Assembly: GCA_017533325.1 (NCBI GenBank)
Contig: JAFXIF010000044.1
Coordinates: 4,345 to 68,344 of the forward strand
Origin: Alphaproteobacteria bacterium
GTDB taxonomy: Bacteria; Pseudomonadota; Alphaproteobacteria; CAAHEQ01; UBA3637
DNA: 64,000 nucleotides
Reading direction: 5' to 3'
The notes under the pieces: generated by a model
Database searches by the model: none
What the model saw: the letters and a program-made list of their open reading frames with translations, nothing else
What the model was told of the DNA's origin: nothing
Position numbers and translations under genes: made by a program
Shown here: positions 1-64,000 of the stretch, in pieces
How positions within the stretch are numbered: the first letter of the stretch is position 1
Layout: each line of letters begins with the position of its first letter

Positions 1-161
1 TTATTGATTGGGAGTGTGCAAGATTAACAAAGCCGGATAAACCGCTTAATGCTTATGATACATTGATGAAATTTTATCCGGATTATAAAAAAATATATTT
101 ACCAATCATCAAAAAATATTTACCCTATCAAGTAAAAGAAAGAGAGTAGGGAAATAATGAA

Positions 162-737
162 ATGATTTTTGAACTGTTAGCTGCTATTTTTGGATTGATA
201 CAAGGCTCATTATCGCTTTTGAATAAAAGGATTCATTGGTTTTTTTATCTTTTGCAATTAATTGTTTTAATTATATTTTCTTGGAATGAAAAATTATATG
301 GAGATGTGATTATTTCAATTGTATTTATGTTTTTTTGCATTGTTGGGTTCTTTTTTTGGAATTCAAAAGAATATAAACATATCACAAGTTGCACTATCAA
401 AGAGCGGTTTGGTTATTCAGGAGTTGTTTGTTTGGGAACTTTTATTGTTTATTTATTTTTAGATCAAACAAATGATCCGTTACCTTTTTTAGATGCTTTT
501 ACAACCGTTTTAAGCATTGTGGCTCTTTTTTATATGGTAAAACATAAAATTGATACATGGTTTTTATGGTTTACGGCAGATGCGGTTTATGTTGTGCAAT
601 ATGCTTCGCTTGAAAACCCTGCTTTGTATTTGTTAAGCCTTTATGTCATATGGACGCTGATGGCTATAGCATCTTATTGGTATTGGTTTTTAGTGTTAAA
701 GAAAGAATCAAAAGAAGTTTTTATTCATAAATCTTGA
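162..737 (+). CDS. pnuC: Nicotinamide riboside transporter PnuC
   Basis: 191 aa polytopic protein. It carries PnuC-like blocks (PFLDAFTTVLSIVA, WFLWFTADAVYVV) comparable to E. coli PnuC. Its 3' end overlaps convergent nadE. Confidence 0.75.
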   Translation: MIFELLAAIFGLIQGSLSLLNKRIHWFFYLLQLIVLIIFSWNEKLYGDVIISIVFMFFCIVGFFFWNSKEYKHITSCTIKERFGYSGVVCLGTFIVYLFLDQTNDPLPFLDAFTTVLSIVALFYMVKHKIDTWFLWFTADAVYVVQYASLENPALYLLSLYVIWTLMAIASYWYWFLVLKKESKEVFIHKS

Positions 738-1488
738 TTACCGGAGGCATTTGTTCGCGTTTAAAAGCATTTTTTTGGAATCTTGATTTTATTTCAGACA
801 CCAGTTTTTCTTCCTCTTTTAAAACAGGTTGATTATCAAAAATATGATCTTTTAAAATATGGTCTAATACATCATACTCGGGTAAAGAATCTGTATCTTT
901 TTGGTTTGTTTTAAGTTCGGCTGAAGGAGGTCTGTTGATAATTTCTTGTGGAATGATTACCTCTTTTTCATGGTTAATTAAATCAGCTAATTTATAAATA
1001 TCAGTTTTATATAAATCACCGATAGGTGCTAATGACCCGGCCATATCGGCGCCATAAAGAGTGCAATATCCCATGGCTGCTTCTGATTTATTTCCGCAAG
1101 AAAGAAGCATCCAGCCTTTTTCATTTGCATAAGCCATACCGATAACAGTTCTGATTCTTGCCTGAATATTTTGTTCCGTAACTTCATTTTTTAATTCGAA
1201 TGGCAAGATTGAAGAAAAGTTATCCACAAGTTCTTGAATATCAATTTCTTGATAGTCAACTTTATTAAGTAAAGCAATTTCTTTTGCGAGATCTAAACTT
1301 TTTTGAGATGTATATTTTGTTTTCATCATTATCCCATGGACATGTTGCGCTCCTAAAGCTTGAACGGAAAGAGCTAAAACAAGTGCACTGTCAAGACCTC
1401 CCGAAAGTCCGAAAACAACATCTTTAAATCCGTTTTTATCACAAAATTTTTTTAACTCTAGTATAATTTTTTCTTTTGTTTTTTTCAT
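721..1488 (-). CDS. nadE: NH3-dependent NAD+ synthetase
   Basis: 255 aa. PP-loop GLSGGLDSALVLAL (SGGxDS) with NadE-like length and layout. Confidence 0.85.
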   Translation of the reverse strand: MKKTKEKIILELKKFCDKNGFKDVVFGLSGGLDSALVLALSVQALGAQHVHGIMMKTKYTSQKSLDLAKEIALLNKVDYQEIDIQELVDNFSSILPFELKNEVTEQNIQARIRTVIGMAYANEKGWMLLSCGNKSEAAMGYCTLYGADMAGSLAPIGDLYKTDIYKLADLINHEKEVIIPQEIINRPPSAELKTNQKDTDSLPEYDVLDHILKDHIFDNQPVLKEEEKLVSEIKSRFQKNAFKREQMPPVIKIYE

Positions 1489-1503
1489 GTTTTACCTCTT
1501 TTA

Positions 1504-2970
1504 TTAATTTCTGTCATGGGATTGAATTTCATTTTTTAAGGCTTTTTTTCTTAAATCGTTTCTCAAAATAAACAAACCTTTTTCAAGTCCGGCAATATAT
1601 GTATGTGAAGATTTCAGCCTCAAATGAGATTCATCCAAACGAGATAAGTTTTTTTGTGTATATTCTCTTATTTGTGCAAGTGGTTTAAGCATTTCTTCTT
1701 TGTTAACTTTTCCGTTTTTAATCACCTCAATCATGGGGCGATATGCTTTTTTCCCTTTTAAAAATAATTTAAGGTGTTCATTATCAATTCGAATGGATTC
1801 TATGTTTTGAGAAAGAGTATTGTTATTTAAAAAAGTTTTTCCCTCTTGGCAAATAATGTCACCGGCATATTGATTATTTTCATCAATAACGCGAATCACA
1901 TCGGTTGCCCCCGGTATAGTTGTTTTGATGGGCAGTTCCGAAACTTTAATAACTTCTCTGTTCTTTGTTTTTTTTAGTTTATATACCCCACCTAAAGCCG
2001 GTTGGTCAAAACTTGTTGCCAACATTGTGCCAACACCAAAAATGTCAATGGGTGCTTTTTGTTCTAAAATAAGGCTTTGAATGGTATATTCATCTAGGTC
2101 GTTTGAAGCTGTTATTTTTGTGTCATAAAAGCCTTCATTGTCTAAAAGGGCGCGCACTTTTTTGGATAAATAGGCTAAATCCCCCGAATCAAGACGAACA
2201 CTTTTAAGGGGAATTTTTGTTTCTTTTGATGCCTGAATGGCATTTTTAGCTCCTTGAATGGTATCATAGGTGTCGATAAGAACGCTTGCTCTTTTGGGAT
2301 CGGAAACAAGATAATTTTTAAAAGCTTCTTTTTCTTGTTCTTCTCTCATAATGAGGCAATGCGCCATCGTTCCAACAGCCGGAATATTATAATATCTTGC
2401 TGCTTCAACATTTGAGGTGCCGTCAATTCCACCGATATAAGCGGCTCTGGTTGGTGTAAATCCTTGGGTATCTTGAGCTCGCCTTAAGCCCATTTCAAGA
2501 ATGGTTCTTTTTTTCCCATCCGCTTGACTGGCTCTAACAATACGGCTTGCTTTTGTTGCGAATAAACTTTGCGCATTGATAATGTTTAAAATCCCGGTTT
2601 CTATCATAACTGCCTGCCAAGCCGGTCCTGTTACTCGAACAATCGGCTCGTTTGGGAAGACGATTTCGCCTTCTTTAAAAGCGTGCATATCAATTTCAAG
2701 ATGTGACTCTTTAAGCATTGTTAAAAAATCTTCTTTAAATCCGAGAGATCTTAAATAATCAATATCTTCATCTGAGTAATGCCAATCATTTAACCATTCT
2801 AAAACTTCTCCAAGTCCGGCAGCGATTAAATAAGACCCTTTGAAAGGATTTTTTCTAATGAACATTTCGTATGTTTCTATATTATTATGCGTTCCTTGAT
2901 CAAACATGGCTTGAGCCATTGTTAAATGGTATAAGTCACAAAAAAGAGGGGAAAATTTGTTTCTAATCAT
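1504..2970 (-). CDS. pncB: Nicotinate phosphoribosyltransferase
   Basis: 488 aa, NAPRTase family by length and N-terminal pattern. Lies between nadE and the adenylyltransferase in an NAD salvage operon. Confidence 0.8.
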   Translation of the reverse strand: MIRNKFSPLFCDLYHLTMAQAMFDQGTHNNIETYEMFIRKNPFKGSYLIAAGLGEVLEWLNDWHYSDEDIDYLRSLGFKEDFLTMLKESHLEIDMHAFKEGEIVFPNEPIVRVTGPAWQAVMIETGILNIINAQSLFATKASRIVRASQADGKKRTILEMGLRRAQDTQGFTPTRAAYIGGIDGTSNVEAARYYNIPAVGTMAHCLIMREEQEKEAFKNYLVSDPKRASVLIDTYDTIQGAKNAIQASKETKIPLKSVRLDSGDLAYLSKKVRALLDNEGFYDTKITASNDLDEYTIQSLILEQKAPIDIFGVGTMLATSFDQPALGGVYKLKKTKNREVIKVSELPIKTTIPGATDVIRVIDENNQYAGDIICQEGKTFLNNNTLSQNIESIRIDNEHLKLFLKGKKAYRPMIEVIKNGKVNKEEMLKPLAQIREYTQKNLSRLDESHLRLKSSHTYIAGLEKGLFILRNDLRKKALKNEIQSHDRN

Positions 2971-2986
2971 ATAAAACTCCTTTTAT

Positions 2987-3451
2987 TTAAATAAGAGAAT
3001 GAATTGCTTTAGGAACATCTTGTTTCCATGAAAGGTCATGTAACTGAATTTTTTTTCGAATTAATGTTCCTGAAATTGGTAAAATATTGCGATCAAATTG
3101 TTTGATTTTGATTCCTTTTTTTTGAAATAAATCTCCATCCTGTCCATTTCCGCAATAATAAATATCAAAAGGGCAATGAACTGTATCTTTTACATAATCC
3201 ACCCATTTGGGAGGGTTATTAATATCCTTGATACCTCTAACAATTAATTTTTTTGAATGAATGGCATCAGAATATATTTTTTTAACCATTTTAAGCCGTT
3301 TTTCGAATGAATAGGGGTTTTTATTATCTGTTTTGTTAATCGAACCAATAAGAAGAATGACTTGATTGTTTTCTTGTAACATTGTATCTATAATTTTTTT
3401 GTGACCATTATGAAAAGGCTGTAAGCGCATTATAGTTAGAGCTGTTGTCAT
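2987..3451 (-). CDS. nadM: Nicotinamide/nicotinate mononucleotide adenylyltransferase (NadM-type cytidylyltransferase fold)
   Basis: 154 aa with HxGH nucleotidyltransferase motif (PFHNGHKKII) in an operon with pncA/pncB/nadE. Subfamily assignment is an inference. Confidence 0.65.
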   Translation of the reverse strand: MTTALTIMRLQPFHNGHKKIIDTMLQENNQVILLIGSINKTDNKNPYSFEKRLKMVKKIYSDAIHSKKLIVRGIKDINNPPKWVDYVKDTVHCPFDIYYCGNGQDGDLFQKKGIKIKQFDRNILPISGTLIRKKIQLHDLSWKQDVPKAIHSLI

Positions 3452-3453
3452 GG

Positions 3454-4068
3454 CTATCCTCTTTGGCGTTGTAGTTTTTTTAAAAATTCTAAACTTGTTG
3501 TCGTTTTTATTTGTCCTTTTAAAACGGCTTTTTTAAATGGTTCTTCTTGTAAAACTTCTTCTGTTTCTTTATAAATTCCTCTTGTTAAATCTGTTAAAAT
3601 TGTAACAGGCATATCTCTTTTGATCCAACCAAGAAGAGCCGCTTTATTGCAAAAATCAGAGGCCACACCACATAAAACAACTTCATCCGTATCTTGAATA
3701 ATCGGCTCATAAACAGCATCAATGCTGGCAGCCCACATGTCGTAAGTTGATTTTCTTAAATGTTGAATGGCTCTTATTTTTGTTGTGAGATTTCCTTTGT
3801 TGATGGCTAATAACCATCCGATAGTGCCCTTTTCGCAATGAAGTGGAAAGTTCTTTGCTTCTTCTGTTTGAAAATAAGTGTCTTTATAATGTGTATCATA
3901 AGTAACAATACCGTAAGCAAACGCATTTTGAGGCATTTTTTCAAAAAAGTTTTCAGCTCTTTGAATTAAAGAGGGATCACCTTTTTTGTTATCAAAAGTA
4001 AGCGCCCCGTTTGGAGCAACGAAATCATTTTGAAAATCAATAAGGTTTAAGGTAAGTTTCTTTTTCAT
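3454..4068 (-). CDS. pncA: Nicotinamidase / isochorismatase-family hydrolase
   Basis: 204 aa with an N-terminal DFQNDF motif typical of nicotinamidases. First gene of the minus-strand salvage operon. Confidence 0.75.
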   Translation of the reverse strand: MKKKLTLNLIDFQNDFVAPNGALTFDNKKGDPSLIQRAENFFEKMPQNAFAYGIVTYDTHYKDTYFQTEEAKNFPLHCEKGTIGWLLAINKGNLTTKIRAIQHLRKSTYDMWAASIDAVYEPIIQDTDEVVLCGVASDFCNKAALLGWIKRDMPVTILTDLTRGIYKETEEVLQEEPFKKAVLKGQIKTTTSLEFLKKLQRQRG

Positions 4069-4094
4069 GTTTTTGCTTCTTGTTATTATTTTTC

Positions 4095-4150
4095 TGTTAT
4101 TAACAATTTATTATTAACATAAAGATAAAAAGATGTCAAGAGATTTTTTA
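4095..4150 (-). promoter_or_regulatory. Promoter plus palindromic operator upstream of pncA (copy 1 of a conserved 56-nt element)
   Basis: Minus strand reads TTGACA (4139-4134), a 17-nt spacer, then TAATAA (4116-4111). Two TGTTATTAACA-type palindromes overlap the -10 and +1 regions. The element is nearly identical (4 mismatches in 56 nt) to 35121-35178. Confidence 0.5.
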
Positions 4151-4252
4151 TATATAAAAATATCAAAAAATAGAATAAAGGGGATTGTTATTTAAAAAAC
4201 AATATGTTATTATCAAAATGATTTTAACAAAAGATATTTTAAAGAGGATAAA

Positions 4253-5023
4253 ATGTTTATCAAAAAGGCAGAAAAAGCATTTTTAAAAACATACGATTCG
4301 TCTGTTTTTGAAAAATTATCAGTTACAACAGATTTGCTTGTTTTTAGTATTTCTGATTTAAAAACAAATAATTACAGAAAATTATCAAATAAAGTGATGA
4401 GTGTTTTTTTAGCGAATCGTGATCAATTCCCCTTTAAAGATTGTTGGAGTCTTCCAGGCGGTTTTGTTTCGCCAAAAGAAACATTAGAAGAAACGGCAAA
4501 ACGTGTTTTAAGAGAAAAAATACATGTGGATGATTTATATCTCGAACAATTATATACATTTGGTGAGGTTGAACGCGATCCGAGAATGAGGATTATTTCA
4601 GTCGCTTATATGGCGTTGGTTGAGAGATCAGATTTGCCTTATTCTCTTCAACAATCTGATAATTGGTTTAATATTTTTAGAGAAGATAATAAAATTATCT
4701 TGAGAAATGAAAAAGATTCAGGTGTGGAATTTGATTTAAATATGCCCTCGGTTTTAGCATTTGATCATCAAGAAATTATTAAAATTGGGTTAGAGCGATT
4801 AAAAAATAAAATTGAATATACTGATTTAGCTTTTCATCTTGTTCCAAATGAATTTACACTAACTGAGCTTCAAAATGTTTATGAATCTGTATTAGGTAAA
4901 AAACTTTTGGCTCCTGCTTTTAGGAGAAGTATCAAATCAAAAGTTATTCCAACCGGTAACATGACTTCCGGTAATGGACATAGGCCATCGGAATTATATT
5001 GTTATAAAAATAATGAAGCGTAA
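4253..5023 (+). CDS. nrtR: NrtR-like regulator (Nudix domain plus C-terminal winged-helix)
   Basis: 256 aa with Nudix signature region (LPGGFVSPKETLEETAKRVLREK) followed by ~100 aa of C-terminal extension. Divergent from the NAD salvage operon, as is typical for NrtR. Confidence 0.65.
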   Translation: MFIKKAEKAFLKTYDSSVFEKLSVTTDLLVFSISDLKTNNYRKLSNKVMSVFLANRDQFPFKDCWSLPGGFVSPKETLEETAKRVLREKIHVDDLYLEQLYTFGEVERDPRMRIISVAYMALVERSDLPYSLQQSDNWFNIFREDNKIILRNEKDSGVEFDLNMPSVLAFDHQEIIKIGLERLKNKIEYTDLAFHLVPNEFTLTELQNVYESVLGKKLLAPAFRRSIKSKVIPTGNMTSGNGHRPSELYCYKNNEA

Positions 5024-5068
5024 TTTACGGCTTATTTTTATTAAATAAAAAGCATCTAATACTGCTTG

Positions 5069-6274
5069 TTATAGATTTTTTCTGGGTGTGCTTTTTTTTG
5101 GGGCGTTTTTATGAGTTACATATTCGCCTTTCATGACACAGCACCACATCTGTGTTAATAAATTATTCCAGAATGAAATCGTTTGAATTGTAAAGAAAAA
5201 AGCAACATAAAAGTAAGCCCATATCAGATGCATGAATAAAAAGAAAATAATTGTTGCATGAATGGAAAGATGATGAGCAAACATGGAATAAATAATGCCG
5301 GAGGGAATGATAAAAAGGATGGATAATTTTACCCATAAAGCATGTTTTCTTGGTATTAAAATATAACAAAATGCATAAACAACCAAAATACCCAGCATTG
5401 AGGATAAAGAGGCAAGGGATTTGGCGTCTAGTAAAGCAGTGTATCCAACTTTTAAAAGCGGTAAAGCGGCGGTTTTTGTGTAATAGAATAAAATACCGAC
5501 AAGAAAGACATTAAGAATTATACCAATCCAAAATTTAATAACATACAGTGGCTTTTTTAGGCCCTGCCAAAAAGCTTTTGAAACAAGTCTAAATCTGAGG
5601 GGACCGGTTAAGACCAAGGTTAAAATTGTGAAAATATAAGATATACAGCAAATAGGAATAAGATATAAAATAGCTTGAGGTATTTGATTTGGTTCGATTG
5701 ACAAAATATTTGAAATGCCGGGCTTTTGTTTTAAAACGTTGATAACGAAACTCGACCAAAGCCAAATAATACTTGAAAACCAAGTATAGGTCGAAATAAG
5801 TAATAAAAAGGATTTGAAGATATATCTTTTAAACGAAAAAGCACCGTATGTTTGTTTTACTGATGTGAACGAAAAATAAGAGAAGAAACTAAACCAAAGG
5901 GCTTGCCAAAAGGCATACATAAAAGTTATCACCAAATAAAAATAAACACCGTCTTGAATTTTTTTGTTTTCGATAAAATAAACAAGTTGCAAAAAACATT
6001 CCGGTCGACCCCAAATAAGTCTGAACAGCATAACTAAAATTGTTGAAGCAATCAGCAAAAAAAGAAATGTTGCCATAAAGGATAGCGGACTAAATGAAAA
6101 TTTGAAAGCTTTAAAAATTGAAAATTTTTCCAAATCGATTAAAGATAAATTGGTTTGGTGAAGTTTTTGATGTTTTAAATTTAATGCTTTCTTATGGCAT
6201 TGATAAGCTTTTTCAGTTATCATGCCGTTTTTTAACATAAAATCCAAATTTTCAAGTTCTTGTCTGTCAACCAT
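5069..6274 (-). CDS. Polytopic inner-membrane protein, function unknown
   Basis: 401 aa with ~10 hydrophobic segments after a 40-aa cytoplasmic N-terminus. No recognisable catalytic motif. Confidence 0.5.
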   Translation of the reverse strand: MVDRQELENLDFMLKNGMITEKAYQCHKKALNLKHQKLHQTNLSLIDLEKFSIFKAFKFSFSPLSFMATFLFLLIASTILVMLFRLIWGRPECFLQLVYFIENKKIQDGVYFYLVITFMYAFWQALWFSFFSYFSFTSVKQTYGAFSFKRYIFKSFLLLISTYTWFSSIIWLWSSFVINVLKQKPGISNILSIEPNQIPQAILYLIPICCISYIFTILTLVLTGPLRFRLVSKAFWQGLKKPLYVIKFWIGIILNVFLVGILFYYTKTAALPLLKVGYTALLDAKSLASLSSMLGILVVYAFCYILIPRKHALWVKLSILFIIPSGIIYSMFAHHLSIHATIIFFLFMHLIWAYFYVAFFFTIQTISFWNNLLTQMWCCVMKGEYVTHKNAPKKSTPRKNL

Positions 6275-6336
6275 ACCAGTCCACCCCTCTAAACAAAGAG
6301 GACACTAGCATAAAATATTATAAAAAACAAGAAAAA

Positions 6337-6834
6337 TCAAAAAAACGGATTATACGCCCATTGAAGCAGCGCTTGTCGTTGCTTTTTTCGGCATTGAGTG
6401 TCAAATGGAAGGCAATTTTTTTCAATTTGTATTTTATGTCTTTTAAATGAGCGCCATCGTTTTATTTGAATGGCATCTATTTTCTCAATGCGTCTGCCTA
6501 AATAATATCGGCAATACCATTGAAACCACCCTCTTGGATCGGGTTCAAATATCCAGCCTTTTGATTGCCATATAAGCAAGCTTTGTCTTGATTTAACTTT
6601 AAAACAATTGCATGAAATGTCCGGTTCTTTGGGTGAAAGTTTTGCATTGGTAAACCATTCGTGTGGAAATTCATTTTGACAGTCTGTTAAATATTTCCCT
6701 TCAAAAACCCCTAACTCTAGCATTTCTTTTGGTGTTAATTCAGGTTGAAACAATGAAGAAAAATTTTTCCCTTCAGGTTCTGTTGTTTCATAAGAATAAT
6801 TTTTTTGCATTTTGTCACAACCAATTATTTTCAT
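6337..6834 (-). CDS. Hypothetical protein (Cys/Trp-rich, 165 aa)
   Basis: Intact ORF. No signal peptide and no motif I can assign. Confidence 0.4.
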   Translation of the reverse strand: MKIIGCDKMQKNYSYETTEPEGKNFSSLFQPELTPKEMLELGVFEGKYLTDCQNEFPHEWFTNAKLSPKEPDISCNCFKVKSRQSLLIWQSKGWIFEPDPRGWFQWYCRYYLGRRIEKIDAIQIKRWRSFKRHKIQIEKNCLPFDTQCRKKQRQALLQWAYNPFF

Positions 6835-7073
6835 TAAGTTAATATGGTGACTAAAAAAAATTTTTAAATAGATAAAAGTATTTTGATTTTTTTATTTTTG
6901 TATTATCCTTTTAATGTGTGTTAAAAATATAATGAATTAACCATTAAAACAACATGAGGAACGATTTAAAAAAAATGTTTTTATATTTCAATAGGAAAAT
7001 AAAAATCCGTTGATTTTTTGTCAAAAATATAGTATAATCAAGTAGTTTAATTTAAAATGGCAGCGGGATTAAA

Positions 7074-7811
7074 ATGGAAAAAAAAGAAACTCTTAATGAT
7101 GTCTCTTTTTGTTTGCGAAAAATAAAAAAAGAGGCATCTAAGAATACATTGCAATCAGGTGTTTTTGAAAATGTATTAAAACTATCTTACTTGTTGATAA
7201 GAGCGTTGGATAATAAAAAAACAACAACATTGGAAATAAAGAAGCAATTATTACAACTGGATGTATCCGGTGTAAAATTTTCTCCTTTTGTAAAGCGGTT
7301 TGTTCTTCAAAATTTACCTCTTTGTATAAAGGAAATTTCGCCTGTGGATGAAAGAGAAAATAAAGTATTAAAGTGGATGCATCATAGGGCTTTAACCGAT
7401 AAAACATTATTGCATATTGATTTTGTTGAATATAAAAGAAGTCTTGCAAAAAATTTTGATTCCTCTGATAAAGATGACTTTTTAAGTATTTGTTCTGTAA
7501 CTGAACAATTAATTTCTTCCGATTCTAAAAAAACATTGTTTAAATCTCCGGATGCTCGTATTCGTGAAATTGAAAATGATACTTTTATTAATGTATCTGA
7601 AGGCGTTAGAAACGCTATAAAAACCGGTTTGTTTTTCTTTAAAAGAGAAAGAATTCATTTATCACATAAACAAACGCCTGTTTGGGTGGAAAATTATGCG
7701 CTTTTGAAAAAAATGTGTCAAAAATATTATGTTGATATGTCGTCAAAGGCAAAAAAATCTCCATCTAATAGTAAAAAAAATGGGTTAGGGAATGAGAGGG
7801 TAAAATCATGA
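7074..7811 (+). CDS. Hypothetical protein (245 aa)
   Basis: Its stop overlaps the start of the next ORF by 4 nt (ATGA), suggesting translational coupling with the 1204-aa protein. Confidence 0.4.
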   Translation: MEKKETLNDVSFCLRKIKKEASKNTLQSGVFENVLKLSYLLIRALDNKKTTTLEIKKQLLQLDVSGVKFSPFVKRFVLQNLPLCIKEISPVDERENKVLKWMHHRALTDKTLLHIDFVEYKRSLAKNFDSSDKDDFLSICSVTEQLISSDSKKTLFKSPDARIREIENDTFINVSEGVRNAIKTGLFFFKRERIHLSHKQTPVWVENYALLKKMCQKYYVDMSSKAKKSPSNSKKNGLGNERVKS

Positions 7812-10800
7812 CAAATAAAAAAAACAGTTTGCTGCCGTTTAATATAATTTTTTTAGATGAACCGTTACCTTCTTGTTTTCATCAACGAAGCGGAATGACT
7901 TTTAAAGATCTTTTATCCGTTATTGGACGTGAATTTAAAAATACATATGTTCAAGGTCAACGCGCTGAAAGAGGAAAGAAAAAGGAACAGGTTCAAAATA
8001 ATGAAATTTCCAGAAAAGAGATTTTTGATAAAATTCGAGAAGAACTTGGGGACTCGGAATATGAAAGATTTCTTTCTGTTTTTAAAGATTTAGAAACGGA
8101 AACGGATTACCAAGCATTAAAAAGTAGTGCTTATATCGGAAATTCAAAAAATGCCAGAAATCACATGGGGGCAAATAATCTTTTGGAATGGATGTTCAGT
8201 GCTGATGGCAGAATTGATGCTTGTTTTATCCAAAAAGACGGGGTTAAATTTATCTTTATTATGGATGTGCGGTTGAGTAATCATTATAATAAAAAAGATG
8301 CTCAGTTGCATGAATTAAACAGGGATATTGCAAAAGTTATTGCGGATTCTTTTGATGGCAAAAATGGAAATGATCCTCAAGGAATTTTAAAAAATGGTTT
8401 GTTAGCTTATCAACACGAGCTTTTGCAAAATACAAACACTGTTTCGGCTCAGTTTGAAACTCTTTTGATTACAATTGAACAATTAATTGCCTCAAATGAC
8501 TCTGTTCTGGAAAAGATTGAGTTGTTTAAAAGGGATTTATCTGTTTGCTTAAGACATGTATCTGAAGAAGAATTTGATAACTATATTAAAAAACGTTTAA
8601 TTACGGGGCCGATTAAGAATTATCAAAAAGAGCTTTTTGATAGATTGTATAGCTATGAATATGGGAAAGATAAATTAACAAATGAAATTGAAAATACTTT
8701 TACCGGTATTCAGGCTGTTAAAACATTGGCGCCGTCATTTTTTAACAGAGTAAAGGATTTACTTGAAAAAGAGGAAAATGAAAAAACAGAACGTGAATGG
8801 GCTCAAGATACATTAGATTGTTTCCGTGTTTTTCACAAAATATCTCCGTCATATATCTATATCTTAGAAGAAGAGATTGATGATTTTTGTTCTGATATCG
8901 AATCGGATGAATTAAAACAACAGCTTGAATATTTTGTTGGAGAATTAAAAAATTTAAAAGTAAATTATCGGTTTGTTGATGGGAATTCCCCTTATAAAGA
9001 ATTTAAAAAACTTCTTAACAATGCTAAAAAGTCAAGATTTCAACCATTAAATATGGGTGAAAATGTTCTTGAAAAAAAAGATGTTTTGGTTGATTTATTA
9101 AAAACGGACATTTCAGAATTAGCTGATTTAAAGGCTGTGGATAAAATTGCTGCAGCTTTAATTAAAATTATTGTTGAAGAAGAGTATTCTTCTGTTTCGG
9201 AGTTTGTTCAAGAACATAAATCTTTAATCCCGTCTGCAAATAAAAACAGCGTTTATAGACAAGTTCCAAATCCGGAAAATACGTTTAATGCTTTGTTAAG
9301 AGAAATTTTAAAAAACAAAAAAATTCAATCTAATTTGTGTCAAAAATATCCATATTTAACTGAATATGTTGACCAGCTTCAAAAAGAAGGAGTTGTAACT
9401 TCTCAAGATGAGTTAAATACGATATGCGAATATTATCGGGAGTATGCTTATACAGGAGATGAGGAGTTTTTTGTTGAGGCTAACAAAGTGTTAAAAACTA
9501 TGCCTGAAGCAAAGCGCTCGTTATATAAAGGCTATCTGCAACATGTTTATTCTCTGTCCCCTGAAAATTCGGAAATTTTGGAATTGGCAACCGGTTCGTT
9601 GAATATTATTGATGAACTGAAGCGCATTGAAACCATTAAAGATAAAATAGAAATAAGTTTAGGGCAGGAAGAAAAGAAAATCACCCCAATACAACAAAGT
9701 GGCAGATTTGCTTTTGAAAATATTTTTAGCGATTTTTTAATGGATATGGGAAATGTTGATTTATATGAAGAATTGCAATCAAAAGCAGCTCAATTAACTC
9801 AAACTGATTTAGAAGAATTAAGAAAAGCTGATGGTGAAATAGGTGAATTTATCAAGGATTATATTAAATATTCTTCAAAAAAGAAAAAACCGGCTTTTTC
9901 AACATTGATTGAAAATGTTTTAAAACGTGAAGAAATAAAACGAAGAGAACGTTTTGAACAAGCACTTTCTAATTATTTTGTTTCATTAGATCGTAAACAA
10001 GCTAAAACAGATTTAGGGTTAAGTTGTTTAACTCTTGAACCGAAAGATGTTGATTATTTTCTTACAAAATGGAAAGCAAATGAAAAACAAAATGAATTAA
10101 AAATTTTATTTTTGCAAACATATAAAGCTTCTTCATTTGAAATAGCAATGAAAAGAATTGATACTAAAATTATTAAAGAGAAAAAAGCCATTTTAGATGC
10201 ATTTATAAAACAATATCATGAGATTATTAAGGAGGGAAATAAAGATAATTTAAATGATTTTGTTCAATTTATCCTTCAACTAAAAAATGTTGATTTAGAT
10301 ATGTTGACGTATATTCATGAAGAGCAAGAAAATGCACAAGTTTGTTCTTTTTTAGAGAATATTAGTAAGATAAAATCAAAAAACAACAAAAATGCAACAA
10401 AAGAAATTCAAGAGATAATTCTAAGCACTGAAAGACGGTCAGGCTTTAAACAAAAAATGTATGATTATTTTATTAAAAACCCTGGAGAAGAAACAAAAGA
10501 AATCTTAATACGGGACATTTTTAATTTGAATAAATCAGATATAGATGCCTTTTTCAGTGATAACACAAACAGTCATCCGTTCAAACTGTTTTTTGGTAAA
10601 TTACGTAATTTGAGAAACAAATTAAAGGCGCAAAATATGGAAAACGAAGTGTCTAATATAATAGATGCAACAAAACGGCGCTTGTATTTTTATAATACCT
10701 TATATAGCTATTTGCATAATGCCGAGGCAGATAAGTCCCAGGCTGAAGTTTTGGCGGATTTTTACTTAGCGTTAACACCTCAAGATCAAAAAGATATTGA

Positions 10801-11422
10801 GCAGGAACAATCAAATCAGATGCTTTTCCCTGTTTTATTTTCAAGATTAAATGCAATTAAAAAAGAAACAGGTAATGATAAACAAGAAATTGTAAACTAT
10901 TTTGTAAATAATCGTTGGGAACAAGATTTTTACTTTGCTTTTGATATGTTGCATCGTGAGGATGGTTTATTACCATCCAAAGAAGACAGAATGGTTTTTG
11001 TTTCTATTTTGTCGACATTAAATTTTGATCAGGCATATAGTTTATTGCTTCAAAAAGATGTTAAAAAGCCAAAGGCTTTATCAAGTGGTTTAAAAGATAA
11101 ATGTTTTATTGATGCTTATACTGAGTTTATGGATGATCAAACAAATGATGAGGCGCAAAAACGTTTGAAAAATATTTCTGGTATGTTAACTTTGCCGGAT
11201 GTTAAAACCATGCTTGATAAGGCTGATGACCCAAAAATGGTTGATTATTTGTTCAGATTATATGAATGTTTGAATATGTCAATTTCTCCTTTACAAAAAG
11301 AATCTGCTGTTCATAGGGCTATTACAGGTTTTATTAACAGAGCTAATCATAACATGGTTCATGATTTGAAGGGCGTTAATTTATCTATGTTAAGAAATGG
11401 TGGAATGGGACCAAAAGAATAA
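7808..11422 (+). CDS. Large hypothetical protein (1204 aa, soluble, alpha-helical/K-E-rich)
   Basis: Long uninterrupted ORF with coding-like composition. No signal peptide, TM segment or known motif. Candidate secreted effector (inference). Confidence 0.5.
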   Translation: MTNKKNSLLPFNIIFLDEPLPSCFHQRSGMTFKDLLSVIGREFKNTYVQGQRAERGKKKEQVQNNEISRKEIFDKIREELGDSEYERFLSVFKDLETETDYQALKSSAYIGNSKNARNHMGANNLLEWMFSADGRIDACFIQKDGVKFIFIMDVRLSNHYNKKDAQLHELNRDIAKVIADSFDGKNGNDPQGILKNGLLAYQHELLQNTNTVSAQFETLLITIEQLIASNDSVLEKIELFKRDLSVCLRHVSEEEFDNYIKKRLITGPIKNYQKELFDRLYSYEYGKDKLTNEIENTFTGIQAVKTLAPSFFNRVKDLLEKEENEKTEREWAQDTLDCFRVFHKISPSYIYILEEEIDDFCSDIESDELKQQLEYFVGELKNLKVNYRFVDGNSPYKEFKKLLNNAKKSRFQPLNMGENVLEKKDVLVDLLKTDISELADLKAVDKIAAALIKIIVEEEYSSVSEFVQEHKSLIPSANKNSVYRQVPNPENTFNALLREILKNKKIQSNLCQKYPYLTEYVDQLQKEGVVTSQDELNTICEYYREYAYTGDEEFFVEANKVLKTMPEAKRSLYKGYLQHVYSLSPENSEILELATGSLNIIDELKRIETIKDKIEISLGQEEKKITPIQQSGRFAFENIFSDFLMDMGNVDLYEELQSKAAQLTQTDLEELRKADGEIGEFIKDYIKYSSKKKKPAFSTLIENVLKREEIKRRERFEQALSNYFVSLDRKQAKTDLGLSCLTLEPKDVDYFLTKWKANEKQNELKILFLQTYKASSFEIAMKRIDTKIIKEKKAILDAFIKQYHEIIKEGNKDNLNDFVQFILQLKNVDLDMLTYIHEEQENAQVCSFLENISKIKSKNNKNATKEIQEIILSTERRSGFKQKMYDYFIKNPGEETKEILIRDIFNLNKSDIDAFFSDNTNSHPFKLFFGKLRNLRNKLKAQNMENEVSNIIDATKRRLYFYNTLYSYLHNAEADKSQAEVLADFYLALTPQDQKDIEQEQSNQMLFPVLFSRLNAIKKETGNDKQEIVNYFVNNRWEQDFYFAFDMLHREDGLLPSKEDRMVFVSILSTLNFDQAYSLLLQKDVKKPKALSSGLKDKCFIDAYTEFMDDQTNDEAQKRLKNISGMLTLPDVKTMLDKADDPKMVDYLFRLYECLNMSISPLQKESAVHRAITGFINRANHNMVHDLKGVNLSMLRNGGMGPKE

Positions 11423-11432
11423 AAGGAATAAA

Positions 11433-12014
11433 ATGTTTGTCATAGGATTAACCGGTGGTGTCGCCTGTGGTAAATCATTGGCGTCAACATATTTAAAAGA
11501 AAAAGGCTTTGCTGTTATTGATTGTGATGAATTGAACAGGAAATTACAGTTGACCCATTCTTTGGTCCATCTTATTTTAAAAGAAAATTTTCCTCTAGCT
11601 TTTGATAATGGAAAGCTTAATCGAAAAAAATTGGCGCAACTTGTTTATCAATCCGAAGAGGGGTTAAGTCATATCAATCATTTGATGTTGCCTTTTATCA
11701 TAAAGGAAATTCAATCGGAGCTTTGTTTGTTGGAGCAATCTAAAACGCCTGTTGTTTTTATTGACGCTCCCTTGTTGTTTGAAAATGGGATAGATAAGTT
11801 TTGTCAAAAAACAATTTGTGTTTATATAGAGGAAAAAATTTTTAAAGAAAGATTTTTAAAAAGACCTGATATGACACCTGAAATCTTTAAAAAAGTTATT
11901 TTAGCCCAGTTTTCGATTGAGGAAAAAAAGAAAAGAGCGGATGTTACTATTTTATCTGATAACAAAAAAGATTTTTTTGATAGGATAGATTTATTTTTAA
12001 ATACACTGAATTGA
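11433..12014 (+). CDS. coaE: Dephospho-CoA kinase
   Basis: MFVIGLTGGVACGKS P-loop at the N-terminus. Start set at internal ATG 11433 with RBS AAGGA. The ORF track shows an upstream extension from 11397. Confidence 0.8.
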   Translation: MFVIGLTGGVACGKSLASTYLKEKGFAVIDCDELNRKLQLTHSLVHLILKENFPLAFDNGKLNRKKLAQLVYQSEEGLSHINHLMLPFIIKEIQSELCLLEQSKTPVVFIDAPLLFENGIDKFCQKTICVYIEEKIFKERFLKRPDMTPEIFKKVILAQFSIEEKKKRADVTILSDNKKDFFDRIDLFLNTLN

Positions 12015-12120
12015 ATTTTATAAAAAAATTGACATAAAATAAAAAAAACTGTATACTATCAAAAGTTAATTTGGTATGGGTGTGTTTTTTATTCCGAAAG
12101 AGAATAAAAAAGGAGGAAAT

Positions 12121-12942
12121 ATGTTTTATACTTCATCATTGTTAAAAGATAATGAACATTATTATAAAGCTTATCACATGACTTTTGATGAAAAAAGTAT
12201 GAAGGATTTTTCCGAGAAGGGTTCTTGTGTGAAGCTAACCAATGGTATGGGCGGACAAAAGGGCGGTGTTTTTTTCTGGATTAATCCAAAAGGAGTTCAT
12301 TATTGGCTTGATCGTTTTTTGGCCTGTGAAAAACAAGCCAATGAAACAGGGATTGGTAGTGCTAAAAAAGTTCCTGAAAAAATATATGTTTTGGAATTTC
12401 GCATTCCCAAAAAAAATTTTTATTATCCGGATTGGCAGGTTGATTTTGCCTTGTGTGGAAAATATTTAATCCCTTTAATTTCAAAATATTACTATAAATT
12501 GTATAAAAAGAAGTTACTGGATAACAATGAAGTTTCTTTATATTTAAATTGTCCTTTAGTTCATGATAAAAAATATTCAAAAAAAATAAAAGGGATGATT
12601 TTTAAAGAAAATGGAGTTGTTTTGAGTTTGGAAAATAGTGAAATGAATTTTTCGGTATTAAAAAGAAATAGCGCCTACTATTCCGGAATTTTTCAACGCT
12701 TGCATGATTTTTTATATGTAAAATCAAAAGGCTATTCCGAAGCATATAATCATTTTATGAAAAAGGTTTTTTTGAAAAATACAATTGGTGCAGTCAAATA
12801 TTGCGGTGGAGAAAGTTTGAAACCGGTGGCTATTGAAGTTTGGGATGCAAGAACAAGAGCCATGATTTCCCGTTGCGAAAATATAAATATTCAAACGCAA
12901 TCAAAAGGAATGCATTCGCAAGTTCAAAAAGAAAAAAATTAA
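12121..12942 (+). CDS. Hypothetical protein (273 aa from the SD-supported start)
   Basis: Strong Shine-Dalgarno AAGGAGG sits 7 nt before ATG 12121. No recognisable domain. Confidence 0.45.
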   Translation: MFYTSSLLKDNEHYYKAYHMTFDEKSMKDFSEKGSCVKLTNGMGGQKGGVFFWINPKGVHYWLDRFLACEKQANETGIGSAKKVPEKIYVLEFRIPKKNFYYPDWQVDFALCGKYLIPLISKYYYKLYKKKLLDNNEVSLYLNCPLVHDKKYSKKIKGMIFKENGVVLSLENSEMNFSVLKRNSAYYSGIFQRLHDFLYVKSKGYSEAYNHFMKKVFLKNTIGAVKYCGGESLKPVAIEVWDARTRAMISRCENINIQTQSKGMHSQVQKEKN

Positions 12943-12943
12943 A

Positions 12944-13285
12944 TTATACTTGGGCATTTCCAAATCGGTTTGAAATGTTTTTTCCTTTGATGAAAGGAAG
13001 AATTAAAATCGGTAAAACACAAAGAATCCACCAACCGCTTAAATTTAAATCATGCAATCTTCTGATGATTAAGCCGCCAACAATCCATGGCATAAATATA
13101 ATAAAGTATAGCAGATAAAGCATATTGATAATTGTGATGTTATTTAAGGATGCCATAAAAAGGGGAAGGGCAAAATAAACAGTTAAAATTGTCCAAAATT
13201 CCAAAAGATCAGCTCTTGATTTGATATCAAAAAATTTGTTACCGAAAAAGCTTATAAAAACAATATGAATAATTTTTTGAATCAT
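12944..13285 (-). CDS. DUF805-family small membrane protein
   Basis: 113 aa with 3 TM segments and an RRLHDLNLSGWW motif characteristic of DUF805/YhaH-like proteins. Confidence 0.55.
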   Translation of the reverse strand: MIQKIIHIVFISFFGNKFFDIKSRADLLEFWTILTVYFALPLFMASLNNITIINMLYLLYFIIFMPWIVGGLIIRRLHDLNLSGWWILCVLPILILPFIKGKNISNRFGNAQV

Positions 13286-13406
13286 GAGGTATCCTTATTT
13301 TTTTTATTATAACATAAAAAGTTTATAAGGATTTTTAATAAAAGTCAAAAAATATCTTAAATAAAGAGTTCTTCTATCTTCAAGGATAGAAGAATCTTTT
13401 TATATT

Positions 13407-14078
13407 TTAAATTTTTGTATGAAATTTTTGAGTTGCTTTTAAAAACGGTAAAGTGCTCTTCATGATTGTTTTTGGATTAAAAGAAAGACTTCCGCTTGAT
13501 AGGGTTTGAGAGATAGTTTTATCAGAGGATGTTGGCACTTTGATATCCCATAAAACAGTTGTTGGAGAAAGAATTTTCTCTCGATAGTTTTTAGAGTTGC
13601 TTTCTTTTTTTGAAATTTTAGTGGCATCTTTATTTTTTTGAAAAGCATAACCGGTTAAAAAACCGCATAGAATCGCTAAAGGCGCAGACCATGGAATAAT
13701 TTTATCATCTCCTTTATCTTCAGTTAAATGAGTGGCTATTGTGGCTCCTAAACTGACAAGAGCCCCGATAAAAGAAACTTTTTTAAGTATTTTCCAAAAT
13801 TTAGAGGGTTTTCCCAATTTTTCATCAACGGTTTCTTTCTTTTTTTGACTGCATCCTGCAACGCCGGCTGCAACAACGGATAGTGTATATCCAGCCGGAA
13901 CCAAAAAGTCATCTTTTTTTGTCTCTGTTAAATCGCCATATACGCCGGCACAGGCTCCTAAAACAGCAAGTGAGAGAGAAGTTTTGCGTATACGACCCCA
14001 TTTTTTTGATTTTTTTATTTCTTTTGATAAATTATTATCTTCATCTTTTTTTAAAGATTCAAATTCGATATTTTCCAT
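13407..14078 (-). CDS. Hypothetical membrane protein (glycine-zipper TM segments)
   Basis: 223 aa with three Gly/Ala-rich hydrophobic segments and a lysine-rich N-terminus. Confidence 0.4.
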   Translation of the reverse strand: MENIEFESLKKDEDNNLSKEIKKSKKWGRIRKTSLSLAVLGACAGVYGDLTETKKDDFLVPAGYTLSVVAAGVAGCSQKKKETVDEKLGKPSKFWKILKKVSFIGALVSLGATIATHLTEDKGDDKIIPWSAPLAILCGFLTGYAFQKNKDATKISKKESNSKNYREKILSPTTVLWDIKVPTSSDKTISQTLSSGSLSFNPKTIMKSTLPFLKATQKFHTKI

Positions 14079-14227
14079 ACGACCTCTTTTAAAAATTTAA
14101 GCAAATTGTATCAAAAACTTATGTTTTTGTCAAATGTTTTATTAAAAAGATTTATTTTGTTTTTTTATTGACGTTGATAAAGTTTTTTGCTTAAGTATGG
14201 GTTGTTAATTATTAAAAGAGGTGGAAA

Positions 14228-14521
14228 ATGAAAAAAAATATTATGTTTATTTTGGGTGTTTGTTTATTAACGGCTTCTTGTGCATCATCAGATGTAACAA
14301 ACTTATCTACAATGGGAAAAATGAAAAATTGCTTAACGGAAAAAGCAATGCAATCTTTGACAGATGGAACGCTTTATGTAAATGGTGTTTCCTCAACAGC
14401 TAAAACAATTTCAAACGGATGTATTAAATCTCTTGCTATGGAACATTTGGGTATTGATACACAAACAACTCAAATGGCAACAACAATTTTATCAGCCTTA
14501 AAAGCATCTAATCTGCAATAG
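14228..14521 (+). CDS. Small lipoprotein
   Basis: Signal peptide with lipobox LLTASC. 97 aa. Confidence 0.5.
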   Translation: MKKNIMFILGVCLLTASCASSDVTNLSTMGKMKNCLTEKAMQSLTDGTLYVNGVSSTAKTISNGCIKSLAMEHLGIDTQTTQMATTILSALKASNLQ

Positions 14522-14545
14522 AGATTTTTCTATTGAAAGATTTCT

Positions 14546-14578
14546 CCCTCTTCTTGCTTTAAGAAGAGGGATTTTATT
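14546..14578 (+). terminator. Rho-independent terminator
   Basis: Hairpin CCCTCTTCTTGC/TTTAAGAAGAGGG followed by ATTTTATT. Confidence 0.6.
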
Positions 14579-14658
14579 ATATAATATTTTTATATATTTG
14601 TTGACAAAAACTTGCTTTTTGGCTAGACTTTTTTATATATTTAATAGGAGGTTGTGTA

Positions 14659-15693
14659 ATGAGAAAGAAGCAAGGAAAGAAACCGGTTATTTCGGTTATT
14701 ATGCCGGTATTCAATACAAAAGAATCGTATCTTCGTGCCGCTATTGAAAGTATTTTAAATCAAACATTTAAAAAATTTGAATTTATTATTGTTGATGATT
14801 GTTCCGATAAAGTTGATGTTGAAAAAATTGTTCGCTCCTATCAAGATTCGCGAATCCGATTCGTTAAGCAAGATAAAAATCAAGGAGATGCTGTTGCCAG
14901 AAATCGAGGGATAAAAATGGCAAGAGGGGAATTTATTGCTATGCAAGATAGTGACGATATTTCCAGACCGCAACGTTTTGAAATTCAGCTTGATTATATG
15001 AAAAATTATCCGGATGTCGGTGTGCTTGGAACGGCGTATAGCGTTTTTCCAAGGGCAAAAGAACAAGTTTGGAATAAATTTGGTTCGTCTGAATATTTAA
15101 ACAGTTATGCCTTATTTCATAATTCTCCTTTTGGGCATTCAACGGTTATGCTTCGTTCAAGTATGATAAAAGAGTTGGGCATCGGATATAACAAAAATTT
15201 TATTTGCAATGATTTTAAATTGTGGATGGATTTAGTTGGAAAAACAAAATTTATGAATGTTCCGAAAGTGTTACTTGATTATCGCGTCCATGGAAATAAT
15301 ATCTCGCTTCAAAAAGCTGATATCATGAATGAACAAGTTGCTCAAATTCGTGTTCAAGGATGGATTGATGAACTTAAATTGCCGGTTCAAACAAGTGGCT
15401 TGTTGATTAAGTTTTTAAAGGGTGAAAAACTTTCATTGCCCGAACAAAGAAAATCCATGAATATTGTTTGTCAGGTATTTGATGTATATCGGAAAAAAGA
15501 AAAGGATAAAAACCCAAGAGCTTTTATAATGCTTGATTATTTAATTCAAGGTGTTAAAGAGAGGGCTTTAGCTCATGGGAATAAATATGACGATAAAATC
15601 TTGGATTGGAGAGTTTTCTATACCCCAACACAAGTTTATCGTAAAAAACCTTTAAAATATATGATTCATTCTGGAAAAGAATATTCAAGATAA
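14659..15693 (+). CDS. Family-2 glycosyltransferase
   Basis: N-terminal GT-A fold signature (VSVIMPVFN, DDCSDK, DSDD). Confidence 0.8.
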   Translation: MRKKQGKKPVISVIMPVFNTKESYLRAAIESILNQTFKKFEFIIVDDCSDKVDVEKIVRSYQDSRIRFVKQDKNQGDAVARNRGIKMARGEFIAMQDSDDISRPQRFEIQLDYMKNYPDVGVLGTAYSVFPRAKEQVWNKFGSSEYLNSYALFHNSPFGHSTVMLRSSMIKELGIGYNKNFICNDFKLWMDLVGKTKFMNVPKVLLDYRVHGNNISLQKADIMNEQVAQIRVQGWIDELKLPVQTSGLLIKFLKGEKLSLPEQRKSMNIVCQVFDVYRKKEKDKNPRAFIMLDYLIQGVKERALAHGNKYDDKILDWRVFYTPTQVYRKKPLKYMIHSGKEYSR

Positions 15694-15782
15694 AATTAAA
15701 TAAAACAATATGTTGTGTGTTTGACTTGTTTTTTGTCTAAAGATATGATATAATAGTATCATTGTCTATTTTGGAGTTTAAT

Positions 15783-16061
15783 ATGCCAAATAAAACATTT
15801 AAAGATGAGTTAGAAGAATGTAAAAATGATCCATATTTAACAAGGTTATGGTATCGGTATTGTCAGTATCTTGAAATAGGTGGAACGCATTGGCGCGATT
15901 CTATGGCTGAAAGCAAAGAAGAAAAAACATCAGATTCCATGTTTGATCATCTTCCCAAATCAAAAGATTTTGAAATTGAACAAAAACTTATTGCCCAAAA
16001 TCCGAATGTGGATGTAAATCAATTGCGCCTTCAAATGAAATATGGTTCAAGATCCATGTGA
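15783..16061 (+). CDS. Hypothetical small protein
   Basis: 92 aa from ATG 15783 with a GGAG RBS. Confidence 0.35.
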   Translation: MPNKTFKDELEECKNDPYLTRLWYRYCQYLEIGGTHWRDSMAESKEEKTSDSMFDHLPKSKDFEIEQKLIAQNPNVDVNQLRLQMKYGSRSM

Positions 16062-16084
16062 ATATAAAGGCAAACTTATTTTTA

Positions 16085-16127
16085 TAAAAAAAACACCTTT
16101 GATAAAAATCAAAGGTGTTTTTTTATT
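16085..16127. terminator. Bidirectional rho-independent terminator
   Basis: Perfect hairpin CACCTTTGAT(aaaaa)ATCAAAGGTG flanked by an A-run and a T-run, lying between convergent genes. Confidence 0.6.
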
Positions 16128-17223
16128 ATTTTTTAATTGTCCATATATTGTCTTTTTTTTCAAACGTCTCTGTTCCCCAGTCATCCCATTTAATTGTCAT
16201 TTTATCTGATGTTTTTTCTATAATTGTGGCACAATCTTTCGAGTCATGTCTGCAAACTCTTTCATTTTCAAAAACAAAATGACCTTCCCATTGCGGATGG
16301 TTGACTTTTTCTGCATTCTCTGGAGGACAAATTTTCATAACATGAGTTTTTAAAAGAGCGTGGGGGATAAGATTTAAATTTTCATTTTTTTCAACCATTT
16401 TTCTCATAATGCTACAATTATCAAGATTTTCAAATTCTTCTTTAGAGGCAAATCTGGGCAAAATTTCATTATGGAAAAATTTGTGAGCATTTGAGATTTG
16501 ATTTACATAATACTCATAAGGATTCGTTCCATGAAGCCTGAATAATAGTAAAACTTCCGGAATGTTGGTTATTTTTCCGTCAGCGTCCATGATATCTAAC
16601 CAAAATTTTCTGTCTTCAGCAGCTTTATATTCATTGCTGTATGTAATATTATGTTGTGTTAAAAAGCTTCTTCTTATAAAAGCAGCTGGATGAGAGATTG
16701 GAACGGAATTTAAGTATAAAAACATTTTAATTTTTTCAGGATCTGTTTGATCGTGAAACCCCCATTTTTGGTTATTATCGGGATTTCCAATCCAAGATCC
16801 TGCAACCGCAATATCAGGATTTTTCTCCATAAAATCATATTGTTTCATAAATCTGTTTGGTAAGGAAATGTCGTCATCATCCATGCGGGCGATATATTTA
16901 CCTTTCGCTTCTTCAAGTCCTTTGTTTAAAGAATAAATGAGGCCTTTATTCGGGTTGTTTGTTATCACTCGAATGCGTTTGTCTTTTTTTGCATATTCAG
17001 CCAAAATTTCCGGTGTTTTATCTGAGGATCCATCATCAATAATAATAAATTCAAAATCTGTAAAAGTTTGATTTAAAATTGAATCAATCGCGCGTGATAA
17101 CAATGGTGCACGATTATAAGTGCTCATAACAACTGAAATAAGAGGAGGATTTTTTTGTTTAAAGATGAAAAATGAGCCAATACATAAAACTGATATTAAT
17201 AAAATAAAAATAAATTTTTTCAT
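16126..17223 (-). CDS. Family-2 glycosyltransferase with N-terminal TM anchor
   Basis: 365 aa carrying ISVVMSTYN, DDGSSD and DDDD GT-A motifs. Confidence 0.8.
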   Translation of the reverse strand: MKKFIFILLISVLCIGSFFIFKQKNPPLISVVMSTYNRAPLLSRAIDSILNQTFTDFEFIIIDDGSSDKTPEILAEYAKKDKRIRVITNNPNKGLIYSLNKGLEEAKGKYIARMDDDDISLPNRFMKQYDFMEKNPDIAVAGSWIGNPDNNQKWGFHDQTDPEKIKMFLYLNSVPISHPAAFIRRSFLTQHNITYSNEYKAAEDRKFWLDIMDADGKITNIPEVLLLFRLHGTNPYEYYVNQISNAHKFFHNEILPRFASKEEFENLDNCSIMRKMVEKNENLNLIPHALLKTHVMKICPPENAEKVNHPQWEGHFVFENERVCRHDSKDCATIIEKTSDKMTIKWDDWGTETFEKKDNIWTIKK

Positions 17224-17790
17224 GACAAATCCTTATACTTTTTGTTTCCCATATAATTTGTTTATCATACAATATAATAAAATACTATAAAAATAGTTGG
17301 ATTTTTTATATTTTTTTACCTGTTTTATTGAATAAAAAAAATATGGAAAAATAAATATAAAAAAGGATTAATTGGTGTAAAATTACAATATCCATTAAAA
17401 AAAACTTCGCTTTATTATCATGAAAACTCTTGCTATATAAGGGTATTATTTTACCAGTTGAATATATTTTGGCGGAATAACACCATTTTTAACAATAATA
17501 AAGTAATAACGAATAAAAGCAAAACGCCACCCTTTTTCATCATCTCAAATACTGTAATTATTCGGTGTAAAATCAATTTCTGTTAAATCAGAAAGTTGAT
17601 ACAATCCTTCATCATTTTTATTTTTTGGTTATTTTTCTAATATAGAAGGGCTCAGATAAATCGATTCTGTCAACCCGTTTTTTTAAGGGCGGAAATATCA
17701 ATTTTAAATAAATCTGATGTTTTTATAAATTTCCTTATGCTAGGTGTGTTTTGAGTGTGTTGCAGTGGTTCAATCAATAACCTAATGCCA

Positions 17791-17863
17791 CAACTCAGCC
17801 AACAAAAAACGCCCCTTTCGGAGCGTTCTTTTATTGGCTGGAGAAGTCTGGTAATACACGGAG
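17791..17863. repeat. Copy A of a ~70-90-nt terminator-containing repeat that is homologous to the tRNA-Gln 3' flank
   Basis: CAACTCAGCCAACAAAAAA, a hairpin, then TTCTTTTATTGGCTGGAGAAGTCTGGTAATACACGGA. The same architecture recurs at 19188-19282 and 20575-20645. Confidence 0.5.
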
Positions 17864-18038
17864 TATTATTATGTTGTATTGTTAAAAAATAATATAAATT
17901 CATCTTGACAAGATAAGATTTTTATAAAAACATATTGATATAATTAGGTTGATTTATTTTTGTTTTGTTGTCTATTTATCTGTATTTAAAAGAATTTTTA
18001 GTTAATTGATTTTTACTGGGAGTAAAGAAGGGTTTCAA

Positions 18039-18644
18039 ATGAGCGTATATCAAAATAAATTAGAGTTTGTTTATCACCCACTAAAACGGATATATGAAAT
18101 TTTTGCTATAATTATATCTTTTTTATATTCTGTTTGTTTTTTTATTTTTTCTTCATTATTTTCAAGTTTTGATTTTATATGGATTTTTCTAGGTTTAGGA
18201 TTTTTATCTGCTTCAGTATTTATGGGCATTAATTGTTTAAAAAAAGAAAATAAAATAGTTGTTACTAAAAAAAATATTGCGCGAGAAATAGTGACTCAAA
18301 GTAATTATAAAGTAATGAAAATAATTTCAACAAATATGAATAGGAAATGGGGTGTTTTATTAAAAGATGGATATTTGTTATATATGTTATTGATTCCATT
18401 ATTGTTCATTTTAATTCCTTTTATTTGCATGATAACTTTTGTGAGGTATTGCTTGCCTAAATCTTCATTAAAAAAATTACAAATAGATGATGTAATTGAT
18501 GTTCAATATAAACAATCTATATATGGAAAAATATTTAATTATGGCACAATTATTTTTGTTTGGAAGAATAAAAAAAGATATTTCTTAATGATTCAAAATC
18601 CACAAAAAGTTTGTGAAGAAATTAAATTATTTTTAAAAATATGA
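18039..18644 (+). CDS. Membrane protein with bacterial PH (bPH_2/YdbT-like) domain
   Basis: Two N-terminal TM segments, then a C-terminal segment (IYGKIFNYGTIIFVWKNKKRYFLMIQNPQKVCEEI) resembling bPH_2. Start set at ATG 18039 (GAAGGG RBS). Confidence 0.5.
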   Translation: MSVYQNKLEFVYHPLKRIYEIFAIIISFLYSVCFFIFSSLFSSFDFIWIFLGLGFLSASVFMGINCLKKENKIVVTKKNIAREIVTQSNYKVMKIISTNMNRKWGVLLKDGYLLYMLLIPLLFILIPFICMITFVRYCLPKSSLKKLQIDDVIDVQYKQSIYGKIFNYGTIIFVWKNKKRYFLMIQNPQKVCEEIKLFLKI

Positions 18645-18722
18645 TCTGTATATACAAATAGTTATCATTTTGTTGTTGATTTGGTATATTGTGTTAAATA
18701 TAGTATACTAAAGGAGCAAAAA

Positions 18723-19151
18723 ATGGCATATGACGTAAAAAAAGTTTCTGTTGTTTGTATTATTGAAAAAGATGGAAAGTATCTGTTTTTAAAAAGAAGC
18801 AACACGGGAAAAGGTGATGGTTTTTATATGTTGCCAGGAGGACATGTGGATGCAGGGGAATCTGTTTTGCATGCTGCAATTAGAGAGTTAAAAGAAGAAT
18901 TGGGAATTGATGTAAAAGAATCTGATTTAGAGTTTAAGCTTGTTGAACCAATTAAAACATATATCACATTTTTCTTTCGTGTTAAAAAATTTGATGGGAT
19001 ACTTCAAAATATGGAACCAGAAAAACATGGAGAAATGGTTTATTTGCCTATAGATGCGAAAGACATTCATCCTTTTTCTAGGCGTGAGTTAGAGTTAATA
19101 AAAAATGGTGTTTCTTTTTTGCCAAATGATGATGTGGATTTATCATCTTAA
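18723..19151 (+). CDS. NUDIX hydrolase
   Basis: Canonical Nudix box GGHVDAGESVLHAAIRELKEELGI. AAGGAG RBS before ATG 18723. Confidence 0.8.
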   Translation: MAYDVKKVSVVCIIEKDGKYLFLKRSNTGKGDGFYMLPGGHVDAGESVLHAAIRELKEELGIDVKESDLEFKLVEPIKTYITFFFRVKKFDGILQNMEPEKHGEMVYLPIDAKDIHPFSRRELELIKNGVSFLPNDDVDLSS

Positions 19152-19187
19152 ATGCATTATGCTTGCTTATTAAAGGAATAACATATT

Positions 19188-19282
19188 CTGCTTGTTGCTC
19201 AAATTCCTTTAGTTTAGTCAACAAAAAAAACTCCACAAGGGAGGTTCTTTTATTGGCTAGAGAAGTCTGATAATACACGGAA
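19188..19282. repeat. Copy B of the tRNA-Gln-flank repeat
   Basis: TTGTTGCTCAAATTCCTTTAGTTTAGTCAACAAAAAAAA, hairpin CTCCACAAGGGAGG, then TTCTTTTATTGGCTAGAGAAGTCTGATAATACACGGA. It aligns with copy C over ~80 nt. Confidence 0.5.
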
Positions 19283-19343
19283 TGATTTTAATATTGAAAC
19301 CATTTAAAAATAATGCTAAAGTTTAACACAAAGGAGTTTAAAA

Positions 19344-20258
19344 ATGGCACTAAATTTAACTAAAACCATAGTAAGTATATTGAAAAATAATCCTAACAAA
19401 TACTTTACAGCAAGGCAACTGGCAGTATGGATATGGGATAATAAACAAGATGAATGTAAAGCTAAAATGGAGAGAAGTAAAGCAACCGTTATTCCTGTTG
19501 ATACTGTTGAGGCGCTAATAAATCAGCTTGTAGCTGAAATTGGTTCACAAAAAAACAATATTTTATCTTTATCATCCAATATTAAAATTACTGCTGAACG
19601 TCCAAGAAAATATTACTATTCAGAAAAAAGTGATGCTCAGGAAATTAAAGATGCTGAGAAAGTCTCAAAAACAAATGGACAGCCAGAACATGATTCGTAT
19701 CCGAAATTATGCGAATATTTGCATAATGAGCTAAATATATATCCCAAAAGAATAGATGAAAAAAAATCTTCAAATTCAAAAGGCAACAATGGGAACAAAT
19801 GGTTGCATCCGGATATAGTAGGGTTAAAAAATCTTTCAGGTAGTTGGAATGCAGATGTTGTTTCTTGTGCTAGTAAACATGCTTTCAATAAAACATCATT
19901 ATGGTCATTTGAAGTAAAAATAAAGATTAATTTGTCAAATGTAAGAGAATATTTTTTCCAAACTGTTTCAAATTCAAGTTGGGCTAATTTTTCATATCTT
20001 GTAGCTCAAACGATCGATGAAAAAGCCATGGATGAGTTGCGTATTTTATGTAGTGGCCATGATATTGGACTGATTCAATTAGATTGTGAAAACCCATCAG
20101 AAAGCCAAATATTAATTCCCGCAACAGAGAAAAAAGAGCTTGACTGGGATATGATTGATAGAATTGTCAAGGAAAATCCTGATTTTAAGGATTTTATTAA
20201 TTTAATCACAGAGTTTTATCAAACAGGAAAAATAAAAGATAAAGAATGGGATATTTAA
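19344..20258 (+). CDS. Hypothetical protein with N-terminal winged-helix-like region and a PD-(D/E)xK-like nuclease core
   Basis: 304 aa. WLHPDIVGL followed by SLWSFEVKIK fits a PD-D/ExK pattern. Family assignment is an inference. Confidence 0.4.
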   Translation: MALNLTKTIVSILKNNPNKYFTARQLAVWIWDNKQDECKAKMERSKATVIPVDTVEALINQLVAEIGSQKNNILSLSSNIKITAERPRKYYYSEKSDAQEIKDAEKVSKTNGQPEHDSYPKLCEYLHNELNIYPKRIDEKKSSNSKGNNGNKWLHPDIVGLKNLSGSWNADVVSCASKHAFNKTSLWSFEVKIKINLSNVREYFFQTVSNSSWANFSYLVAQTIDEKAMDELRILCSGHDIGLIQLDCENPSESQILIPATEKKELDWDMIDRIVKENPDFKDFINLITEFYQTGKIKDKEWDI

Positions 20259-20476
20259 CATTCTTTTTTGCATCAAAATTTAGCTTAATCACCCCCTACT
20301 ATCTCTAGGAGGAATTTTTGACATCCCAAGACAGAAGTATTGTAAAATAAGGCTTTTTTTAATTTTGAGTCCGTGTAGGGCTGAAAAAGAGGTATTTTAA
20401 AAAACGCTGTACACGGACCAATATAAGTGCTTGTAAAATAATAAAAAAGTCGCTATTTCTAGCGACTTATCTGTTT

Positions 20477-20494
20477 TGGCGGGCTGGCTGGATT
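20477..20494 (-). repeat. Partial duplicate of the tRNA-Gln 3' end (att-like)
   Basis: Minus strand reads ATCCAGCCAGCCCGCCA, which matches the last 18 nt of tRNA-Gln (ATCCAGCCAGCCCAGCCA) apart from 1 indel. It lies ~150 bp downstream of the tRNA. Confidence 0.45.
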
Positions 20495-20574
20495 GTAAAT
20501 TGCAAAGCAATTTATCCCTCGTAAACTCGGGACCGCCTAACGGCGTCGTTCGCTTTCGGCTCACCGAACCAACT

Positions 20575-20645
20575 TCATGCCATTCGTTGCTCAAATCCCC
20601 TCAACTTAGCCAACAAAAAAACCTCCGCAAGGGAGGTTTTTTTAT
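20575..20645. repeat. Copy C of the flank repeat, the native 3' flank and terminator of tRNA-Gln
   Basis: TCGTTGCTCAAATCCCCTCAACTTAGCCAACAAAAAAA, hairpin CCTCCGCAAGGGAGG, then TTTTTTTATTGG, running straight into the tRNA 3' end. Confidence 0.55.
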
Positions 20646-20720
20646 TGGCTGGGCTGGCTGGATTCGAACCAACGAATGACGGTATCAAAAACCGTTGCCT
20701 TACCACTTGGCGACAGCCCA
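20646..20720 (-). tRNA. tRNA-Gln (anticodon UUG)
   Basis: Minus strand reads TGGGCTGTCGCCAAGTGGTAAGGCAACGGTTTTTGATACCGTCATTCGTTGGTTCGAATCCAGCCAGCCCAGCCA. Cloverleaf with a GGTTCGAATCC T-arm and encoded CCA. Anticodon loop TTTTGAT. Confidence 0.85.
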
Positions 20721-20861
20721 ATTTTTCATTGGTAATCGTATTTATATTCCATTTTGGTATAAAATGCAAGTGTTTTTTTTGCTTTTTGTAAAAAAATATT
20801 ACAAATAGTTATATTTTTTGTTTTTTTGAGCACTATTTGTGTTCTTTCCCTTTTGATTAGT

Positions 20862-21171
20862 TGGCGCACTTGTCTCGATTATTCGCTATCGCTCACCCAT
20901 AAAGGGCTGTCTCATTTCATTCGACATTGGCTCGGGCATAAAAGCCCTTGCCCCGAACTCACTTTGCGAGTTCTTCTCTCGCCAAGTATAAAAAAACCAC
21001 CCCTAAAGGTGGTTTTTGGCGCACTTGTCTCGATTATTCGCTAACGCTCACCCATAAAGGGCTGTCTCATTTCATTCGACATTGGCTCGGGCATAAAAGC
21101 CCTTGCCCCGAACTCACTTCGCGAGTTCTTCTCCCGCCAAGTATAAAAAAACCACCCTCAAAGGTGGTTTT
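20862..21171. repeat. Tandem 155-bp repeat (2 units), each ending in a copy of the tRNA-Arg 3' end
   Basis: Units at 20862-21016 and 21017-21171 are ~95% identical. On the minus strand each unit ends in ...CGAATAATCGAGACAAGTGCGCCA (compare the tRNA-Arg 3' end CGAATCTCGCCAAGTGCGCCA). Each unit also has its own AAACCACC(ttt)GGTGGTTTTT terminator hairpin. The units are comparatively GC-rich. Confidence 0.8.
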
Positions 21172-21248
21172 TGGCGCACTTGGCGAGATTCGAACTCACG
21201 ACCCTTGCCTTCGGAGGGCAATACTCTATCCAGCTGAGCTACAAGTGC
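21172..21248 (-). tRNA. tRNA-Arg (anticodon CCG)
   Basis: Minus strand reads GCACTTGTAGCTCAGCTGGATAGAGTATTGCCCTCCGAAGGCAAGGGTCGTGAGTTCGAATCTCGCCAAGTGCGCCA. Anticodon loop CTCCGAA. Confidence 0.85.
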
Positions 21249-21305
21249 ATAAATGTTGCTCTTCTTATACGATATTTTCTTAAAAAAAGCAACAAATTTA
21301 TCTTT

Positions 21306-22571
21306 TTATTGATTCATACTTTCAAAAAATTCGTCGTTTGTTTTTGTTTGTTTTAATTTATCCATTAAAAATTCCATGGAATCTGTAACACCCATTGGCA
21401 TTAAAATTCGGCGCAAAATCCAAACTTTCGGAAGTTTATTTTTATCAACAAGCAAATCTTCGTTTCTTGTTCCGGATTTGATGATATCAATAGCCGGGAA
21501 AATGCGTTTATCAGAAACTTTTCGATCCAAAATAATTTCGGAATTACCTGTTCCTTTAAATTCTTCAAAAATAACTTCATCCATTCTGGAGCCTGTTTCA
21601 ATTAATGCTGTTCCGAAAATAGTGAGAGAACCTCCTTCTTCAACATTTCTGGCAGCACCAAAGAAGCGTTTTGGTTTTTGAAGCGCATTTGCATCAACCC
21701 CACCGGTTAAAACCTTTCCTGAACTTGGAATGACGGTATTATAAGCGCGGGATAAGCGCGTAATCGAATCAAGTAAAATAATAACATCTTTTTTATGTTC
21801 AACCAATCGTTTTGCTTTTTCAATAACCATTTCGGCAACTTGAACATGGCGAACGGCAGGTTCGTCAAAAGTTGAGCTGATAACTTCTCCTTTGATTGAG
21901 CGAATCATATCCGTCACTTCTTCTGGTCTTTCATCAATAAGCAAAACAATTAAATGAGCTTCCGGATGATTTTTTTCAATGGAGTGGGCAATGTTTTTTA
22001 ACATCACTGTTTTCCCTGTTCTTGGAGGAGCAACAATCAAACACCGTTGTCCTTTACCTTGTGGACAAACAAGGTCGATAATTCTTGGCGTTAAATCTTT
22101 AGAAGCTTTCGGATCGCCATTGCCATATTCCATAACAATCGGTTGATTTGGATAAAGTGGAGTTAAGTCGTCAAAATTAACGCGATAGCGCAATTCTTCC
22201 GGTTCTTGATAGTTAACGGTATTAATTTTTGTAAGTGAAAAATATTTTTCACCATTTTTAGGAGCAATAATTTCGCCGATAATTGTGTCGCCGGTTCTTA
22301 ATCCCCATTTTTTGATATGGTGTGGTGCCACATAGATATCATCAGGACCGGCCAAATAATTGGCTTCGGCGGAACGTAAAAAACCAAAACCATCTGCCAT
22401 GACCTCTAAAACCCCTTCGCCTATTAAAGACGCTTCGGATTCAGAAAGCTTTTTTAAAATGGCATACATTAAGTCTTGAGTTCTTAAGGATGAAGCGTTT
22501 TCAACTTCTAATTCTTCTGCATAGAGCAATAACTCGGCAGGAGTTTTCTTCTTTAAATCATTAAGTTGCAT
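21306..22571 (-). CDS. rho: Transcription termination factor Rho
   Basis: 421 aa with an N-terminal RNA-binding domain and a RecA-type ATPase carrying Walker A PRTGKT. Confidence 0.9.
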
Positions 22572-22767
22572 GTGAACCTTATATAAAAAATGGGAAAATA
22601 AAAATTAAGGATAACTCGAATTGGCATAAACAGATGTGGCCAAATTCCATAATATATATCTTAGCTGAAAAAAGTTTATCTGTCAACGAAATAATTAAAA
22701 ATAACTGGACTTTAATGCTTTTTTATGGGAAGATATAAAGACTGACGAATAAAGAAGGGGTGTCAAA

Positions 22768-23907
22768 ATGGAACTTTGCGAATATCAAAATAAAAGGTTA
22801 CTCCGAGATAATAAAATCCCCGTTTTAAAAGGGGGGGTAGCCTATACGGTTGAAGAGGCCGTTCAAATCGCATCAGATATGAATGCTCAAAGTTATCGAT
22901 TGCATGTTCAAATTCCGCAAGGCGAAAAAATTTTAAAATATATTCCCTCCGTTAAAGGAAATTTGGATGCTCATTCAATAGAAGAAGTTGAAAAGTTGGC
23001 AACCAAGTTATTTCAAACAAAAGTTGTTACCATATCTAATCGAGAATATCCGGTTCAACGAATTTATATTGAAGAATTATGTCAAATTGAAAAAAGATTA
23101 TCATTTTCAATGAGGGTTGACACGCAAAAACAAAAGATGATTTTTTCATTTTTTTGCAAAAAAAAGAAGAATATGGAATGTGAAATTCCTTTGAAAAAGC
23201 CAACGGTTTTGTTTTGGTGCCGACTATTAAAAATTTTTGAATTTCAGGGGATGCAAAGTGCTGCTTTATTGCCGATTTTGAAAAATATGTATTCCTTTTT
23301 TATGAAATACAATGTTGTTTTTATGGAATTTGATCCGTTGGTTTTAACCAAAGAGGGAAAGTGGATTGTGCTTGATAGCCAAATCCAATTTGATGATGAA
23401 GCCTTGTTTTTGCATCCTGAAATTTCTAAATTAAGAGAAACGCCGAAAGGTGAGGAATCTCAAGAAAGGGCGCGTCTTTATAATTTCAGATATTTACCGT
23501 TTGACGGGAATATCGCTTGTTTGGTTAATGGGTCGGGTTTAGGGGCGGCCACAATTGATATGATTGTGGAGCACGGCGGGCGACCGGCTTGTTTGTTGGA
23601 TGTTGGAACCGAACCGACAAAAGAATCGGTTTTTCAGGCCTTGAAATTAGCTTTAAGCGAGCCGAATGTTGAGGGTATTTTTGTGAATATCTTTGGTGGA
23701 ATAACCCGTTGTGATGTGATTGCGGACGGATTAATTTCCGCTTCTCAGGAAATATCGGTTGGTATGCCTTTAGTTGTTCGTATGGATGGAACGAATGCTT
23801 TGGTTGGGTCAAGGCTTCTTTTTGATTCGCGTTTACCTCTCATTGTGATGAAGGAATTTGATGAGGCTGTTAAAACGATTATTAAACAGGTGGAGGATTT
23901 GTTATGA
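22768..23907 (+). CDS. Succinyl-CoA synthetase beta-subunit-like protein (divergent, ATP-grasp motifs degenerate)
   Basis: Aligns along its length to SucC, with NIACLVNGSGLGAATIDMIVEHGG and NIFGGITRCDVIADG blocks retained. The N-terminal ATP-grasp GGRGK-type loop is absent. Confidence 0.55.
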   Translation: MELCEYQNKRLLRDNKIPVLKGGVAYTVEEAVQIASDMNAQSYRLHVQIPQGEKILKYIPSVKGNLDAHSIEEVEKLATKLFQTKVVTISNREYPVQRIYIEELCQIEKRLSFSMRVDTQKQKMIFSFFCKKKKNMECEIPLKKPTVLFWCRLLKIFEFQGMQSAALLPILKNMYSFFMKYNVVFMEFDPLVLTKEGKWIVLDSQIQFDDEALFLHPEISKLRETPKGEESQERARLYNFRYLPFDGNIACLVNGSGLGAATIDMIVEHGGRPACLLDVGTEPTKESVFQALKLALSEPNVEGIFVNIFGGITRCDVIADGLISASQEISVGMPLVVRMDGTNALVGSRLLFDSRLPLIVMKEFDEAVKTIIKQVEDLL

Positions 23908-24758
23908 CGATTAAATTTCCTAACAAAAAAACGCCGATTTTGTATCAAGGAATTACAGCAAGTTCCGGAGCAACCCATGTTGAAAAAGCAATTTTTTATG
24001 GTTCAAATGTTGTTGCCGGTGTCAGTAAAGATAAATCGGTTACAATGTTTCAAAATGTGCCTGTTTTTCAAACGGTAAGAGATGCCGTAAAAAAAACAAA
24101 ACCGCAAATCAGTGTTATCTTTTCAAGTCCGCAACGGGCACTTCAAGATGTTGAGGAGGCGGCAAAGGCTAGAATTCCTTTAATTATATGTCCGACAAAT
24201 CATGTGCCTTATAAAGATGTGTTGGAAATGAAACAATTAGCTCTCAAATATAAAGTGGAACTGATTGGTCCTTCAGCGCCGGGTCTTGTAACGCCGGGGC
24301 AATCGGTTGCAGGAACGGTGCCAGCACATTTGTTTCATAAAGGTAATATCGGAATTGTTTCAAGATCAAGCTCGTTAACATACGAAACCGTGCAACAATT
24401 AGCCAAATATGATTTAGGAGTTTCCTCATGTGCAGCTATTGGGTCTGCTGCAATTCTTGGAACGGGGTTTATTCCGATTATTGAGGCATTTTTAAAAGAT
24501 AGTAAAACAAAAGCCATTTTAATTATCGGAAAGGCATCCGGTGATTTTGAATATGAATTGGCGCATTATTTAAAAAAGAAAAAACATTCAAAAAAAATTG
24601 CACTTTATATTCCAGGTCGTTTTTCAAAAGATGATGAAATTTCTTTAAAAGAAAAAGCGCTTGAAAAGTGTGGCGTTTATATTATTCGTTCCGGTGGAGC
24701 TATTGGAAAAGAAATTAAAAAAATTATAGAGGGAGAAAATATGAACAATGAAGCTTGA
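23904..24758 (+). CDS. Succinyl-CoA synthetase alpha-subunit-like protein lacking the phosphohistidine loop
   Basis: CoA-binding N-terminus (ILYQGITASSGATH) and GIVSRSSSLTYE are conserved. The MGHAGAI catalytic His segment is deleted. 4-nt overlaps with both neighbours. Confidence 0.6.
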   Translation: MTIKFPNKKTPILYQGITASSGATHVEKAIFYGSNVVAGVSKDKSVTMFQNVPVFQTVRDAVKKTKPQISVIFSSPQRALQDVEEAAKARIPLIICPTNHVPYKDVLEMKQLALKYKVELIGPSAPGLVTPGQSVAGTVPAHLFHKGNIGIVSRSSSLTYETVQQLAKYDLGVSSCAAIGSAAILGTGFIPIIEAFLKDSKTKAILIIGKASGDFEYELAHYLKKKKHSKKIALYIPGRFSKDDEISLKEKALEKCGVYIIRSGGAIGKEIKKIIEGENMNNEA

Positions 24759-25290
24759 AGAAATTCTTGTTACAAAAATGAGTCATGATTTAGCTGGTGC
24801 TGTTGGTGCATTGGATAATATGGCTGACTTGATTTTAATGGATGACTCATTTGTAAAAGAAGGGGGAATGTTGTTGAAGAAAACAACATTTACTTTGATT
24901 TCAAGATTAAAATTTTTTAGAGCTCTTTTAGGTATTGAAACAAAAATTGATTTTGAATTAGCTGATAATTATTTAAAAACACTTTCAAGTCCGATTGCTC
25001 TTGAAGGGGATATTTCAAAAAAACTTCATTTGATGTTTGTTTTGTTGGCGGCCTCAATTTTGATTGACGGAGGGTCTTTACAAATCAGTGATGAAGGGTT
25101 TGTTTGTATGGGAAATATAACTATTTCTGATGAAAAAAAATTTCATCTGTTAAATCGTTCAACAAATTTAAATATTGATAATGCATTATGGGTTTGGCTA
25201 TCGAATTGGATGATTGAAAATAAATTAAAAGCAGATATCTATCATGCCGGAGATGTTTTTTCATTGAGGTTTTTGTCTGAAACTTTGTAA
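24748..25290 (+). CDS. ChpT-like histidine phosphotransferase
   Basis: N-terminal LVTKMSHDLAGAVGALDNMADLIL matches the ChpT H-box region (LAARLCHDFISP..G.LDLL). 180 aa. In an operon after the sucCD-like pair. Confidence 0.5.
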   Translation: MKLEEILVTKMSHDLAGAVGALDNMADLILMDDSFVKEGGMLLKKTTFTLISRLKFFRALLGIETKIDFELADNYLKTLSSPIALEGDISKKLHLMFVLLAASILIDGGSLQISDEGFVCMGNITISDEKKFHLLNRSTNLNIDNALWVWLSNWMIENKLKADIYHAGDVFSLRFLSETL

Positions 25291-25398
25291 AATATCTTTG
25301 AAATAAAATATTTTTGCTTGATTTTTTTAACTTTTTTTGGCATACTCTACCTCCGATAAACATAGGAAACATTTTGTTATAAAGTAAGGAAAAGAAAT

Positions 25399-28300
25399 AT
25401 GTCACAACAAAAATATTATCCACAGTTAAATTCGCGTATCAGTTTTCCCGAAATGGAAAAAGAAATAATTGCTTATTGGGAAAAAGAAAAAACATTCCAA
25501 AAGTCGATTGATATTCGAAAAGAAGCCGAAGAATTTGTTTTTTATGATGGACCTCCGTTTGCAAACGGATTACCCCACTATGGGCATATTATGATTTCCT
25601 ATGTTAAAGATACAATTGCCCGTTTCCAAACAATGAACGGTAAGCGTGTTGAACGTCGTTTAGGGTGGGACTGTCATGGTCTTCCGGCAGAAATGGCCGC
25701 GGAAAAAGAGTTGGGTGTTTCCGGTCATAAAGCCATTGAAGAATTCGGTATTCAAAAATTTAATGATTTTTGTCGCACAAACGTTTTAAAATATTCAACG
25801 ATTTGGACAGATATGTTCCGCCGTATCGGTCGTTGGGTTGATTTTGATAATGATTATAAAACGATGGATCTTTCTTTTATGGAATCCATTATCTGTAACT
25901 TTAAACAATTATATGATAAAGGATTGGTTTATGAAGATTATCGTGTTCAACCATATTCTTGGTGTGCTCAAACACCGGTTTCAAATTTTGAAGTGAACTT
26001 GGGCTATCGTGATAAAACAGATACGGCGATTACAGTTTTGTTTAAACTTGAAAATGACATGAATATTCTTGTTTGGACAACAACACCGTGGACACTTCCT
26101 TCAAACTTAATGTTAGCGGTTGGTGAAGATATTGAGTATGCCGTTATGCAAGAAGGTGATGAAAAATATATTTTAGCCGAAGCTTTGCTTGGAAGATATA
26201 AGCAACAATTACAACATGCTGAACGTGTTGGAACAATGAAGGGTTCAGAATTGGTTGGGCTTTCCTATACGCCAATGTTCCCTTATTTTAAAGATTTGAA
26301 AGAAAAGGGTTGCTTTAAAGTTTTAAAGGGCGAATTTGTTTCTGTTGAAGACGGAACGGGTATTGTTCATATTGCTCCTGGTTTTGGTCAAGATGACTTT
26401 GATGTATGTCGTTCACTTAATCCGGAATTTCCGGTTGTTTGTCCGGTGGATGAAGCCGGGTGCTTTACTTCAGAAGTCCCAGATTATCAATCCAGACAAG
26501 TTTTTGATACAAACGAAGACATCATGACTTGGTTAAAAGAAAATCGTCTTTTGGTTAAAAAAGAACAAATTACACATAGTTATCCATATTGCTGGAGAAC
26601 AGATACGCCGCTTATTTATAAAGCAATGAGTGGTTGGTTTGTAAAAGTTTCTGATTTCAGAGATGAAATGGTTGCTTTAAATGAACAAATCACATGGACG
26701 CCGGATCACCTTAAAAACGGTCGTTTCGGAAAATGGCTTGAAGGTGCAAGAGATTGGTCAATTTCAAGAAATCGTTTTTGGGGAACACCGATTCCTGTTT
26801 GGAAATCCGATAATCCTCAATTCCCCCGTATTGATGTTTTTGGATCAATTGAAGAAATTAAGGAAAAAACAGGAATCGAAGTTAAAGATTTGCATCGACC
26901 GATTATTGATGATGTGGTTTACCAAAATCCGGATGATCCTTCAGGAAAAACGATGATGCGTCGTGTAACGGATGTTTTTGATTGTTGGTTTGAATCAGGA
27001 TCAATGCCGGAAGGACAATTGCACTATCCATTTGAAAATAAAAAATGGTTTGAAGAACATTTTCCGGCGGATTTTATTGTGGAAGCCATTGACCAAACAC
27101 GCGGTTGGTTCTATACACTTCATGTTTTAGGAACAGCCCTTCATCATAAACCGGCGTATAAAAATTGTTTATGCACAGGGTTGATTATGGCCGAAGGTGG
27201 CGTGAAGCTTTCTAAAAAATTAAAGAACTATCCGGATCCTTATGTTGTTTTAGATTCAATGGGTTCCGATGCTCTTCGTTGGTTCCTTGTTTCTTCACCG
27301 GTTATTAAAGGTGGTAACGTGATGATTGACCAAGAAGGGAAAGAAGTTTCAAAAGCTGCTCGTAAAGCATTAATGCCACTTTGGAATGCTTTTTATTTCT
27401 TCTGTTTATATGCCAATGCTGAGGGAATTAAAGCAACTAAAACTGTTGGTTCAGATGATGTGTTAGACAGATATATTTTATCCAAAGTAAAAGTTTTGGC
27501 ACAAGATGTTAAAAAGTCAATGGAAGAATATGATATTAACCAAGCCTGTGCTGATTGTGCTGAATTTTTGGATATTTTAAACAATTGGTATATTCGTCGT
27601 TCACGCACTCGTTTTTGGGATGGAACTGATTTAACAGCCTTTAATGTTTTATACACTGTTTTAATCACAATTGCAAAAGTGATGGCTCCGTTAATGCCAA
27701 TGATGTGTGAATATGTGTATCGTTCATTAACGGAAAAAGAATCCGTTCACTTAAGATCATATCCGGATGTCAGCGCTTTAACTCAAGACGTTGAATTGAT
27801 GGAAAAAATGGATTTAGTGAGAACAATTTCTTCAACAGCAAAGGCTATTCGTGAAGAACATCGTTTGCGCAATCGTTTGCCATTGCGTTCAATGACGATT
27901 GCCGGTACAAGTGTTGAAAAGCTTTATGAATTTGCAGAAGTTTTAAAAGAAGAAGTCAACGTTAAAGATATTGTTTTCAAAACAGATATTAATGAAGTGG
28001 CTGATACATTCCTTTATTTGAAAACACCGCTTATCGGAAAAAGATTAGGTCGTTTTATGAAGGATATTATGGCTGAATCCAAAGGAAATAATTGGAAACA
28101 AAATGAGGACGGAACTTTGTCAATTGCAGGTCAAATTTTAACTCAAGAAGAATATGAATTACGTCTTGTTTTAAAAGAAGGATTGCAAGGTCAAGCTTTA
28201 CCGGATAATACCGCTGTTATTCAATTAGACACACAAATTATTCCGGAACTTGAAAAAGAAGGAATTGCCAGAGATTTTGTCCGTATGATTCAATCTTTAA

Positions 28301-28506
28301 GAAAAGAAAAAGGGTTTGATGTTTCAGATCGTATTCAATTAACTTATACAACTGATTCTTCGTTGGTCAAAGAAGCGATCGCCGAACATGAAGCTTATAT
28401 TAAGGATCAAGTTTTGGCCGTTGAAATTAAAGAATCCACTGACTCTTTATTTAAACAAGAAGAGTTGGGCGATTCAAATATTTCATTTGATGTTATAAAA
28501 AATTAA
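25399..28506 (+). CDS. ileS: Isoleucyl-tRNA synthetase (type 2)
   Basis: 1035 aa with HIGH-type motif PHYGH and KMSKS-type KLSKKLKN. Eukaryote-like type-2 architecture. Confidence 0.9.
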   Translation: MSQQKYYPQLNSRISFPEMEKEIIAYWEKEKTFQKSIDIRKEAEEFVFYDGPPFANGLPHYGHIMISYVKDTIARFQTMNGKRVERRLGWDCHGLPAEMAAEKELGVSGHKAIEEFGIQKFNDFCRTNVLKYSTIWTDMFRRIGRWVDFDNDYKTMDLSFMESIICNFKQLYDKGLVYEDYRVQPYSWCAQTPVSNFEVNLGYRDKTDTAITVLFKLENDMNILVWTTTPWTLPSNLMLAVGEDIEYAVMQEGDEKYILAEALLGRYKQQLQHAERVGTMKGSELVGLSYTPMFPYFKDLKEKGCFKVLKGEFVSVEDGTGIVHIAPGFGQDDFDVCRSLNPEFPVVCPVDEAGCFTSEVPDYQSRQVFDTNEDIMTWLKENRLLVKKEQITHSYPYCWRTDTPLIYKAMSGWFVKVSDFRDEMVALNEQITWTPDHLKNGRFGKWLEGARDWSISRNRFWGTPIPVWKSDNPQFPRIDVFGSIEEIKEKTGIEVKDLHRPIIDDVVYQNPDDPSGKTMMRRVTDVFDCWFESGSMPEGQLHYPFENKKWFEEHFPADFIVEAIDQTRGWFYTLHVLGTALHHKPAYKNCLCTGLIMAEGGVKLSKKLKNYPDPYVVLDSMGSDALRWFLVSSPVIKGGNVMIDQEGKEVSKAARKALMPLWNAFYFFCLYANAEGIKATKTVGSDDVLDRYILSKVKVLAQDVKKSMEEYDINQACADCAEFLDILNNWYIRRSRTRFWDGTDLTAFNVLYTVLITIAKVMAPLMPMMCEYVYRSLTEKESVHLRSYPDVSALTQDVELMEKMDLVRTISSTAKAIREEHRLRNRLPLRSMTIAGTSVEKLYEFAEVLKEEVNVKDIVFKTDINEVADTFLYLKTPLIGKRLGRFMKDIMAESKGNNWKQNEDGTLSIAGQILTQEEYELRLVLKEGLQGQALPDNTAVIQLDTQIIPELEKEGIARDFVRMIQSLRKEKGFDVSDRIQLTYTTDSSLVKEAIAEHEAYIKDQVLAVEIKESTDSLFKQEELGDSNISFDVIKN

Positions 28507-28528
28507 AAAATTCATTTTGTATTTTTAA

Positions 28529-28566
28529 TACTCTGTGTTTTAAAAAAAGGCACAGAGTATTTTTTT
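28529..28566 (+). terminator. Rho-independent terminator after ileS
   Basis: TACTCTGTG(ttttaaaaaaagg)CACAGAGTA followed by a T7 run. Confidence 0.7.
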
Positions 28567-28617
28567 ATGAAAAAAACTTCGTTTTTTCATAAACTTCTTC
28601 TTGCATAAAAAATAAAA

Positions 28618-28632
28618 TTAACTTATTGTTAA
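28618..28632 (+). promoter_or_regulatory. Candidate CtrA box (TTAA-N7-TTAA) upstream of ctrA
   Basis: TTAACTTATTGTTAA lies 37 nt upstream of the ctrA start. The motif can occur by chance in AT-rich DNA. Confidence 0.3.
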
Positions 28633-28668
28633 GAAAGGTTAATAAAGTCTATCTAAAAAAGGGGCGAT

Positions 28669-29355
28669 ATGCGTATTTTACTTATCGAAGACGACAAAAC
28701 GGTTAGTCAAAATATCTCATTGATTTTAAAAAGAGAAAATATTGTTGTGGATTGTTCTTTCAAAGCGGAAGATGGCCTTGAAGATGCAAAACATTATGAA
28801 TATGATTTAATCATTTTAGATTTAGGGTTGCCGGATATGGATGGATGTGAAGCTATTCGGAAACTTCGCGGTATGCAAATTTCAACACCGGTATTGGTAT
28901 TATCCGGAATGGCGGCAATTGATAAAAAAGTGAATGCTTTAGCTTTTGGTTGTGATGATTATTTGACAAAACCTTTTGATACCAGAGAATTGATTGCAAG
29001 AATTAATGCACTTGTCCGCCGTTCTAAAGGCTATTGCGAAAATGTTATTCGAACCGGCGATATGGAAGTGAATTTAAATTCAAAAATTGTAACCATAATG
29101 GGAAAAACGCTTCATTTAACAAGTAAAGAATATGCTCTTTTTGAGTTGCTTGCTTTAAGAAAAGGGGCAACAATTAATAAAGAACAATTTTTAAATCATC
29201 TTTACGGAGGAATGGATGAACCGGAAGGCAAAATCATAGATGTTTTCTTGTGTAAAATTCGCCGTAAGATTGAAAAAATATCCCCGGAAGAAGAATATAT
29301 TCAAACTGTTTGGGGTAGGGGATATATTTTAAAAGATTTGCCCGTTCTTCAATAA
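28669..29355 (+). CDS. ctrA: Cell-cycle response regulator CtrA (OmpR family)
   Basis: 228 aa. The receiver and winged-helix domains track Caulobacter/Brucella CtrA closely (MRILLIEDD, LSGMAAIDKKVNALAFGCDDYLTKPF, LIARINALVRRSKG). Confidence 0.8.
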   Translation: MRILLIEDDKTVSQNISLILKRENIVVDCSFKAEDGLEDAKHYEYDLIILDLGLPDMDGCEAIRKLRGMQISTPVLVLSGMAAIDKKVNALAFGCDDYLTKPFDTRELIARINALVRRSKGYCENVIRTGDMEVNLNSKIVTIMGKTLHLTSKEYALFELLALRKGATINKEQFLNHLYGGMDEPEGKIIDVFLCKIRRKIEKISPEEEYIQTVWGRGYILKDLPVLQ

Positions 29356-29402
29356 AAAATAAAGTTTTTTATAAAAAGTATTTTTATCTTTTAGCCAATA
29401 AC

Positions 29403-29440
29403 AAAAAACGCCTTCTTAAAAAAGAAGGCGTTTTCGTTTG
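29403..29440. terminator. Bidirectional terminator between ctrA and the OMP gene
   Basis: CGCCTTCTT(aaaaa)AGAAGGCG flanked by an A-run and T-run. Confidence 0.6.
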
Positions 29441-29455
29441 AACACTTGTTCTTAA

Positions 29456-30250
29456 TTAGAAACCAAGGCGTAATCTTAAACCGATTTGATTGCCGTGAAT
29501 GTCTTTTTTGTGTTCTTCACCATCAATGATATAGGCACCGTATGCGCTAACTGCAACATTCTTTGTGACATGGTAAGCTGCTTCAATGCCGTATGTATAA
29601 AGACGGGTTTCATTCCATTCGTCATAATCAACGCTTAATTGATGATCAACAGAAACTTTCATTTTCGGGCAGTATGTGTATAAACCGGCTGTTCCTGTGT
29701 ATTTAATTTCATTGTCATCGCGATCGCTTTGCCAAACAGGAATTTCGGCTGTACCTGATAAATATGGTGTCCAATATCCCATTTTATAACCGATTTTGGC
29801 GCCGACTTTAGCATATTTATAAGCACCTAATTCAGCATAATCTTCTTTTTGACCATAAGCCAAAATAGATTGAACTTTTAAAGCGCCATCTGAAACAAGG
29901 TTGTATTTTGATGTGATTTCAAAATTAATATTTTTGTCATCGCTATCTGTTGTTGAATATAAATCAACGTAATCAGAATATGTGCCTTTCAACCATGAGT
30001 TAGAAACGGTAACGCCCAATGACCAAACATCCGACAAACCATATTCAAGTGTTTGTGTGGCTGTGTGAGCATAACCTTTTGCGCGAGTACCGGCATAATC
30101 ATTTTTTACTGTTACGGTTGAATAATCATAAGATGTTGTTGAAGCCCATCCTCCTTCTTGCGGAACATAGAATGGGTTTGTTAATTCAACAGCGCCTGCA
30201 GATGTTGCAAGGCTCATAACACCTAATAACAAAAATGCTTTTTTAAACAT
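29456..30250 (-). CDS. Outer-membrane beta-barrel protein (Omp25/porin-like)
   Basis: Signal peptide followed by alternating amphipathic beta strands rich in Y/G/T. C-terminal aromatic residue (…RLRLGF). Confidence 0.6.
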   Translation of the reverse strand: MFKKAFLLLGVMSLATSAGAVELTNPFYVPQEGGWASTTSYDYSTVTVKNDYAGTRAKGYAHTATQTLEYGLSDVWSLGVTVSNSWLKGTYSDYVDLYSTTDSDDKNINFEITSKYNLVSDGALKVQSILAYGQKEDYAELGAYKYAKVGAKIGYKMGYWTPYLSGTAEIPVWQSDRDDNEIKYTGTAGLYTYCPKMKVSVDHQLSVDYDEWNETRLYTYGIEAAYHVTKNVAVSAYGAYIIDGEEHKKDIHGNQIGLRLRLGF

Positions 30251-30655
30251 AATTAACTCCTTTTATAAAAGTTTGATTGTTACCAATCTTATTGCAGGAC
30301 CCTCCTGCTGATATCTACTTTAGACAATCATAACAAAATATGCAACAAAAATATCATATTTTACGAATCGCGATTCTTTTTTTTCGATTCGGAAGCGTTC
30401 GAATTGATGAAATTGTCTATCGCTTTTTAAAATCAAGACTTTTTGAAAAAAAGTCATTTTTTGGTCTCTTTTTTAGTCTAAATAAACACCTTTTGTGTGT
30501 AGAATAAAAAATATAAAAATTATTATATTTCAATAAGATATAAAAAATAGAAAAAAGCTATTGACAATCAAAGTTTAGTCTTTGTATGAATAATTATAAG
30601 ATAGGTCCAACGGACTAAAAAAGTTTAAAAACCCAAAAATAGAAAGGAAGAAAAA

Positions 30656-30841
30656 ATGACAGATGCAGAAATCTTGAAAGCAAATGAAAATGAACGTCAA
30701 TCTGTTGAATGTTGGACAAGAGTTATGGGTTATTTCCGTCCATACAGTCATTTTAATAAAGGTAAAAAATCAGAATTTGAAGAAAGACAATGGTTTATTG
30801 AAGAAAAAGCCTGTTGTTCATGCGAAATCAAAGCCGCTTAA
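30656..30841 (+). CDS. Small ORF resembling the glycyl-radical C-terminal segment of anaerobic ribonucleotide reductase NrdD
   Basis: 61 aa with TRVMGYFRPYSHFNKGKKSEFEERQW, which fits the NrdD pattern R-V-x-G-Y…FN-x-GK-x-x-E…R. It has its own AGGAAG RBS and a downstream terminator. Confidence 0.35.
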   Translation: MTDAEILKANENERQSVECWTRVMGYFRPYSHFNKGKKSEFEERQWFIEEKACCSCEIKAA

Positions 30842-30861
30842 AAATTCTCTCTTGATGAAAA

Positions 30862-30887
30862 ATGCCCTTTTAAAGGGCATTTTTTTG
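30862..30887 (+). terminator. Rho-independent terminator
   Basis: ATGCCCTTT(ta)AAAGGGCAT followed by a T7 run. Confidence 0.6.
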
Positions 30888-30938
30888 TTGTGAAAAGCAA
30901 AGGTTTTTTATATCTTAAAATATAAAGGAGTTTTTATT

Positions 30939-31703
30939 ATGTTTAAAATTATAACTTTTTTATTATTTGTATTGTTAACACCTTTTGCTTCATTTGCAAA
31001 TTACGCTGAAGTTGATTTAAGGGCAAAAAACGTTCCTGAGCGTTATGAAAAAAGATTAGAGGACTTGGTTAAATATCTTATTGAACCATATAAAAAGAAT
31101 GATGAGCTAAAAGCACGAGCAATTTTTGCTTGGATCGGATATCATATTGAGTATGATATGTTTAAGTATGATGTTATCAGTGAAAAAAAGAAAGGAGCCC
31201 GTTATACAAAAAGAAAAATGCGCACAGGTGATGCTTTTAAAACAAGAGTGGGTGTTTGTGGGGATATTGCTGATTTATATGAACGGATGGCAAAATCTGC
31301 CGGATTGGAAGTCGAATATATCTCCGGATATGCTGGCAATAATTTAACAATGGATGATTTAGATGATTCTGGTCATGCATGGAATGCTGTTAAAATTAAC
31401 AAAAAATGGTATTTTGTTGATGCAACTTGGGGCGTGAGCGGTGATTATACGGCTTTTGATAATGTTGATTCTTTGGCCAAACATAGAAAAGAAATTCGAA
31501 AACGGCGCCGTGGAGATGTTGATGTAAGCAAAAATAGAACATTGAACGATAATTGGTTTTTAGTTCCGCCGGAGCGTATGGTTAAAACTCATTTTCCAAG
31601 AAGAGAAAAAAATCAACATTTATCACGACCGGTTGATATGAAAAAAGTTTTAAGAGAAAATAAAAGACGTATGGAAAAAGAAAAACGAGGTAAAAAAAGA
31701 TGA
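30939..31703 (+). CDS. Secreted transglutaminase-like cysteine protease superfamily protein
   Basis: Signal peptide. Cys-His-Asp core spelled VGVCGDIADLY … SGHAWNAVK … FVDATW. Confidence 0.6.
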   Translation: MFKIITFLLFVLLTPFASFANYAEVDLRAKNVPERYEKRLEDLVKYLIEPYKKNDELKARAIFAWIGYHIEYDMFKYDVISEKKKGARYTKRKMRTGDAFKTRVGVCGDIADLYERMAKSAGLEVEYISGYAGNNLTMDDLDDSGHAWNAVKINKKWYFVDATWGVSGDYTAFDNVDSLAKHRKEIRKRRRGDVDVSKNRTLNDNWFLVPPERMVKTHFPRREKNQHLSRPVDMKKVLRENKRRMEKEKRGKKR

Positions 31704-32767
31704 TTTATTCTCAATCTGTTTTGTTAATCGACTTAAATGCCTTAAAAGAAAATTATTTGTTTTTAAAACAGACGGCACCTAATAGTATTTGTGCGGCCGT
31801 TGTTAAGAATAATGCCTATGGGTTGGGGATTGAACGTGTTGTGCCGGCGCTTAGAGAAGTCGGATGTAATGATTTTTTTGTTGCTTTAGCTGTGGAAGGA
31901 GAACGAGTTCGATCTGTTGCTCCTCAGGCGAATATTTATGTTTTACAAGGAATTGGAGACGATTCGGTAAAATTATTCCAAGATAACAAATTAATACCGG
32001 TTATTTCTACACCGGCGATGTTTAAATTTTGGATGAAAAATAAAATTGACGGAATAAAACCCGTTTTAAATATTGAAACAGGTTTAAATCGTTTGGGATT
32101 TAGAAAAAAAGACGTTATGGCACTAACAGAAGATGAAAAAAAAGAATTTTCCTATCTTTTATCCCATTTGGCCTGTGCTGACGAACCATATCATTTTATG
32201 AATCGGCATCAAATTAAAGAGTTTGATGAAATGAAAAAAATGCTACCGAATTTAAAGTCAACATTATCTGCATCCGATGGTGTTTTTTTAGGGGAAAATT
32301 TTCAAAAAGATATGGTGCGATTAGGCGCTGCAATGTATGGGTTAAATACGGCGCCGGACAGACAAAATAAGATGAAAGCTGTTGTTCATTTAAAAGCACC
32401 CGTTCTTCAAATTGCTAATGTTTCAGATGGAGAATATATCGGTTATGGAGCTTCTTATAAAACCAAAAAAGAAATGAAAATAGCAATCGTTTCTATTGGT
32501 TATGCGGATGGACTACCTCGCTCATTAATGGGTCGGGGAAGAGTGTTTTTTTTAGATCAGGAAATAAGGCTTATCGGTCGATTATCGATGGATAACTTGA
32601 TGTGTGATGTAACGGATGTAAAAGGACTAAAAGAAGGAATGTTTGTTGATGTTTTAAACAATCATTACACTGCTGATGATATGGGTGCTGATGCTGGAAC
32701 AATCGGTTATGAAATTTTAAATGGTGTTTGTAAATCAGGTAGAGTTCAAATAATTGAAAAAAAATAA
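31700..32767 (+). CDS. alr: Alanine racemase
   Basis: 355 aa with a PLP-lysine region AVVKNNAYGLG and Alr-like length. Confidence 0.8.
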   Translation: MIYSQSVLLIDLNALKENYLFLKQTAPNSICAAVVKNNAYGLGIERVVPALREVGCNDFFVALAVEGERVRSVAPQANIYVLQGIGDDSVKLFQDNKLIPVISTPAMFKFWMKNKIDGIKPVLNIETGLNRLGFRKKDVMALTEDEKKEFSYLLSHLACADEPYHFMNRHQIKEFDEMKKMLPNLKSTLSASDGVFLGENFQKDMVRLGAAMYGLNTAPDRQNKMKAVVHLKAPVLQIANVSDGEYIGYGASYKTKKEMKIAIVSIGYADGLPRSLMGRGRVFFLDQEIRLIGRLSMDNLMCDVTDVKGLKEGMFVDVLNNHYTADDMGADAGTIGYEILNGVCKSGRVQIIEKK

Positions 32768-32800
32768 AAGAAACGGCACTTAGAAAAAGTGCCGTTTAAA
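32768..32800. terminator. Bidirectional terminator between alr and the recombinase gene
   Basis: AACGGCACT(tagaaaa)AGTGCCGTT. Confidence 0.6.
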
Positions 32801-32804
32801 GTTT

Positions 32805-33413
32805 TTAATAGCCTGCGTTTTTTAAATAGTTATATATTGTTTTAGAACTAACGCCTAATCTTTGAGCAATTTTTGTTTTGGCAAGGCCTTGTTTGTAAAG
32901 CAAGATAATCTCTCTTTCTTTTCCGTCGAGAATATGTTTTTTATTTTTTGAACCGGGGGTGCGACCAAGTCGTTTCCCTGTTGATTTTAATCTTGCCAAA
33001 GCTTCTTTTGTTCTTTGACTGATTAAATTTCTTTCAATTTCAGCAGAAAGGGAAAAAGCGAATGCTAAAACTTTACTTTGGATGTCGGATCCTAAACGGT
33101 AATCATCTTTAACAGTCCAAACTTTAATATTGCGCTGCATACAATAATTTAAAATAGTCATAACTTGAAAAAGATTTCGACCTAATCTTGAAATTTCAGT
33201 GCAAATTAAAATATCACCTGCTTTTAATTTTTTGATATATTTACCAAGTTTTCGAAATTCAACATCTTTTGTTCCGCTGACTGTTTCGCTTATCCAACCG
33301 GAAATTAAAATATTTTCTTTTTTTGCGAATTCAATAAGTTCAAATTCTTGATTTTTGTGAGTTTGCTTATCTGTGCTAACACGAATATATGCATAATTCA
33401 TATCCATCTCCAT
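32805..33413 (-). CDS. Serine recombinase (resolvase/invertase family)
   Basis: N-terminal catalytic YIRVSTDKQ with Ser nucleophile, plus a C-terminal HTH (KTKIAQRLGVSSKTIYNYL). The start could be ATG 33401 instead. Confidence 0.85.
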   Translation of the reverse strand: MEMDMNYAYIRVSTDKQTHKNQEFELIEFAKKENILISGWISETVSGTKDVEFRKLGKYIKKLKAGDILICTEISRLGRNLFQVMTILNYCMQRNIKVWTVKDDYRLGSDIQSKVLAFAFSLSAEIERNLISQRTKEALARLKSTGKRLGRTPGSKNKKHILDGKEREIILLYKQGLAKTKIAQRLGVSSKTIYNYLKNAGY

Positions 33414-33427
33414 TCATAATATGCATA

Positions 33428-33494
33428 AAAAAACCTAAACATTGTAAGTTTAGAAACAAAAAGTATGTAAAACTTAAAAAAAGCTTTACATACT
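33428..33494 (-). terminator. Tandem hairpin terminators between the radical-SAM gene and the recombinase gene
   Basis: 10-bp perfect inverted repeat AGTATGTAAA/TTTACATACT and 6-bp CTAAAC/GTTTAG, each followed by a T-run on the minus strand. Confidence 0.5.
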
Positions 33495-33535
33495 ATATTA
33501 TACCCTAAAAATTCATTATCCGGTTAAAAAAGATT

Positions 33536-34492
33536 TTATGCTGAAGCAATTAAGGCATTTCCGCATGTAATACGATCGCTATCTTCCTCATGACTGGGGA
33601 CAAAAACAATCACATCCCATCCTTTTTTGACAAGCGGTTGTTCAAATTCGCGGTATACGTCATAATCATCATAGCTTGTTGTCACATCAAATCCATTTTG
33701 AATGGCTGAATTTGTTTCATGAATAGGCGTGATCTTAACGATAAACATTTTGGGATCAAAAAGTTCTGTTAATCGGTCAGCATCCAAAATAGTATCTTTT
33801 GTAACGGCAAAATTAAGTGTATATTTTCTGCCGACAGGCTGAGGTAATTCTTTGGCTAAAGCAGAAATTTCTTCTAAGCTTAAACTGTTGGAATTAAACT
33901 GAGCCTCACGTTGAGCGTTATCGGTTGAATTAATTGAAAATTGAAGTCCGGCTTCTCCGTTATAATCAATATTTTTGATATTGCACCAATCTAATATAAA
34001 TTGTTTTAATTTTTTATTTTTCTTTGGAAGCATAGTGGAAACAACCGGATGAATTGTTTTGGCTGTGATATATTTTTTTGTTATATCGCGTAAATGATTT
34101 TTTGCAAATTCCAAAACATTTTCATTGAATGTCGGTTCACCCATTCTGGCAAAATGAACATTAAATCTGTCTGTGTTTTTTATTGTTTCATTTTTTAAAA
34201 TGGTTTCAATCTCAAAAGAGAGTTCTTCAACAGATGCATTTCCGAAAAATCCGAATTTTGGACAGTCACAGAATTGACATTTCATCGGGCACCCTTTTTG
34301 AGTGCTGATTGTTGCGACCCATTTTTTTGTTAAATCAACTTCTTTATGTTTAACGCCGTTAATTTCGGTATGTAACCCTAAAAAATCGGCTTTAATATTG
34401 TTTTCTTTACCATAATCGCCAACTGTTAAAAATTCTAAACGATGTTCGGTGTCAACATAAATTTTTCCGGTATGAGTGTGAACAATTTGCAT
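33536..34492 (-). CDS. Radical SAM enzyme, family unassigned
   Basis: 318 aa with CPMKCQFC (CxxxCxxC) at residues ~68-75 and a downstream GEP SAM-binding motif. No SPASM or other auxiliary Cys cluster. Confidence 0.75.
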   Translation of the reverse strand: MQIVHTHTGKIYVDTEHRLEFLTVGDYGKENNIKADFLGLHTEINGVKHKEVDLTKKWVATISTQKGCPMKCQFCDCPKFGFFGNASVEELSFEIETILKNETIKNTDRFNVHFARMGEPTFNENVLEFAKNHLRDITKKYITAKTIHPVVSTMLPKKNKKLKQFILDWCNIKNIDYNGEAGLQFSINSTDNAQREAQFNSNSLSLEEISALAKELPQPVGRKYTLNFAVTKDTILDADRLTELFDPKMFIVKITPIHETNSAIQNGFDVTTSYDDYDVYREFEQPLVKKGWDVIVFVPSHEEDSDRITCGNALIASA

Positions 34493-34549
34493 AATTTTCC
34501 TCCATAAATTGTTTTTGTTTTAAAAGTACATCATAATACACATATTTTG

Positions 34550-35104
34550 TCATTCATTTAGTTGAAAAAGGCCAAAAAGTGTTTCATTTGTTTTATCATC
34601 TTCAATATTTTCATCAATTAAATAAAGGTGATAAAATTCGCCGGCATTTTTTCTGCAAATAACAGCATAATTTTCGGGATATTGACCTGTGGATAACTTT
34701 TTTGCTGCTAAAGCAGTATCTTCTGCTTCTAATTCTTTAATATCAGGAAATTTTTCTTTTCTGTATTTAACAGTTTGTTTTAATGCTTGAATATGAGAAG
34801 TAATAGAATCGATTTTAGAGTCTTTGTTTTTTATAAATAATGAATGATGAATTGGAAGCGTAAGTGTATCTATCATTTTTATTTTATTACTCAAAGCATT
34901 TAAAGTTTCTTGAACCGGTCCCGCAATTTTGTTTTCAAGAGCCAAAACGCCATAATCAATTTCCTTGTTTAAAAGCGCGGTTACAACCTTTCTTGATGAA
35001 ATTAAAGGAATGAAACAAGGTGTTTTTATTTTATGAATTTTTGAAAATTTAAATGCAGCTTCTTCAGAATTTGAAAATAAATCACCTTGAAATCCGATTT
35101 TCAT
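34550..35104 (-). CDS. Stand-alone prephenate-dehydratase (PDT) catalytic-domain protein without ACT domain
   Basis: 184 aa aligning to the PDT domain (KIGFQGDLFSNSEEAA, DYGVLALENKIAGPV, LPIHHSLF, SHIQAL). Confidence 0.7.
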   Translation of the reverse strand: MKIGFQGDLFSNSEEAAFKFSKIHKIKTPCFIPLISSRKVVTALLNKEIDYGVLALENKIAGPVQETLNALSNKIKMIDTLTLPIHHSLFIKNKDSKIDSITSHIQALKQTVKYRKEKFPDIKELEAEDTALAAKKLSTGQYPENYAVICRKNAGEFYHLYLIDENIEDDKTNETLFGLFQLNE

Positions 35105-35120
35105 TTTTTCTCCTTTAAAT

Positions 35121-35178
35121 TGTTATTAATAATTTGTTATTAACATAAAGATAAAAAGATGTCAAGATGTTTTTTATT
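35121..35178 (-). promoter_or_regulatory. Promoter/operator copy 2 (near-identical to 4095-4150) upstream of the PDT-like / radical-SAM operon
   Basis: TGTTATTAATAATTTGTTATTAACATAAAGATAAAAAGATGTCAAGATGTTTTTTA. The minus strand gives TTGACA, a 17-nt spacer and TAATAA, with a perfect palindrome TGTTATTAACA. Confidence 0.5.
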
Positions 35179-35282
35179 AAAACAAACGGAATGCATTAAA
35201 TAAAAGAAAAAATCTTGACATTTTTAAAGAAATACAGGCATATTGAGAAGAGAATTTGATATAACATCATCAGAAAAGGGTA

Positions 35283-36305
35283 TTGTTTATGTTTAGTATT
35301 TCCGAATTTATTAAAGTGAACAGAGTATATTTTATTTGGGCTGTTTTTTTAAGTACACTTTATTTATTTAGAAGTATGTTCGGTCTTGTTTTTATGACAT
35401 TTATCATGTGTTTTATTTTTGCAAGTATCGGTCATAAAATTCGAAGAAAATATCATTGGAACAGAAGAATGATAGTTATATCTCTCTATTTGTTTTTTTT
35501 GCTTTGCGAAATTTTGTTTATTGCGGTTGTGCCAAGTAAGCTTGTAAGTGAAACGCTTAATTTTACCGCGCAATTACCGGACACAATTTCTTTTTTAAAA
35601 AAATGGATTAATACGCAAGCCCAAGGAAATGAAATCATTGCCAGGATTGTTGATCAATTCTCTGTAAATATTTCTCCGGCTGATGCCTTGACATGGGCCT
35701 GGAGTTTATTAAATACGGGGATTCATTATATAGGATGGTTCTTTTTGGCCATGTTGTTTAGTTTTTTGATTCTTTTAGATTTACCGACTTTATCTTTAGG
35801 AATTAGACGCCTTCGTGATACCAAATTGGCGGAGACATATAAAGAGATTTCCGGAAGTGTTGTATTATTTGCTAAAGTTGTGGGTGAAAATTTTAGAGCC
35901 CAATTAATTATTTCTGCAATTAACACTTGTTTAACCGCCATAGGGCTTTATTTCCTTGGAATTAAAGCAATTGCGCTTTTATGCACAATTGTGTTTATTT
36001 GCGGATTAATTCCGGTTTTGGGTATGATTATTTCTTCTGTCCCCATTGTTTTAATGGCTGTTAATACCGGAGGAATGGCTTTAGGTTTATGGGCGCTGGG
36101 GATGATTATTCTTATCCATTTATTGGAAGCTTATGTTTTAAATCCGAGAATTGTTTCTTCCGTGATGCATATCAACCCTGTCATGACATTAATTATTCTT
36201 TATATTGCTCATAGCTTTTTGGGATTGTGGGGCATGTTATTAGGGGTTCCGATTGCGGTTTATTTTTATCGTAAAATCAATATTCATCAAACAAATCAGA
36301 TATAA
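35283..36305 (+). CDS. AI-2E/PerM-family (UPF0118) membrane transporter
   Basis: 340 aa with ~8 TM segments and the typical glycine-rich central region. Confidence 0.5.
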   Translation: MFMFSISEFIKVNRVYFIWAVFLSTLYLFRSMFGLVFMTFIMCFIFASIGHKIRRKYHWNRRMIVISLYLFFLLCEILFIAVVPSKLVSETLNFTAQLPDTISFLKKWINTQAQGNEIIARIVDQFSVNISPADALTWAWSLLNTGIHYIGWFFLAMLFSFLILLDLPTLSLGIRRLRDTKLAETYKEISGSVVLFAKVVGENFRAQLIISAINTCLTAIGLYFLGIKAIALLCTIVFICGLIPVLGMIISSVPIVLMAVNTGGMALGLWALGMIILIHLLEAYVLNPRIVSSVMHINPVMTLIILYIAHSFLGLWGMLLGVPIAVYFYRKINIHQTNQI

Positions 36306-36364
36306 CAAATATCTTAAAAATAAAAGCACTTAAAAAGTGCTTTTATTTTTCTTGATTTTAATTT

Positions 36365-36811
36365 TTAATGTTCTTGTGACATATTGATATATGCACTTTC
36401 ATCAAGGTAATACATGTCGCCGGTTATTGGGTCAATGATTAAATAACCAAGCAATCCGCCAACCACTAAATTACCGACATAATACCAACCGCTCACATGC
36501 CAATCAATAATTTTTTGTTCGGTTTTATATCCGTTTTTTGAAGCAATAACCGTATATTTTTCCGGATTAAAATATCCGTTTGCAGATGTTTTTAAATTAA
36601 TGGTTGTTGGAGTTTTGCCCTTGAAAACAACTTCGCCATTTTTATTAAGAACTTTGATATCAACTTGATCAATATTAGACCTAATGGAAACATTTTGAGA
36701 GTTTTCGCGCATAATGGTTGCACAAGCTGATAAAAATGTTAAAGTCAAACAAACTGTCAATGCAATAAAAATTTTTTTCATTTTTTTATCCTTTAATAAA
36801 GTTAACAACAA
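36365..36811 (-). CDS. Lipoprotein, function unknown
   Basis: Signal peptide with lipobox LTFLSAC. 148 aa. Confidence 0.5.
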   Translation of the reverse strand: MLLTLLKDKKMKKIFIALTVCLTLTFLSACATIMRENSQNVSIRSNIDQVDIKVLNKNGEVVFKGKTPTTINLKTSANGYFNPEKYTVIASKNGYKTEQKIIDWHVSGWYYVGNLVVGGLLGYLIIDPITGDMYYLDESAYINMSQEH

Positions 36812-37251
36812 AAAAAGCCGCCTTGAAAGGCGACTGGAAGTTGGTAACTATAGTAGAATAGTGCGACATATTGACTAGGAAAGCTTATTTTGCCGCCTTC
36901 CAGCCATTTTTAATGACCAGAAAGCGTGCAAAGTTTCGTCTTTACACAGAACGTCTCGTAAAAGGTTACCACACCTTTAGATACAGCCTGCCGTATCCTT
37001 TTCAAATATAATTCAGATACATAAAATATGTCAAATGATTTTTTTTATTTCATAAAATAGCAATAAAAATTTTGATGTAAGAATATGTTAAAATAGGAAC
37101 TTTTTTTAAGTTTACATTGCGCCTTGTCGATTCGCTCTTCATATTTGAAACAAAAAAGTTCTTTTTTTTTGTGATTTTAAGATGAACGAGGATGATTCAT
37201 ATCTGTTGATGCCGCTTAAAATAAAAAAAACACCTTTCGGCGTTTTTATTT

Positions 37252-37326
37252 TGGCGACCCTAACGGGATTCGAACCCGTGTACCAACCTTGAGAGGGTTG
37301 TATCCTAACCACTAGATGATAGGGTC
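37252..37326 (-). tRNA. tRNA-Glu (anticodon CUC as read)
   Basis: Minus strand reads GACCCTATCATCTAGTGGTTAGGATACAACCCTCTCAAGGTTGGTACACGGGTTCGAATCCCGTTAGGGTCGCCA. Anticodon loop CTCTCAA. An upstream terminator hairpin lies on the same strand. Confidence 0.8.
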
Positions 37327-37407
37327 GTGATGGTGCTTATTTATCATATTTTTTTTGAAAAATCAAATAAAAAAATAAGGCGGAGAATATCCGCCCCATT
37401 TTAAATT

Positions 37408-39831
37408 TTAGTTAACCAATTTATTCCACCAGCCTTTTTTACGAGGACCTGAAGATTCGGGCTCGGTTTCATTTAAGGGGGTGGGAGTTTCAACCGGTTT
37501 TTTTGTTTCTTGAACAGGTTTTTTTGAGGCTTCTGCAACATCTTTAACCTCTTTTGAGACACTCTTTCTTTTTGAAGGTGTCTTTTCATCCGTCTTTTTG
37601 GTGTCTTGACCTTGTTTTTCTTTTACCTGTTTTGTTTTTGCCGGTTTTTCTTTTGGCAATTCTTTTTTGATTTCTTTTTCATCAGTTACAGGTTCAGTTT
37701 TTGCTTTTTGTTCAGTTCCGGTATCCGATTTTAAAGAAACATTTTCTTCTTTTTTAGAAGGTTTCTTTTTGCCCTTTGCAGAAGATTTTTTCCCTTCTTT
37801 TTTATCGTTTTGAACGTTTGTTTGTTCGGATTCGATTTTGGGTAAGTCTTCTTTTTTGAATTCAGAAAAATCTTTTTGTTCAACAACGGTGAATTTTTCT
37901 TCACTATTTATTGGTTTATTTTCTGATTCTTCAGCAGCGGCTTGTCTTTGTTTTAATCTGGCAAGCATACGTTTTTCTTTGCGGCGTTTGCGCCATTCAC
38001 TGCGTCTTTTATTTTTATTCTTTTTTTCTTGATTTATTTCCGGTTGCTCTGGAGCTTCCGCTTCTTTGACTTCTTTTTGATCCGGTTCAATTGCTTGCGG
38101 TTTTTCATGTTTTTTATGATCTTTATCAAAAGGCATACGCAAGAAATCTTGTTTTCTTTTTTCTTTTTGTTCGTGGCGAGCAGGTGCATTCAAGTTAACA
38201 TGCAAACGCTCTCCATCTTCTCTGATTCTTTCCAATTTGAAATCAGAAGAGCGCAACAATGTTTCGTCAGGAATAATTTGAATGCTGACTTTATATTTTG
38301 TTTCTAAAGATACTAAATGCGAACGTTTGATGTTTAATAAATATGTGGCCACATTTTGTGGAAGTGAAATTAAAAGTTTGTTGCTGATATTTTTAAATGC
38401 TGCTTCTTCCAAAATGTGTAATGCATGCATAGCACAAGATTCAACCGAACGGATAACACCTTTTCCGCCACAATGCATACAAGGTTGATAACTGCTTTCC
38501 AAAAAGCTTGAATGTAAGCGTTGTCTGGACATTTCAACCAATCCGAAACCAGACATTTTTCCAACTTGAATCCGTGCACGATCTTTCTTAAGTGCTTCTT
38601 TTAAACGACGTTCAACGGCGGCATTGTTTTTTGCTTCTTCCATATCAATAAAGTCGATTACAATAAGACCGGCCATATCGCGCAAACGCAGTTGTCTTGC
38701 GAGTTCATCGCAAGTTTCAAGATTTGTTCGCAGGGCAGTTTCCTCAATATCGTGTTCTTTGGTGGCTCTTCCTGAGTTTACGTCAACGGCAACCAATGCT
38801 TCTGTTTGATCAATGACCAAATATCCGCCGGATTTGAGTTGAACAATATTATTATGAATACTTTCAAGCTGTTGTTCAACTTGATGAGCAACAAAAATCG
38901 GTTCAGCCCCTTTATATTGTTTGATTTTTTTTGCTTGAGCCGGCATTAACATTTTCATAAATTCTTTTGCTGATTTGAAAACGGCTTCGCCTTCTACCCA
39001 AATTTCTTCAATATCCGGTGTGAAAACATCCCTTAAAGAACGTTTAACAATGTCGCCTTCTTCATGAATAAGTTTCGGGGCTAAAGATTCAAGGGTTTCT
39101 TCACGGATTTTCATCCAAGTTTTAATCAGATAATCATAATCGCGTTTGATTTCTGTTTTTGTTTTTCCTTGACCGGCTGTGCGAATGATAACGCTCATTC
39201 CTTCGGGAATTGAAAATTTATCGATAATGGTGCGTAAAGCTTTTCTGTCTTTAACATTGGTAATTTTTCTTGAAATTCCACCGCCTTTACCGTTGTTGGG
39301 CATCAACACACTGAATCTACCTGCTAAAGAAAGATAAGTTGTGAGCGCGGCCCCTTTGTTACCGCGTTCTTCTTTGACAACCTGCACAAGCATCACTTGA
39401 CCTTGTCTGATAACCTCTTGAATTTTATATTTTTTGATAAAAGAAGGGTAAACTCTTGTGCGAACATCGTTTTCGGTTTCTGAAACAACTTCAACATCAG
39501 AAGTGTTTTCATTTTCTTCGGTTGTTTCAATTTCATCCTCATCAGCTTTTTTAAGCATTGCTTTTAAAGCTTCTCTGTCAGCAACAGGGATTTGATAATA
39601 ATCAGGGTGAATTTCGCTAAAAGCCAAAAAACCATGACGATTGCCGCCGTAATCAACAAAAGCAGCTTGTAAAGATGGTTCAACGCGAACAACTTTAGCT
39701 AAATAAATATTCCCTTTGATTTGTTTTTTTGTGGAGGTGTCGACATCTAATTCCTCCACTCTTGAGTTTTCTGATACAACAACGCGGGTTTCCTCGGGAT
39801 GCGTTGCATCGATAAGCATCTTTTTTGACAT
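37408..39831 (-). CDS. rne: Ribonuclease E
   Basis: 807 aa. N-terminal S1 and catalytic domains with Zn-link CMHCGGKGVIRS, plus a long K/E-rich low-complexity C-terminal scaffold. Confidence 0.85.
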   Translation of the reverse strand: MSKKMLIDATHPEETRVVVSENSRVEELDVDTSTKKQIKGNIYLAKVVRVEPSLQAAFVDYGGNRHGFLAFSEIHPDYYQIPVADREALKAMLKKADEDEIETTEENENTSDVEVVSETENDVRTRVYPSFIKKYKIQEVIRQGQVMLVQVVKEERGNKGAALTTYLSLAGRFSVLMPNNGKGGGISRKITNVKDRKALRTIIDKFSIPEGMSVIIRTAGQGKTKTEIKRDYDYLIKTWMKIREETLESLAPKLIHEEGDIVKRSLRDVFTPDIEEIWVEGEAVFKSAKEFMKMLMPAQAKKIKQYKGAEPIFVAHQVEQQLESIHNNIVQLKSGGYLVIDQTEALVAVDVNSGRATKEHDIEETALRTNLETCDELARQLRLRDMAGLIVIDFIDMEEAKNNAAVERRLKEALKKDRARIQVGKMSGFGLVEMSRQRLHSSFLESSYQPCMHCGGKGVIRSVESCAMHALHILEEAAFKNISNKLLISLPQNVATYLLNIKRSHLVSLETKYKVSIQIIPDETLLRSSDFKLERIREDGERLHVNLNAPARHEQKEKRKQDFLRMPFDKDHKKHEKPQAIEPDQKEVKEAEAPEQPEINQEKKNKNKRRSEWRKRRKEKRMLARLKQRQAAAEESENKPINSEEKFTVVEQKDFSEFKKEDLPKIESEQTNVQNDKKEGKKSSAKGKKKPSKKEENVSLKSDTGTEQKAKTEPVTDEKEIKKELPKEKPAKTKQVKEKQGQDTKKTDEKTPSKRKSVSKEVKDVAEASKKPVQETKKPVETPTPLNETEPESSGPRKKGWWNKLVN

Positions 39832-40079
39832 AAAATAAATTCCTTTGACAATTTAAAATAACGCTCATTCCGTTTAAAAAAGAATGGCATTGTGGCAAAA
39901 CATAATCCGATGTCTATCAGATAAAAAGCATTCTGAAAATAATTTGACGTTGTAAAAGCACTCATTGCTAACCCATCGGATTAAAAAATAACTCTTGGGC
40001 AATCATTTTTGATTGCATTTTTCATTATATAGGTATAAAAGAAAATAAGCAAGTTTTTTTATACAAAAAATAAGGTGAT

Positions 40080-41282
40080 ATGAAAATTAAAACGTTTTTA
40101 TTCTTTGTTTTAAGTATATTATTTGTTGTGGGAAATGCTTTTGCCACCACGATTTCTGACGTTCGACTTTCCACATTTTCTAATGGAACAGGACGAATTG
40201 TTGTCGAATCGGAAAAAAAAATTGACCCAAAAATTTTCACATTGGAAAATCCAAAAAGATTGGTGTTGGATATTGATAAATCCAAAGTTTTACCCAGCGT
40301 TGCAAAAAAGACTTTTAAAACAGGCCAAGTTGTTTCAAAAGTCAGATTTGGAAAGCCTCAAAAAGATGTTTCCCGAATCGTGATTGATTTAGGAAATAAT
40401 GTGACGGAAAGTCATTTTACATTGCCTCCTGAAAATAATAAGGGCATTTGGCGTTTTGTTTTGGATTTAAAGCCAAGTCATCCGGTTAAAGCGGGTGAAT
40501 ATAAATCTACGGCATCGGCAAAGGTTTTGTCTGATGCTTCAAAGATTCAACAAAAAACAGCTGCAACACCTTCATTAAAAACAAAAAGTGGGTTATTGCC
40601 GTTTGGTAAAAGCAAAAAAATTATTGTGTTAGATGCCGGGCATGGTGGCCAAGACCCTGGGGCCATTTCAAAAAATGGTCATTTTGAAAAAGATTTAACA
40701 CTTAAAATGGCAAAAGAAACAAAAGCGCTTTTAGAAAGGGCCGGTTATAAAGTTGTTTTGACACGGGATAGAGATATTTTTATAACGCTTCGCGGGCGCG
40801 TAAAAAAAGCGCATGAAGCAAAAGCTGATTTGTTTATTTCCATTCATGCGGATAGTGCAAGGAACACAAAAGCAAGAGGTCTTTCAATTTATACGATTTC
40901 TGAAAAAGCGTCAGATAAAGAAGCGGCTGCTTTAGCTGAACGAGAAAACAAATCAGATATTTTGCTAGGTATGGATTTAGATGATTATCAACAAGAAGTG
41001 AGTTCTGTCTTAATTGATTTAGCGAAACAAGACACAATGAAAGAATCCAGAGTTTATGCTGATTTGGTCGTTAAAGAAATGCAACGAACGGTTCAGTTGT
41101 TGCCAAATGCCCATAGATTTGCCGGTTTTGCTGTTTTAAAATCGCCAAATATTCCATCTGTTTTGTTGGAAATGGGATATATGTCTAACCGTCATGAAGA
41201 ACGCGAAATGCAAAAAGCAGCTTATCGCAAAAAATTGGGGCAAGCTTTGGTTCGTGCGGTGGATGCTTATTTTGGAAGATAA
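40080..41282 (+). CDS. amiC: N-acetylmuramoyl-L-alanine amidase (AMIN plus Amidase_3, AmiC-like)
   Basis: Signal peptide, N-terminal AMIN domain, and a catalytic domain with VLDAGHGGQDPGA and SIHADS. Confidence 0.8.
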   Translation: MKIKTFLFFVLSILFVVGNAFATTISDVRLSTFSNGTGRIVVESEKKIDPKIFTLENPKRLVLDIDKSKVLPSVAKKTFKTGQVVSKVRFGKPQKDVSRIVIDLGNNVTESHFTLPPENNKGIWRFVLDLKPSHPVKAGEYKSTASAKVLSDASKIQQKTAATPSLKTKSGLLPFGKSKKIIVLDAGHGGQDPGAISKNGHFEKDLTLKMAKETKALLERAGYKVVLTRDRDIFITLRGRVKKAHEAKADLFISIHADSARNTKARGLSIYTISEKASDKEAAALAERENKSDILLGMDLDDYQQEVSSVLIDLAKQDTMKESRVYADLVVKEMQRTVQLLPNAHRFAGFAVLKSPNIPSVLLEMGYMSNRHEEREMQKAAYRKKLGQALVRAVDAYFGR

Positions 41283-41446
41283 TGTGTGTTTTTTTTATTT
41301 TAACTAAAAAAATGAATTTTTGGCAAATCTAAAAAAGTTGATATAAAAAATCTTTGTTTATCAATATATTGATTTTATTAAAAAAATATAAAAGTTTTTA
41401 TTTTTTTTAACAAAAAAACTCTTTTATATCAAAGAGTCTCTTTACA

Positions 41447-41477
41447 ACAAAAAAGGCGGTCAATGACCGCCTTTTTA
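41447..41477. terminator. Bidirectional terminator between amiC and pgm
   Basis: GGCGGTCA/ATGACCGCC hairpin flanked by A5 and T5 runs. Confidence 0.65.
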
Positions 41478-41491
41478 ATACATGTTTTCTT

Positions 41492-43120
41492 TTATGTTAT
41501 CACGGTTGGCGCATCTTTTCCGGTATAGTCTTTAATGCGCATAATTTCATTGGCAGCAGCGATGAAATCTTTTAAAGCATCAACCGCTTCCAAATTAAAT
41601 TTTTCTTGATTTTTCGTTTCGCATGAATAATACATTCGAAGTGTTGCGCCACTGCTTCCGGTTCCGGAAAGTCGCGAAAAAATGCGACCATCTTCAAATT
41701 GAATAATGTAACCTTGATTATTGGCCGTATCACCTGTTACAGGGTCAATATAATCAAAAATGCCCGTTTCAATAACTTTATGCCCATAAAATGTTTCGCC
41801 GATTAAGCTTTCAAGATTTTCTTTAAGGGCTGTCATCATTTTATGAGTCGGTTCAACTTCAAGGCCTTCATAACTTTGTGTTGAAGTAAAGACTCGGCCG
41901 TATTTGTGCCATAAGTCATAGTTTAATTCTTCAACGGATTTTCCGGTTAACGCAATGATATTAAGCCAAAATAAAACAGCCCAAATACCATCTTTTTCGC
42001 ATAAATGGAATGAGCCGGTGCCAAAGCTTTCTTCACCGCATAAAGAGATTTTTTTTGCATTTAAAAGAGAGCTGAAAAATTTCCACCCTGTTGGTGTTGC
42101 AAAAACTGGCAATTGCTTTTCCATCATCACTTTGTCCACGGCAGGGGCTGTCGGCATGGATCTTGCAACACCATAAAATTTTCCTTTATAAAAAGGAATT
42201 TGTTCCATATATTCAGCAATAATAGCTAAACTGTCAGACGGGGCAACGAAAAACTTTTTGCCCAAAATCATGTATCTGTCCCCATCGCCATCAGAAGCCG
42301 CACCAAAATCAGGGGCGTCATCCTGATACATTTTTTCAACAAAATGTTTCGCGTATGTTAAATTTGGTTCCGGATGAAGTCCGCCGAAATCAGGAAGAGG
42401 TGTTTTATTTAAAACGGTTCCTTCTTCTGCACCCAGCAATGTTTCAAAAATATAGGATGCATAAGGACCAGTAACGGCATTTAATGCATCATAAGACATT
42501 TTAAACCCATTTTTGAAGAGGTTTGAAATGGCTTCAAAATCAAAAATTTCTTGCATATAAGAGGCATAATCTCTGACCGAATCAACAACTTCAATAATGG
42601 TTGAACCAATAACTTGTTCTCCGATTTCAGAAAGTTTGATATCTCCAATATCTGCCATCCAATAATGGTTAATAACTTTGGTTTGCTCGGTTATTTTATC
42701 TGAAATATTTTGAGGAGCAGGGGCTCCGTCAGCCGTATCAAATTTAATACCAAAATCGCCATTTGGTCCTCCGGGATTATGACTGGCTGATAGAATAATT
42801 CCACCAAAAGCATTTCTTTTTACAATCAGGTGAGAAGCGGCCGGTGTGGATAAAATTCCGTTTTGCCCGATAATTAAGCGCCCAAATTGATTTGCAATGG
42901 CAATTTTGATGATTTTTTGAATAGCCGTATTGTTGAAATAACGCCCGTCACCACCGATGACAAGCGTTTTTCCTTCAAACCCCTCAAGTGAGTTAAAAAT
43001 CGATTGAACAAAATTTTCAAGATAATTTTCTTGCTTTACAACAGAAATCTTTTTTCTTAACCCGCTTGTGCCGCAAATTTGATCGTCATAAGGCGAAGTT
43101 TTGATTGATTTAATATCCAT
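41492..43120 (-). CDS. pgm: Phosphoglucomutase (alpha-D-phosphohexomutase, PGM1-like)
   Basis: 542 aa with active-site SASHNPGG and eukaryote-type PGM length. Confidence 0.85.
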   Translation of the reverse strand: MDIKSIKTSPYDDQICGTSGLRKKISVVKQENYLENFVQSIFNSLEGFEGKTLVIGGDGRYFNNTAIQKIIKIAIANQFGRLIIGQNGILSTPAASHLIVKRNAFGGIILSASHNPGGPNGDFGIKFDTADGAPAPQNISDKITEQTKVINHYWMADIGDIKLSEIGEQVIGSTIIEVVDSVRDYASYMQEIFDFEAISNLFKNGFKMSYDALNAVTGPYASYIFETLLGAEEGTVLNKTPLPDFGGLHPEPNLTYAKHFVEKMYQDDAPDFGAASDGDGDRYMILGKKFFVAPSDSLAIIAEYMEQIPFYKGKFYGVARSMPTAPAVDKVMMEKQLPVFATPTGWKFFSSLLNAKKISLCGEESFGTGSFHLCEKDGIWAVLFWLNIIALTGKSVEELNYDLWHKYGRVFTSTQSYEGLEVEPTHKMMTALKENLESLIGETFYGHKVIETGIFDYIDPVTGDTANNQGYIIQFEDGRIFSRLSGTGSSGATLRMYYSCETKNQEKFNLEAVDALKDFIAAANEIMRIKDYTGKDAPTVIT

Positions 43121-43150
43121 CTAGTCTCCTTGCAAAATGAAAAAATGTTA

Positions 43151-43957
43151 TTAAACATTTATATCATTTGCAGGGGCTGTTTGCAAGTCTCTTTGAAAAA
43201 TATTTTGAAGAACATTAATGATTTCTTGACGACCGCTTAAGGCAGACGGAGATGTATGCATATTTAAGCCGTTTTCTTTCAAATCCATCATTGTTAATCC
43301 TTTTAAGAACAATTCTCTGTAAATTACACGATCTGAAACACCGGCAGATAATGTGTAATGAATGCGTCTTGAAAGAGCATTTAAAAGAGTTGTCATTAAT
43401 TGAGAGTTTTTGCTCTTCGTATATGTTAAACGGTTGCGAACGATAAGCCAGTGAAGCGGTGGTTTACGCTCAATCATGCGTTGTTGACGTGTTGACCAAA
43501 CTTTTTGTGAAAAATGGCTTGGTCCTTTAATGCGCAAAGACCCTGTATCCACTTGAGCCAAAACATCAAGGTCAATTAAGCTGTCATTTAACGGCGTGAT
43601 CAATGTATCGGCCAAAACCATAGCTTCTTGAGAATAATCACTGCTGCTACCTGGGGTGTCAACAATAACAAAATCAGCTGTTTCTTTTGCTTTTTCGATT
43701 TGACCGCGAATGGTATAAATTTTTGCCATTTCATCTGTCCAATGTGTATGAACCGGCATTGGAATCGGTGTGCCCATGTTTTTTAAAAATTGTTCTCTGT
43801 TTTCAAGATAGTGAGTAAGAGATCCTTGCGGATAATCTAAGTCAAAAGAAACAACTTTTTTTCCAAGGCGTAACAAAGCAACAATAATATGCATGGCAAG
43901 GGTGGATTTCCCTGTGCCGCCCTTTTCATTTGCGAATACGATTACATGAGCAGTCAT
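43151..43957 (-). CDS. ParA/MinD-superfamily P-loop ATPase
   Basis: Deviant Walker A KGGTGKST. Start set at ATG 43957 (GAGGGAAG RBS). The ORF track extends to 44041. Confidence 0.6.
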   Translation of the reverse strand: MTAHVIVFANEKGGTGKSTLAMHIIVALLRLGKKVVSFDLDYPQGSLTHYLENREQFLKNMGTPIPMPVHTHWTDEMAKIYTIRGQIEKAKETADFVIVDTPGSSSDYSQEAMVLADTLITPLNDSLIDLDVLAQVDTGSLRIKGPSHFSQKVWSTRQQRMIERKPPLHWLIVRNRLTYTKSKNSQLMTTLLNALSRRIHYTLSAGVSDRVIYRELFLKGLTMMDLKENGLNMHTSPSALSGRQEIINVLQNIFQRDLQTAPANDINV

Positions 43958-44227
43958 TTTTTCTTCCCTCAAAATAAAGTGGATGTATAAGCGATTGTTT
44001 ATTAAAGTCAAAAAAATTGTTTTCCACAATAAAGAAAACAAACGCTTATCACAATTTTCTTCAATTTTTTGTTATAAATATCATAATTTTTATTAAAAGT
44101 CAACAAGGATATTGAAAAAAGAAATAACTTGTGGTATGCACGAAAAAAAGAAGAAATAAGTTTTTGATAGGTTCTTGAATTTTAAATAAAACTGCTTATA
44201 TATGTATGCATAAGATGAAAGGATAAA

Positions 44228-46087
44228 ATGATGACTGAAGAAAAAATAGAGTTTAAAGCCGAAGTGAGTAAAGTTTTGGATATTGTGATTCATTCGTTAT
44301 ATTCAAATAAAGAGATTTTTTTAAGAGAATTAATTTCGAATGCTTCCGATGCTTCGGATAAATTGAGATATGCATTATTATTGCATCCTGAACTTGCATC
44401 AAAAACAAGTGAATTTAAAATTATTTTAACACCGGATAAGCAAAACAAAACTTTAACGATTACCGATAATGGAATTGGTATGAATAAAGAAGATTTAATC
44501 AATCATTTGGGAACGATTGCAAGATCCGGTTCGGCTGAATTTATAAAATCATTAACGGGTGATAAACAAAAAGACATGGCTTTAATCGGCCAATTTGGTG
44601 TTGGTTTTTATTCGGCATTTATGGTGGCAGATAAAGTAACTGTAAAAACAAAAAAAGCAGGGGATGAAAAAGGTTATATTTGGGTATCATCGGGGGCAGA
44701 ATCATTTACCATTGAGGAAGATGATTCTTTGCCGATTGGAACAAGCATTATTCTTTCATTAAAATCAGAAGATGAAGAGTTTTTAGAACCCATTCGTTTG
44801 CGTCATTTGGTGCGCCAATATTCAGATCATATTTCAATCCCCATTATTTTGAAGGAGGGCGCAAAAGAAGAAACAATTAACTCTGCAAGTGCTCTTTGGA
44901 CAAGACCAAAATCAGAAATTACCACTGAACAATATAAAGATTTTTATCAATCTGTTTCTCATGCTTTTGATGAACCATGGATGACAATGCATTATAAAGC
45001 TGAAGGGACAATTGATTATACGGCGTTATTATTTGTGCCGACGAAACCGCCGTTTAATTTATTTCAACCGGACAGAAAATCAAATTTACAACTTTATGTA
45101 AATCGCGTTTTTATTTCGGATGATTTGCCGGAATTGATGCCGTTTTTCTTGCGGTTTATGACCGGTGTGATTGATACAAATGATTTACCTCTTAATGTGT
45201 CCAGAGAAATGCTTCAAAAAACACCGGTGATGCAAAAAATTAAAAAGGGGATTGTAAAGCGTATTTTAAATGAACTTAAAAAACGCGCTGAAGATAAAGA
45301 GGATTATAAAAAATTCTGGGAGTCGTTCGGTATCGTATTTAAAGAGGGGCTTTATGAACCGATTGACGAAAGAAAAGAGGTTGCTGATTTATGCCGCTTT
45401 AATCACACAGCTGATGAAAATTTAATCAGTTTTGATGAGTATATTGCCGGTATGAAAGAGGGGCAAGAAAATATTTATTATTTGACGGGAACGAATATTG
45501 AATCTCTTAAAAATAATCCGCAATTGGAAGGGTTTGCAGCTCGAGGTGTTAATGTATTATTGTTAACGGATCCGATTGATGAATTTTGGATTCAAACATA
45601 TACGGAACATAATGGTAAAAAAATTATTTCTGTTATGCATGCCGGTTCCGATCTTGAAAAAATTAAGCTTGAAAATGAACCAAATGAACAACCGATTGAT
45701 AAAGAAAAAGAAAAACTTTTGATTAATCGTATTAAAGAAACATTGAAAGAGAGTGTTAAAGATGTTCAAGTAACGGATAGATTAACAAAAAGTCCGTTTG
45801 CATTGATAACACCATCCGGTATGATGAGTTTAAATCTTGAACGTTTGATGAAAGCTCATGGGCAACAAATTGCCATGAACAGTGACAGGATTTTGGAAAT
45901 TAATCCGCGTCATGAGGTGATTCATAAACTTGCCGAGATGTTAGAGAATAAAGAAATGAATGATAAAGTAAATGATGCCATTTTAGTATTATTTGATCAA
46001 ACATTGATTGCCGAAGGAGAACCATTAAAAGATCCGGCTGCTTTTTCAAAAAGATTAACCTCTTTTGTTTTAAGTGGATTGGCTTAA
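44228..46087 (+). CDS. htpG: Chaperone HtpG (Hsp90)
   Basis: 619 aa with an N-terminal GHKL ATPase fold (ELISNASDA, GQFGVGFYS). Confidence 0.9.
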   Translation: MMTEEKIEFKAEVSKVLDIVIHSLYSNKEIFLRELISNASDASDKLRYALLLHPELASKTSEFKIILTPDKQNKTLTITDNGIGMNKEDLINHLGTIARSGSAEFIKSLTGDKQKDMALIGQFGVGFYSAFMVADKVTVKTKKAGDEKGYIWVSSGAESFTIEEDDSLPIGTSIILSLKSEDEEFLEPIRLRHLVRQYSDHISIPIILKEGAKEETINSASALWTRPKSEITTEQYKDFYQSVSHAFDEPWMTMHYKAEGTIDYTALLFVPTKPPFNLFQPDRKSNLQLYVNRVFISDDLPELMPFFLRFMTGVIDTNDLPLNVSREMLQKTPVMQKIKKGIVKRILNELKKRAEDKEDYKKFWESFGIVFKEGLYEPIDERKEVADLCRFNHTADENLISFDEYIAGMKEGQENIYYLTGTNIESLKNNPQLEGFAARGVNVLLLTDPIDEFWIQTYTEHNGKKIISVMHAGSDLEKIKLENEPNEQPIDKEKEKLLINRIKETLKESVKDVQVTDRLTKSPFALITPSGMMSLNLERLMKAHGQQIAMNSDRILEINPRHEVIHKLAEMLENKEMNDKVNDAILVLFDQTLIAEGEPLKDPAAFSKRLTSFVLSGLA

Positions 46088-46098
46088 AAATAAAAAAA

Positions 46099-46128
46099 AA
46101 CGGGGCGTTTTCAGCCCCGTTTTTTTAT
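46099..46128 (+). terminator. Rho-independent terminator after htpG
   Basis: CGGGGCG(ttttca)GCCCCG followed by a T7 run. Confidence 0.75.
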
Positions 46129-46191
46129 GCACAAAAGTCGAGGTTGTGAATATTTTTTTTAGCTCTATTTAAAATAAAAAAGGAGCAAAAA

Positions 46192-46926
46192 ATGTCAGAA
46201 AATAAAGATGCGGTAAATCAAAATTTTTCTTGCTTGGGAATAGGGGATAAAGCCCCTTCATTTGAAGCTGACTCAACTCTTGGAAAAATATCTTTTCCGG
46301 TTGATTTTGAAGGGTATTGGGTTATTTTGTTTTCGCATCCATCTGATTTTAGCGCTGTCTGCACAACGGAATTTATTTTTTTTGCTGAAATGATGAAGGA
46401 ATTTGAACGCTTAAATACAAAATTGCTCGGATTATCGGTTGATGGGTTAGCCAGTCATTTAGAATGGCTTTATAAAATTGAAACAGAAATTTCTTTTCAT
46501 GGAATTACGAATACAAAAATTAAATTTCCGCTTATTGCTGATTTGTCCGGTGAAATTGCATCTAAGTATGGGATGATTCACCCAAATATATCAAAGGTAA
46601 AGGCGGTTCGAAGTGTTTTTTTTGTTGATCCCAATGGTATCATCCGTGCAATTTTATTTTATCCTTTTTCAACCGGAAGAAATTTTGATGAACTTAAACG
46701 TGTTTTAATCAGTTTGCAACTTTCAGACAAATTAAATATCTCAACTCCCGCCAATTGGCAACCGGGGGATGATATTGTTCCGAAAGCACCGGATAATATC
46801 AACGAAGTCAATAGTCTGGCTAATGATGTTCGCAATAAATCCGGTGCATGGTTTTTATCACTGGAAGAGCTTTCAAAAGAAGATATTGAAATAGCCCTTC
46901 ACTCTAAAAGACAAAAATTTAATTAA
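46192..46926 (+). CDS. Peroxiredoxin (1-Cys/Prx6-like)
   Basis: 244 aa with peroxidatic Cys in FSAVCTTEF. Confidence 0.8.
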   Translation: MSENKDAVNQNFSCLGIGDKAPSFEADSTLGKISFPVDFEGYWVILFSHPSDFSAVCTTEFIFFAEMMKEFERLNTKLLGLSVDGLASHLEWLYKIETEISFHGITNTKIKFPLIADLSGEIASKYGMIHPNISKVKAVRSVFFVDPNGIIRAILFYPFSTGRNFDELKRVLISLQLSDKLNISTPANWQPGDDIVPKAPDNINEVNSLANDVRNKSGAWFLSLEELSKEDIEIALHSKRQKFN

Positions 46927-47206
46927 TTGTTTTTCGTTTATATGGATTTCCATAACTAAGACCAACAGGCGCGTTTTCGCTAATCATACAGTCAAAAAGA
47001 AAATAAGGCTCTCCTTGACCTGAAAAAAGTTCATCAAGGTAATATTTTATTTCTTCTTCAACTGATTGTTCCAATTCCCTTGGGGGAATTTTGTGTAACG
47101 GACATCTAAAATCAATCATCAAATCATCTTGAATGCGTTGTAATTTTTTTTGAATGCCGCGTTCAATAATATCGTATCGTTGTGCTTTTTCTTCAAGTGT
47201 TAACAT
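46919..47206 (-). CDS. Hypothetical protein (95 aa)
   Basis: Intact ORF downstream of the T4SS operon terminator. No recognisable motif. Confidence 0.3.
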   Translation of the reverse strand: MLTLEEKAQRYDIIERGIQKKLQRIQDDLMIDFRCPLHKIPPRELEQSVEEEIKYYLDELFSGQGEPYFLFDCMISENAPVGLSYGNPYKRKTIN

Positions 47207-47290
47207 TTAGCCTCCTTAAAATGTTGATTGTTGTTATATATTATACATATAATACAATATTTACATAAGTCAAGAGAAAAATGTATAAAA

Positions 47291-47328
47291 AAAGAGATTT
47301 TATAAAAAATATAAAATCTCTTGGGAAA
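47291..47328 (-). terminator. Rho-independent terminator closing the T4SS operon
   Basis: AAGAGATTTTATA(ttttt)TATAAAATCTCTT followed by a T7 run on the minus strand, 30 nt after the virB11 stop. Confidence 0.6.
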
Positions 47329-47354
47329 ACAACAATACTGAATATAAAAAGAAG

Positions 47355-48344
47355 CTATGTGACTTCTGTCACCGCGCGGATATTTCCATCTCGGTTGATT
47401 TGAACGACTCTTAATTTTTCTTTCATTTCACGATAGGTTTTTTCTCTATCTGTTGTCGGATAAGAGTGTAAAATACGTCCGATAAAAGCTTTATAAGCCG
47501 CATCCGGGTTTTCGGCATGGATAGTGGCAAAACAGTTTTCATGACCTGAACCCATTAATTCCCATAATGCACCTGCGTTGGAAGTTGAAATTTCACCACC
47601 GATAATGGCATCAGGGGTAAAGCGAACGGCAAGGTCAATCACTTTTTTATAGTCAAAATTATTTGTAAGTTCCGTTCTTGGTAAGACAATATGAACTCGA
47701 TTTTTATGCGGCACAATAAGTTCGCGTGTATCTTCAATGGTTAAAATACGTTTATGTGGGTCCAAGACCTTAATTAAATTATTTAAAAAGGTTGTTTTAC
47801 CAGTTGCCGTTGCCCCGGAGATTAAAACATGGTCACCGCGTTTAATAGAAAGCATTAATCTTTCAAAAGGATCATCTGGGTCTTCAACTTGTTTTAATCT
47901 GTTCAGCGGACGTAATCTTTCGCCGACACTTAAACCAAAATCGCTCATTGAAATATTAACGTCTTCTTTATAAACACGAATCGCCATAGCGATACCGCCG
48001 GTTAAATCGTTGTTATCATACATAACGTTTCTGCCGGCAATTCCGGTAAAACGATGTCCGCCTGGGAGCGTTGCATAAACAGTTGGTGTCCCTTGTGTCG
48101 GGTCAAAAGCATAATCATAAGAATTGGCAATAATATACATGATATTATTTAAATATTCTCGTGTTAGTTTTGGATCTTCATAGTAGTGCCATGGATGTGC
48201 ATGACGCCCGCGTAAGCGTAACCAAATACCGCCGGGAGAATCAACCGCAACTTCCTCAACATTATCTTGATTATACCAATAGGAAAGTGGGCGTAGAGCC
48301 GATTCTAAAACCCTATAGGTATCTGCAATCGATAATTCTCCCAT
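47355..48344 (-). CDS. virB11: Type IV secretion ATPase VirB11
   Basis: 329 aa with Walker A ISGATATGKTT and VirB11/TrbB-like length. Last gene of the operon. Confidence 0.85.
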   Translation of the reverse strand: MGELSIADTYRVLESALRPLSYWYNQDNVEEVAVDSPGGIWLRLRGRHAHPWHYYEDPKLTREYLNNIMYIIANSYDYAFDPTQGTPTVYATLPGGHRFTGIAGRNVMYDNNDLTGGIAMAIRVYKEDVNISMSDFGLSVGERLRPLNRLKQVEDPDDPFERLMLSIKRGDHVLISGATATGKTTFLNNLIKVLDPHKRILTIEDTRELIVPHKNRVHIVLPRTELTNNFDYKKVIDLAVRFTPDAIIGGEISTSNAGALWELMGSGHENCFATIHAENPDAAYKAFIGRILHSYPTTDREKTYREMKEKLRVVQINRDGNIRAVTEVT

Positions 48345-48360
48345 TCTTTATCATCCTTTT

Positions 48361-51300
48361 TTAAAACAATCTGTCAGAGGAGCCTGTTTTTGGTAGAACA
48401 GGTGTTACTTTTCTTTCCTCTACAGGTTGTTTTTCAACGCTGTCCCCAGTATAAATCGGTTCATTTGAATCTTCGTCAGAAGAGCCATCTTCATTATTAT
48501 ATTTGTCAGATGGTTTATAGTATTTACTATCATCAACTTCAGAGTTTTCGTCCTCATTAGTTTCTTCGTCTGATTCTTCCTCTTCTTCTTCGGATTTTTC
48601 TTCTTTAGATTCCTTTCGCGTGTCAACCCAAGAAGACGTATCCGGTGTTTGTGCTTCAGTTGAAACTTCTTCAGCTTCTTGGATGTCATCTTCTTCAGAT
48701 CTTAACCATAAATCTTCATTCGGGAAGACGGTTAAGCGCGTGCCTGACGGAACATAAATAACAACAGGAATATTTGCGGAATCTTCGATAAGTTGATCAA
48801 AGATTGTTTGCATAGATTCAATGAAGTTTTCTCTGGCATCATTTGCAGCTTCAGTTTTAGATGAAGTAATCGTGTTGCCATACATATCTTGATACATATC
48901 ATCATTTGTTGCCATCATGTAGGAAATAGCTGATGTAACAACGCTGGTCATAATCGGTTTACCGAATTTTTTAACCAATTCATCATCAAGATAAGCTGCA
49001 ACACCACCACGTCCTTGAGCATCACCTGATGTCCCTTCAAAGGAGAAAGCTCCTCCATCAGGACGGATAAGTCTTTGCCATGTGATTTCAAGTTTTGCCG
49101 CGCGTTTATCATTGCCTTGTTCACCGGCAAATGTTCCAATCAATCTGGAACCGGCCGGAATGATGATATTTCTTCCTTTTTCAGAATAAATATGTCTTTC
49201 AACAATGGCTGTAACAGGCATATCGGCATATCTGGAATCGATAGATCTTGTTAAGACTGCCGGAATTGCTTTGTCTTTCAAAATCATACGAGACATATCA
49301 ACAGGATAAGAAGATACAATTTTATTTACACCGATTGATTTCCAGTCCGCATCAGCTTTTTTACGAGCCATTGCTTTAATTTTTGAATTTGGTGTAATCA
49401 ATCCTCTTGATGCCATGCCGGCTTTCATTCCTTCTCGTTTTTGAGAAAGAATTTCTTGCATTTGTTGAATTTGTTCCGGTGTCGGTTTCAATTTTTTATC
49501 TGCAAAATTCGGACGAATACGACCTTGATCGTCACCTTGAGTGCTTAAGGGGCGTCCATCTAAAGTCATTGGTCTGCCATCTTGCATAAAGCCGACAATT
49601 TCATTTTGGTCATCTAAAATAGAACCATCCGGTGTAACTTGATATAATTTATTTCCGAATGAAATACGGCGTGTTCCGGCTTGTCCGGCTCCTCCTTGTG
49701 CATTTCTTAATGCTTCTAATTCTTCTTCAGAAAGTCCTTTAATACCACATTTATCCAAGCGAAGATCAAGGCCTTTAATTTTACCCATATCATTACCATC
49801 TTTATCTTTCAATAATCCGTTTTCATGAATGGTTGCATAGATTTCGCCATTCAACCCGATAATGGAGCCGTTTGGCATAATAGAAGCAATTTTTTCATTT
49901 TGAAGATTTAAAACATCACAACCTGAAATTTTTCCGAATGTATTTCCGTTGGCATCTACAAGTAGTCCGCTTTCAATATCACTTGGTAATTCGCCGTTTT
50001 CGCCGAGTTGTCCGATAACATTGCCATTTTCATCAACAATGTCTCCGTTTGGTAAAACCTGAGCAATAAATTTTCCTTCTGCATCTTTGATAACACCCTC
50101 AGAAGATAATGTCCCTTTAATATTACCTTTTTCGTCAAACAATAACTCTTCGTCACGGGAAACATTACGACCGATGATTTCACCTTTTTCGTTAACAACG
50201 TTGCCATCTGCGCGTAATACACCGATTTTTTCTCCGTTTTTGTTTACAACGTCCCCATTTAATTTAATTCGGCCGATTGGTTTTCCGTCTTTACCTAAAA
50301 CAAGCCCGCGTTCATGTGTTGCACCGATAACTTCGCCGGTTTTATGATCAACAACAGAACCGTCATTTCGGCTACATCCGATATTGATTCCGTTAACATC
50401 AACCACAGTTGAGTCCGGCATTGTGCGTCCGATATATTTTCCTTCAGGCGACATAACGATACCATTTCTTGTTACGCGACCGATTTTTTCACCTGAAGCA
50501 TTAACCGCCCATTTATCCGGTAAAATACGGCCAACAACCGTTCCTTTTGCATCAATAACTTGACCATTAAAAGCAGCTTGACCGACAACTTTACAATCAT
50601 TTGTAATTAATGCAGAAGGGATTAAGGCCCCTGTAATTTTATAAGTTCCTTCTTTAACCGTTCCATTAACGGCAATTTTCCCTTTTAATCCTCCGTTTGG
50701 AGAAACAATTTGCCCATTATGAATCAATGTCCCCATGAAAGAACCATCTTGTGAAATGGCAGTATAGAACGGCAAAACTGCACCGGCTAACGGTTCATCT
50801 TTGCCTAAAATAGTTCCGTCATCCAAAATGCGTAATGTTTTGCTGTCTGTTGCATCCAAAATATCACCGGAAAGAGTTGTTCGACCCAAAACATCCCCGC
50901 GATATCCAAACGGTAATCCTTGTTGGACAAGGCCACCTTTTTGAGGCATTGTGTTATATAAAGAACGATCTTGGATATCCGCAACAGAACCATCACTAAG
51001 CGCTCTTCCCGTCATTTGATTTGCATTGCCGATAACAGCGCCATCTGCAGCAACAGTTCCAAGAATTTTTGCATCATCATCAACAGCTACACCAAATGGA
51101 GCTTTTCCACCAGCCCAAAGATTATCGGAGGTGAGTGCAAAACCAAGAGGTGTTTGAACGGCAATGTTTCTTTCATCTTGATTAAAGATGGTTGCAGCAG
51201 TTTGTGTTTGACCGATTAAAAGGCCTGATTTCCCGACAAAAGCAGAAACAGGTAACGTCATACCACGAATATTGCCTTTTTCATTATAAAGGGCTCTGAT

Positions 51301-54300
51301 ACCTGAAGTGGAAGATTCTTTTTTACCTCTTAAGAAAATTGTTCCACTTAAGCTTTCGCGACCAACCGTGTTTAATGCATTTGATACAGCCGGTCCTGAG
51401 TAAACAACATTTCCTTGGATTTGTTTAATTAAGTTTGTTGCAAATCCGTTTGTCATTACCGAACCGAGAGGTTTTGAATTTCCGATGGATAAAATACTTC
51501 CGTTTGTTGAAATGATTCCCATTGTTTTGGCCGTGCTGTTTTCCGCAACAAATAAATCTTTGTCAGCCAATCTGGCAATAAAGTTCCCATCTTTTGCAAC
51601 AGTTTGCGGTGCAATGACTAAACCTTTTACTTGTCCTTTCCCATCAATAGCTTCACCGTATTCATTGATGAGATAAGAAAATTGATTATTGTCACCATAT
51701 CCGACTGAATTTAATGGGATAAATGTGCCTGTTATATCTCCCTTTGCATTTGCAATTCGGTTGTCAGATAATACATGGCCTAATTGTGATTTTGAAAGTC
51801 CGATGCGTCCGTCAGATTGAAGCAGTCCGGCAAACTTTCCGTTATTATCCACAGCAATCCCTTGTGGCAAAACTCTTCCGATTACTTCATCCATGTTATT
51901 GTAAATATAGTCTGAAGCATAAAGATAACCGGTATCTTTTTCAGCTGTAATGGTGTTATTAATTGACATGTAGCCGAGTAATTTTCCATTTGGTTTAACT
52001 GCAATACCAGTTTTTACAAGATAACCGATTTGATTCCCGGCTTTATCCAGACCAATTCCATTTGACATTAATCTTCCGATAGATCTTGAATTTTTGCCGT
52101 ATAAATCTGCATCAAAACTTGTCCATCCAATTAATTCATTCTTTGTATCAACATAAACGCCGAATGGAATCATTCTTCCGATAACGCCTTCAGAATTGAT
52201 AACCAATCCAAATGGGGTTGCTTGTCCGGCAATATTCCCATTTTTATCCATTATAGCCCCTGTTACACTTGGATAACCGATTAATTCTTCCGGAGAAAAA
52301 GCAAGGCTTAAGCGTTTAAAAACACCCCCGATAATTTTTTCATCAGATGAAATGGCAATCCCGTTTGCAAGAATTTTGCCGATAACTGTTTTCTTTGGTG
52401 AAATCACTTCGCCTTTAGGTGTAACCGAGCCGATTTCTTTACCTAAAACAGATAAAACTTTTCCATGAGGCATTTCAAAACCGATTACTTTTCCGTCCTT
52501 ATCCGTAACGGTTTTATTTGCTCTGATTGCCCCGATAATATCTCCGTCAGCATTCTTTAATGTGCCATCAACACCCATAGTGCCAAGATAATTATTATCT
52601 AAATCAAGAAAGGCTGTTTTATCAGGAATGAGAGTTCCGATAATTTTTTGAGTTTCACCGCTTATAGCAGTTAAATTTGGTAAAACACGGGCAAATCTTT
52701 CTCCTTCTTGATTCAATGCAAATCCGATTTTTGAATTGTAACGACCAAGAATCATACCATCTTGAGAAACGATAACTCCATCAGGTGGGATAACACCTAA
52801 AAATTTTCCGTTTGATGCAGAAACAATACCATCTTGGTCAACAGTGCCGATTTCATTTCCGTGGGCGTCATAAACTTTATCACCCATAACGGTCCAACCG
52901 GTCGGATTTCCGTTATCATCTAAAACAACTCCGTTAGGTGTATTTTGATTTCCGGATCCGACAACAGTTCCCAAAATTTCTTTACCATTTAAAGAAATAA
53001 CAGATCCATCTTCTTGAAGACATCCGATAATCTTTCCTTTTAAATCCATAACTTTACCATCAAGGCGCACACGACCGATAACAACACCTTCATTGTTTTT
53101 GACAACACCTTTGATAGCTAAAGCACCGATAATTTTTCCATTGTTATCAACAACAGTTTTATCCGGTGTTATACAACCAAACGGTTCATTATTCGCATCT
53201 GTTAAATCACCACCAATTGTGACAAGCCCTAATAAACGACATCCGTCAGCAATGGCAGAGGCTCTTGGAACAACAACACCGATAATGCGGTTTTGATCAT
53301 TTCGAACATAACTGTCCGTCATCACTTTGCCAACTTGTTCAAGTGAATCGTTAATGGCAATCCCGTTTGGGAAAACAGACCCGACTTGTTGACACCCAAA
53401 TCCGATGACGCGACCTTTTGGTAAAACAGAACCCACAGTCTTTTTACCAGCTGTTACAGATCCGTCCGGATTGACACAACCGATAACTGCTCCTTGGGGA
53501 CCAACGGCTTTACCTTCTGAATTTATAAATCCGATTGGATTGCCTTTTTCATTAATAACAAGCCCTAATTGAATAGCGCCGCCAATGTCCGTGCCGTCAT
53601 TGTTAATAACGCTTCCGTCAATTAATGTTTTTCCGACAGTTTGATTATATGAATCACGAACTTCACCATTTTGCATGATTTTGCCGGTTAATTGACATCC
53701 CGGAGCAACGGCAACCCCTTGAGGAATAGTTCCGCCAATAAGATCATTTGTGCTATTCACAACTAATCCGTTTGGTTTAACCATACCGATAACATTATTT
53801 GCTGCATCCATAACTGAACCGTCCGGAACAATTCCACCGATAACGTTACCTGTTAAATCGGCAACCAAACCCCATGGTCTTAAAACCCCTACTACACGGT
53901 TATTCAAATTGGCAACGGCACCGTTTGAAAGCGGTTTACCGATAACGGCACCTTTTTCATTTACAATTGTTCCGTCTTTTAATAATTTTCCGATTACATT
54001 TCCTGTCATATCCATAACCGAAACAATTGGGATGGCAGCCCCTAAAACATTTAATTCGGTATCAACAATGGTGTCATCTCCTAACAACCGACCGAGTTTG
54101 TCCCCATTTTCGTTAATTACATCACCATTTGGAGCAATTTTTCCCATGACCTCATTTTTTAAGTTAAGAGGTAATTTTTCGGGAACGGCAATAGCAACGA
54201 TTTTACCGTCTTTGTTGATATATAATCCGTTTTCAGTTGGTTTTATGACTTCACCGTCAATAACAATGGAGCCGTCTTCACCAACCGGATGCAATTTTCC

Positions 54301-54984
54301 ATCTAATCCCATTGCATATTTTTGTTCTTTTTCAGCATCATCCTTTGAAACTGATTCGCAAATAACACAATCTTTTGAATCGGTTGATTGAGCTTTTACT
54401 TGAACGGTTGTTTTCTTTTCTCTGTCAGAAAAACCGGCGGCAGTTGCAGAATCTTCTTCCCATTGAATAGTCAAAACATTTTGGATTTGTCTTAAAGAAA
54501 CAGGATTCCATAAAACTTTAATCAAGCATTCTTGCCCACTTGCCAAAGATTCATTTTCTTTACAAGTTGTTTCCATTGAAAATCCGTCTTGTTGATTTTC
54601 AAGAAATGTTGCCCCCTTGTAAAGAACAGCTCCGTTTTCGGCAGTTAATTTAATCAGCGCTTCGACTTGTGAACCGATAACAACATTATTCATATCAATT
54701 TGTTCAGGGACAACTTTTAAAGTAACATCCCCTCTGGCAAATCCTTGAAATTGACCGCCTTGTTCGTCTTTTTGGGTTTGGTATTCATCACCCCAGTCAA
54801 TATTTGTTGTTGTGTCTTGAACGGGCGCTTTTTCAGAGATAAAGGAAAGCGCTACAAAAAATACAATAAGAAGAAACAAACCGCCGAATAAAAGTTTCCT
54901 GTTGCTTTTTTTTACATATTGCTCACTAGAGCTTAATCCTCTGTTTTCTTTCATTGCTAACCCATTTCTTTTCTGTCGGAACAA
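48361..54984 (-). CDS. virB10: Giant VirB10-family protein (CagY-like) with a ~1700-aa degenerate repeat region
   Basis: 2207 aa. N-terminal cytoplasmic segment and single TM, then >100 degenerate ~12-13-aa repeats (xDGxVxDxxGxxIGxV), a C-terminal VirB10/TrbI domain (IPAGSRLIGTFAGEQ…VVIYVPSGTRLTVF), and an acidic Ser/Glu/Asp tail. Confidence 0.7.
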   Translation of the reverse strand: MFRQKRNGLAMKENRGLSSSEQYVKKSNRKLLFGGLFLLIVFFVALSFISEKAPVQDTTTNIDWGDEYQTQKDEQGGQFQGFARGDVTLKVVPEQIDMNNVVIGSQVEALIKLTAENGAVLYKGATFLENQQDGFSMETTCKENESLASGQECLIKVLWNPVSLRQIQNVLTIQWEEDSATAAGFSDREKKTTVQVKAQSTDSKDCVICESVSKDDAEKEQKYAMGLDGKLHPVGEDGSIVIDGEVIKPTENGLYINKDGKIVAIAVPEKLPLNLKNEVMGKIAPNGDVINENGDKLGRLLGDDTIVDTELNVLGAAIPIVSVMDMTGNVIGKLLKDGTIVNEKGAVIGKPLSNGAVANLNNRVVGVLRPWGLVADLTGNVIGGIVPDGSVMDAANNVIGMVKPNGLVVNSTNDLIGGTIPQGVAVAPGCQLTGKIMQNGEVRDSYNQTVGKTLIDGSVINNDGTDIGGAIQLGLVINEKGNPIGFINSEGKAVGPQGAVIGCVNPDGSVTAGKKTVGSVLPKGRVIGFGCQQVGSVFPNGIAINDSLEQVGKVMTDSYVRNDQNRIIGVVVPRASAIADGCRLLGLVTIGGDLTDANNEPFGCITPDKTVVDNNGKIIGALAIKGVVKNNEGVVIGRVRLDGKVMDLKGKIIGCLQEDGSVISLNGKEILGTVVGSGNQNTPNGVVLDDNGNPTGWTVMGDKVYDAHGNEIGTVDQDGIVSASNGKFLGVIPPDGVIVSQDGMILGRYNSKIGFALNQEGERFARVLPNLTAISGETQKIIGTLIPDKTAFLDLDNNYLGTMGVDGTLKNADGDIIGAIRANKTVTDKDGKVIGFEMPHGKVLSVLGKEIGSVTPKGEVISPKKTVIGKILANGIAISSDEKIIGGVFKRLSLAFSPEELIGYPSVTGAIMDKNGNIAGQATPFGLVINSEGVIGRMIPFGVYVDTKNELIGWTSFDADLYGKNSRSIGRLMSNGIGLDKAGNQIGYLVKTGIAVKPNGKLLGYMSINNTITAEKDTGYLYASDYIYNNMDEVIGRVLPQGIAVDNNGKFAGLLQSDGRIGLSKSQLGHVLSDNRIANAKGDITGTFIPLNSVGYGDNNQFSYLINEYGEAIDGKGQVKGLVIAPQTVAKDGNFIARLADKDLFVAENSTAKTMGIISTNGSILSIGNSKPLGSVMTNGFATNLIKQIQGNVVYSGPAVSNALNTVGRESLSGTIFLRGKKESSTSGIRALYNEKGNIRGMTLPVSAFVGKSGLLIGQTQTAATIFNQDERNIAVQTPLGFALTSDNLWAGGKAPFGVAVDDDAKILGTVAADGAVIGNANQMTGRALSDGSVADIQDRSLYNTMPQKGGLVQQGLPFGYRGDVLGRTTLSGDILDATDSKTLRILDDGTILGKDEPLAGAVLPFYTAISQDGSFMGTLIHNGQIVSPNGGLKGKIAVNGTVKEGTYKITGALIPSALITNDCKVVGQAAFNGQVIDAKGTVVGRILPDKWAVNASGEKIGRVTRNGIVMSPEGKYIGRTMPDSTVVDVNGINIGCSRNDGSVVDHKTGEVIGATHERGLVLGKDGKPIGRIKLNGDVVNKNGEKIGVLRADGNVVNEKGEIIGRNVSRDEELLFDEKGNIKGTLSSEGVIKDAEGKFIAQVLPNGDIVDENGNVIGQLGENGELPSDIESGLLVDANGNTFGKISGCDVLNLQNEKIASIMPNGSIIGLNGEIYATIHENGLLKDKDGNDMGKIKGLDLRLDKCGIKGLSEEELEALRNAQGGAGQAGTRRISFGNKLYQVTPDGSILDDQNEIVGFMQDGRPMTLDGRPLSTQGDDQGRIRPNFADKKLKPTPEQIQQMQEILSQKREGMKAGMASRGLITPNSKIKAMARKKADADWKSIGVNKIVSSYPVDMSRMILKDKAIPAVLTRSIDSRYADMPVTAIVERHIYSEKGRNIIIPAGSRLIGTFAGEQGNDKRAAKLEITWQRLIRPDGGAFSFEGTSGDAQGRGGVAAYLDDELVKKFGKPIMTSVVTSAISYMMATNDDMYQDMYGNTITSSKTEAANDARENFIESMQTIFDQLIEDSANIPVVIYVPSGTRLTVFPNEDLWLRSEEDDIQEAEEVSTEAQTPDTSSWVDTRKESKEEKSEEEEEESDEETNEDENSEVDDSKYYKPSDKYNNEDGSSDEDSNEPIYTGDSVEKQPVEERKVTPVLPKTGSSDRLF

Positions 54985-55009
54985 ATATTTAAATGATTTT
55001 CAAAGAAGT

Positions 55010-56788
55010 TTATTGAACGCGAACAACTGAACATCCAAAGCCGCGACGGCCTAATCTTTTGCATAATTTGTCGGCCAAAGTGATATCCTTAATCGGACCG
55101 ACACGCAAACGGAATAATTCGCGCATATTACTGTCTGCTGTTGTATCAACAGAATAATATGGTTCATATCCTTTTAAAACATCAGAGTTCTTTTCAAGAA
55201 TTTTTTCCCAAATGCTTTCAAGTTCTGTAATGTCAGCGTGTGTGCCAAGTTCAATCGAAATGGTTTCGCTTGTTGCCAAACCGGAATTTCTTTGAGTTGA
55301 AATCGGCATTTGACTCATAACCCCAACAATACCTGCAGAGGCTTGAGGTGAATTCATAACATTTGCCGGAATAGATTGGATTGGAGCCATATCGCCAGAA
55401 TAAATTGATCCGCCTTGCGGTGCATATTGAGGAATATAGTTTCCTGCATAGGAATCATAAATCATTCCTTGAGGATACATATTGTTTGATTGTTGCGTAT
55501 ATGAATTTTGTTGATAAGAATTCATCATTTTTGGTGTTGGAGCTAACGGACTTCTTTCAACAATTTTTTCGCTTTCTGTTTCACTCATTGCAGTCGGATC
55601 ATAAGCCGGAGCATCTTGGCTCATAACACTCGGGCGACCTGTATAAGGTGAAACAGTCATATTTTCAGCACCACTGTAATCTGTATATTCAAGACCGGCG
55701 CTTGGATCTCTTCTGAGTTTTAAGCAAATAAGTTTTTTGCCGTTTCTTAAAACCAAATCACCAATAGCTTCAACAACAATTAAACGACTGTTTGGCCCGG
55801 TTGTTCTAAATCCGACCGGAACTTCCGTATCTTGAACCAAAAGGCTGACCACCGGACGTTGTGTCATCGTTAATGCTTTCGGGCCCAAGTCAATGTATGT
55901 GAAAATATTATCGCGCCATACATTATCCGGAGCAATATCAACATCAGATGGATTTGGAATATAAATATCTATGTCAAAACGAATGTTTTCAGGGTCAACC
56001 GGAATGCTTTGCAACCAGTTTTTAGGGCCGGTTGAAGCTGTATTAATGCCTAATTGCGGATTTTGTCCGCCACTTCTACCGATTGCCCAACCGGGAGCTT
56101 TGTTGGAATTTAAAAATCCGTTACCGACAGCTCTGTTTGTGGCGCCGTTCATTCCGCCTAAACGTCCACCATTTTCAACCGGTGTATATCTCGGGCCAAC
56201 TAACACGTCAACAACAGATTGTGAAATTTTTTCGGCATTGTAAGTTTCGCTTCTTAAATAGAAAACATATCGGTTGCCGGATCTACCAAAAATAATCATA
56301 TTACTGTCAACCCCGATATAAGAGGGATCAGCATATAAAAGAAGAGAGTTTGGTGCGGCAATTTCACCACCAAATGATTCCGGAGAACCGATATGAACTT
56401 TTTCAATTAATTCCCATGTCGGTAAGTTGATAAGTGTCATCATACCTTCTCTTAAACGAATGGGTAAAATCACATCAGGTGACCAAGCGTATTTTGAATA
56501 CCCCGGTTTTGATTGACCTTCACCTAAATGTGCCATCGGATCGTTCCATGCTTTTTGTTGCATGCCGAGTGAATGTAAGTAATTTGGGTTAACAGATTCA
56601 TAATCGCCGTTTGTTTGAGCGATAGCGTCGCTTAAACGTTCACTTTCAGCATCTGTAGGCAACCCCTCTGAATGTGCAACAACAGAAAATAAAACAAAAA
56701 TAGCAGCCGTTGACAGCCAACCTTGTCTGTGAAGTTTTTGTTTGAACATAGAATCTCTCCTCTTTATTTTTGTAATATATTTACACAA
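55010..56788 (-). CDS. virB9: VirB9-like (CagX-like) T4SS protein with a C-terminal SPOR-like peptidoglycan-binding domain
   Basis: 592 aa with a signal peptide. Sits between virB8 and virB10. The C-terminal 70 aa (FRLRVGPIKDITLADKLCKRLGRRGFGCSVVRV) resembles a SPOR domain, preceded by a Q/Y/P-rich linker. The VirB9 call rests mainly on position and size. Confidence 0.5.
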   Translation of the reverse strand: MCKYITKIKRRDSMFKQKLHRQGWLSTAAIFVLFSVVAHSEGLPTDAESERLSDAIAQTNGDYESVNPNYLHSLGMQQKAWNDPMAHLGEGQSKPGYSKYAWSPDVILPIRLREGMMTLINLPTWELIEKVHIGSPESFGGEIAAPNSLLLYADPSYIGVDSNMIIFGRSGNRYVFYLRSETYNAEKISQSVVDVLVGPRYTPVENGGRLGGMNGATNRAVGNGFLNSNKAPGWAIGRSGGQNPQLGINTASTGPKNWLQSIPVDPENIRFDIDIYIPNPSDVDIAPDNVWRDNIFTYIDLGPKALTMTQRPVVSLLVQDTEVPVGFRTTGPNSRLIVVEAIGDLVLRNGKKLICLKLRRDPSAGLEYTDYSGAENMTVSPYTGRPSVMSQDAPAYDPTAMSETESEKIVERSPLAPTPKMMNSYQQNSYTQQSNNMYPQGMIYDSYAGNYIPQYAPQGGSIYSGDMAPIQSIPANVMNSPQASAGIVGVMSQMPISTQRNSGLATSETISIELGTHADITELESIWEKILEKNSDVLKGYEPYYSVDTTADSNMRELFRLRVGPIKDITLADKLCKRLGRRGFGCSVVRVQ

Positions 56789-56905
56789 TAAAACAAAAAT
56801 ATTTAAAAAGTCTACAAAAAAATGAAAAAAGATGTAATTTTAATGGAAAAATTTTTTTTAGAGTTTTTTGTGAGTGTTTTTAGAGGAGTTTTTTTAAAAA
56901 AATTA

Positions 56906-57604
56906 TTATGAATCAGCTTTTTTTATCACGAGCTGAATAACTGTAAATCCAAGTGGGTTTTTAAGTCTTTCTTCCCAAGTTAATCCTTCACGAACGGGTT
57001 TGAAAGCAACATTCATTGTGACAACCCATCTTGATTTTTTCGGTTCGCTGGATAAGTGTTTCATTTCCGTAAATTCAACTTCTGCACGCCAAATGTTTTC
57101 ATTCTTGTTGGTGCGATAAGGATTAACAACTAAAATTTTGACATTACGGGTTAATCCTTCTTCTTTTGCTTGTTGGATCCAATCTTCGGCATATTCAGTA
57201 AATTTTGTATAGACCGTAGGTTCGCTCATCCAGTTAATTTCCCCATCAATTCCGGTTCGTCTTTCTAATTCTTGAATGTTTGAACCGATATTAAAATAGG
57301 AGAGCAAATATTGTCTGATAAAGGACTCAGTCAATGTTTGCATATTCATTTGACTAAAATTAGGTCGAACAACATTAACAACTTGTTCGTTTTTATTAAG
57401 TGTTGTTAAAAAAAATGGTTGAACTCTGACAATAGGCATTAAAGATGTAAGAGCAGTGATAAGCATAATAGTTGTTAAAGTTGAAACAACTAAAACAAGC
57501 GCAAACGTTCGCGCCATCCAAAGATAACGTCTTTCTTTAACGGCTTCTTCTGATAAATCTTGTCCTTGTTTTTTTTGTTGGACTTTTTGATTGCTCATTG
57601 TCAT
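56906..57604 (-). CDS. virB8: VirB8 (paralogue a)
   Basis: 232 aa. Cytoplasmic N-terminus, single TM, periplasmic NTF2-like domain pattern (ERRYLWMARTFALVLVVSTL…). Confidence 0.65.
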   Translation of the reverse strand: MTMSNQKVQQKKQGQDLSEEAVKERRYLWMARTFALVLVVSTLTTIMLITALTSLMPIVRVQPFFLTTLNKNEQVVNVVRPNFSQMNMQTLTESFIRQYLLSYFNIGSNIQELERRTGIDGEINWMSEPTVYTKFTEYAEDWIQQAKEEGLTRNVKILVVNPYRTNKNENIWRAEVEFTEMKHLSSEPKKSRWVVTMNVAFKPVREGLTWEERLKNPLGFTVIQLVIKKADS

Positions 57605-57622
57605 AAGAATAAATATTTCTTG

Positions 57623-57814
57623 TTAAGATAACCAATCCGGAAGAGCAGGGGCTTTTTCAAGTTCAAGGCATGCACAAGGTGATTTTTTTAATTCAGAATA
57701 ATCCGGACCGATTCCAACAGGTTCTTTTTCATAAACACTACCGCAAGCTGCAGCCAAAACGGTCAATCCTAAAACAAATAAAACAACAAAATATTTTTTC
57801 ATTTTTTTCCTCAT
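57623..57814 (-). CDS. VirB7-like small lipoprotein
   Basis: 63 aa with lipobox LAAACGS. Located between the two virB8 paralogues, as in rvh clusters. Confidence 0.45.
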   Translation of the reverse strand: MRKKMKKYFVVLFVLGLTVLAAACGSVYEKEPVGIGPDYSELKKSPCACLELEKAPALPDWLS

Positions 57815-57891
57815 ATTTTTGTGAATTACAAACTCAGTTTATCGAAAGAAAAATAATTAATCAACCAAAAAAAACATTATTTTAAAATATT

Positions 57892-58590
57892 TTATTTTTT
57901 GACAGCTTCATCATATTTTTGTATGTAAAAACCAAAAGGGTTGGCAAAGGTTCGTGAATAAATGTGTCTGTTTGGATAATGCCCGACGGTGATTGTTGCC
58001 ACCCGCTGTTGAACGCGCGGTTTAACAATCGGGTCATAAGGATTATAAATAAAAACATCAAATTCAATGGTATATGTATTACCAAGTTTTGAGATATTTG
58101 TGATTTCAACACTTTGGGTTTCTTTTGCCGTAGAAATTTGTTTAATCTTTTCTTGTATGTTTTTTGAAAATTTAGCATAAACAGCCGGGGAAGATAGCCG
58201 TCTGATTTCTCCGCGAGCTCCCCATCTGGATGTCATTTCATTTTTATCCGCAAAATAAGAAACTCTTCTGTCAATATAATATCTGATTAACATTTCATCT
58301 AACAATTCACGATTAGCCCGATTACTGTGAGATTTTGAATCCATTAATCTATTTGCCGGTAAAGTATCGATTTGGATGTGATCTAACGTATTCATGGGAG
58401 AGGGTAAAATTTGAGCAATCACTTTTAATTTTGGCGCCATTTGAACCAATGTTAAAACAATGAACAAGTTAATAGCAATGGAAATAGCCGTCAATGTCAT
58501 CCAAAATTTTGCCCAATAAAGTGCAAATTTTCCTCGAGTTTTTTGGTCCTTGATAAAATAAGAAAGCACTAAAGACCTCCTTCTAAACAT
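57892..58590 (-). CDS. VirB8 (paralogue b)
   Basis: 232 aa with the same topology as VirB8a (KFALYWAKFWMTLTAISIAINLFIVL…). Confidence 0.55.
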   Translation of the reverse strand: MFRRRSLVLSYFIKDQKTRGKFALYWAKFWMTLTAISIAINLFIVLTLVQMAPKLKVIAQILPSPMNTLDHIQIDTLPANRLMDSKSHSNRANRELLDEMLIRYYIDRRVSYFADKNEMTSRWGARGEIRRLSSPAVYAKFSKNIQEKIKQISTAKETQSVEITNISKLGNTYTIEFDVFIYNPYDPIVKPRVQQRVATITVGHYPNRHIYSRTFANPFGFYIQKYDEAVKK

Positions 58591-60122
58591 CTTTTGTTTA
58601 TTTTTGTGTTATATGCTTTTTTGATGTCTTCCTTGTTCTTTTTTTCAAGTTCTTCATAAAGGGCATTTTCTGCTTGTTTTTCTTTTAATAAATGGTCTAT
58701 TTCTTGAGCATTTATAACCGTAAAATTAACACTGCCGTTGATGTCTTTTTCAAGTGCATTAACATAATTAAAATCCTGATAGGCTTGAGAAAAATACATG
58801 ATATGTTTAAGCTGTCTGTATTCTTCAGAATCTTTTTCAAGCGAATCAAGAGCATTTAATTGCTCAATATAAGACATTTTTAAATAAGTTTTAAATGAGT
58901 CCGGCTTATTTTTTGTATCCCCAATATCGGAATGTTTTTTTGTTATTTTATCTCGAACAGTTTGAATGTTTTTGCTTTTAAGTTGTAATAATTCTTCTTC
59001 TAAACGACTAACAGATTCAATATTATCAGCTTCAATAGCTGTTTGAATGCCAAGATCTTTTAGTCTGCTGTTTAATTCGTTAACAGCGGAAGATTTAGCA
59101 TTACTTGTAACGTTTAATGTATTTTCTGCACTTGTTTTTTCTTTTTTTATTGCTTGATAAACATTTAATCTGTTGTTTTGTTGGCTGGCGTCCATATGTC
59201 TCATGTCTTCATTTAAGACCAAGCTTTTGGGCAAAAATGTTTTTGCCATTTCACCATTTTCATTATATGTGTTAAATCCGCTTTGAATAAATTTTTGCCA
59301 GGGTTGAGGCCATTGAGGAAAAACAGATTTTGATTTTGCAGGATCTTCAGTAAACCACATAATTTCATGAGCCGGCGGTAATGCTTTGGGTGGTTTGGGG
59401 AATGTTTTTTGTGTTTCTGATAATTTTTGAAGTTGATCCGGGGGCAATGATGATAAAAATGTTTTATAGGCCGATTCATTTTGTTCAAAATTATTTTCAG
59501 CAGTGATACCGTTTATTCGACCGGTTCTCCCTAAAATTTTATTTACATCTTGCAAAAAAGAGTTCACTTCGTCTGCATAGACATATTTTTGATCTTCCCA
59601 TAAATCAAAAGATTTCCCCTCTTTTAGTTTTCCATATTTCTCTGGATTTGCATAAACATCTGTTAAAACTTCTTTCCCTAAATACCAGTTGGCAAAAAGT
59701 TCTGTTTGTGCTTTTTTCCCTGTGTTTTTTTGTTGAGGCATACTGTTTAAAATATCAACTGTTAATTTGAGCTCTCTGTCATCATATTCTTGAGTGATAT
59801 TTTTCCAAGCCGTTTTGGGATCTTCATAGACATCGGAGAGCAAATTGATATTACATGCCTCCATTGAATTATATTTTTGATTTATTAAATCAACTTGAAG
59901 TTTTTCTTGCTCTTCTTCTTGGTATCGTTTTTTTAAATTTCTAACTTTAATTTGCATAGCATGCAGTTGTTCAAGATATATTATTTCTCTTGTATAATCA
60001 TCAGATTCAATGGCTTCTTCGGTTTCTTGAGAAGCAATTTCAATAGGAGCTGTTGCATGAGTAAAACTGATAAATGAAAAAAATGAAATACCTGATAATG
60101 CTAAAAATAAAAATGGTTTCAT
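58569..60122 (-). CDS. T4SS-associated secreted coiled-coil protein (517 aa from ATG 60122)
   Basis: Signal peptide MKPFLFLALSGISFFSFISFTHA. The start overlaps the upstream gene's stop in ATGA. The ORF track extends to 60161 with a TTG start. Confidence 0.45.
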   Translation of the reverse strand: MKPFLFLALSGISFFSFISFTHATAPIEIASQETEEAIESDDYTREIIYLEQLHAMQIKVRNLKKRYQEEEQEKLQVDLINQKYNSMEACNINLLSDVYEDPKTAWKNITQEYDDRELKLTVDILNSMPQQKNTGKKAQTELFANWYLGKEVLTDVYANPEKYGKLKEGKSFDLWEDQKYVYADEVNSFLQDVNKILGRTGRINGITAENNFEQNESAYKTFLSSLPPDQLQKLSETQKTFPKPPKALPPAHEIMWFTEDPAKSKSVFPQWPQPWQKFIQSGFNTYNENGEMAKTFLPKSLVLNEDMRHMDASQQNNRLNVYQAIKKEKTSAENTLNVTSNAKSSAVNELNSRLKDLGIQTAIEADNIESVSRLEEELLQLKSKNIQTVRDKITKKHSDIGDTKNKPDSFKTYLKMSYIEQLNALDSLEKDSEEYRQLKHIMYFSQAYQDFNYVNALEKDINGSVNFTVINAQEIDHLLKEKQAENALYEELEKKNKEDIKKAYNTKINKRCLEGGL

Positions 60123-60901
60123 TGTTGATTTTCCTCCGGCAACTCTTCTTTGGGGTTCCAATATGTTTTATGGCGTTTTGCAGTCGCAAGACCCAGAAGG
60201 GCATTGTATTGTAATTGTGCAGCTCTTAATTGTTTTTGAATCATGAGTAATTTTGCCCATGTAATTTTTGCAAAGGCAGTTGTCATTAAAAGTTTGGTTT
60301 TATTTTCATTGCTTTCCAATGCCCCTTGATTAGAAGCTTTTTTAGATGAATCATCAATTTTTGTTTCCATATCATCAATGATCTTAAATATTTCTTTTGT
60401 TTGGTGTTTTAATACCAATATTCTTGCTAATAACTGAAGATTGGCTTGTTGGCGTATATATTGTCTTTTTTTAACAAAATTATAATCCCCCTCATGATCG
60501 GCAAAAGGTTGATCCGCATAGACCTCCATATTGCTTTTCATAATATTTTTAATCGTTGATGTTGCAGGGTCAGCTCGTTTTACAACTATTTCTTTTGGGG
60601 GTGTTCCTTTGGGAACAAAATCGCCAGGGGAGGCGTTTAAAATATCTAAAATTGTTGTTGACCCGCCTTGAATTGTTGAAATCGTGTCATTTACAATGGC
60701 TGTTGCGCGTTCTGAATAATAATGGCCTTGTTTTAGTACTTCGGCTACTCCTCTTGAAGCAGTGTCAGTTACACTTCCGGGTTCCAAAATTGGCCCTCCG
60801 ACACCGGCAATCCAACAAGGGTCACACGGCAAACAAATAGAATAAGCCGATAAAGATGTTGAAAATGTTAATATAAAAAGAAGGGAAGAAATTATTTTCA
60901 T
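60119..60901 (-). CDS. T4SS-associated secreted protein (260 aa)
   Basis: Signal peptide, Cys-rich mature N-terminus (CLPCDPC). 4-nt overlaps on both sides. Confidence 0.4.
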   Translation of the reverse strand: MKIISSLLFILTFSTSLSAYSICLPCDPCWIAGVGGPILEPGSVTDTASRGVAEVLKQGHYYSERATAIVNDTISTIQGGSTTILDILNASPGDFVPKGTPPKEIVVKRADPATSTIKNIMKSNMEVYADQPFADHEGDYNFVKKRQYIRQQANLQLLARILVLKHQTKEIFKIIDDMETKIDDSSKKASNQGALESNENKTKLLMTTAFAKITWAKLLMIQKQLRAAQLQYNALLGLATAKRHKTYWNPKEELPEENQQ

Positions 60902-61614
60902 TTTTTATCTCCTTCAGTGTCTTCTGGCGCACCAATTTTTTTAAGTGTTAAAATAGTCGGTTGGTCTTTGATAAATTGTTGAACAACATCTACTTCCATT
61001 TGAACAATTTGCAAAATGATTTGCGAAGCAACCATTTTTATTTGAGCTTTAATATTTCGGTTGAGCATGGCATTGCTTTGTGTTTGATTACAACCTTTTC
61101 CGGAAGCAACTTGCATGGATTGCATGTCTTCAATAAAAAGAGGTCGAAGTTGCTGAGCAAGCGAGTAAGCTTCAGCTGCAACTTCTGAAGCAAAGTTAAC
61201 CCTATTTTGAAGTTTTGTTAGGGCAGATTCTTTATCCCCTTCTTGCAAAAAGAAGTTTTTTTTCAACATGTCCAAAGCTGTTTTATACTTTTCTTGTGGA
61301 GAAATATATGTTGATTCGAAAAGCTTCATAATATTTGCTTCTAAATAATCATAGGTCTTTGTTGTTATTTCTGTTTTTTTGTTTGAAGGTGCATTAGAGC
61401 AAGAGGCGTTTCCGGATCGAGTATTATTTGCGATCTCTTCTTGTGTAACAACTTCTGCGCCTAAACTTGTAGTCAGTTGTGTTGCAATATTACTGCCTGC
61501 AAGTAGAGGAATATTTTTTATATCAGTAACGAGGCATTGACTAAAGGCTGTATGACATAATAATCCAGCGGCTAAAAAAGAAGAAAACAGATGTATTTTA
61601 AAGTTTTTTTTCAT
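60898..61614 (-). CDS. Secreted alpha-helical protein, possible VirB5/TrbJ-like minor pilin paralogue (238 aa)
   Basis: Signal peptide, with size and helical/Q-rich character similar to VirB5. The assignment is an inference. Confidence 0.35.
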   Translation of the reverse strand: MKKNFKIHLFSSFLAAGLLCHTAFSQCLVTDIKNIPLLAGSNIATQLTTSLGAEVVTQEEIANNTRSGNASCSNAPSNKKTEITTKTYDYLEANIMKLFESTYISPQEKYKTALDMLKKNFFLQEGDKESALTKLQNRVNFASEVAAEAYSLAQQLRPLFIEDMQSMQVASGKGCNQTQSNAMLNRNIKAQIKMVASQIILQIVQMEVDVVQQFIKDQPTILTLKKIGAPEDTEGDKK

Positions 61615-61625
61615 TTTTTTCTCCT

Positions 61626-62384
61626 TTAATCTTCTTCAACGATTTTTCGTTGTTTATCTTGCATTAGTAATGTGCTGTTGATTTCTAAAATTGAGGATTC
61701 AATAACTAACAATTCATTAAGAAGAACAGCTATTTTTTTATCTAAAACCGATAATCCGTTTTCAAGGCTTTTGACATCTGTTCGGGCTTTTATATTGGAA
61801 GACATACTTTCTAATTCTTCTTTTTGTTTATCCATAAGAGCTAACACTTTATCAGCAATAGCTAATCCATGATGCAAAGAAACATATCGTTTATGCTGAA
61901 TAAATTCTTGGGTGTTAACATATTTTGCATCTTCAAATGGGTCAATTTTAACGATTGCATCACTTTCAAGGTCTATTTTATCTTTTTCATTTAGAGAATT
62001 TTGTGCTTGATAATCTACCAAATAAGTGCTTTTAACAATTTGATGGAGTTTAGAAAGATTGGGTTCCTCTTTTGTTGATTCTTGTAGAAACATTTGTGTA
62101 AAAGTTTCATCTGTATAAAAAGCAACATCATCGCCCGTTAAGAGCGGAGAGTTATCCGAAGTTATTATTTCATGTCTGATAACGCCGGGTTGACCATAAT
62201 TTTTGTTTGCAGCTTTTTGATACATGGCAATAAATTTTGCAATTGTTGCAGATAATCTTTGATACCCTGCTTGAACAGGTGCCAATGGAGCCATTAATAT
62301 GCTGGTTGTTACACCGGCTTGAACTGGTGTATTTAAACAGGAGAGAACGATAACTGTTAATAAGAATGATTTAAATTTCAACAT
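61626..62384 (-). CDS. Secreted alpha-helical protein, possible VirB5-like paralogue (252 aa)
   Basis: Signal peptide and predicted coiled-coil C-terminal half. Confidence 0.35.
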   Translation of the reverse strand: MLKFKSFLLTVIVLSCLNTPVQAGVTTSILMAPLAPVQAGYQRLSATIAKFIAMYQKAANKNYGQPGVIRHEIITSDNSPLLTGDDVAFYTDETFTQMFLQESTKEEPNLSKLHQIVKSTYLVDYQAQNSLNEKDKIDLESDAIVKIDPFEDAKYVNTQEFIQHKRYVSLHHGLAIADKVLALMDKQKEELESMSSNIKARTDVKSLENGLSVLDKKIAVLLNELLVIESSILEINSTLLMQDKQRKIVEED

Positions 62385-62393
62385 GTTATCCTC

Positions 62394-63158
62394 CTAATCA
62401 AAAAATGAACCAACAATTCCGCCGACAGCCTGTATGGCCATCCCACCAACCACGTCTTTAAAAGAGTTGTTAGTATCTGTAACGTAATCTGCAGAACTGA
62501 TGGCTGTCAGCATATTATTAGTGGCTGCTGTTAAAACAATTGCATTATAAATTTGAGCGGTACTCATTTTAACGCTGGTATTATTTGAAACAGTAGAAGA
62601 GTAATTTGTTGTTTTGTTTGTGGTATCAGACACTTGGTTATCAATATTTTTTTTGCCGCTTAAATTTCTAGAGGCCGCATTTTTATGAATGGCTGCTAAG
62701 GCGTATCCAAATGTTGCAACTTCAACCAAAGCTCTTTCTCTTTTATTTTGTGTTTCAGCACTGTTAATAATACCAGCTTCTTCGGCTCTGCTTTTCCCGT
62801 CTTCTGTTTGAGCCGGTAATAAGGTATTCTTGAAAAATTCACTTCCATTAATACCTTCAGGAATGGATTCAGTTGATTTTGCATCTTCAGAAGAAAGTGA
62901 TGCATTGACACCTTCGGAAGGTTTATTATTAGCTATAAATTCCAAAGAATCATTACTAAAATTGTTGCCAAGTTCTCTGTTTTTACTGGATGTTTCCAGT
63001 TGGGAATTATGTTTTTCATCCTCCGCATCTTTATCGGCATCTTTTTGAGCATTTTGACCACTCTTATATCCGCCACTGTCACTAATTGGAATGGCAAGGG
63101 CATTTTGAACGGCAAAAGAAAAGAAGACTAAAAGAAAAATAAAAACTAATTTTTTCAT
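62394..63158 (-). CDS. Secreted protein with C-terminal glycine-zipper segment (254 aa)
   Basis: Signal peptide, S/T/N-rich middle region, C-terminal VVGGMAIQAVGGIVGSFFD. Confidence 0.35.
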   Translation of the reverse strand: MKKLVFIFLLVFFSFAVQNALAIPISDSGGYKSGQNAQKDADKDAEDEKHNSQLETSSKNRELGNNFSNDSLEFIANNKPSEGVNASLSSEDAKSTESIPEGINGSEFFKNTLLPAQTEDGKSRAEEAGIINSAETQNKRERALVEVATFGYALAAIHKNAASRNLSGKKNIDNQVSDTTNKTTNYSSTVSNNTSVKMSTAQIYNAIVLTAATNNMLTAISSADYVTDTNNSFKDVVGGMAIQAVGGIVGSFFD

Positions 63159-63931
63159 TCAAGACCTCCATCTGCTTTAATCGCATTGATTGTTGAATAT
63201 ATGCTTAAGGAATTTAACTCAAGTGCTGATAAATCCAATGCAAAATAACTAGCCCCAATAACATTAAAAAGAATATCTGATTCAACTCGTTTTGTTAATG
63301 TTTCTGAAACTGTTTTCGGATCTTGATCATTTAAAGCGGATTCTGTAGCTTCAAAATTTGCGGTTGTATTAATAATCGCTGCTGCATCAGCATAGGAATT
63401 TGCGATACCTTCAAATTGAGCCTTGGTGACATGTTGATGAATGTCACCCACCTCCATGATGCCTGGTTTTTCGTCATTGTCAAGATAAAAACATTTTTTT
63501 ACACCATCCGGAGTTTTTAAATCATTGCATATTTTTTTATTTTCTTCTCTTTTTGTTAATCGATCGATCGGATTTAACTCATTAACCTTAGTCATAATGT
63601 CAGAAGTGCCCTTTTTGGGTTTAACAAAACCACTGCCTGCAACCTCTTCTTCATCAGATGAAAATAAATCACCAACATAGTCTGCTCCTTGTTCCGCCCA
63701 GCCTCCAACTGTATCCGTGGCACTTTCAATAGCGCCATCTAGAGTATTGGTGGCGGCTTGTGTGGCTGAACTGATAGCGGTTGTTGCAGTTCCAATAACG
63801 GTATCCACAGTTCCCACAACAGCATTTTCAACATTATCTATAGTTGTCATAGCTTTATTTGCAAATTGTCCTAAAGCCGATTGCTCAAAATAATTAGGCA
63901 ATCCATTTATCATATTCTGAGCTTGCATCAA
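63155..63931 (-). CDS. Hypothetical T4SS-operon protein (258 aa, Ala/Thr-rich N-terminus)
   Basis: Intact ORF with a 4-nt overlap with the downstream gene. No clear signal peptide. The operon may continue beyond the window edge. Confidence 0.35.
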   Translation of the reverse strand: MMQAQNMINGLPNYFEQSALGQFANKAMTTIDNVENAVVGTVDTVIGTATTAISSATQAATNTLDGAIESATDTVGGWAEQGADYVGDLFSSDEEEVAGSGFVKPKKGTSDIMTKVNELNPIDRLTKREENKKICNDLKTPDGVKKCFYLDNDEKPGIMEVGDIHQHVTKAQFEGIANSYADAAAIINTTANFEATESALNDQDPKTVSETLTKRVESDILFNVIGASYFALDLSALELNSLSIYSTINAIKADGGLE

Positions 63932-64000
63932 TCCCCTTAAATTTTCTTCCGTTGTGGCATGTTCAATGGTTGATTGCAGATTGGGTGTATAATTAAGATT

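Follow-up and report, generated by a model that had tools for sequence, protein, structure and literature searches.

Two near-identical 56-nt intergenic sequences in the genome of a gut alphaproteobacterium are likely to be paralogous sigma-70 promoters that each carry an operator for the Nudix-type regulator NrtR. One stands in front of a niacin salvage operon and the other in front of an operon encoding a phage-type radical SAM protein (rSAM), which would make rSAM a selected target of the NrtR regulon.

Results

The two sequences lie at 4095-4150 and 35121-35176 of the 64-kb stretch of DNA analysed here (the window), where an ungapped comparison finds 52 of 56 positions identical and a longest exact run of 31 nt. 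A repeat search of the window reports them as family D4, with 88% identity over 66 nt, the only long intergenic two-copy repeat of its kind in the 64 kb. Outside the 56-nt block the identity declines, to 60/76, 67/96 and 77/116 positions with 10, 20 and 30 nt of flank, respectively. Both copies have the same orientation, 5' of minus-strand genes: copy 1 holds the promoter and operator of a pncA-nadM-pncB-nadE operon, and copy 2 those of an operon formed by a prephenate-dehydratase-like gene (PDT) and rSAM. The operator edge at 4095 lies 26 nt from the pncA ATG (4068), and the edge at 35121 lies 16 nt from the PDT ATG (35104). A preliminary description of this DNA had reported the near-identity and the shared orientation, and alignment of both regions bears it out on each count; its interval for the second copy, 35121-35178, is 2 nt too long. 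It had also read a near-consensus sigma-70 promoter in each copy, which is overstated for the weaker -10 element of copy 2. By eye, the minus strand of both copies reads TTGACA, a 17-nt spacer and TAATAA preceded by TG. The promoter scan called copy 1 as TTGACA-18-AATAAT with 11/12 matches, so that the predicted pncA promoter (4110-4139, minus strand) has its -35 element at 4134-4139 and its -10 element at 4110-4115 (AATAAT) or 4111-4116 (TAATAA, TG upstream). The predicted PDT-rSAM promoter (35137-35165, minus strand), read from the sequence, combines TTGACA at 35160-35165, the 17-nt spacer and a TG-extended TAATAA at 35137-35142. The scan missed it despite the exact -35 element because its -10 element (TAATAA/AATAAC) ends in C or A, not T.

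In each copy the TTGACA promoter element is followed by a 25-bp double box (TGTTAWTAWYAWWTTRTWAATAACA) built of two 11-bp palindromic boxes of the TGTTAnTAACA type, 14 bp apart. The double box covers both the -10 and the +1 positions, where palindromic boxes had been placed before. Allowing at most one mismatch, we counted 12 copies of the single box TGTTATTAACA in the window, where 3.5 would be expected; none of 100 shuffles reached 12. With at most two mismatches, the full double box occurs in the window only at 4095, 4205 and 35121, in the pncA, nrtR and PDT promoters. Predicted operator O1 (4095-4119; TGTTAATAATAAATTGTTAATAACA, minus-strand reading) has no mismatch to the consensus, covers -10 to about +10 and is kept in L105, L075 and L034. 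Predicted operator O2 (4205-4229; TGTTATTATCAAAATGATTTTAACA), with two mismatches, sits 24 nt before the ATG of nrtR in a block conserved in four species. It overlaps the nrtR promoter predicted by the scan (TTGTTA at 4185-4190, a 17-nt spacer and TATTAT at 4208-4213), and autoregulation of nrtR through O2 is probable on this layout. Predicted operator O3 (35121-35145; TGTTAATAACAAATTATTAATAACA, minus-strand reading) again has no mismatch. Published NrtR proteins are repressors that are released by ADP-ribose and whose sites overlap promoters, and the generic site described for them is a 21-bp palindrome with a GT-N7-AC core, with strongly varying lineage motifs (Rodionov 2008, PMC2330246). 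No register of the window box contains GT-N7-AC; the window site is instead a 25-bp palindrome of two GT-N5-AC boxes.

The nrtR gene (4253-5023, plus strand) is the only regulator gene at copy 1, as had been noted. Its product has an N-terminal Nudix-like domain (Pfam NUDIX, 37 bits) and a C-terminal winged-helix domain (NrtR_WHD, 64 bits), and a PDB search returned AraR, Nudix-family 3gz5 and 2fml at E 1e-24 to 1e-26. The score against the NCBIfam 'ADPR responsive repressor' model is 145 bits, under the equivalog cut-off of 400. By Pfam and NCBIfam, the salvage operon (721-4068, minus strand) encodes a pncA-like isochorismatase (3454-4068), an archaeal-type NMN/NaMN adenylyltransferase (2987-3451), pncB (1504-2970) and nadE (721-1488), all on the minus strand.

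We scanned 185,579 species genomes (GTDB) with a degenerate double box and found at least 118 loci in several phyla, including Bacilli, Clostridia, Paenibacillus, Muribaculaceae, Mollicutes and Alphaproteobacteria; the loci listed exclude the window's own genome. At 95 of the 118 listed, pncB, nrtR, pncA, nadE or pnuC lies within 8 kb (pncB at 70, nrtR at 45, nadE at 22), and at about 81 of the 118 the start of nrtR or of a niacin-salvage gene lies directly downstream. At 36 of the listed loci an NAD gene of the window's type or nrtR starts at most 400 nt downstream, and at 22 the box lies directly upstream of nrtR; 45 loci, not cross-checked against the 36, have a Firmicutes-type PncA-like ORF at most 300 nt downstream. 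Several loci without an NAD-gene match encode, judged by eye, PncA-, PnuC- or Prs-like proteins. In a cross-phylum alignment the 25-bp double box is kept and its flanks are not, and 951 kb of phage DNA contained no double-box site at three or fewer mismatches. The box is thus a palindromic site upstream of NAD genes and nrtR that lies over promoter elements and recurs in genomes with NrtR, and on this sequence evidence the element reads as an ordinary NrtR-type operator-promoter. The preliminary description had named a common dispersed repeat as the finding that would overturn its reading; within the window the block is present twice and the double box three times, and since 95 of the at least 118 loci carry NAD-salvage genes or nrtR within 8 kb, the box is better described as an operator.

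Three other species (L048, L074 and L029) retain the promoter-operator block in front of PDT-rSAM, and nothing else upstream of PDT is conserved between them and the window. The PDT proteins of the four species are only 66-72% identical, and the surrounding intergenic DNA has diverged. Each locus has its own variant, which is shared across species: ...AATAAATTG... at pncA and ...AACAAATTA... at PDT. Because the three other species keep the block together with these variants, the 56-nt identity appears to reflect an old, maintained promoter duplication and not a recent one. At L024, the nearest syntenic relative outside the clade (rSAM 89%), PDT-rSAM is present and the box is absent.

Elsewhere, rSAM is itself embedded in NAD operons. 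A box of this type precedes the order pncB-pncA-rSAM-nadE-DUF5662-nrtR in L015, L017/L077 and L132, and L086, a locus of the same kind, is cut within the rSAM gene. In L234 the order is NMNAT-like, nadE, rSAM, PTS_EIIC_2 and nrtR; in L274 it is nrtR, two isochorismatase genes, DUF5662, further genes and rSAM. An isochorismatase gene adjoins rSAM in L264, P0189 and P0226 are rSAM-isochorismatase fusions, and a Moorella homolog adjoins an NMNAT-like gene. In total, at least five distinct architectures and lineages link rSAM to nrtR, nadE and isochorismatase genes. It is absent from L053 and L059, close relatives of the NAD-operon lineage, and is therefore dispensable for salvage.

The rSAM gene (33536-34492, minus strand) encodes 318 residues with a CX3CX2C motif at C68/C72/C75 and a conserved C-terminal C310. 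The protein belongs to phrog_24834, whose profile matches it over its full length (residues 6-316, 351 bits). Genes of this type occur at more than 577 viral loci and in hundreds of gut phage genomes, conservation of the family is very strong, with phage and bacterial copies 65-93% identical, and in phages the gene sits among RNA-repair genes; no NAD genes were found near it at 80 phage loci. A gene for an Mpi-type serine invertase (32805-33413) adjoins rSAM in the window and is absent at the equivalent position in L074 and L024.

RlmN and Cfr are class A radical SAM methylases that act on adenine C2 or C8 of rRNA and tRNA. The family profile matches RlmN and Cfr structures over the whole catalytic domain at E about 1e-17, and Cfr 9p0p is the best fold match of the window protein. 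C68/C72/C75 and C310, the latter in a CG(Q/N) motif, align with the cluster motif and the C-terminal CGQL of RlmN, whose Cys we take to be the methyl-carrying Cys355. The window protein nonetheless scores only 35 bits against the RlmN/Cfr NCBIfam cut-off of 290 and lacks the RlmN N-terminal domain, the alignment beginning at residue 86-108 of the RlmN PDB chains. In an alignment read by eye, Thr61 takes the position of the second catalytic Cys of RlmN, presumably C118. Unlike RlmN and Cfr, rSAM has NAD-salvage or phage RNA-repair genes as genomic partners. By sequence comparison we regard it as a distant, phage-type relative of RlmN and Cfr.

QueL, the radical SAM queuine lyase of Clostridioides difficile, belongs to a queK-qrtT-queL operon with a preQ1 riboswitch. 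We set it beside rSAM by description, not by sequence, as a small gut-bacterial radical SAM enzyme for micronutrient salvage. Some rSAM relatives carry a QueT-like ECF S component and a nucleosidase as fusion partners; the latter scores as an MTA/SAH nucleosidase (224 bits), which would fit removal of radical SAM by-products. No C. difficile protein is among the best 120 matches to rSAM, the window and the DNA upstream of the QueT fusion both lack a preQ1 riboswitch, and neither queK nor tgt neighbours rSAM at any locus examined.

The first gene of the operon, PDT (34550-35104, minus strand), encodes a 184-residue member of a short-PDT family. Similar to the catalytic domain of PheA, it has a strong prephenate dehydratase match (Pfam PDT, 131 bits) and keeps the Thr of the TRF motif. 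It differs from prephenate dehydratase in lacking the ACT regulatory domain and in the basic residue of that motif, which is Leu or Thr in the short family; the window protein reads TLF. Because the syntenic locus L151 carries PDT without rSAM (and without the box), PDT is probably a passenger and not a functional partner of rSAM. The earlier proposal that both genes belong to the NrtR/NAD regulon holds up for rSAM, with its operator kept in three other species and its place in NrtR-linked NAD operons elsewhere, and PDT would be a co-regulated passenger. A search of the accessible literature yielded no paper that joins a radical SAM enzyme with NrtR.

Discussion

How might a radical SAM gene have come under the control of a niacin regulator? 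We infer that NrtR would bind O1 at the pncA operon, O2 at its own promoter and O3 at PDT-rSAM, and would thereby block RNA polymerase. As in the NrtRs that have been characterised, the repressor would be released by ADP-ribose, the product of NAD cleavage. Niacin salvage and rSAM would then be induced together while NAD is consumed, and rSAM would act in NAD metabolism. The ancestor of a small gut-alphaproteobacterial clade would have gained the PDT-rSAM promoter through duplication of its pncA promoter-operator, and selection on the radical SAM gene would have kept it since, with the upstream PDT co-regulated as a bystander. Within the PDT-rSAM operon, rSAM is the probable real target of NrtR.

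The arrangement is closest to published NrtR systems. These also pair a Nudix and winged-helix regulator with adjoining niacin-salvage genes and have palindromic sites over promoters, one of them upstream of nrtR itself (PMC2330246). The window double box also occurs beside nrtR and pncB in Ruminiclostridium, Paenibacillus, Clostridia and Bacilli. What sets the window apart from the published regulon table (PMC2330246) is its host, a gut alphaproteobacterium, and the additional PDT-rSAM operon, which does not appear there.

A usable pncA promoter could instead have been duplicated with its operator simply carried along, rSAM being unrelated to NAD and under no adaptive control by NrtR. The two loci do have the whole promoter in common and not the operator alone, rSAM is a mobile phage-type gene of many contexts, and L024 has PDT-rSAM without the box. 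We nevertheless consider a neutral copy unlikely: four species have an intact operator before PDT while their PDT proteins and the flanking intergenic DNA have drifted apart, and chance insertion does not predict the repeated linkage of rSAM to nrtR, nadE and isochorismatase genes.

The probability is smaller still that the box serves another regulator of NAD genes, for instance a NiaR- or NadR-like protein encoded elsewhere. Its half-site is similar to TGTTTA-N6-TAAACA, the NadR operator of enterobacteria as given in PMC2330246, it departs from the generic NrtR core, and fewer than half of the listed box loci have nrtR within 8 kb. However, NadR-type repressors are confined to Enterobacteria (PMC2330246), the locus encodes no regulator besides NrtR, whose gene has a box just before its start codon, as it does directly upstream at the 22 listed loci elsewhere, and the targets pncA, pncB and nadE agree with the published Clostridium NrtR regulons (pncA/pncB/nadD/nadE). 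It is very hard to credit that the block belongs to a dispersed or mobile repeat, either MITE-like or a relic of the Mpi-type invertase. Although the boxes are palindromic and the invertase gene lies beside rSAM, the 64 kb contain just two full copies of the block, both at fixed distances 5' of start codons and conserved at orthologous positions in other species, the invertase is missing from this position in L074 and L024, neither terminal inverted repeats nor target duplications were observed, and the listed box loci elsewhere are almost all NAD loci.

If rSAM is indeed a selected NrtR target, what might it do? Tentatively, and with the odds rather against it, the phrog_24834 protein may serve pyridine-nucleotide metabolism as an enzyme not described before, with RlmN/Cfr-like catalysis directed at NAD, ADP-ribose, a derivative of nicotinamide or nicotinate, or NAD-linked RNA. 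In gut bacteria, cleavage of NAD would induce it by way of NrtR as the sensor of ADP-ribose, and gut phages would carry it beside RNA-repair genes to undo damage inflicted by host defence.

In conclusion, the useful part of the repeat is its second operator-promoter copy, which opens a way, through regulation and genomic context, into a radical SAM family without an assigned function. Cellular genomes repeatedly place phrog_24834-type rSAM genes beside NAD-salvage genes, and a role for the phage protein thereby becomes a testable idea, with NAD, NaAD, NaMN, nicotinamide, ADP-ribose and tRNA as candidate substrates and derepression of NrtR by ADP-ribose as a candidate inducing condition. The locus itself would stand as a clear example of how a regulon grows through promoter duplication.

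Results

Positions 4095-4150 and 35121-35176 are identical at 52 of 56 positions in an ungapped alignment that includes an exact run of 31 nt, which bears out the near-identity reported in the preliminary description and places the second end at 35176. A repeat search of the window reports the pair as a direct repeat present twice, 66 nt long and 88% identical, and identity between the copies decays outside the 56-nt block. Genes on the minus strand lie downstream of both. Copy 1 precedes a pncA-like gene of the isochorismatase family (3454-4068, minus strand), which heads an operon of pncA, an archaeal-type NMN/NaMN adenylyltransferase, pncB and nadE; divergent from it is nrtR (4253-5023), encoding a regulator with Nudix and NrtR winged-helix domains. 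Copy 2 precedes a 184-aa prephenate-dehydratase-domain (PDT) gene (34550-35104, minus strand), which is followed by a 318-aa radical SAM gene (rSAM, 33536-34492, minus strand). The host DNA has a G+C content of about 32%, and protein names point to uncultured gut Alphaproteobacteria.

On the coding strand both copies read TTGACA, a 17-nt spacer and a TG-extended TAATAA, and the block ends 16-26 nt before the ATG. Their earlier designation as near-consensus sigma-70 promoters holds for copy 1, which promoter prediction scores at 11/12 (as TTGACA-18-AATAAT), but less so for copy 2, which the same prediction does not call and whose -10 element lacks the final T. An imperfect 25-bp palindrome (TGTTAATAATAAATTGTTAATAACA at pncA, TGTTAATAACAAATTATTAATAACA at PDT), consisting of two 11-bp palindromic boxes 14 bp apart, spans the -10 hexamer to about +10. 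Scanning the window with the degenerate consensus TGTTAWTAWYAWWTTRTWAATAACA gave only three sites at two or fewer mismatches: those at pncA and PDT, and a third at 4205-4229, missed in the preliminary description, which lies upstream of nrtR, 24 nt from its start codon, and overlaps the predicted nrtR promoter. A predicted operator in this position implies that nrtR would be autoregulated. Further degenerate boxes at 4081-4091 and 4191-4201 are in 14-bp phase with the pncA (4095-4119) and nrtR sites, giving each of these promoters three phased boxes and possibly cooperative binding.

The window also holds a tandem duplication of a 155-nt unit (20861-21170, perfect to 97% identical) between tRNA-Gln (20646-20720) and tRNA-Arg (21172-21248). 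In addition, three copies of a 54-75-nt element occur about 1.4 kb apart (17788-17871, 19207-19290 and 20599-20652), each with GCCAAC...TTGGCT around a GC-rich hairpin; the third abuts tRNA-Gln, and the elements may be tandem small cassettes or att-site repeats.

A search for the degenerate box in a genome collection of 185,579 species returned at least 118 loci, those listed coming from Bacilli, Clostridia, Paenibacillus, Brevibacillus, Ruminiclostridium, Muribaculaceae, Mollicutes and gut Alphaproteobacteria. By tblastn with the NAD proteins of the window, 95 of the 118 listed loci carry pncB, nrtR, pncA, nadE or pnuC inside the 8-kb locus (pncB at 70, nrtR at 45, nadE at 22), and several loci that lack a tblastn match encode proteins judged by eye to be PncA-, PnuC- or Prs-like. 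The start of a window-type gene, mostly nrtR, lies at most 400 nt downstream of the box at 36 listed loci and a Firmicutes-type PncA-like ORF at most 300 nt downstream at 45, two sets that were not cross-checked against each other. Across the listed loci conservation is confined to the box while the flanks diverge, and 951 kb of phage DNA contained no site at three or fewer mismatches. Because of this association with NAD genes, the box-only conservation and the absence from the phage DNA scanned, the box is, as judged from sequence comparison, the signature of a transcription-factor operator of a niacin-salvage regulon.

In published accounts NrtR proteins are repressors that bind at sites overlapping promoters and are released by ADP-ribose; the NrtR regulons described for Clostridium comprise nrtR, pncA, pncB, nadD and nadE. 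The targets found here agree with those regulons, and the co-occurring regulator is NrtR. The generic NrtR core is GT-N7-AC within a 21-bp palindrome, with motifs that vary strongly by lineage (PMC2330246), whereas each box in the window is GT-N5-AC. The comparison supports reading the element as a putative NrtR operator-promoter of an already known kind at a new target, to which NrtR would bind in an ADP-ribose-responsive manner. In Paenibacillus (loci L064, L066, L088 and L128) the double box precedes, by 13-22 nt, a 351-aa gene whose product resembles, by eye, an SPFH/band-7 protein, a possible unreported NrtR target.

Three other species (L029, L048, L074) share a syntenic locus that runs alr, an invertase in some of them, rSAM, PDT and an AI-2E transporter; their PDT and rSAM proteins are 66-72% and 89-93% identical to those of the window. 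All three have the promoter-operator block upstream of PDT; outside this block, the intergenic alignment shows conservation only at the divergent transporter promoter. At pncA promoters in the same genomes or in related ones (L105, L075, L034) the box is of the pncA type, and at PDT promoters it is of the PDT type; because these locus-specific variants are common to several species, we reject a recent intragenomic duplication or gene conversion. Since the variant present depends on the locus and not on the genome, the duplication is older than these species and was kept without homogenisation, which argues for selection and against a recent copy or a mobile repeat. PDT and rSAM occur without the box in L024, a syntenic relative at greater distance (alr 74%, PDT 54%, rSAM 89% identical), and another (L151) has PDT without either rSAM or the box. 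These two arrangements suggest a likely order of events, in which rSAM inserted downstream of a PDT gene already resident at the site, and the pair then received a duplicate of the pncA promoter-operator in front of it. Directly downstream of rSAM lies an Mpi-family serine DNA invertase gene (32805-33413; NCBIfam 287 bits, above the cut-off), which occupies the corresponding position in L029, L048 and L151; L024 lacks it.

The rSAM protein carries the cluster motif CX3CX2C (C68/C72/C75) and is extremely conserved; its family is a rare one (755 representatives among 1.84 billion). It matches phrog_24834, a phage family without an assigned function (351 bits), and IMG/VR holds more than 577 viral loci with rSAM, the best 80 being 65-77% identical to the window protein. 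Many phage copies are on contigs of 65-280 kb, and one copy lies between a divergent family B DNA polymerase and a terminase. Their neighbours are RNA-repair genes, namely Thg1 (11 of the 80 loci), RlaP, RNA ligase, a CCA-adding enzyme and a phosphoesterase, and a Lachnospiraceae prophage has an RNA ligase and a KTI12-like kinase near rSAM; NAD genes adjoin rSAM at none of the best 80 viral loci (L153-L232). In a neighbour-joining tree computed without support values, the alphaproteobacterial copies form one clade nested among phage copies, and PDT-linked and NAD-operon-linked copies fall in different subclades, which may mean that rSAM came under NrtR control on two separate occasions.

The best structural match of an AlphaFold model of rSAM (pLDDT 77) is Cfr, and the family profile finds RlmN/Cfr structures at an E-value of about 1e-17 over the whole catalytic domain. 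A conserved C-terminal cysteine, Cys310, aligns with the CGQL cysteine of RlmN. Neither RlmN's N-terminal domain nor its second catalytic cysteine is present in rSAM, which scores below the RlmN/Cfr family cut-offs; by sequence it is a distinct family.

In a sister lineage, rSAM is 83-85% identical and sits inside pncB-pncA-rSAM-nadE-DUF5662-nrtR, an operon whose promoter is homologous and has its boxes arranged in the same way (L015/L016, L017/L077, L132 and L086, whose sequence ends within rSAM). Exactly the rSAM gene is missing in close relatives (L053, L059), which makes it an accessory member of the NAD operon. Horizontal transfer would explain why rSAM is 83% identical as against 37-53% for the neighbouring NAD genes, but recent transfer as the sole cause is weakened, as the 89% identity of rSAM in L024, where alr has 74% and PDT 54%, indicates that rSAM is intrinsically constrained. 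A 67-aa Cys-rich ORF (L015, 7661-7864) separates the NrtR-box promoter from pncB in one lineage only, and L017 does not have it.

Metagenomic loci extend the association. L234 carries HD, NMNAT-like, nadE, rSAM, PTS_EIIC_2 and nrtR genes; L274 has nrtR, two isochorismatase genes, DUF5662, a methylase, a 172-aa ORF and rSAM; and rSAM adjoins an isochorismatase gene in L264. In Moorella a homolog adjoins an NMNAT-like gene, and two distant homologs (P0189, P0226) are fused to an isochorismatase-family hydrolase, a domain that has no nicotinamidase score in NCBIfam. DUF5662 (phrog_20637) recurs beside rSAM in NAD operons and islands (L015, 11753-12226; L017; L020, 7264-7800; L274, 2864-3862) and may be a second uncharacterised partner; the literature searched contained no paper on it. 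The PTS_EIIC_2-family membrane protein between rSAM and nrtR in L234 (3885-5060) could be a pyridine-precursor transporter. Two F420_ligase (CofE-like) genes on either side of a cytidylyltransferase-like gene form a cluster that lies before the start of the window, immediately upstream of pnuC and next to the NAD locus (L001, 2219-5897), and no NrtR box was found at this cluster.

Other fusions join rSAM to an ECF S component and an MTA/SAH nucleosidase, or to a thioredoxin-reductase-like flavoprotein, and are consistent with a radical SAM enzyme acting on a small molecule. The QueT-like S component and the nucleosidase raised the idea that rSAM is the queuine lyase QueL, to which we give a low probability: no C. 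difficile protein is among the best 120 matches to rSAM, neither the window nor the region preceding the L152 fusion gene has a preQ1 riboswitch, and the nucleosidase of the fusion is a genuine MTA/SAH nucleosidase. An anti-phage defence system was rejected, PADLOC matches being marginal only. In another lineage (L020-L022) a repeated block of about 110 nt (L020, 8980-9140 and 9830-9990; L021, 9830-9990; L022, 4340-4500) precedes rSAM and, separately, a 187-aa gene; it has a terminator-like hairpin and a GTTCGAAAGT...ACTTTCGAAC inverted repeat, adjoins a tRNA gene in L022, and looks like a different operator or att-like island repeats.

Discussion

The proposal that the radical-SAM/PDT promoter belongs to the NrtR/NAD regulon is supported by comparative evidence: the box marks NAD loci, the block is kept before PDT, and rSAM occurs in NAD operons. 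Of the pair originally assigned to the regulon, rSAM is repeatedly tied to NrtR and NAD salvage, whereas PDT reads as a bystander, presumably co-transcribed with it. The PDT protein belongs to a family of short, ACT-less PDTs of gut bacteria and anaerobic fungi, keeping the catalytic Thr while its TRF motif reads TLF. An obligate pair, by analogy with MqnA/MqnE, is rejected, and PDT is taken as a bystander, because the L151 site has PDT without rSAM and nearly all rSAM homologs lack a neighbouring PDT.

The link had been called undescribed, and the literature searched indeed contains no paper in which NrtR or pncA/pncB operons are connected with a radical SAM enzyme. The interest lies in the target, which may have a role in NAD metabolism: a very widespread, highly conserved, phage-type radical SAM enzyme without an assigned function, which cellular genomes repeatedly tie to NrtR and NAD salvage.

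Follow-up and report, generated by a model that had tools for sequence, protein, structure and literature searches.

The 64 kb stretch of alphaproteobacterial DNA analyzed here (the window) harbors three consecutive genes on the same strand, encoding homologs of the beta and alpha subunits of succinyl-CoA synthetase (SCS) and a short histidine phosphotransferase resembling ChpT, together with a conserved promoter-like block, flanking genes annotated with Pfam, and ctrA (Table 1). The first two genes resemble sucCD (E. coli structures 1SCU/2SCU, pig 2FP4) in their full-length homology, in their beta-then-alpha order and in their overlapping stop and start codons, the sucD-like ATG overlapping the sucC-like stop codon by 4 nt (ATGA). 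The overlap between the sucD-like and chpT-like genes, read from the sequence and computed, spans 11 nt (24748-24758); the preliminary description had given 4 nt for both junctions, which is correct for the first but not for the second. Its placement of ctrA 3.4 kb downstream agrees with the 3.38 kb measured from chpT to the ctrA start. The product of this gene contains receiver and Trans_reg_C domains and scores 327.5 bits against the NCBIfam CtrA model (cut-off 350), and CtrA is the expected phosphorylation target of ChpT. Neither CckA nor CpdR was found within the 64 kb, and exact-protein look-ups of three other window proteins, performed for flank annotation, returned no match.

Table 1. 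Features at the sucC-like/sucD-like/chpT-like locus (window coordinates)
Feature	Coordinates	Strand	Description
rho	21306..22571	-	Divergent, variable upstream flank
Conserved promoter-like block	22697..22734	+	Upstream of operon; invariant alignment columns
sucC-like	22768..23907	+	Intact ORF, 379 aa, SCS beta-subunit homolog
sucD-like	23904..24758	+	Intact ORF, 284 aa, SCS alpha-subunit homolog
chpT-like	24748..25290	+	Intact ORF, 180 aa, short histidine phosphotransferase
ileS	25399..28506	+	Variable downstream flank
ctrA	28669..29355	+	Response regulator; context, outside operon

The promoter-like block (AAAAATAACTGGACTT ... TTATGGGAAGAT) comprises columns that show no variation when the rho/sucC-like intergenic regions of nine species (SucD identity as low as ~54%) are aligned. 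We infer from this conservation a putative promoter role, possibly with an extended -10 element. A TGTCAA at ~22680-22687 corresponds to the -35 of a predicted divergent rho promoter on the other strand, where a TTGACA-17-TAAGAT match was located at 22686-22658. A consensus scan for promoters and terminators over positions 22400-25500 yielded no excess over shuffled controls and, apart from a single weak match, no terminator within the operon, and an Rfam search of the whole window returned only three tRNAs, with no riboswitch upstream. The TTAA-N7-TTAA CtrA box, which has a background density of 0.09 per kb, does not occur within 300 nt upstream of the sucC-like gene in the window, nor in this interval at any of 46 loci, for which reason we do not assign the operon to the CtrA regulon.

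Both members of the pair are recognizable SCS subunits. The SucC-like protein matches the NCBIfam SucC model with 282.9 bits over model positions 1-386 of 388, and the SucD-like protein matches the SucD model with 234.1 bits; unlike SucCD, both fall below the equivalog cut-offs (370 and 336, respectively). Their best PDB matches in phmmer searches are SCS chains (E 2e-59 and 6e-51), and the Pfam families ATP-grasp_2, Ligase_CoA, CoA_binding and Succ_CoA_lig are all matched across the pair. These end-to-end matches bear out the preliminary description of two full-length SCS homologs with intact ORFs. The AlphaFold model of the SucC-like protein (pLDDT 89.4) has only SCS beta chains as its top PDB matches (TM 0.72-0.80), indicating that, as modeled, the beta subunit retains the SCS fold.

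Catalytic elements present in SucCD have been lost in both subunits. In the window SucD-like protein, a 16-residue deletion removes the 'RMGHAGAI' loop, as the preliminary description had proposed, and with it the phosphohistidine (M-G-H-A-G-A; His246 in E. coli). This histidine is absent from every member of the clade in which the pair is found, also where the loop itself persists, and a sister lineage carries asparagine at the same position (YMGNIGAIV). Three further motifs are altered in the window protein (GEIGG to GKASG, GIGGDP to AIGSAA and GFTGSQG to GITASSG). The first of these changes replaces the catalytic Glu208-alpha with lysine; Lys, Gln, Asp or Glu occupy this position elsewhere in the clade, and the glutamate has been lost in most of the main clade and retained in the His-to-Asn sister lineage. 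The last affects the CoA-binding Rossmann motif G-x-T-G-x-x-G, in which the glycine at the fourth position is alanine in the window ('GITASSG') and serine, threonine or alanine in most relatives, with glycine in few. Pro40 and Cys123 are altered as well.

The beta subunit, correctly aligned, has its ATP-grasp P-loop replaced, which accords with the loss that had been suggested for it. The canonical KAQVHAGGRGKAGGV becomes HVQIPQGEKILKYIPSVKGN, with loss of the loop glycines; the glycine-rich loop for nucleotide phosphates (A-G-G-R-G-K) thus reads HVQIPQGEKILKY in the window protein, and Lys46 is replaced by histidine. The loop glycines are absent across the whole clade, while Lys46 is retained in most members and is histidine in the window subclade. 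Loop sequence varies from subclade to subclade. A graded series runs from the canonical alphaproteobacterial AGGRGKGKFVEPEAG (L060) through SSGRALGKF (L057), TSDRAKRFF (L062) and DGCKCRGFF (L065) to PQGEKILKY in the window. Sequences of the L060 type, with their 'GKGKFVEPEAG' insert, suggest that the pair may descend vertically from the sucCD of the TCA cycle. Within the clade, mean identity is 33% in the beta ATP-grasp domain versus 57% in the C-terminal domain, a ratio of 0.59 that compares with 0.73 in canonical SCS. Several elements persist, including, as in SucCD, the alpha/beta interface motifs and the catalytic Glu197 ('MEFDPL'), along with Asp213 and the NGxGLG and FGGI(T)RCD motifs; since these are retained, some ligand binding or residual chemistry is possible.

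The protein encoded by the third gene is a ChpT by both profile and fold, in line with the likeness noted in the preliminary description. Its His13-Asp14 pair, located in the segment 'SHDLAG' of the first DHp helix and containing the predicted phospho-accepting histidine, is invariant in alignments of 21 and 39 orthologs and aligns with the 'CHDIISP' and 'CHDFISP' segments of Brucella and Caulobacter ChpTs, and a profile of the 21 orthologs matches Brucella ChpT (4QPJ) with an E-value of 2.5e-12. In a Foldseek comparison with the PDB, the seven best matches of the AlphaFold (AF2) model (pLDDT 93.6) are all ChpT structures (E ~6e-10, TM 0.73-0.78), followed by sensor kinases with TM < 0.5. Like the solved ChpTs of Caulobacter (CC_3470, 4FMT/4FPP) and Brucella (4QPJ/4QPK), it presents a DHp-like helical hairpin with the H-D-L motif and a degenerate CA-like alpha/beta domain, and it has ctrA nearby. 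It differs from them in length (178-182 aa versus 205-250 aa) and shares only 16-18% identity with them; the window protein falls short of the Pfam HPTransfase (PF10090) gathering cut-off (18.3 versus 22.9 bits), with 12 of the 21 orthologs matching this family at E ≤ 0.01 (best 9.6e-7), and its gene, unlike classical chpT genes, shares an operon with a dead SucCD pair.

The pair, with intact ORFs and the same losses, was identified in at least 42 GTDB species representatives and in several metagenome contigs, the metagenome search being run with a five-sequence ChpT alignment. The carriers are species-level metagenome-assembled genomes from mammalian gut and rumen, with SucD identity as low as 43%, and they place the pair in a deep alphaproteobacterial clade of the gut and rumen. 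At least part of this clade has genomes of ~1 Mb, as is the case for UBA3768, the source of one of the loci (L035), which is reported among small-genome rumen Proteobacteria, order not given (PMC6785717). The clade could not be linked to the GTDB order Rs-D84, which is reported to lack both the TCA cycle and respiration (PMC12306168). Across 18 pairwise comparisons, dN/dS ranges from 0.03 to 0.19 for the sucC-like gene and from 0.03 to 0.20 for the sucD-like gene, with 0.02-0.06 for ileS, revealing strong purifying selection on the pair. No inactivating mutations were found in relatives, and over 50 independent contigs carry intact ORFs. Alignment, relatives and dN/dS thus all favor the proposal, put forward in the preliminary description, that these are conserved pseudoenzymes and not the product of simple decay.

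No feature of the locus is more stable than the linkage to chpT. The sucC-like, sucD-like and chpT genes are contiguous in 35 of 41 informative species, with sucC/sucD overlaps of 1-4 nt and sucD/chpT spacings of -14 to +10 nt across loci. The flanks have been reshuffled, and rho and ileS border the triad in only about half of the loci: rho adjoins it in 18 of ~39 related species and ileS directly follows chpT in about half of them. The His-to-Asn sister lineage also presents the triad, which there either adjoins ctrA or precedes a receiver gene and cheR. Signaling genes gather at the locus in other subclades, comprising a receiver gene with cheR, a PP2C phosphatase gene and, in one subclade where it has been added upstream, the diadenylate cyclase gene cdaA. 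Canonical alphaproteobacterial sucCD genes, in contrast, reside in mdh-sucCD-sucAB TCA operons devoid of chpT; the canonical relatives inspected (P0093 and P0349) are other organisms with full TCA operons, and classical high-GC chpT genes have no sucCD neighbor. Beside a distant ChpT-like protein, the 286-aa protein encoded upstream of P0345 in L054 proved not to be SucD-like (hhalign probability 0.3%), and that lineage lacks the linkage.

The chpT gene is missing from the locus in the remaining six informative species (L026 and L030-L034). In L030 and L031 the pair lacks any flanking phosphorelay gene, and in L032 the upstream side of the locus is cut off. The subclade formed by L026, L033 and L034 carries instead an upstream gene encoding a DivK ortholog (Caulobacter DivK 1M5T, E 1e-40), which overlaps the sucC-like start by 4 nt in L033 and L034 and lies 8 nt upstream of it in L026. 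On the neighbor-joining tree, chpT-linked loci are found at the base of the clade; the divK-associated subclade is derived and has exchanged linkage to chpT for linkage to divK. The pair is hence tightly linked and translationally coupled to chpT or, in this one subclade, to divK.

The cell cycle of the Alphaproteobacteria has the CckA-ChpT-CtrA phosphorelay as its core circuit, and ChpT is usually seen as a passive shuttle that lacks partners of its own. The maintenance of the catalytic losses almost always in one operon with ChpT suggests that an old metabolic enzyme is now a signaling partner. We put at about 0.5 the probability that the two proteins constitute an SCS-derived, non-catalytic alpha-beta complex long retained in partnership with the CtrA cell-cycle phosphorelay and, jointly, that they no longer work as an NDP-forming acyl-CoA synthetase, since the pair has neither a phosphohistidine as phosphate carrier nor a glycine-rich loop for nucleotide phosphates. 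The best conserved parts of the pair are the beta C-terminal domain and the interface and former phosphohistidine-pocket segments of alpha, and the best conserved segments (alpha IGIVSRSSSLTYE, beta NIACLVNGSGLG and beta 'NIFGGITRCD') are those that we take, from the known structure of SCS, to make up the interface and the phosphohistidine pocket; for this reason, the SucC-like and SucD-like proteins probably still form an alpha/beta heterodimer. Gene linkage, the sole tie between the pair and the phosphorelay, suggests that this heterodimer may bind ChpT (or DivK) and tune the flow of phosphate from CckA through ChpT to CtrA/CpdR, serving either as an adaptor or scaffold or, through what is left of site I, as a small-ligand sensor. 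A single coupled mRNA would yield a fixed stoichiometry with ChpT, as would befit a stable complex.

Decay of sucCD into ordinary pseudogenes within a reduced genome would account for the active-site losses, which are real, and would fit the ~1 Mb genomes of part of the clade, but it is refuted by ORFs that remain intact under dN/dS values of 0.03-0.2 and by losses common to lineages only 43% identical, leaving it with a negligible likelihood. It is also conceivable, if rather doubtful, that the linkage is merely historical, with the dead pair fulfilling some other non-enzymatic or structural role that has no relation to the phosphorelay and its adjacency to chpT reflecting ancestral gene order. 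Gene order is all that connects the pair with ChpT, L030 and L031 retain the pair with no phosphorelay neighbor, and no CtrA box lies upstream; yet the overlap or near-abutment of the sucD-like and chpT genes persists down to 43% SucD identity and into the sister lineage while the flanks are reshuffled, the subclade that has lost chpT has coupled the pair to divK, a gene of the same network, and further signaling genes (cdaA, the receiver gene with cheR, and the PP2C phosphatase gene) have accrued at the locus in other subclades.

Somewhat less probable still is that the pair remains an enzyme with altered chemistry, for instance a CoA- or succinate-dependent reaction involving neither phosphohistidine nor nucleotide, and that chpT is co-transcribed with it solely for co-regulation. 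Strong purifying selection is compatible with this explanation, as is the survival of site-I elements (Ser-Arg-Ser in alpha; NGxGLG, FGGIxRCD and Glu197 in beta). In L048, L050 and L051, moreover, 'SRSSSLTYE' occurs beside an intact MGHAG loop, and this substitution is therefore compatible with catalysis. To our knowledge, though, the phosphohistidine, which all members of the clade lack, is used throughout the characterized NDP-forming acyl-CoA synthetase superfamily; Glu208-alpha is gone from most of the main clade (the sister lineage keeps it), the CoA-binding GxTGxxG, Pro40, Cys123 and GIGGD are altered, and a nucleotide loop that differs between subclades is unlike a conserved catalytic loop. 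Even more remote is a purely speculative arrangement in which the ChpT histidine would dock in the retained phosphohistidine pocket of the pair, taking the place of the lost loop. Phosphate could in that case be exchanged at site I between ChpT and either an acyl-phosphate or Pi, or the pair could read or protect ChpT~P; by reading, shielding or even chemically charging or discharging ChpT~P, it would directly wire CtrA phosphate flow to a metabolite (succinate, CoA or Pi, for instance) in bacteria that seem to have abandoned the TCA cycle. In both subunits, the segments with the highest conservation do form the SCS phosphohistidine pocket, and the element lost is a phosphohistidine carrier, which is also what the coupled gene encodes, but the ChpT histidine belongs to one helix of a four-helix bundle and not to a mobile loop, and site I has lost Glu208-alpha in most members, along with the alterations in CoA-binding residues.

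Parallels to the proposed partnership of the pair with the phosphorelay exist in Caulobacter, where catalytically inactive or moonlighting metabolic-enzyme homologs participate in cell-cycle control. These include the oxidoreductase-like KidO, acting on DivJ and FtsZ, GdhZ, and CitA, a citrate synthase paralog that acts on the cell cycle independently of catalysis. As would be the case here, judging from linkage, a central-metabolism scaffold has been recruited to the CtrA/DivK network; KidO, GdhZ and CitA are single-subunit proteins found genetically, whereas the present system is a two-subunit pair, and we know of none among them that is derived from SCS or whose gene shares an operon with chpT or divK. 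The N-terminal NDP-forming acyl-CoA-synthetase-like domain of Pat/PatZ, which lacks the catalytic histidine, is likewise a superfamily member without phosphohistidine serving as a regulatory or ligand-binding module, and the SucD-like protein weakly matches PDB entries 9ISQ/9IT0 ('Protein acetyltransferase'; E 1.2e-5). That domain, however, belongs to a single polypeptide fused to a GNAT domain, with no phosphorelay link, in contrast to the two-gene alpha/beta pair described here. A search of the published literature on SCS in connection with ChpT, CtrA, DivK or the term 'pseudoenzyme' returned nothing relevant.

A whole lineage of uncultured gut and rumen Alphaproteobacteria encodes ChpT within a translationally coupled operon alongside a pseudoenzyme of two subunits whose ancestor was a TCA-cycle enzyme. 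Were the pair to bind ChpT or DivK, it would represent a new kind of input to CtrA control and would clearly exemplify the conversion of a heteromeric metabolic enzyme into a signaling module. The graded intermediates leading from the canonical form through the His-to-Asn form and the rewritten loop to the deleted loop would provide the order of events. The genes are currently annotated as 'succinate--CoA ligase' or 'hypothetical protein', and present annotations can falsely credit these genomes with the SCS step.

The three genes of the triad lie in a window of ~33% G+C with several markers typical of Alphaproteobacteria (MipZ, CtrA and a VirB-type type IV secretion system, T4SS), and a GGAG-type Shine-Dalgarno sequence can be read before each start codon. 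A divergent rho gene lies upstream, and ileS and ctrA follow downstream, the latter starting 3.38 kb past the third gene. The preliminary description of intact ORFs, with ctrA 3.4 kb downstream, is confirmed; its 4-nt overlap at both junctions holds for the first (ATGA) and fails for the second, where the overlap is 11 nt. The rho/sucC-like intergenic region probably comprises two back-to-back promoters, judging from its sequence, and the surroundings of the operon yielded no CtrA box, riboswitch or convincing terminator.

Features of the triad and its upstream region (window coordinates)
Feature	Position or length	Strand	Details
Promoter-type match for rho	22658-22686	-	TTGACA-17-TAAGAT, 10/12 match
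Conserved promoter-like block	22697-22734	+	Invariant blocks AAAAATAACTGGACTT and TTATG-GAA--T across the rho/sucC-like intergenic regions of nine species
sucC-like/sucD-like/chpT-like ORFs	22768-25290	+	Three intact ORFs
First ORF (SCS beta-like)	379 aa	+	
Second ORF (SCS alpha-like)	284 aa	+	ATG overlaps first stop codon (ATGA, 4 nt)
Third ORF (ChpT)	180 aa	+	11-nt overlap with second ORF (24748-24758)

Both proteins of the pair align end to end with subunits of succinyl-CoA synthetase (SCS), scoring below the NCBIfam equivalog cut-offs (beta, 283 vs 370 bits; alpha, 234 vs 336 bits). Residues were compared by aligning the pair with SCS of known structure and with sequences from E. coli and of canonical alphaproteobacterial enzymes. 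The beta protein presents PQGEKILKYIPSVKGN in place of the glycine-rich loop AGGRGKAGGV and, in the window, His at Lys46; it retains Glu197, Asp213, NGxGLG and NIFGGI(T)RCD. In the alpha protein, a 16-residue deletion takes out the phosphohistidine loop RMGHAGAI, and GEIGG (Glu208), GIGGDP and the CoA motif GFTGSQG are changed to GKASG, AIGSAA and GITASSG, respectively. Full-length homology and the loss of both the ATP-grasp and the MGHAGAI loops, as initially proposed, stand after correct alignment, and activity as a phosphohistidine-based NDP-forming synthetase is excluded for the pair. Fold was modelled for the beta protein only; AlphaFold gave a confident model (pLDDT 89.4), which over its full length matches SCS beta chains (TM 0.72-0.80). 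Mean identity is 33% in the beta ATP-grasp domain vs 57% in the C-terminal domain, and this gap in constraint is larger in the clade than in canonical SCS.

The third protein belongs to a short-form family (178-182 aa) annotated as 'hypothetical protein' in its sources. Taken alone, its Pfam HPTransfase match is marginal (18.3 bits vs a cut-off of 22.9), and 12 of 21 orthologs match this family. A profile built from the 21 orthologs recovers Brucella ChpT (4QPJ; E 2.5e-12) and Caulobacter ChpT (~1e-5), His13-Asp14 is invariant among them, and the seven best PDB matches to the AlphaFold model (pLDDT 93.6) are all ChpT structures (TM 0.73-0.78), with sensor kinases ranking far below. Profile and predicted fold thus identify the protein as ChpT, in line with the resemblance first noted.

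The exact proteins of the window recur on independent gut-metagenome contigs with identical gene order. When one genome per GTDB species was scanned, the pair turned up at 42 loci (L007-L047 and L052), all in 'Alphaproteobacteria bacterium' MAGs from the gut or rumen of mammals (yak, sheep, buffalo, roe deer, rabbit, pig and Hadza humans). UBA3768, the source of one of these loci (L035), is among the rumen Proteobacteria with ~1 Mb genomes (PMC6785717), and absence of the TCA cycle and respiration has been reported for Rs-D84 (PMC12306168), a gut alphaproteobacterial order cited for comparison and not equated with the clade. SucD identity to the window ranges from 87% down to 43%. The catalytic histidine and the beta loop glycines are missing in 42/42 loci, and DVGGGA reads DVGTEP as a clade signature. 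Most members retain the alpha loop length, reading K-x-P-(V/L)-(V/L)-G, the deletion being confined to the closest relatives of the window. Neighbor-joining on concatenated SucC and SucD yielded a monophyletic clade with chpT-linked loci basal. The clade profile, searched against 1.8 billion cluster representatives, returned only a handful of high-scoring clusters, followed by canonical enzymes. One such cluster (P0348) defines a sister lineage with a near-canonical alpha loop, His replaced by Asn (YMGNIGAIV) and GEIGG kept, and a graded series of beta loops leads to the window sequence from the nearest canonical alphaproteobacterial SucC by profile (L060), which carries the insert AGGRGKGKFVEPEAG.

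Nei-Gojobori dN/dS, the check proposed at the outset, was 0.03-0.19 for sucC-like and 0.03-0.20 for sucD-like genes over 18 pairwise comparisons, demonstrating purifying selection on the pair. Values were ~0.03-0.2 for chpT (rising to 0.4-0.5 for the window vs L011 and L015, where divergence was greatest), 0.02-0.06 for ileS and ~0.01 for rho. The shared losses at 42 loci, the depth of divergence and the low dN/dS uphold the earlier view that this is not simple decay: the pair is a deep, selected family, and plain pseudogenization is effectively refuted.

Other SCS-like pairs were found outside the clade. Two are degenerate and not linked to chpT: one with alpha His replaced by Tyr ('YNMGYASDI') and GKADN (L059:797-2874), and one that retains the alpha His but not the beta loop, Lys46 or Glu197 (L053:8937-10837; INTA.CYC.063), adjoining a gene for a 1148-aa ankyrin-repeat protein. 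Three from high-GC Alphaproteobacteria (L048, L050, L051), which entered the scan only through the shared SRSSSL pattern, have intact MGHAG and AGGRGK loops and also carry 'SRSSSLTYE', 'TERIPV', 'DIRPEA' and 'NLCGGGILRCD'; these motifs probably mark a functional acyl-CoA synthetase subfamily rather than classical SucCD.

No genomic property of the pair is more stable than its translational coupling to ChpT, for which DivK has substituted once. The chpT gene lies directly 3' of sucD-like in 35 of the 41 species with a readable downstream side, typically at -4 nt and at most at +10 nt, and all loci show an overlap of 1-4 nt between sucC and sucD. The flanks vary, with rho upstream in 18 of ~39 loci and ileS after chpT in about half. 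The His-to-Asn sister lineage also has the triad; there, a convergent ctrA abuts chpT in one locus (L057), and in two others (L061:1381-2546 and L062:5519-6705) an overlapping receiver-domain gene (117-119 aa) and then a cheR methyltransferase gene come after chpT, with cheR confirmed by Pfam in L062 only, where the receiver (Response_reg, 34 bits) has a weak acidic pocket. A derived, monophyletic subclade (L026, L033, L034) has no chpT at the locus and carries immediately upstream of the pair a DivK ortholog (E 1e-40 against Caulobacter DivK; next-best PleD, 1e-20), which shares 4 nt with sucC-like in L033 and L034 and is separated from it by 8 nt in L026. In a further subclade (L035-L044), a gene for a membrane-anchored CdaA-type diadenylate cyclase (Pfam DAC, 136 bits; L038:7936-8802, for example) directly precedes the pair on the same strand in 10/10 loci; c-di-AMP synthases are uncommon in Alphaproteobacteria. 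One species has a PDC sensor-HAMP-SpoIIE/PP2C phosphatase gene directly 3' of chpT (L041:11428-13305). As controls, canonical alphaproteobacterial sucCD loci are sdh/mdh-sucCD-sucAB-lpd operons with no chpT, sucCD is absent from nine classical high-GC ChpT loci, and in another lineage of gut MAGs a more distantly related ChpT-like gene (202 aa) shows no sucCD linkage.

Purifying selection and coupling to chpT or divK point to a repurposed regulatory or scaffolding pair, as originally suggested. We give roughly even odds (about 0.5) to its retention as an alpha/beta complex acting with ChpT/DivK in the CtrA network. This complex would still form, given that the best conserved parts of the pair are its interface and site-I motifs, and might serve as adaptor, scaffold or ligand sensor. 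Alternatively, the linkage could be historical and the role of the pair unrelated to the phosphorelay, an unlikely reading to be set beside variable flanks and a sucD/chpT spacing that never exceeds +10 nt. Less likely still is an enzymatic activity of another kind, in proteins that keep Glu197 and Asp213 and lack both catalytic loops. That the ChpT histidine, invariant among orthologs, is used in trans within the old phosphohistidine pocket appears quite improbable.

The pair belongs to the SCS superfamily by homology but fails its defining catalytic features, and annotation as 'succinate--CoA ligase' should be avoided. Its nearest functional analogies are the Pat/PatZ acetyltransferases, whose synthetase-like domain is His-less, and KidO, GdhZ and CitA, Caulobacter regulators derived from metabolic enzymes; none of these is known to be SCS-derived or in an operon with chpT or divK. 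Full-text literature searches for SCS together with ChpT, CtrA, DivK or 'pseudoenzyme' returned nothing relevant.

Elsewhere in the window, a strain-variable insertion hotspot lies just 3' of ctrA: relative to window positions 29356-29455, the L002 strain (8575-9977) has extra YrbL-PhoP_reg and resolvase genes between ctrA and an outer-membrane-protein gene, and a further resolvase gene occurs at 32805-33413 (-). A compact NAD salvage cluster (162-5023), consistent with a nutritionally dependent lifestyle, encodes a PnuC-type NMN transporter, NadE, nicotinate phosphoribosyltransferase, cytidylyltransferase-like (NadD-type) and isochorismatase/PncA-like proteins, and an NrtR regulator (Nudix plus winged-helix). 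A 1204-aa ORF and several of 165-400 aa (7808-11422, +; 5069-7811 and 60119-63931, -) are without a Pfam match at E<=1e-4 or, in the case of the ORFs of 60119-63931 that precede the last one (63155-63931), at E<=1e-3. Among the T4SS genes, a giant 2207-aa VirB10/TrbI protein (48361-54984, -) carries four or more 'beta-flower' repeats (PF21785/PF21784) plus a DUF3659 domain ahead of its TrbI domain (residues 1901-2094), and is flanked by VirB11-like (47355-48344), VirB9/CagX and two VirB8 paralogs (56906-57604 and 57892-58590). The VirB9/CagX-like protein (55010-56788, -) ends in a SPOR (septal peptidoglycan-binding) domain, a fusion unusual for a T4SS outer-membrane core component. A run of five ~250-aa ORFs, the last at 63155-63931, adjoins these genes and may represent lineage-specific T4SS components or effectors.

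Follow-up and report, generated by a model that had tools for sequence, protein, structure and literature searches.

The locus analyzed here raises the question of whether a radical-SAM enzyme, a prephenate-dehydratase (PDT) protein and a serine recombinase that are encoded side by side work together, and which process the radical-SAM enzyme serves. The window, by which we mean the whole 64-kb stretch of DNA that was analyzed, belongs to a gut alphaproteobacterium of Candidatus Enterousia type. The three open reading frames announced by an earlier sequence-only reading were found where it had placed them, all on the minus strand: the PDT gene (34550-35104; 184 aa, an ACT-less prephenate-dehydratase domain, PF00800), the gene for the radical-SAM protein, called rSAM in the following (33536-34492; 318 aa, RlmN/Cfr-like, PHROG 24834), and the recombinase gene (32805-33413; 202 aa, a small serine recombinase of the Mpi family). 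The co-transcription of PDT and rSAM proposed in that reading is consistent with the sequence, as the gap between them is 57 nt and has no terminator-like site. Downstream the recombinase gene lies with terminators, as had been described: rSAM is followed by a terminator-like hairpin with a 14-bp stem and a T run (33462-33494, minus strand), and a bidirectional terminator-like hairpin (32771-32797) is common to the recombinase gene and alr.

The three genes are located in a variable locus with the order RNase E, tRNA-Glu (37252-37326, minus strand, the upstream edge of the locus), variable genes and alr, a layout which is matched in the related contig L009. At this one chromosomal site the relatives carry PDT and rSAM, rSAM and recombinase, recombinase and rSAM, or PDT and recombinase. 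Because the combinations differ in this way, PDT, rSAM and recombinase are separable; they are three real genes and not a single cassette.

The PDT protein matches Pfam PF00800 with 131 bits (cutoff 25.2) over profile positions 1-177 of 181, and the NCBIfam PDT equivalog over positions 2-181 of 284 only, with a score of 104 against a cutoff of 219. The protein ends where the PDT domain ends and the ACT domain is absent, just as the sequence-only reading had it. The motifs ENxxxG, SHxQAL and DTAxAA are kept; the canonical TRF motif reads TLF in the window protein (NETLF), so that Thr and Phe are retained and Arg is replaced. The closest known proteins are monofunctional ACT-less PDTs consisting of PF00800 only, to 116 of which (~185 aa) the window protein is 40-73% identical. 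They form a family of their own in gut and rumen anaerobes and in anaerobic fungi, with unrelated gene neighbours, and the family as a whole has N-x-T-[T/E/L]-F at the TRF motif, an ending which the window protein has in common with them. The clade of the window protein differs from the others in that its NrtR-type promoter is shared with rSAM; no such promoter was seen elsewhere among the ACT-less PDTs.

The PDT-rSAM promoter, as read from the sequence (35137-35168, minus strand), has a -35 element TTGACA (35165-35160) and an extended -10 element TGT-TAATAA. A putative NrtR operator, GTTAATAACAAATTATTAATAAC (35122-35144, minus strand), is a 23-bp imperfect palindrome which overlaps the -10 element and the transcription start. 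The whole block of about 50 bp, with TTGACA, extended -10 and palindrome, is repeated 5' of pncA (4096-4142), and the second copy of the operator (4096-4118; 2-3 mismatches) lies within the promoter of an operon consisting of pncA (3454-4068), an NMNAT/nadD-like gene (2987-3451), pncB (1504-2970) and nadE (721-1488), all on the minus strand and, like pnuC (162-737, plus strand), identified by Pfam matches. Two operator sites with at most 3 mismatches were thus found in the window, where chance would give 0.01. In four related genomes and in the pncA promoter of the window the block hardly varies, with diverging flanks; L030 and L057 have the very same operator, and the one in L031 shows 4 mismatches. 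The shared NAD-regulon promoter postulated earlier is therefore real in the sense that a near-identical promoter and operator block precedes both PDT and pncA.

The repressor gene is at hand as well. Next to the complete NAD salvage operon the window encodes NrtR (4253-5023, plus strand), with a NUDIX domain (PF00293) and the NrtR winged helix (PF21906, 64 bits). Two features expected of an NrtR regulon were found here: an operator common to PDT-rSAM and bona fide NAD genes, together with the gene for NrtR. We infer that NrtR binds the palindrome, and NrtR is the presumed repressor of both the pncA-operon and the PDT-rSAM promoters. That rSAM is placed under a promoter and operator of NAD salvage points to an enzyme step linked to NAD metabolism.

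The rSAM protein was said in the sequence-only reading to be of unclear family and to carry CPMKCQFC and a GEP motif without an auxiliary cluster, and this description holds. The cluster motif is C68-x3-C72-x2-C75 and MGEP is found at residues 117-120; an alignment of 37 family sequences shows no variation at C68 and C75 and keeps C72 in at least 90%. A search of the protein for a second cluster motif or an auxiliary-cluster domain found none. The score with Pfam PF04055 is 27.5 bits, the gathering threshold being 29.5, and membership of the radical SAM superfamily is settled by the fold and by the match to the RlmN/Cfr profile. The protein belongs to phrog_24834 with an E-value of 1e-104. Its AF2 model has a pLDDT of 92.6, and in a Foldseek search with this model the top 10 matches were all RlmN-type (E 1e-9 to 4e-7, TM 0.54-0.67), the best solved structures being the RlmN entries 5hr7 and 6fz6 with TM 0.61-0.67. 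The family profile matches RlmN/Cfr with an E-value of about 1e-19 over the whole catalytic domain. The fold is thus like that of the class A radical-SAM methyltransferases (PDB 3rfa, 5hr7, 6fz6, 9p0p), and as in these enzymes CxxxCxxC stands in the context S-(T/S)-Q-x-G-C. In the profile alignment C310 aligns with RlmN Cys355: the C-terminal loop with the family consensus eeIgsNCGQl (TCGN in the window protein) pairs with DDIDAACGQL of RlmN, where the C-G-(Q/N)-L loop carries methyl-Cys355. A cysteine of this type is present in most, not all, family members.

In other respects rSAM departs from RlmN. The alignments begin only at RlmN residue 83-116, and for this reason the N-terminal RNA-binding domain of RlmN is considered to have no counterpart in rSAM; residues 1-55 of the model form beta strands that do not correspond to anything in RlmN. 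The second, resolving cysteine of RlmN (Cys118), which precedes the cluster motif by 7 residues, is not retained: the family consensus has a hydrophobic residue there and the window protein Ala or Thr (WVATISTQKGC), which makes a full RlmN-type methylation cycle doubtful. The equivalog cutoffs exceed the scores about tenfold or more: 34.6 against 290 for the NCBIfam RlmN model TIGR00048, and 24-27 against 468-550 for the Cfr models. Unlike RlmN and Cfr, rSAM also occurs stand-alone in phages, inside NAD salvage operons and fused to membrane or hydrolase domains. We conclude that rSAM is RlmN/Cfr-like in fold, but is neither RlmN nor Cfr. No curated family in NCBIfam, Pfam or PADLOC fits it; the PADLOC matches were noise only, and membership of a defence system was dismissed. 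A search of the literature found no publication on the PHROG 24834-type rSAM family. The sequence-only reading had named, as what would speak against it, a radical-SAM protein that falls cleanly into a housekeeping family and lacks a conserved linkage to PDT-like genes; the protein does not fall into RlmN or Cfr, and there is no conserved linkage to PDT.

The rSAM family is carried mainly by gut phages. A relative is encoded by 367 IMG/VR viral contigs, the best 80 of which show 69-78% identity, and MAGs classified as Bacilli, Clostridia and Muribaculaceae contain copies with 75-81% identity. In a neighbour-joining tree, calculated without support values, the alphaproteobacterial copies group as a single clade within the phage and viral copies, and one acquisition by the alphaproteobacterial lineage appears most likely.

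The genes around rSAM in other genomes repeatedly belong to NAD metabolism. In sister genomes rSAM is part of an operon PncB-PncA-rSAM-NadE-DUF5662-NrtR (L003/4, L012/13, L034, L035, L036 and L063, with NadE undetected in L035), and in a Woesearchaeota locus (L060) it is followed by an NMNAT-like gene and NrtR. In Vibrio phages rSAM comes after a Prs-like and a Nampt-like gene, a pair whose Pfam domains are those of NARP1, and in a gut phage contig (L119) it comes after Nampt, NadE and a 98-aa ORF. Phages are known to reconstitute NAD+ by NARP1 (Adps/Namat), and RyDEP is inserted in a NARP1 locus (bioRxiv 10.1101/2024.02.11.579819; 10.64898/2026.05.28.727677). The phage rSAM genes which adjoin NARP1-type or Nampt/NadE genes resemble such accessory genes, and the bacterial copies in NAD salvage operons fit the same kind of context; they differ in that the radical-SAM class is unreported in those two papers and that NAD genes are missing from the vicinity of most phage copies. 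In 79 of the best 80 viral loci there was no NAD gene within 6 kb; the scoring of neighbourhoods throughout relied on crude ORF calling and a BLAST panel. A conserved phage neighbour was also looked for by ORF clustering in the 80 IMG/VR loci, and this candidate was given up: no family occurred in more than 21 loci, all of one phage lineage.

Further hints come from gene fusions. Members of the rSAM family are fused to an ECF-S/QueT-like membrane domain, an MTA/SAH nucleosidase, an isochorismatase-family hydrolase or a TrxR-like flavoprotein, partners which point to an imported small molecule; the fusion to the domain resembling an ECF S-component suggests salvage of an imported micronutrient.

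The recombinase matches Pfam Resolvase PF00239 (108 bits) and HTH_7, and NCBIfam NF009949 (Mpi) with 287.4 bits against a cutoff of 272. It is like Mpi, the master DNA invertase of Bacteroides fragilis, in size and in its Resolvase and HTH architecture. It differs from the Mpi system in its alphaproteobacterial host and in that no invertible promoter-like inverted repeats were found in the 64 kb. A palindrome CTAAAC-N7-GTTTAG (33435-33453) lies just 5' of the ribosome-binding site of the recombinase gene, and similar ones precede the recombinase gene in L030, L031, L009 and L110; it may be a recombinase-binding or an attenuator site. The Mpi target consensus ARACGTWCGT is not enriched in the 64-kb window (9 matches against 8.9 expected), and a search of the same window for inverted-repeat pairs within 1.2 kb of each other gave none that was convincing. 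The recombinase is facultative at the locus and its position changes between relatives.

The reading which fits these observations best, and which we hold to be probable though far from assured, is that rSAM is a phage-derived radical-SAM enzyme which has been recruited to NAD homeostasis, as its regulatory sequences and gene contexts suggest. PDT would then be a resident gene situated between the promoter and rSAM and not an obligate partner, and the recombinase would be an independently transcribed, facultative gene of the Mpi family.

The pathway unit suggested in the sequence-only reading, in which PDT and rSAM together would remodel a prephenate/chorismate-type ring to a pyridine or aromatic precursor feeding NAD synthesis, has in its favour that the two genes are co-transcribed from the NAD-type promoter in the window, L030, L031 and L057, that the pair has been kept in spite of a divergence of PDT to 54-72% identity, and that a distant rSAM branch is paired with an isochorismatase-family hydrolase, a fold known from chorismate-derived chemistry. 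The pairing is, however, confined to one syntenic locus in one lineage (the window, L020/21, L030, L031, L032 and L057), and among some 130 further loci of the rSAM family, in genomes or phages, none had a PDT neighbour. Even at this locus L009 keeps rSAM without PDT and L110 keeps PDT without rSAM, the pair in L020 and L032 lacks the NAD operator, and the ACT-less PDTs are a family with neighbours of other kinds. We find a two-enzyme unit quite unlikely on these grounds. Unlikely as well, if slightly less so, is that rSAM is a divergent RlmN/Cfr RNA methyltransferase acting on tRNA or rRNA of host or phage, with a regulatory or incidental link to NAD. An RNA substrate is possible for an RlmN-like protein whose best structural and profile matches, the Cys355-type loop included, are RlmN and Cfr; in addition the gene is found within a tRNA gene cluster in Stenotrophomonas phage BUCTxx99 and is stand-alone in most phages. 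The scores far under the equivalog cutoffs, the absent N-terminal domain and the unconserved Cys118 argue against it, and the ECF-S-like and isochorismatase fusions together with the repeated placement in NAD operons fit a small-molecule substrate better.

The mobile or invertible cassette of the sequence-only reading could be taken further, as a phage-derived selfish or counter-defence element made up of rSAM and recombinase with no metabolic role in the host. Such an element would agree with the overwhelmingly phage-borne family, with alphaproteobacterial contigs in which rSAM is island-like near integrases, RhuM, Bro-N and restriction-modification genes, with the recombinase flanking rSAM on either side depending on the relative, and with the position of the locus after a tRNA gene. 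It is at variance with L020 and L032, where rSAM occurs at the same site without the recombinase, with L110, where the recombinase occurs without rSAM, with the GC content of the locus, which is not atypical, and with the conservation across species of what appears to be a host NAD-regulon promoter in front of rSAM. An invertible or excisable cassette was not demonstrated: flanking direct or inverted repeats were found neither in 30-38 kb nor in the whole window, which also holds no Mpi sites in excess and no second copy of the palindrome, and we regard the selfish element as very unlikely. As to the earlier reading as a whole, which is partly supported, its gene calls and NAD-regulon link stood and its co-transcription agrees with the sequence; its PDT-rSAM unit was not supported and its mobile cassette not demonstrated. 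Hardly any credence is given to a fourth proposal, in which rSAM salvages 7-deazapurines (queuosine precursors) as a non-orthologous analogue of the queuine lyase QueL. It was raised by relatives of ~40-44% identity with a fused membrane domain, which in P0129 and P0133 passes the Pfam QueT cutoff of 33.7 with 37-40 bits, and a missing QueL analogue has been discussed for streptococci (PMC12632869). QueL, from the CD1682-84 operon of C. difficile, is likewise a radical-SAM enzyme of gut bacteria, and the fusions recall it as a case of micronutrient salvage. But the solved QueL (PDB 6p78, 230 residues) ranks only 34th in the fold search (TM 0.40, E 0.017), and a sequence match to it was not obtained even with E allowed up to 1, so that homology goes no further than the generic radical-SAM core; that rSAM is QueL itself was rejected. 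The other fusions match RibU/ECF models equally weakly, a preQ1 riboswitch was found neither 5' of the fusion gene nor in the window, and the neighbours annotated by Pfam or in the records included no recognizable tgt, queK or other queuosine gene, the BLAST neighbour panel having left out queuosine genes.

Returning to a recruited enzyme of NAD homeostasis, a course of events can be outlined. PDT and rSAM would be transcribed from the duplicate of the pncA-nadD-pncB-nadE promoter, and NrtR would presumably repress both promoters by way of the 23-bp operator. NrtR is released by ADP-ribose, a signal of NAD consumption, and by analogy repression would be lifted here when ADP-ribose signals that NAD is being consumed. 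The rSAM protein would then cleave SAM reductively at the CxxxCxxC cluster and act on a substrate that is probably a small NAD-related molecule rather than rRNA. As to the chemistry we prefer, with low confidence, an RlmN-type transfer in which Cys310 would carry a methyl group and hand it on to an electron-poor carbon of a ring.

The depletion and reconstitution of NAD+ are central to the conflict between phages and bacteria, and for niacin-auxotrophic gut bacteria NAD salvage is essential. Among the described NAD pathways none was found to include a radical-SAM enzyme of this kind. The abundance in gut phages, the NAD promoter and operator in one lineage and the vitamin-transporter-like fusion elsewhere make rSAM a concrete candidate for a new reaction. 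The bolder proposal, that rSAM acts on a pyridine- or ADP-ribose-type molecule and is a missing enzyme of both NAD+ homeostasis and phage counter-defence, is tentative, and on balance we doubt it. If it is true, rSAM might turn a form on which hydrolases cannot act into a salvageable base, or alternatively it might C-methylate nicotinamide or NAD, and the NARP and Pnc pathways would have in it an accessory of a new type. The signal which recurs across lineages is in any case the link between rSAM and NAD, as against a PDT-rSAM pathway or a mobile cassette.

The distant rSAM branch should be mentioned here. It has an operon of an isochorismatase-like hydrolase, a TrxR-like flavoprotein and rSAM in many bacterial and archaeal lineages. 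The identification of the hydrolase as a nicotinamidase found no support, as the D-x-H metal motif of PncA is absent, and the operon need therefore not concern nicotinamide. A role of the flavoprotein as disulfide reductase for a Cys pair was also discarded: 30 of the 35 TrxR-like partners have no CxxC, and in the 5 which have one it is not at the TrxR active-site position. Should the bolder proposal hold, this widespread operon would represent an ancient version of the same chemistry.

The PDT, rSAM and recombinase genes lie on the minus strand in an unremarkable chromosomal region of a gut alphaproteobacterium of low GC content, the nearest public relatives being MAGs labelled Alphaproteobacteria or Candidatus Enterousia. 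Their neighbours in the window include the genes for IleRS, Rho, MipZ, HtpG, AmiC, PGM, RNase E and Alr and a type IV secretion cluster; RNase E and tRNA-Glu (37252-37326) flank the three genes on one side and alr on the other. Positions and domain content agree with what had been read from the sequence alone. PDT (34550-35104, 184 aa) is the whole prephenate dehydratase catalytic domain and nothing besides (PF00800, 131 bits over profile positions 1-177 of 181), and it has no ACT domain because the NCBIfam PDT equivalog aligns to it only along its first 181 of 284 positions. The radical-SAM gene (rSAM, 33536-34492, 318 aa) encodes C68-x3-C72-x2-C75 and MGEP and scores 27.5 bits with PF04055, slightly below threshold. 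The recombinase (32805-33413, 202 aa) has Resolvase and HTH_7 domains and passes the cutoff of NCBIfam NF009949, the 'master DNA invertase Mpi family' (287 vs 272). The 57-nt gap from PDT to rSAM holds no terminator-like site. A terminator-like hairpin with a T-run follows both rSAM and the recombinase, for which terminators of its own had been noted.

The window holds a complete NAD salvage set, with PnuC (162-737), NadE (721-1488), PncB (1504-2970), an NMNAT/NadD-like protein (2987-3451) and PncA (3454-4068), and a divergent gene for NrtR, a putative repressor of NAD genes (4253-5023). The sequence-only reading proposed a shared NAD-regulon promoter, and the PDT-rSAM unit does have the promoter and operator of the NAD operon. 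A block of ~50 bp (TTGACA, 14 nt, TGT-TAATAA) is common to the pncA and PDT promoters and is overlapped at both by a 23-bp imperfect palindrome, GTTAATAA(C/T)AAATT(A/G)TTAATAAC; at up to 3 mismatches the window has two such sites, these two, vs 0.01 expected. The block is almost unchanged 5' of PDT at the same chromosomal site in the relatives L030, L057 and L031, and it must be under selection since it is nearly invariant while the intergenic surroundings have diverged and PDT itself is only 66-72% identical. It is absent from L020, L032 and L110. NrtR would repress both promoters, and from the known behaviour of NrtR a build-up of ADP-ribose would release it from both.

It should be noted that at 35155-35225 the divergent ATCTTGACA -35 regions of PDT and of an AI-2E-family transporter gene together make up a 25-nt inverted repeat; L030, L031 and L057 also keep the element on the transporter side. 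In the stretch 17902-19151 (plus strand) a further ATCTTGACA promoter-like site precedes a 212-aa ORF that matches no family and a gene for a NUDIX hydrolase, and the NrtR-type operator is absent there.

PDT and rSAM had been proposed as a possible salvage or alternative route feeding pyridine/aromatic metabolism; of this the link to NAD stands and the PDT pathway does not, the pairing being confined to the synteny of one lineage. On contigs with the same flanks, where RNase E is 72-81% and Alr 74-87% identical to the window, the gene combinations differ. The order PDT, rSAM, recombinase is found in the window, L030 and L031, and PDT followed by rSAM in L057, where the contig ends within the rSAM gene. 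L020/21 and L032 have PDT and rSAM without the recombinase, L009-11 have recombinase and rSAM without PDT, and L110 has PDT and recombinase without rSAM. Such varying combinations at the same site mean that PDT beside rSAM is synteny in one lineage, in which both genes are dispensable at this locus. The neighbourhoods were scored from ORFs called by our own program and with a BLAST panel, for the best 80 of at least ~600 pattern-matched genome loci and the best 80 of 367 viral loci; PDT is a neighbour of rSAM at none of the other ~50 genome loci and 80 viral loci of the family, and the pairing is to that extent not conserved.

The ACT-less PDTs of ~185 aa are a family of their own. We found 116 homologues, including some from Lachnospiraceae and anaerobic fungi, all of which end N-x-T-[T/E/L]-F in place of the canonical TRF; one of them is named 'monofunctional prephenate dehydratase' in UniProt, and where examined their neighbours are unrelated.

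The rSAM protein matches PHROG 24834, a function-unassigned phage family, end to end (E 1e-104). Among isolated phages it is 53% identical to a relative in Bacteroides phage Versailles and ~27% identical to relatives in Vibrio, Pectobacterium, Stenotrophomonas, Aeromonas, Salmonella and Moorella phages. IMG/VR holds 367 contigs with a relative, the best 80 being 69-78% identical to rSAM on contigs mostly of 30-270 kb. Transfer between phyla is indicated by copies 75-81% identical in MAGs classified as Bacilli, Clostridia, Oscillospiraceae, Lachnospiraceae and Muribaculaceae, where many of the loci look prophage-like. Between the window and L020 rSAM is 89% identical, RNase E 73%, Alr 74% and PDT 54%. 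In a neighbour-joining tree without support values all the alphaproteobacterial rSAMs group in a single clade, surrounded by viral and Firmicutes copies, which would fit one acquisition followed by relocation inside the alphaproteobacterial lineage. No neighbour is conserved beside rSAM across the best 80 of the 367 viral loci, and in phages rSAM acts alone.

The family is phage-spread, and it is found repeatedly beside NAD salvage or reconstitution genes. At eight loci of a sister clade rSAM lies within the operon PncB-PncA-rSAM-NadE-DUF5662-NrtR, with NadE undetected at L035, one of the eight. In a group of Vibrio phages rSAM comes after a Prs-like and a Nampt-like gene, in that order, and these two carry exactly the Pfam families that define the phage NAD+ reconstitution pathway NARP1 (bioRxiv 10.1101/2024.02.11.579819). 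On the gut phage contig L119 the order is Nampt, NadE, an ORF of 98 aa, rSAM; in a Woesearchaeota MAG it is rSAM, NMNAT-like gene, NrtR. Of the best 80 viral loci (of 367), 79 lack NAD genes within 6 kb, and the link to NAD comes from a handful of independent cases.

DUF5662 (157 aa; L012 7752-8225, L023 4264-4800) takes about the same slot in the sister operons as the 154-aa NMNAT/NadD-like gene in the window, and is also found 2 kb from rSAM in another context. Possibly this is a case of non-orthologous replacement within NAD salvage; the literature searches found no paper mentioning it.

The rSAM family belongs to the class A, RlmN/Cfr-like radical SAM enzymes, as a variant with an unexplained but testable link to NAD homeostasis in gut bacteria and their phages. 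A confident AlphaFold model built from a 37-sequence alignment (pLDDT 92.6) has only RlmN-type proteins among its ten best solved-structure matches (TM 0.54-0.67), and the family profile matches RlmN/Cfr with E ~1e-19 over the complete catalytic domain. A search of a viral structure library gave as its best match a phage protein annotated COG0820, the RlmN COG. The C-terminal NCGQ of the family (TCGN in the window) aligns with the methyl-carrying Cys355 of RlmN. The residue at the position of RlmN Cys118 is hydrophobic, and nothing corresponds to the N-terminal domain of RlmN. The unclear family membership noted earlier is borne out: against cutoffs of 290-633, rSAM reaches 18-35 bits with the RlmN/Cfr models, it is assigned to no NCBIfam, Pfam or PADLOC family, and the literature searches found no paper on the family. 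The queuine lyase QueL was ruled out as an identity, 6p78 ranking only 34th in the fold search.

On balance we favour rSAM as an NAD-linked RlmN-like radical-SAM enzyme of phage origin, and not as part of a PDT pathway unit. It would act on a small NAD-related molecule. The chemistry could be of the RlmN type, a Cys-borne methyl being added to an electron-poor ring carbon; judged from the motifs this is rather unlikely, the full RlmN cycle being doubtful because Cys118 is missing. Less probably, the substrate may be RNA. In Stenotrophomonas phage BUCTxx99 (L017, 3911-4870) the rSAM homologue, annotated 'prohibitin family protein' and probably misannotated, is placed amid more than 10 clustered tRNA genes.

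Members of the rSAM family are also fused to other domains: an ECF-S/QueT-like membrane domain, an MTA/SAH nucleosidase (an enzyme which also removes 5'-deoxyadenosine), an isochorismatase-family hydrolase and a TrxR-like flavoprotein. In a Bacilli MAG (L114, 7001-9445) a single protein of 814 aa combines a QueT-like ECF S-component, rSAM and MTA/SAH nucleosidase; its gene is monocistronic, and no riboswitch was detected upstream. A distant branch, 31-37% identical to the window protein, has a strongly conserved operon of isochorismatase-like hydrolase, TrxR-like flavoprotein and rSAM (L068-L109, e.g. L080 6343-8807 and L101 6342-8831), also as gene fusions, in Bacteroidales, Elusimicrobia, Aminicenantes, Thermotogae, Bdellovibrio, Heimdallarchaeota, Micrarchaeota and others, altogether many lineages of bacteria and archaea; no curated family or paper was found for it. 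The flavoprotein is without the CxxC of true thioredoxin reductases and more probably donates electrons to the rSAM cluster. The hydrolase carries an N-terminal extension; it has retained the Asp-Lys-Cys triad and lacks PncA's D-x-H metal site, and its substrate therefore need not be that of PncA.

The recombinase is transcriptionally separate and facultative, and in relatives it is found on either side of rSAM or beside PDT. A palindrome, CTAAAC-N7-GTTTAG, lies 5' of its ribosome-binding site, and relatives have similar ones. The suggestion that the cassette is mobile or invertible is not borne out, because the repeat searches found no flanking repeats, the 64 kb have no second copy of the palindrome, and the window shows no enrichment of the Mpi target consensus.

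Two further features of the window may be mentioned. The type IV secretion genes (47355-56788, minus strand) code for VirB11-like and CagX/VirB9-like proteins and a TrbI/VirB10-like protein of 2207 aa which bears beta-flower repeat domains. A stand-alone 61-aa ORF (30656-30841, plus strand) corresponds to only the extreme C-terminus of the anaerobic ribonucleotide reductase NrdD (PF13597 positions 530-561 of 562, 32 bits, cutoff 26.2). Its motif RVMGYFRP resembles, in our reading, the glycyl-radical site of NrdD, its tail is Cys-rich, and it is kept as a separate gene in the relatives L020 and L110.
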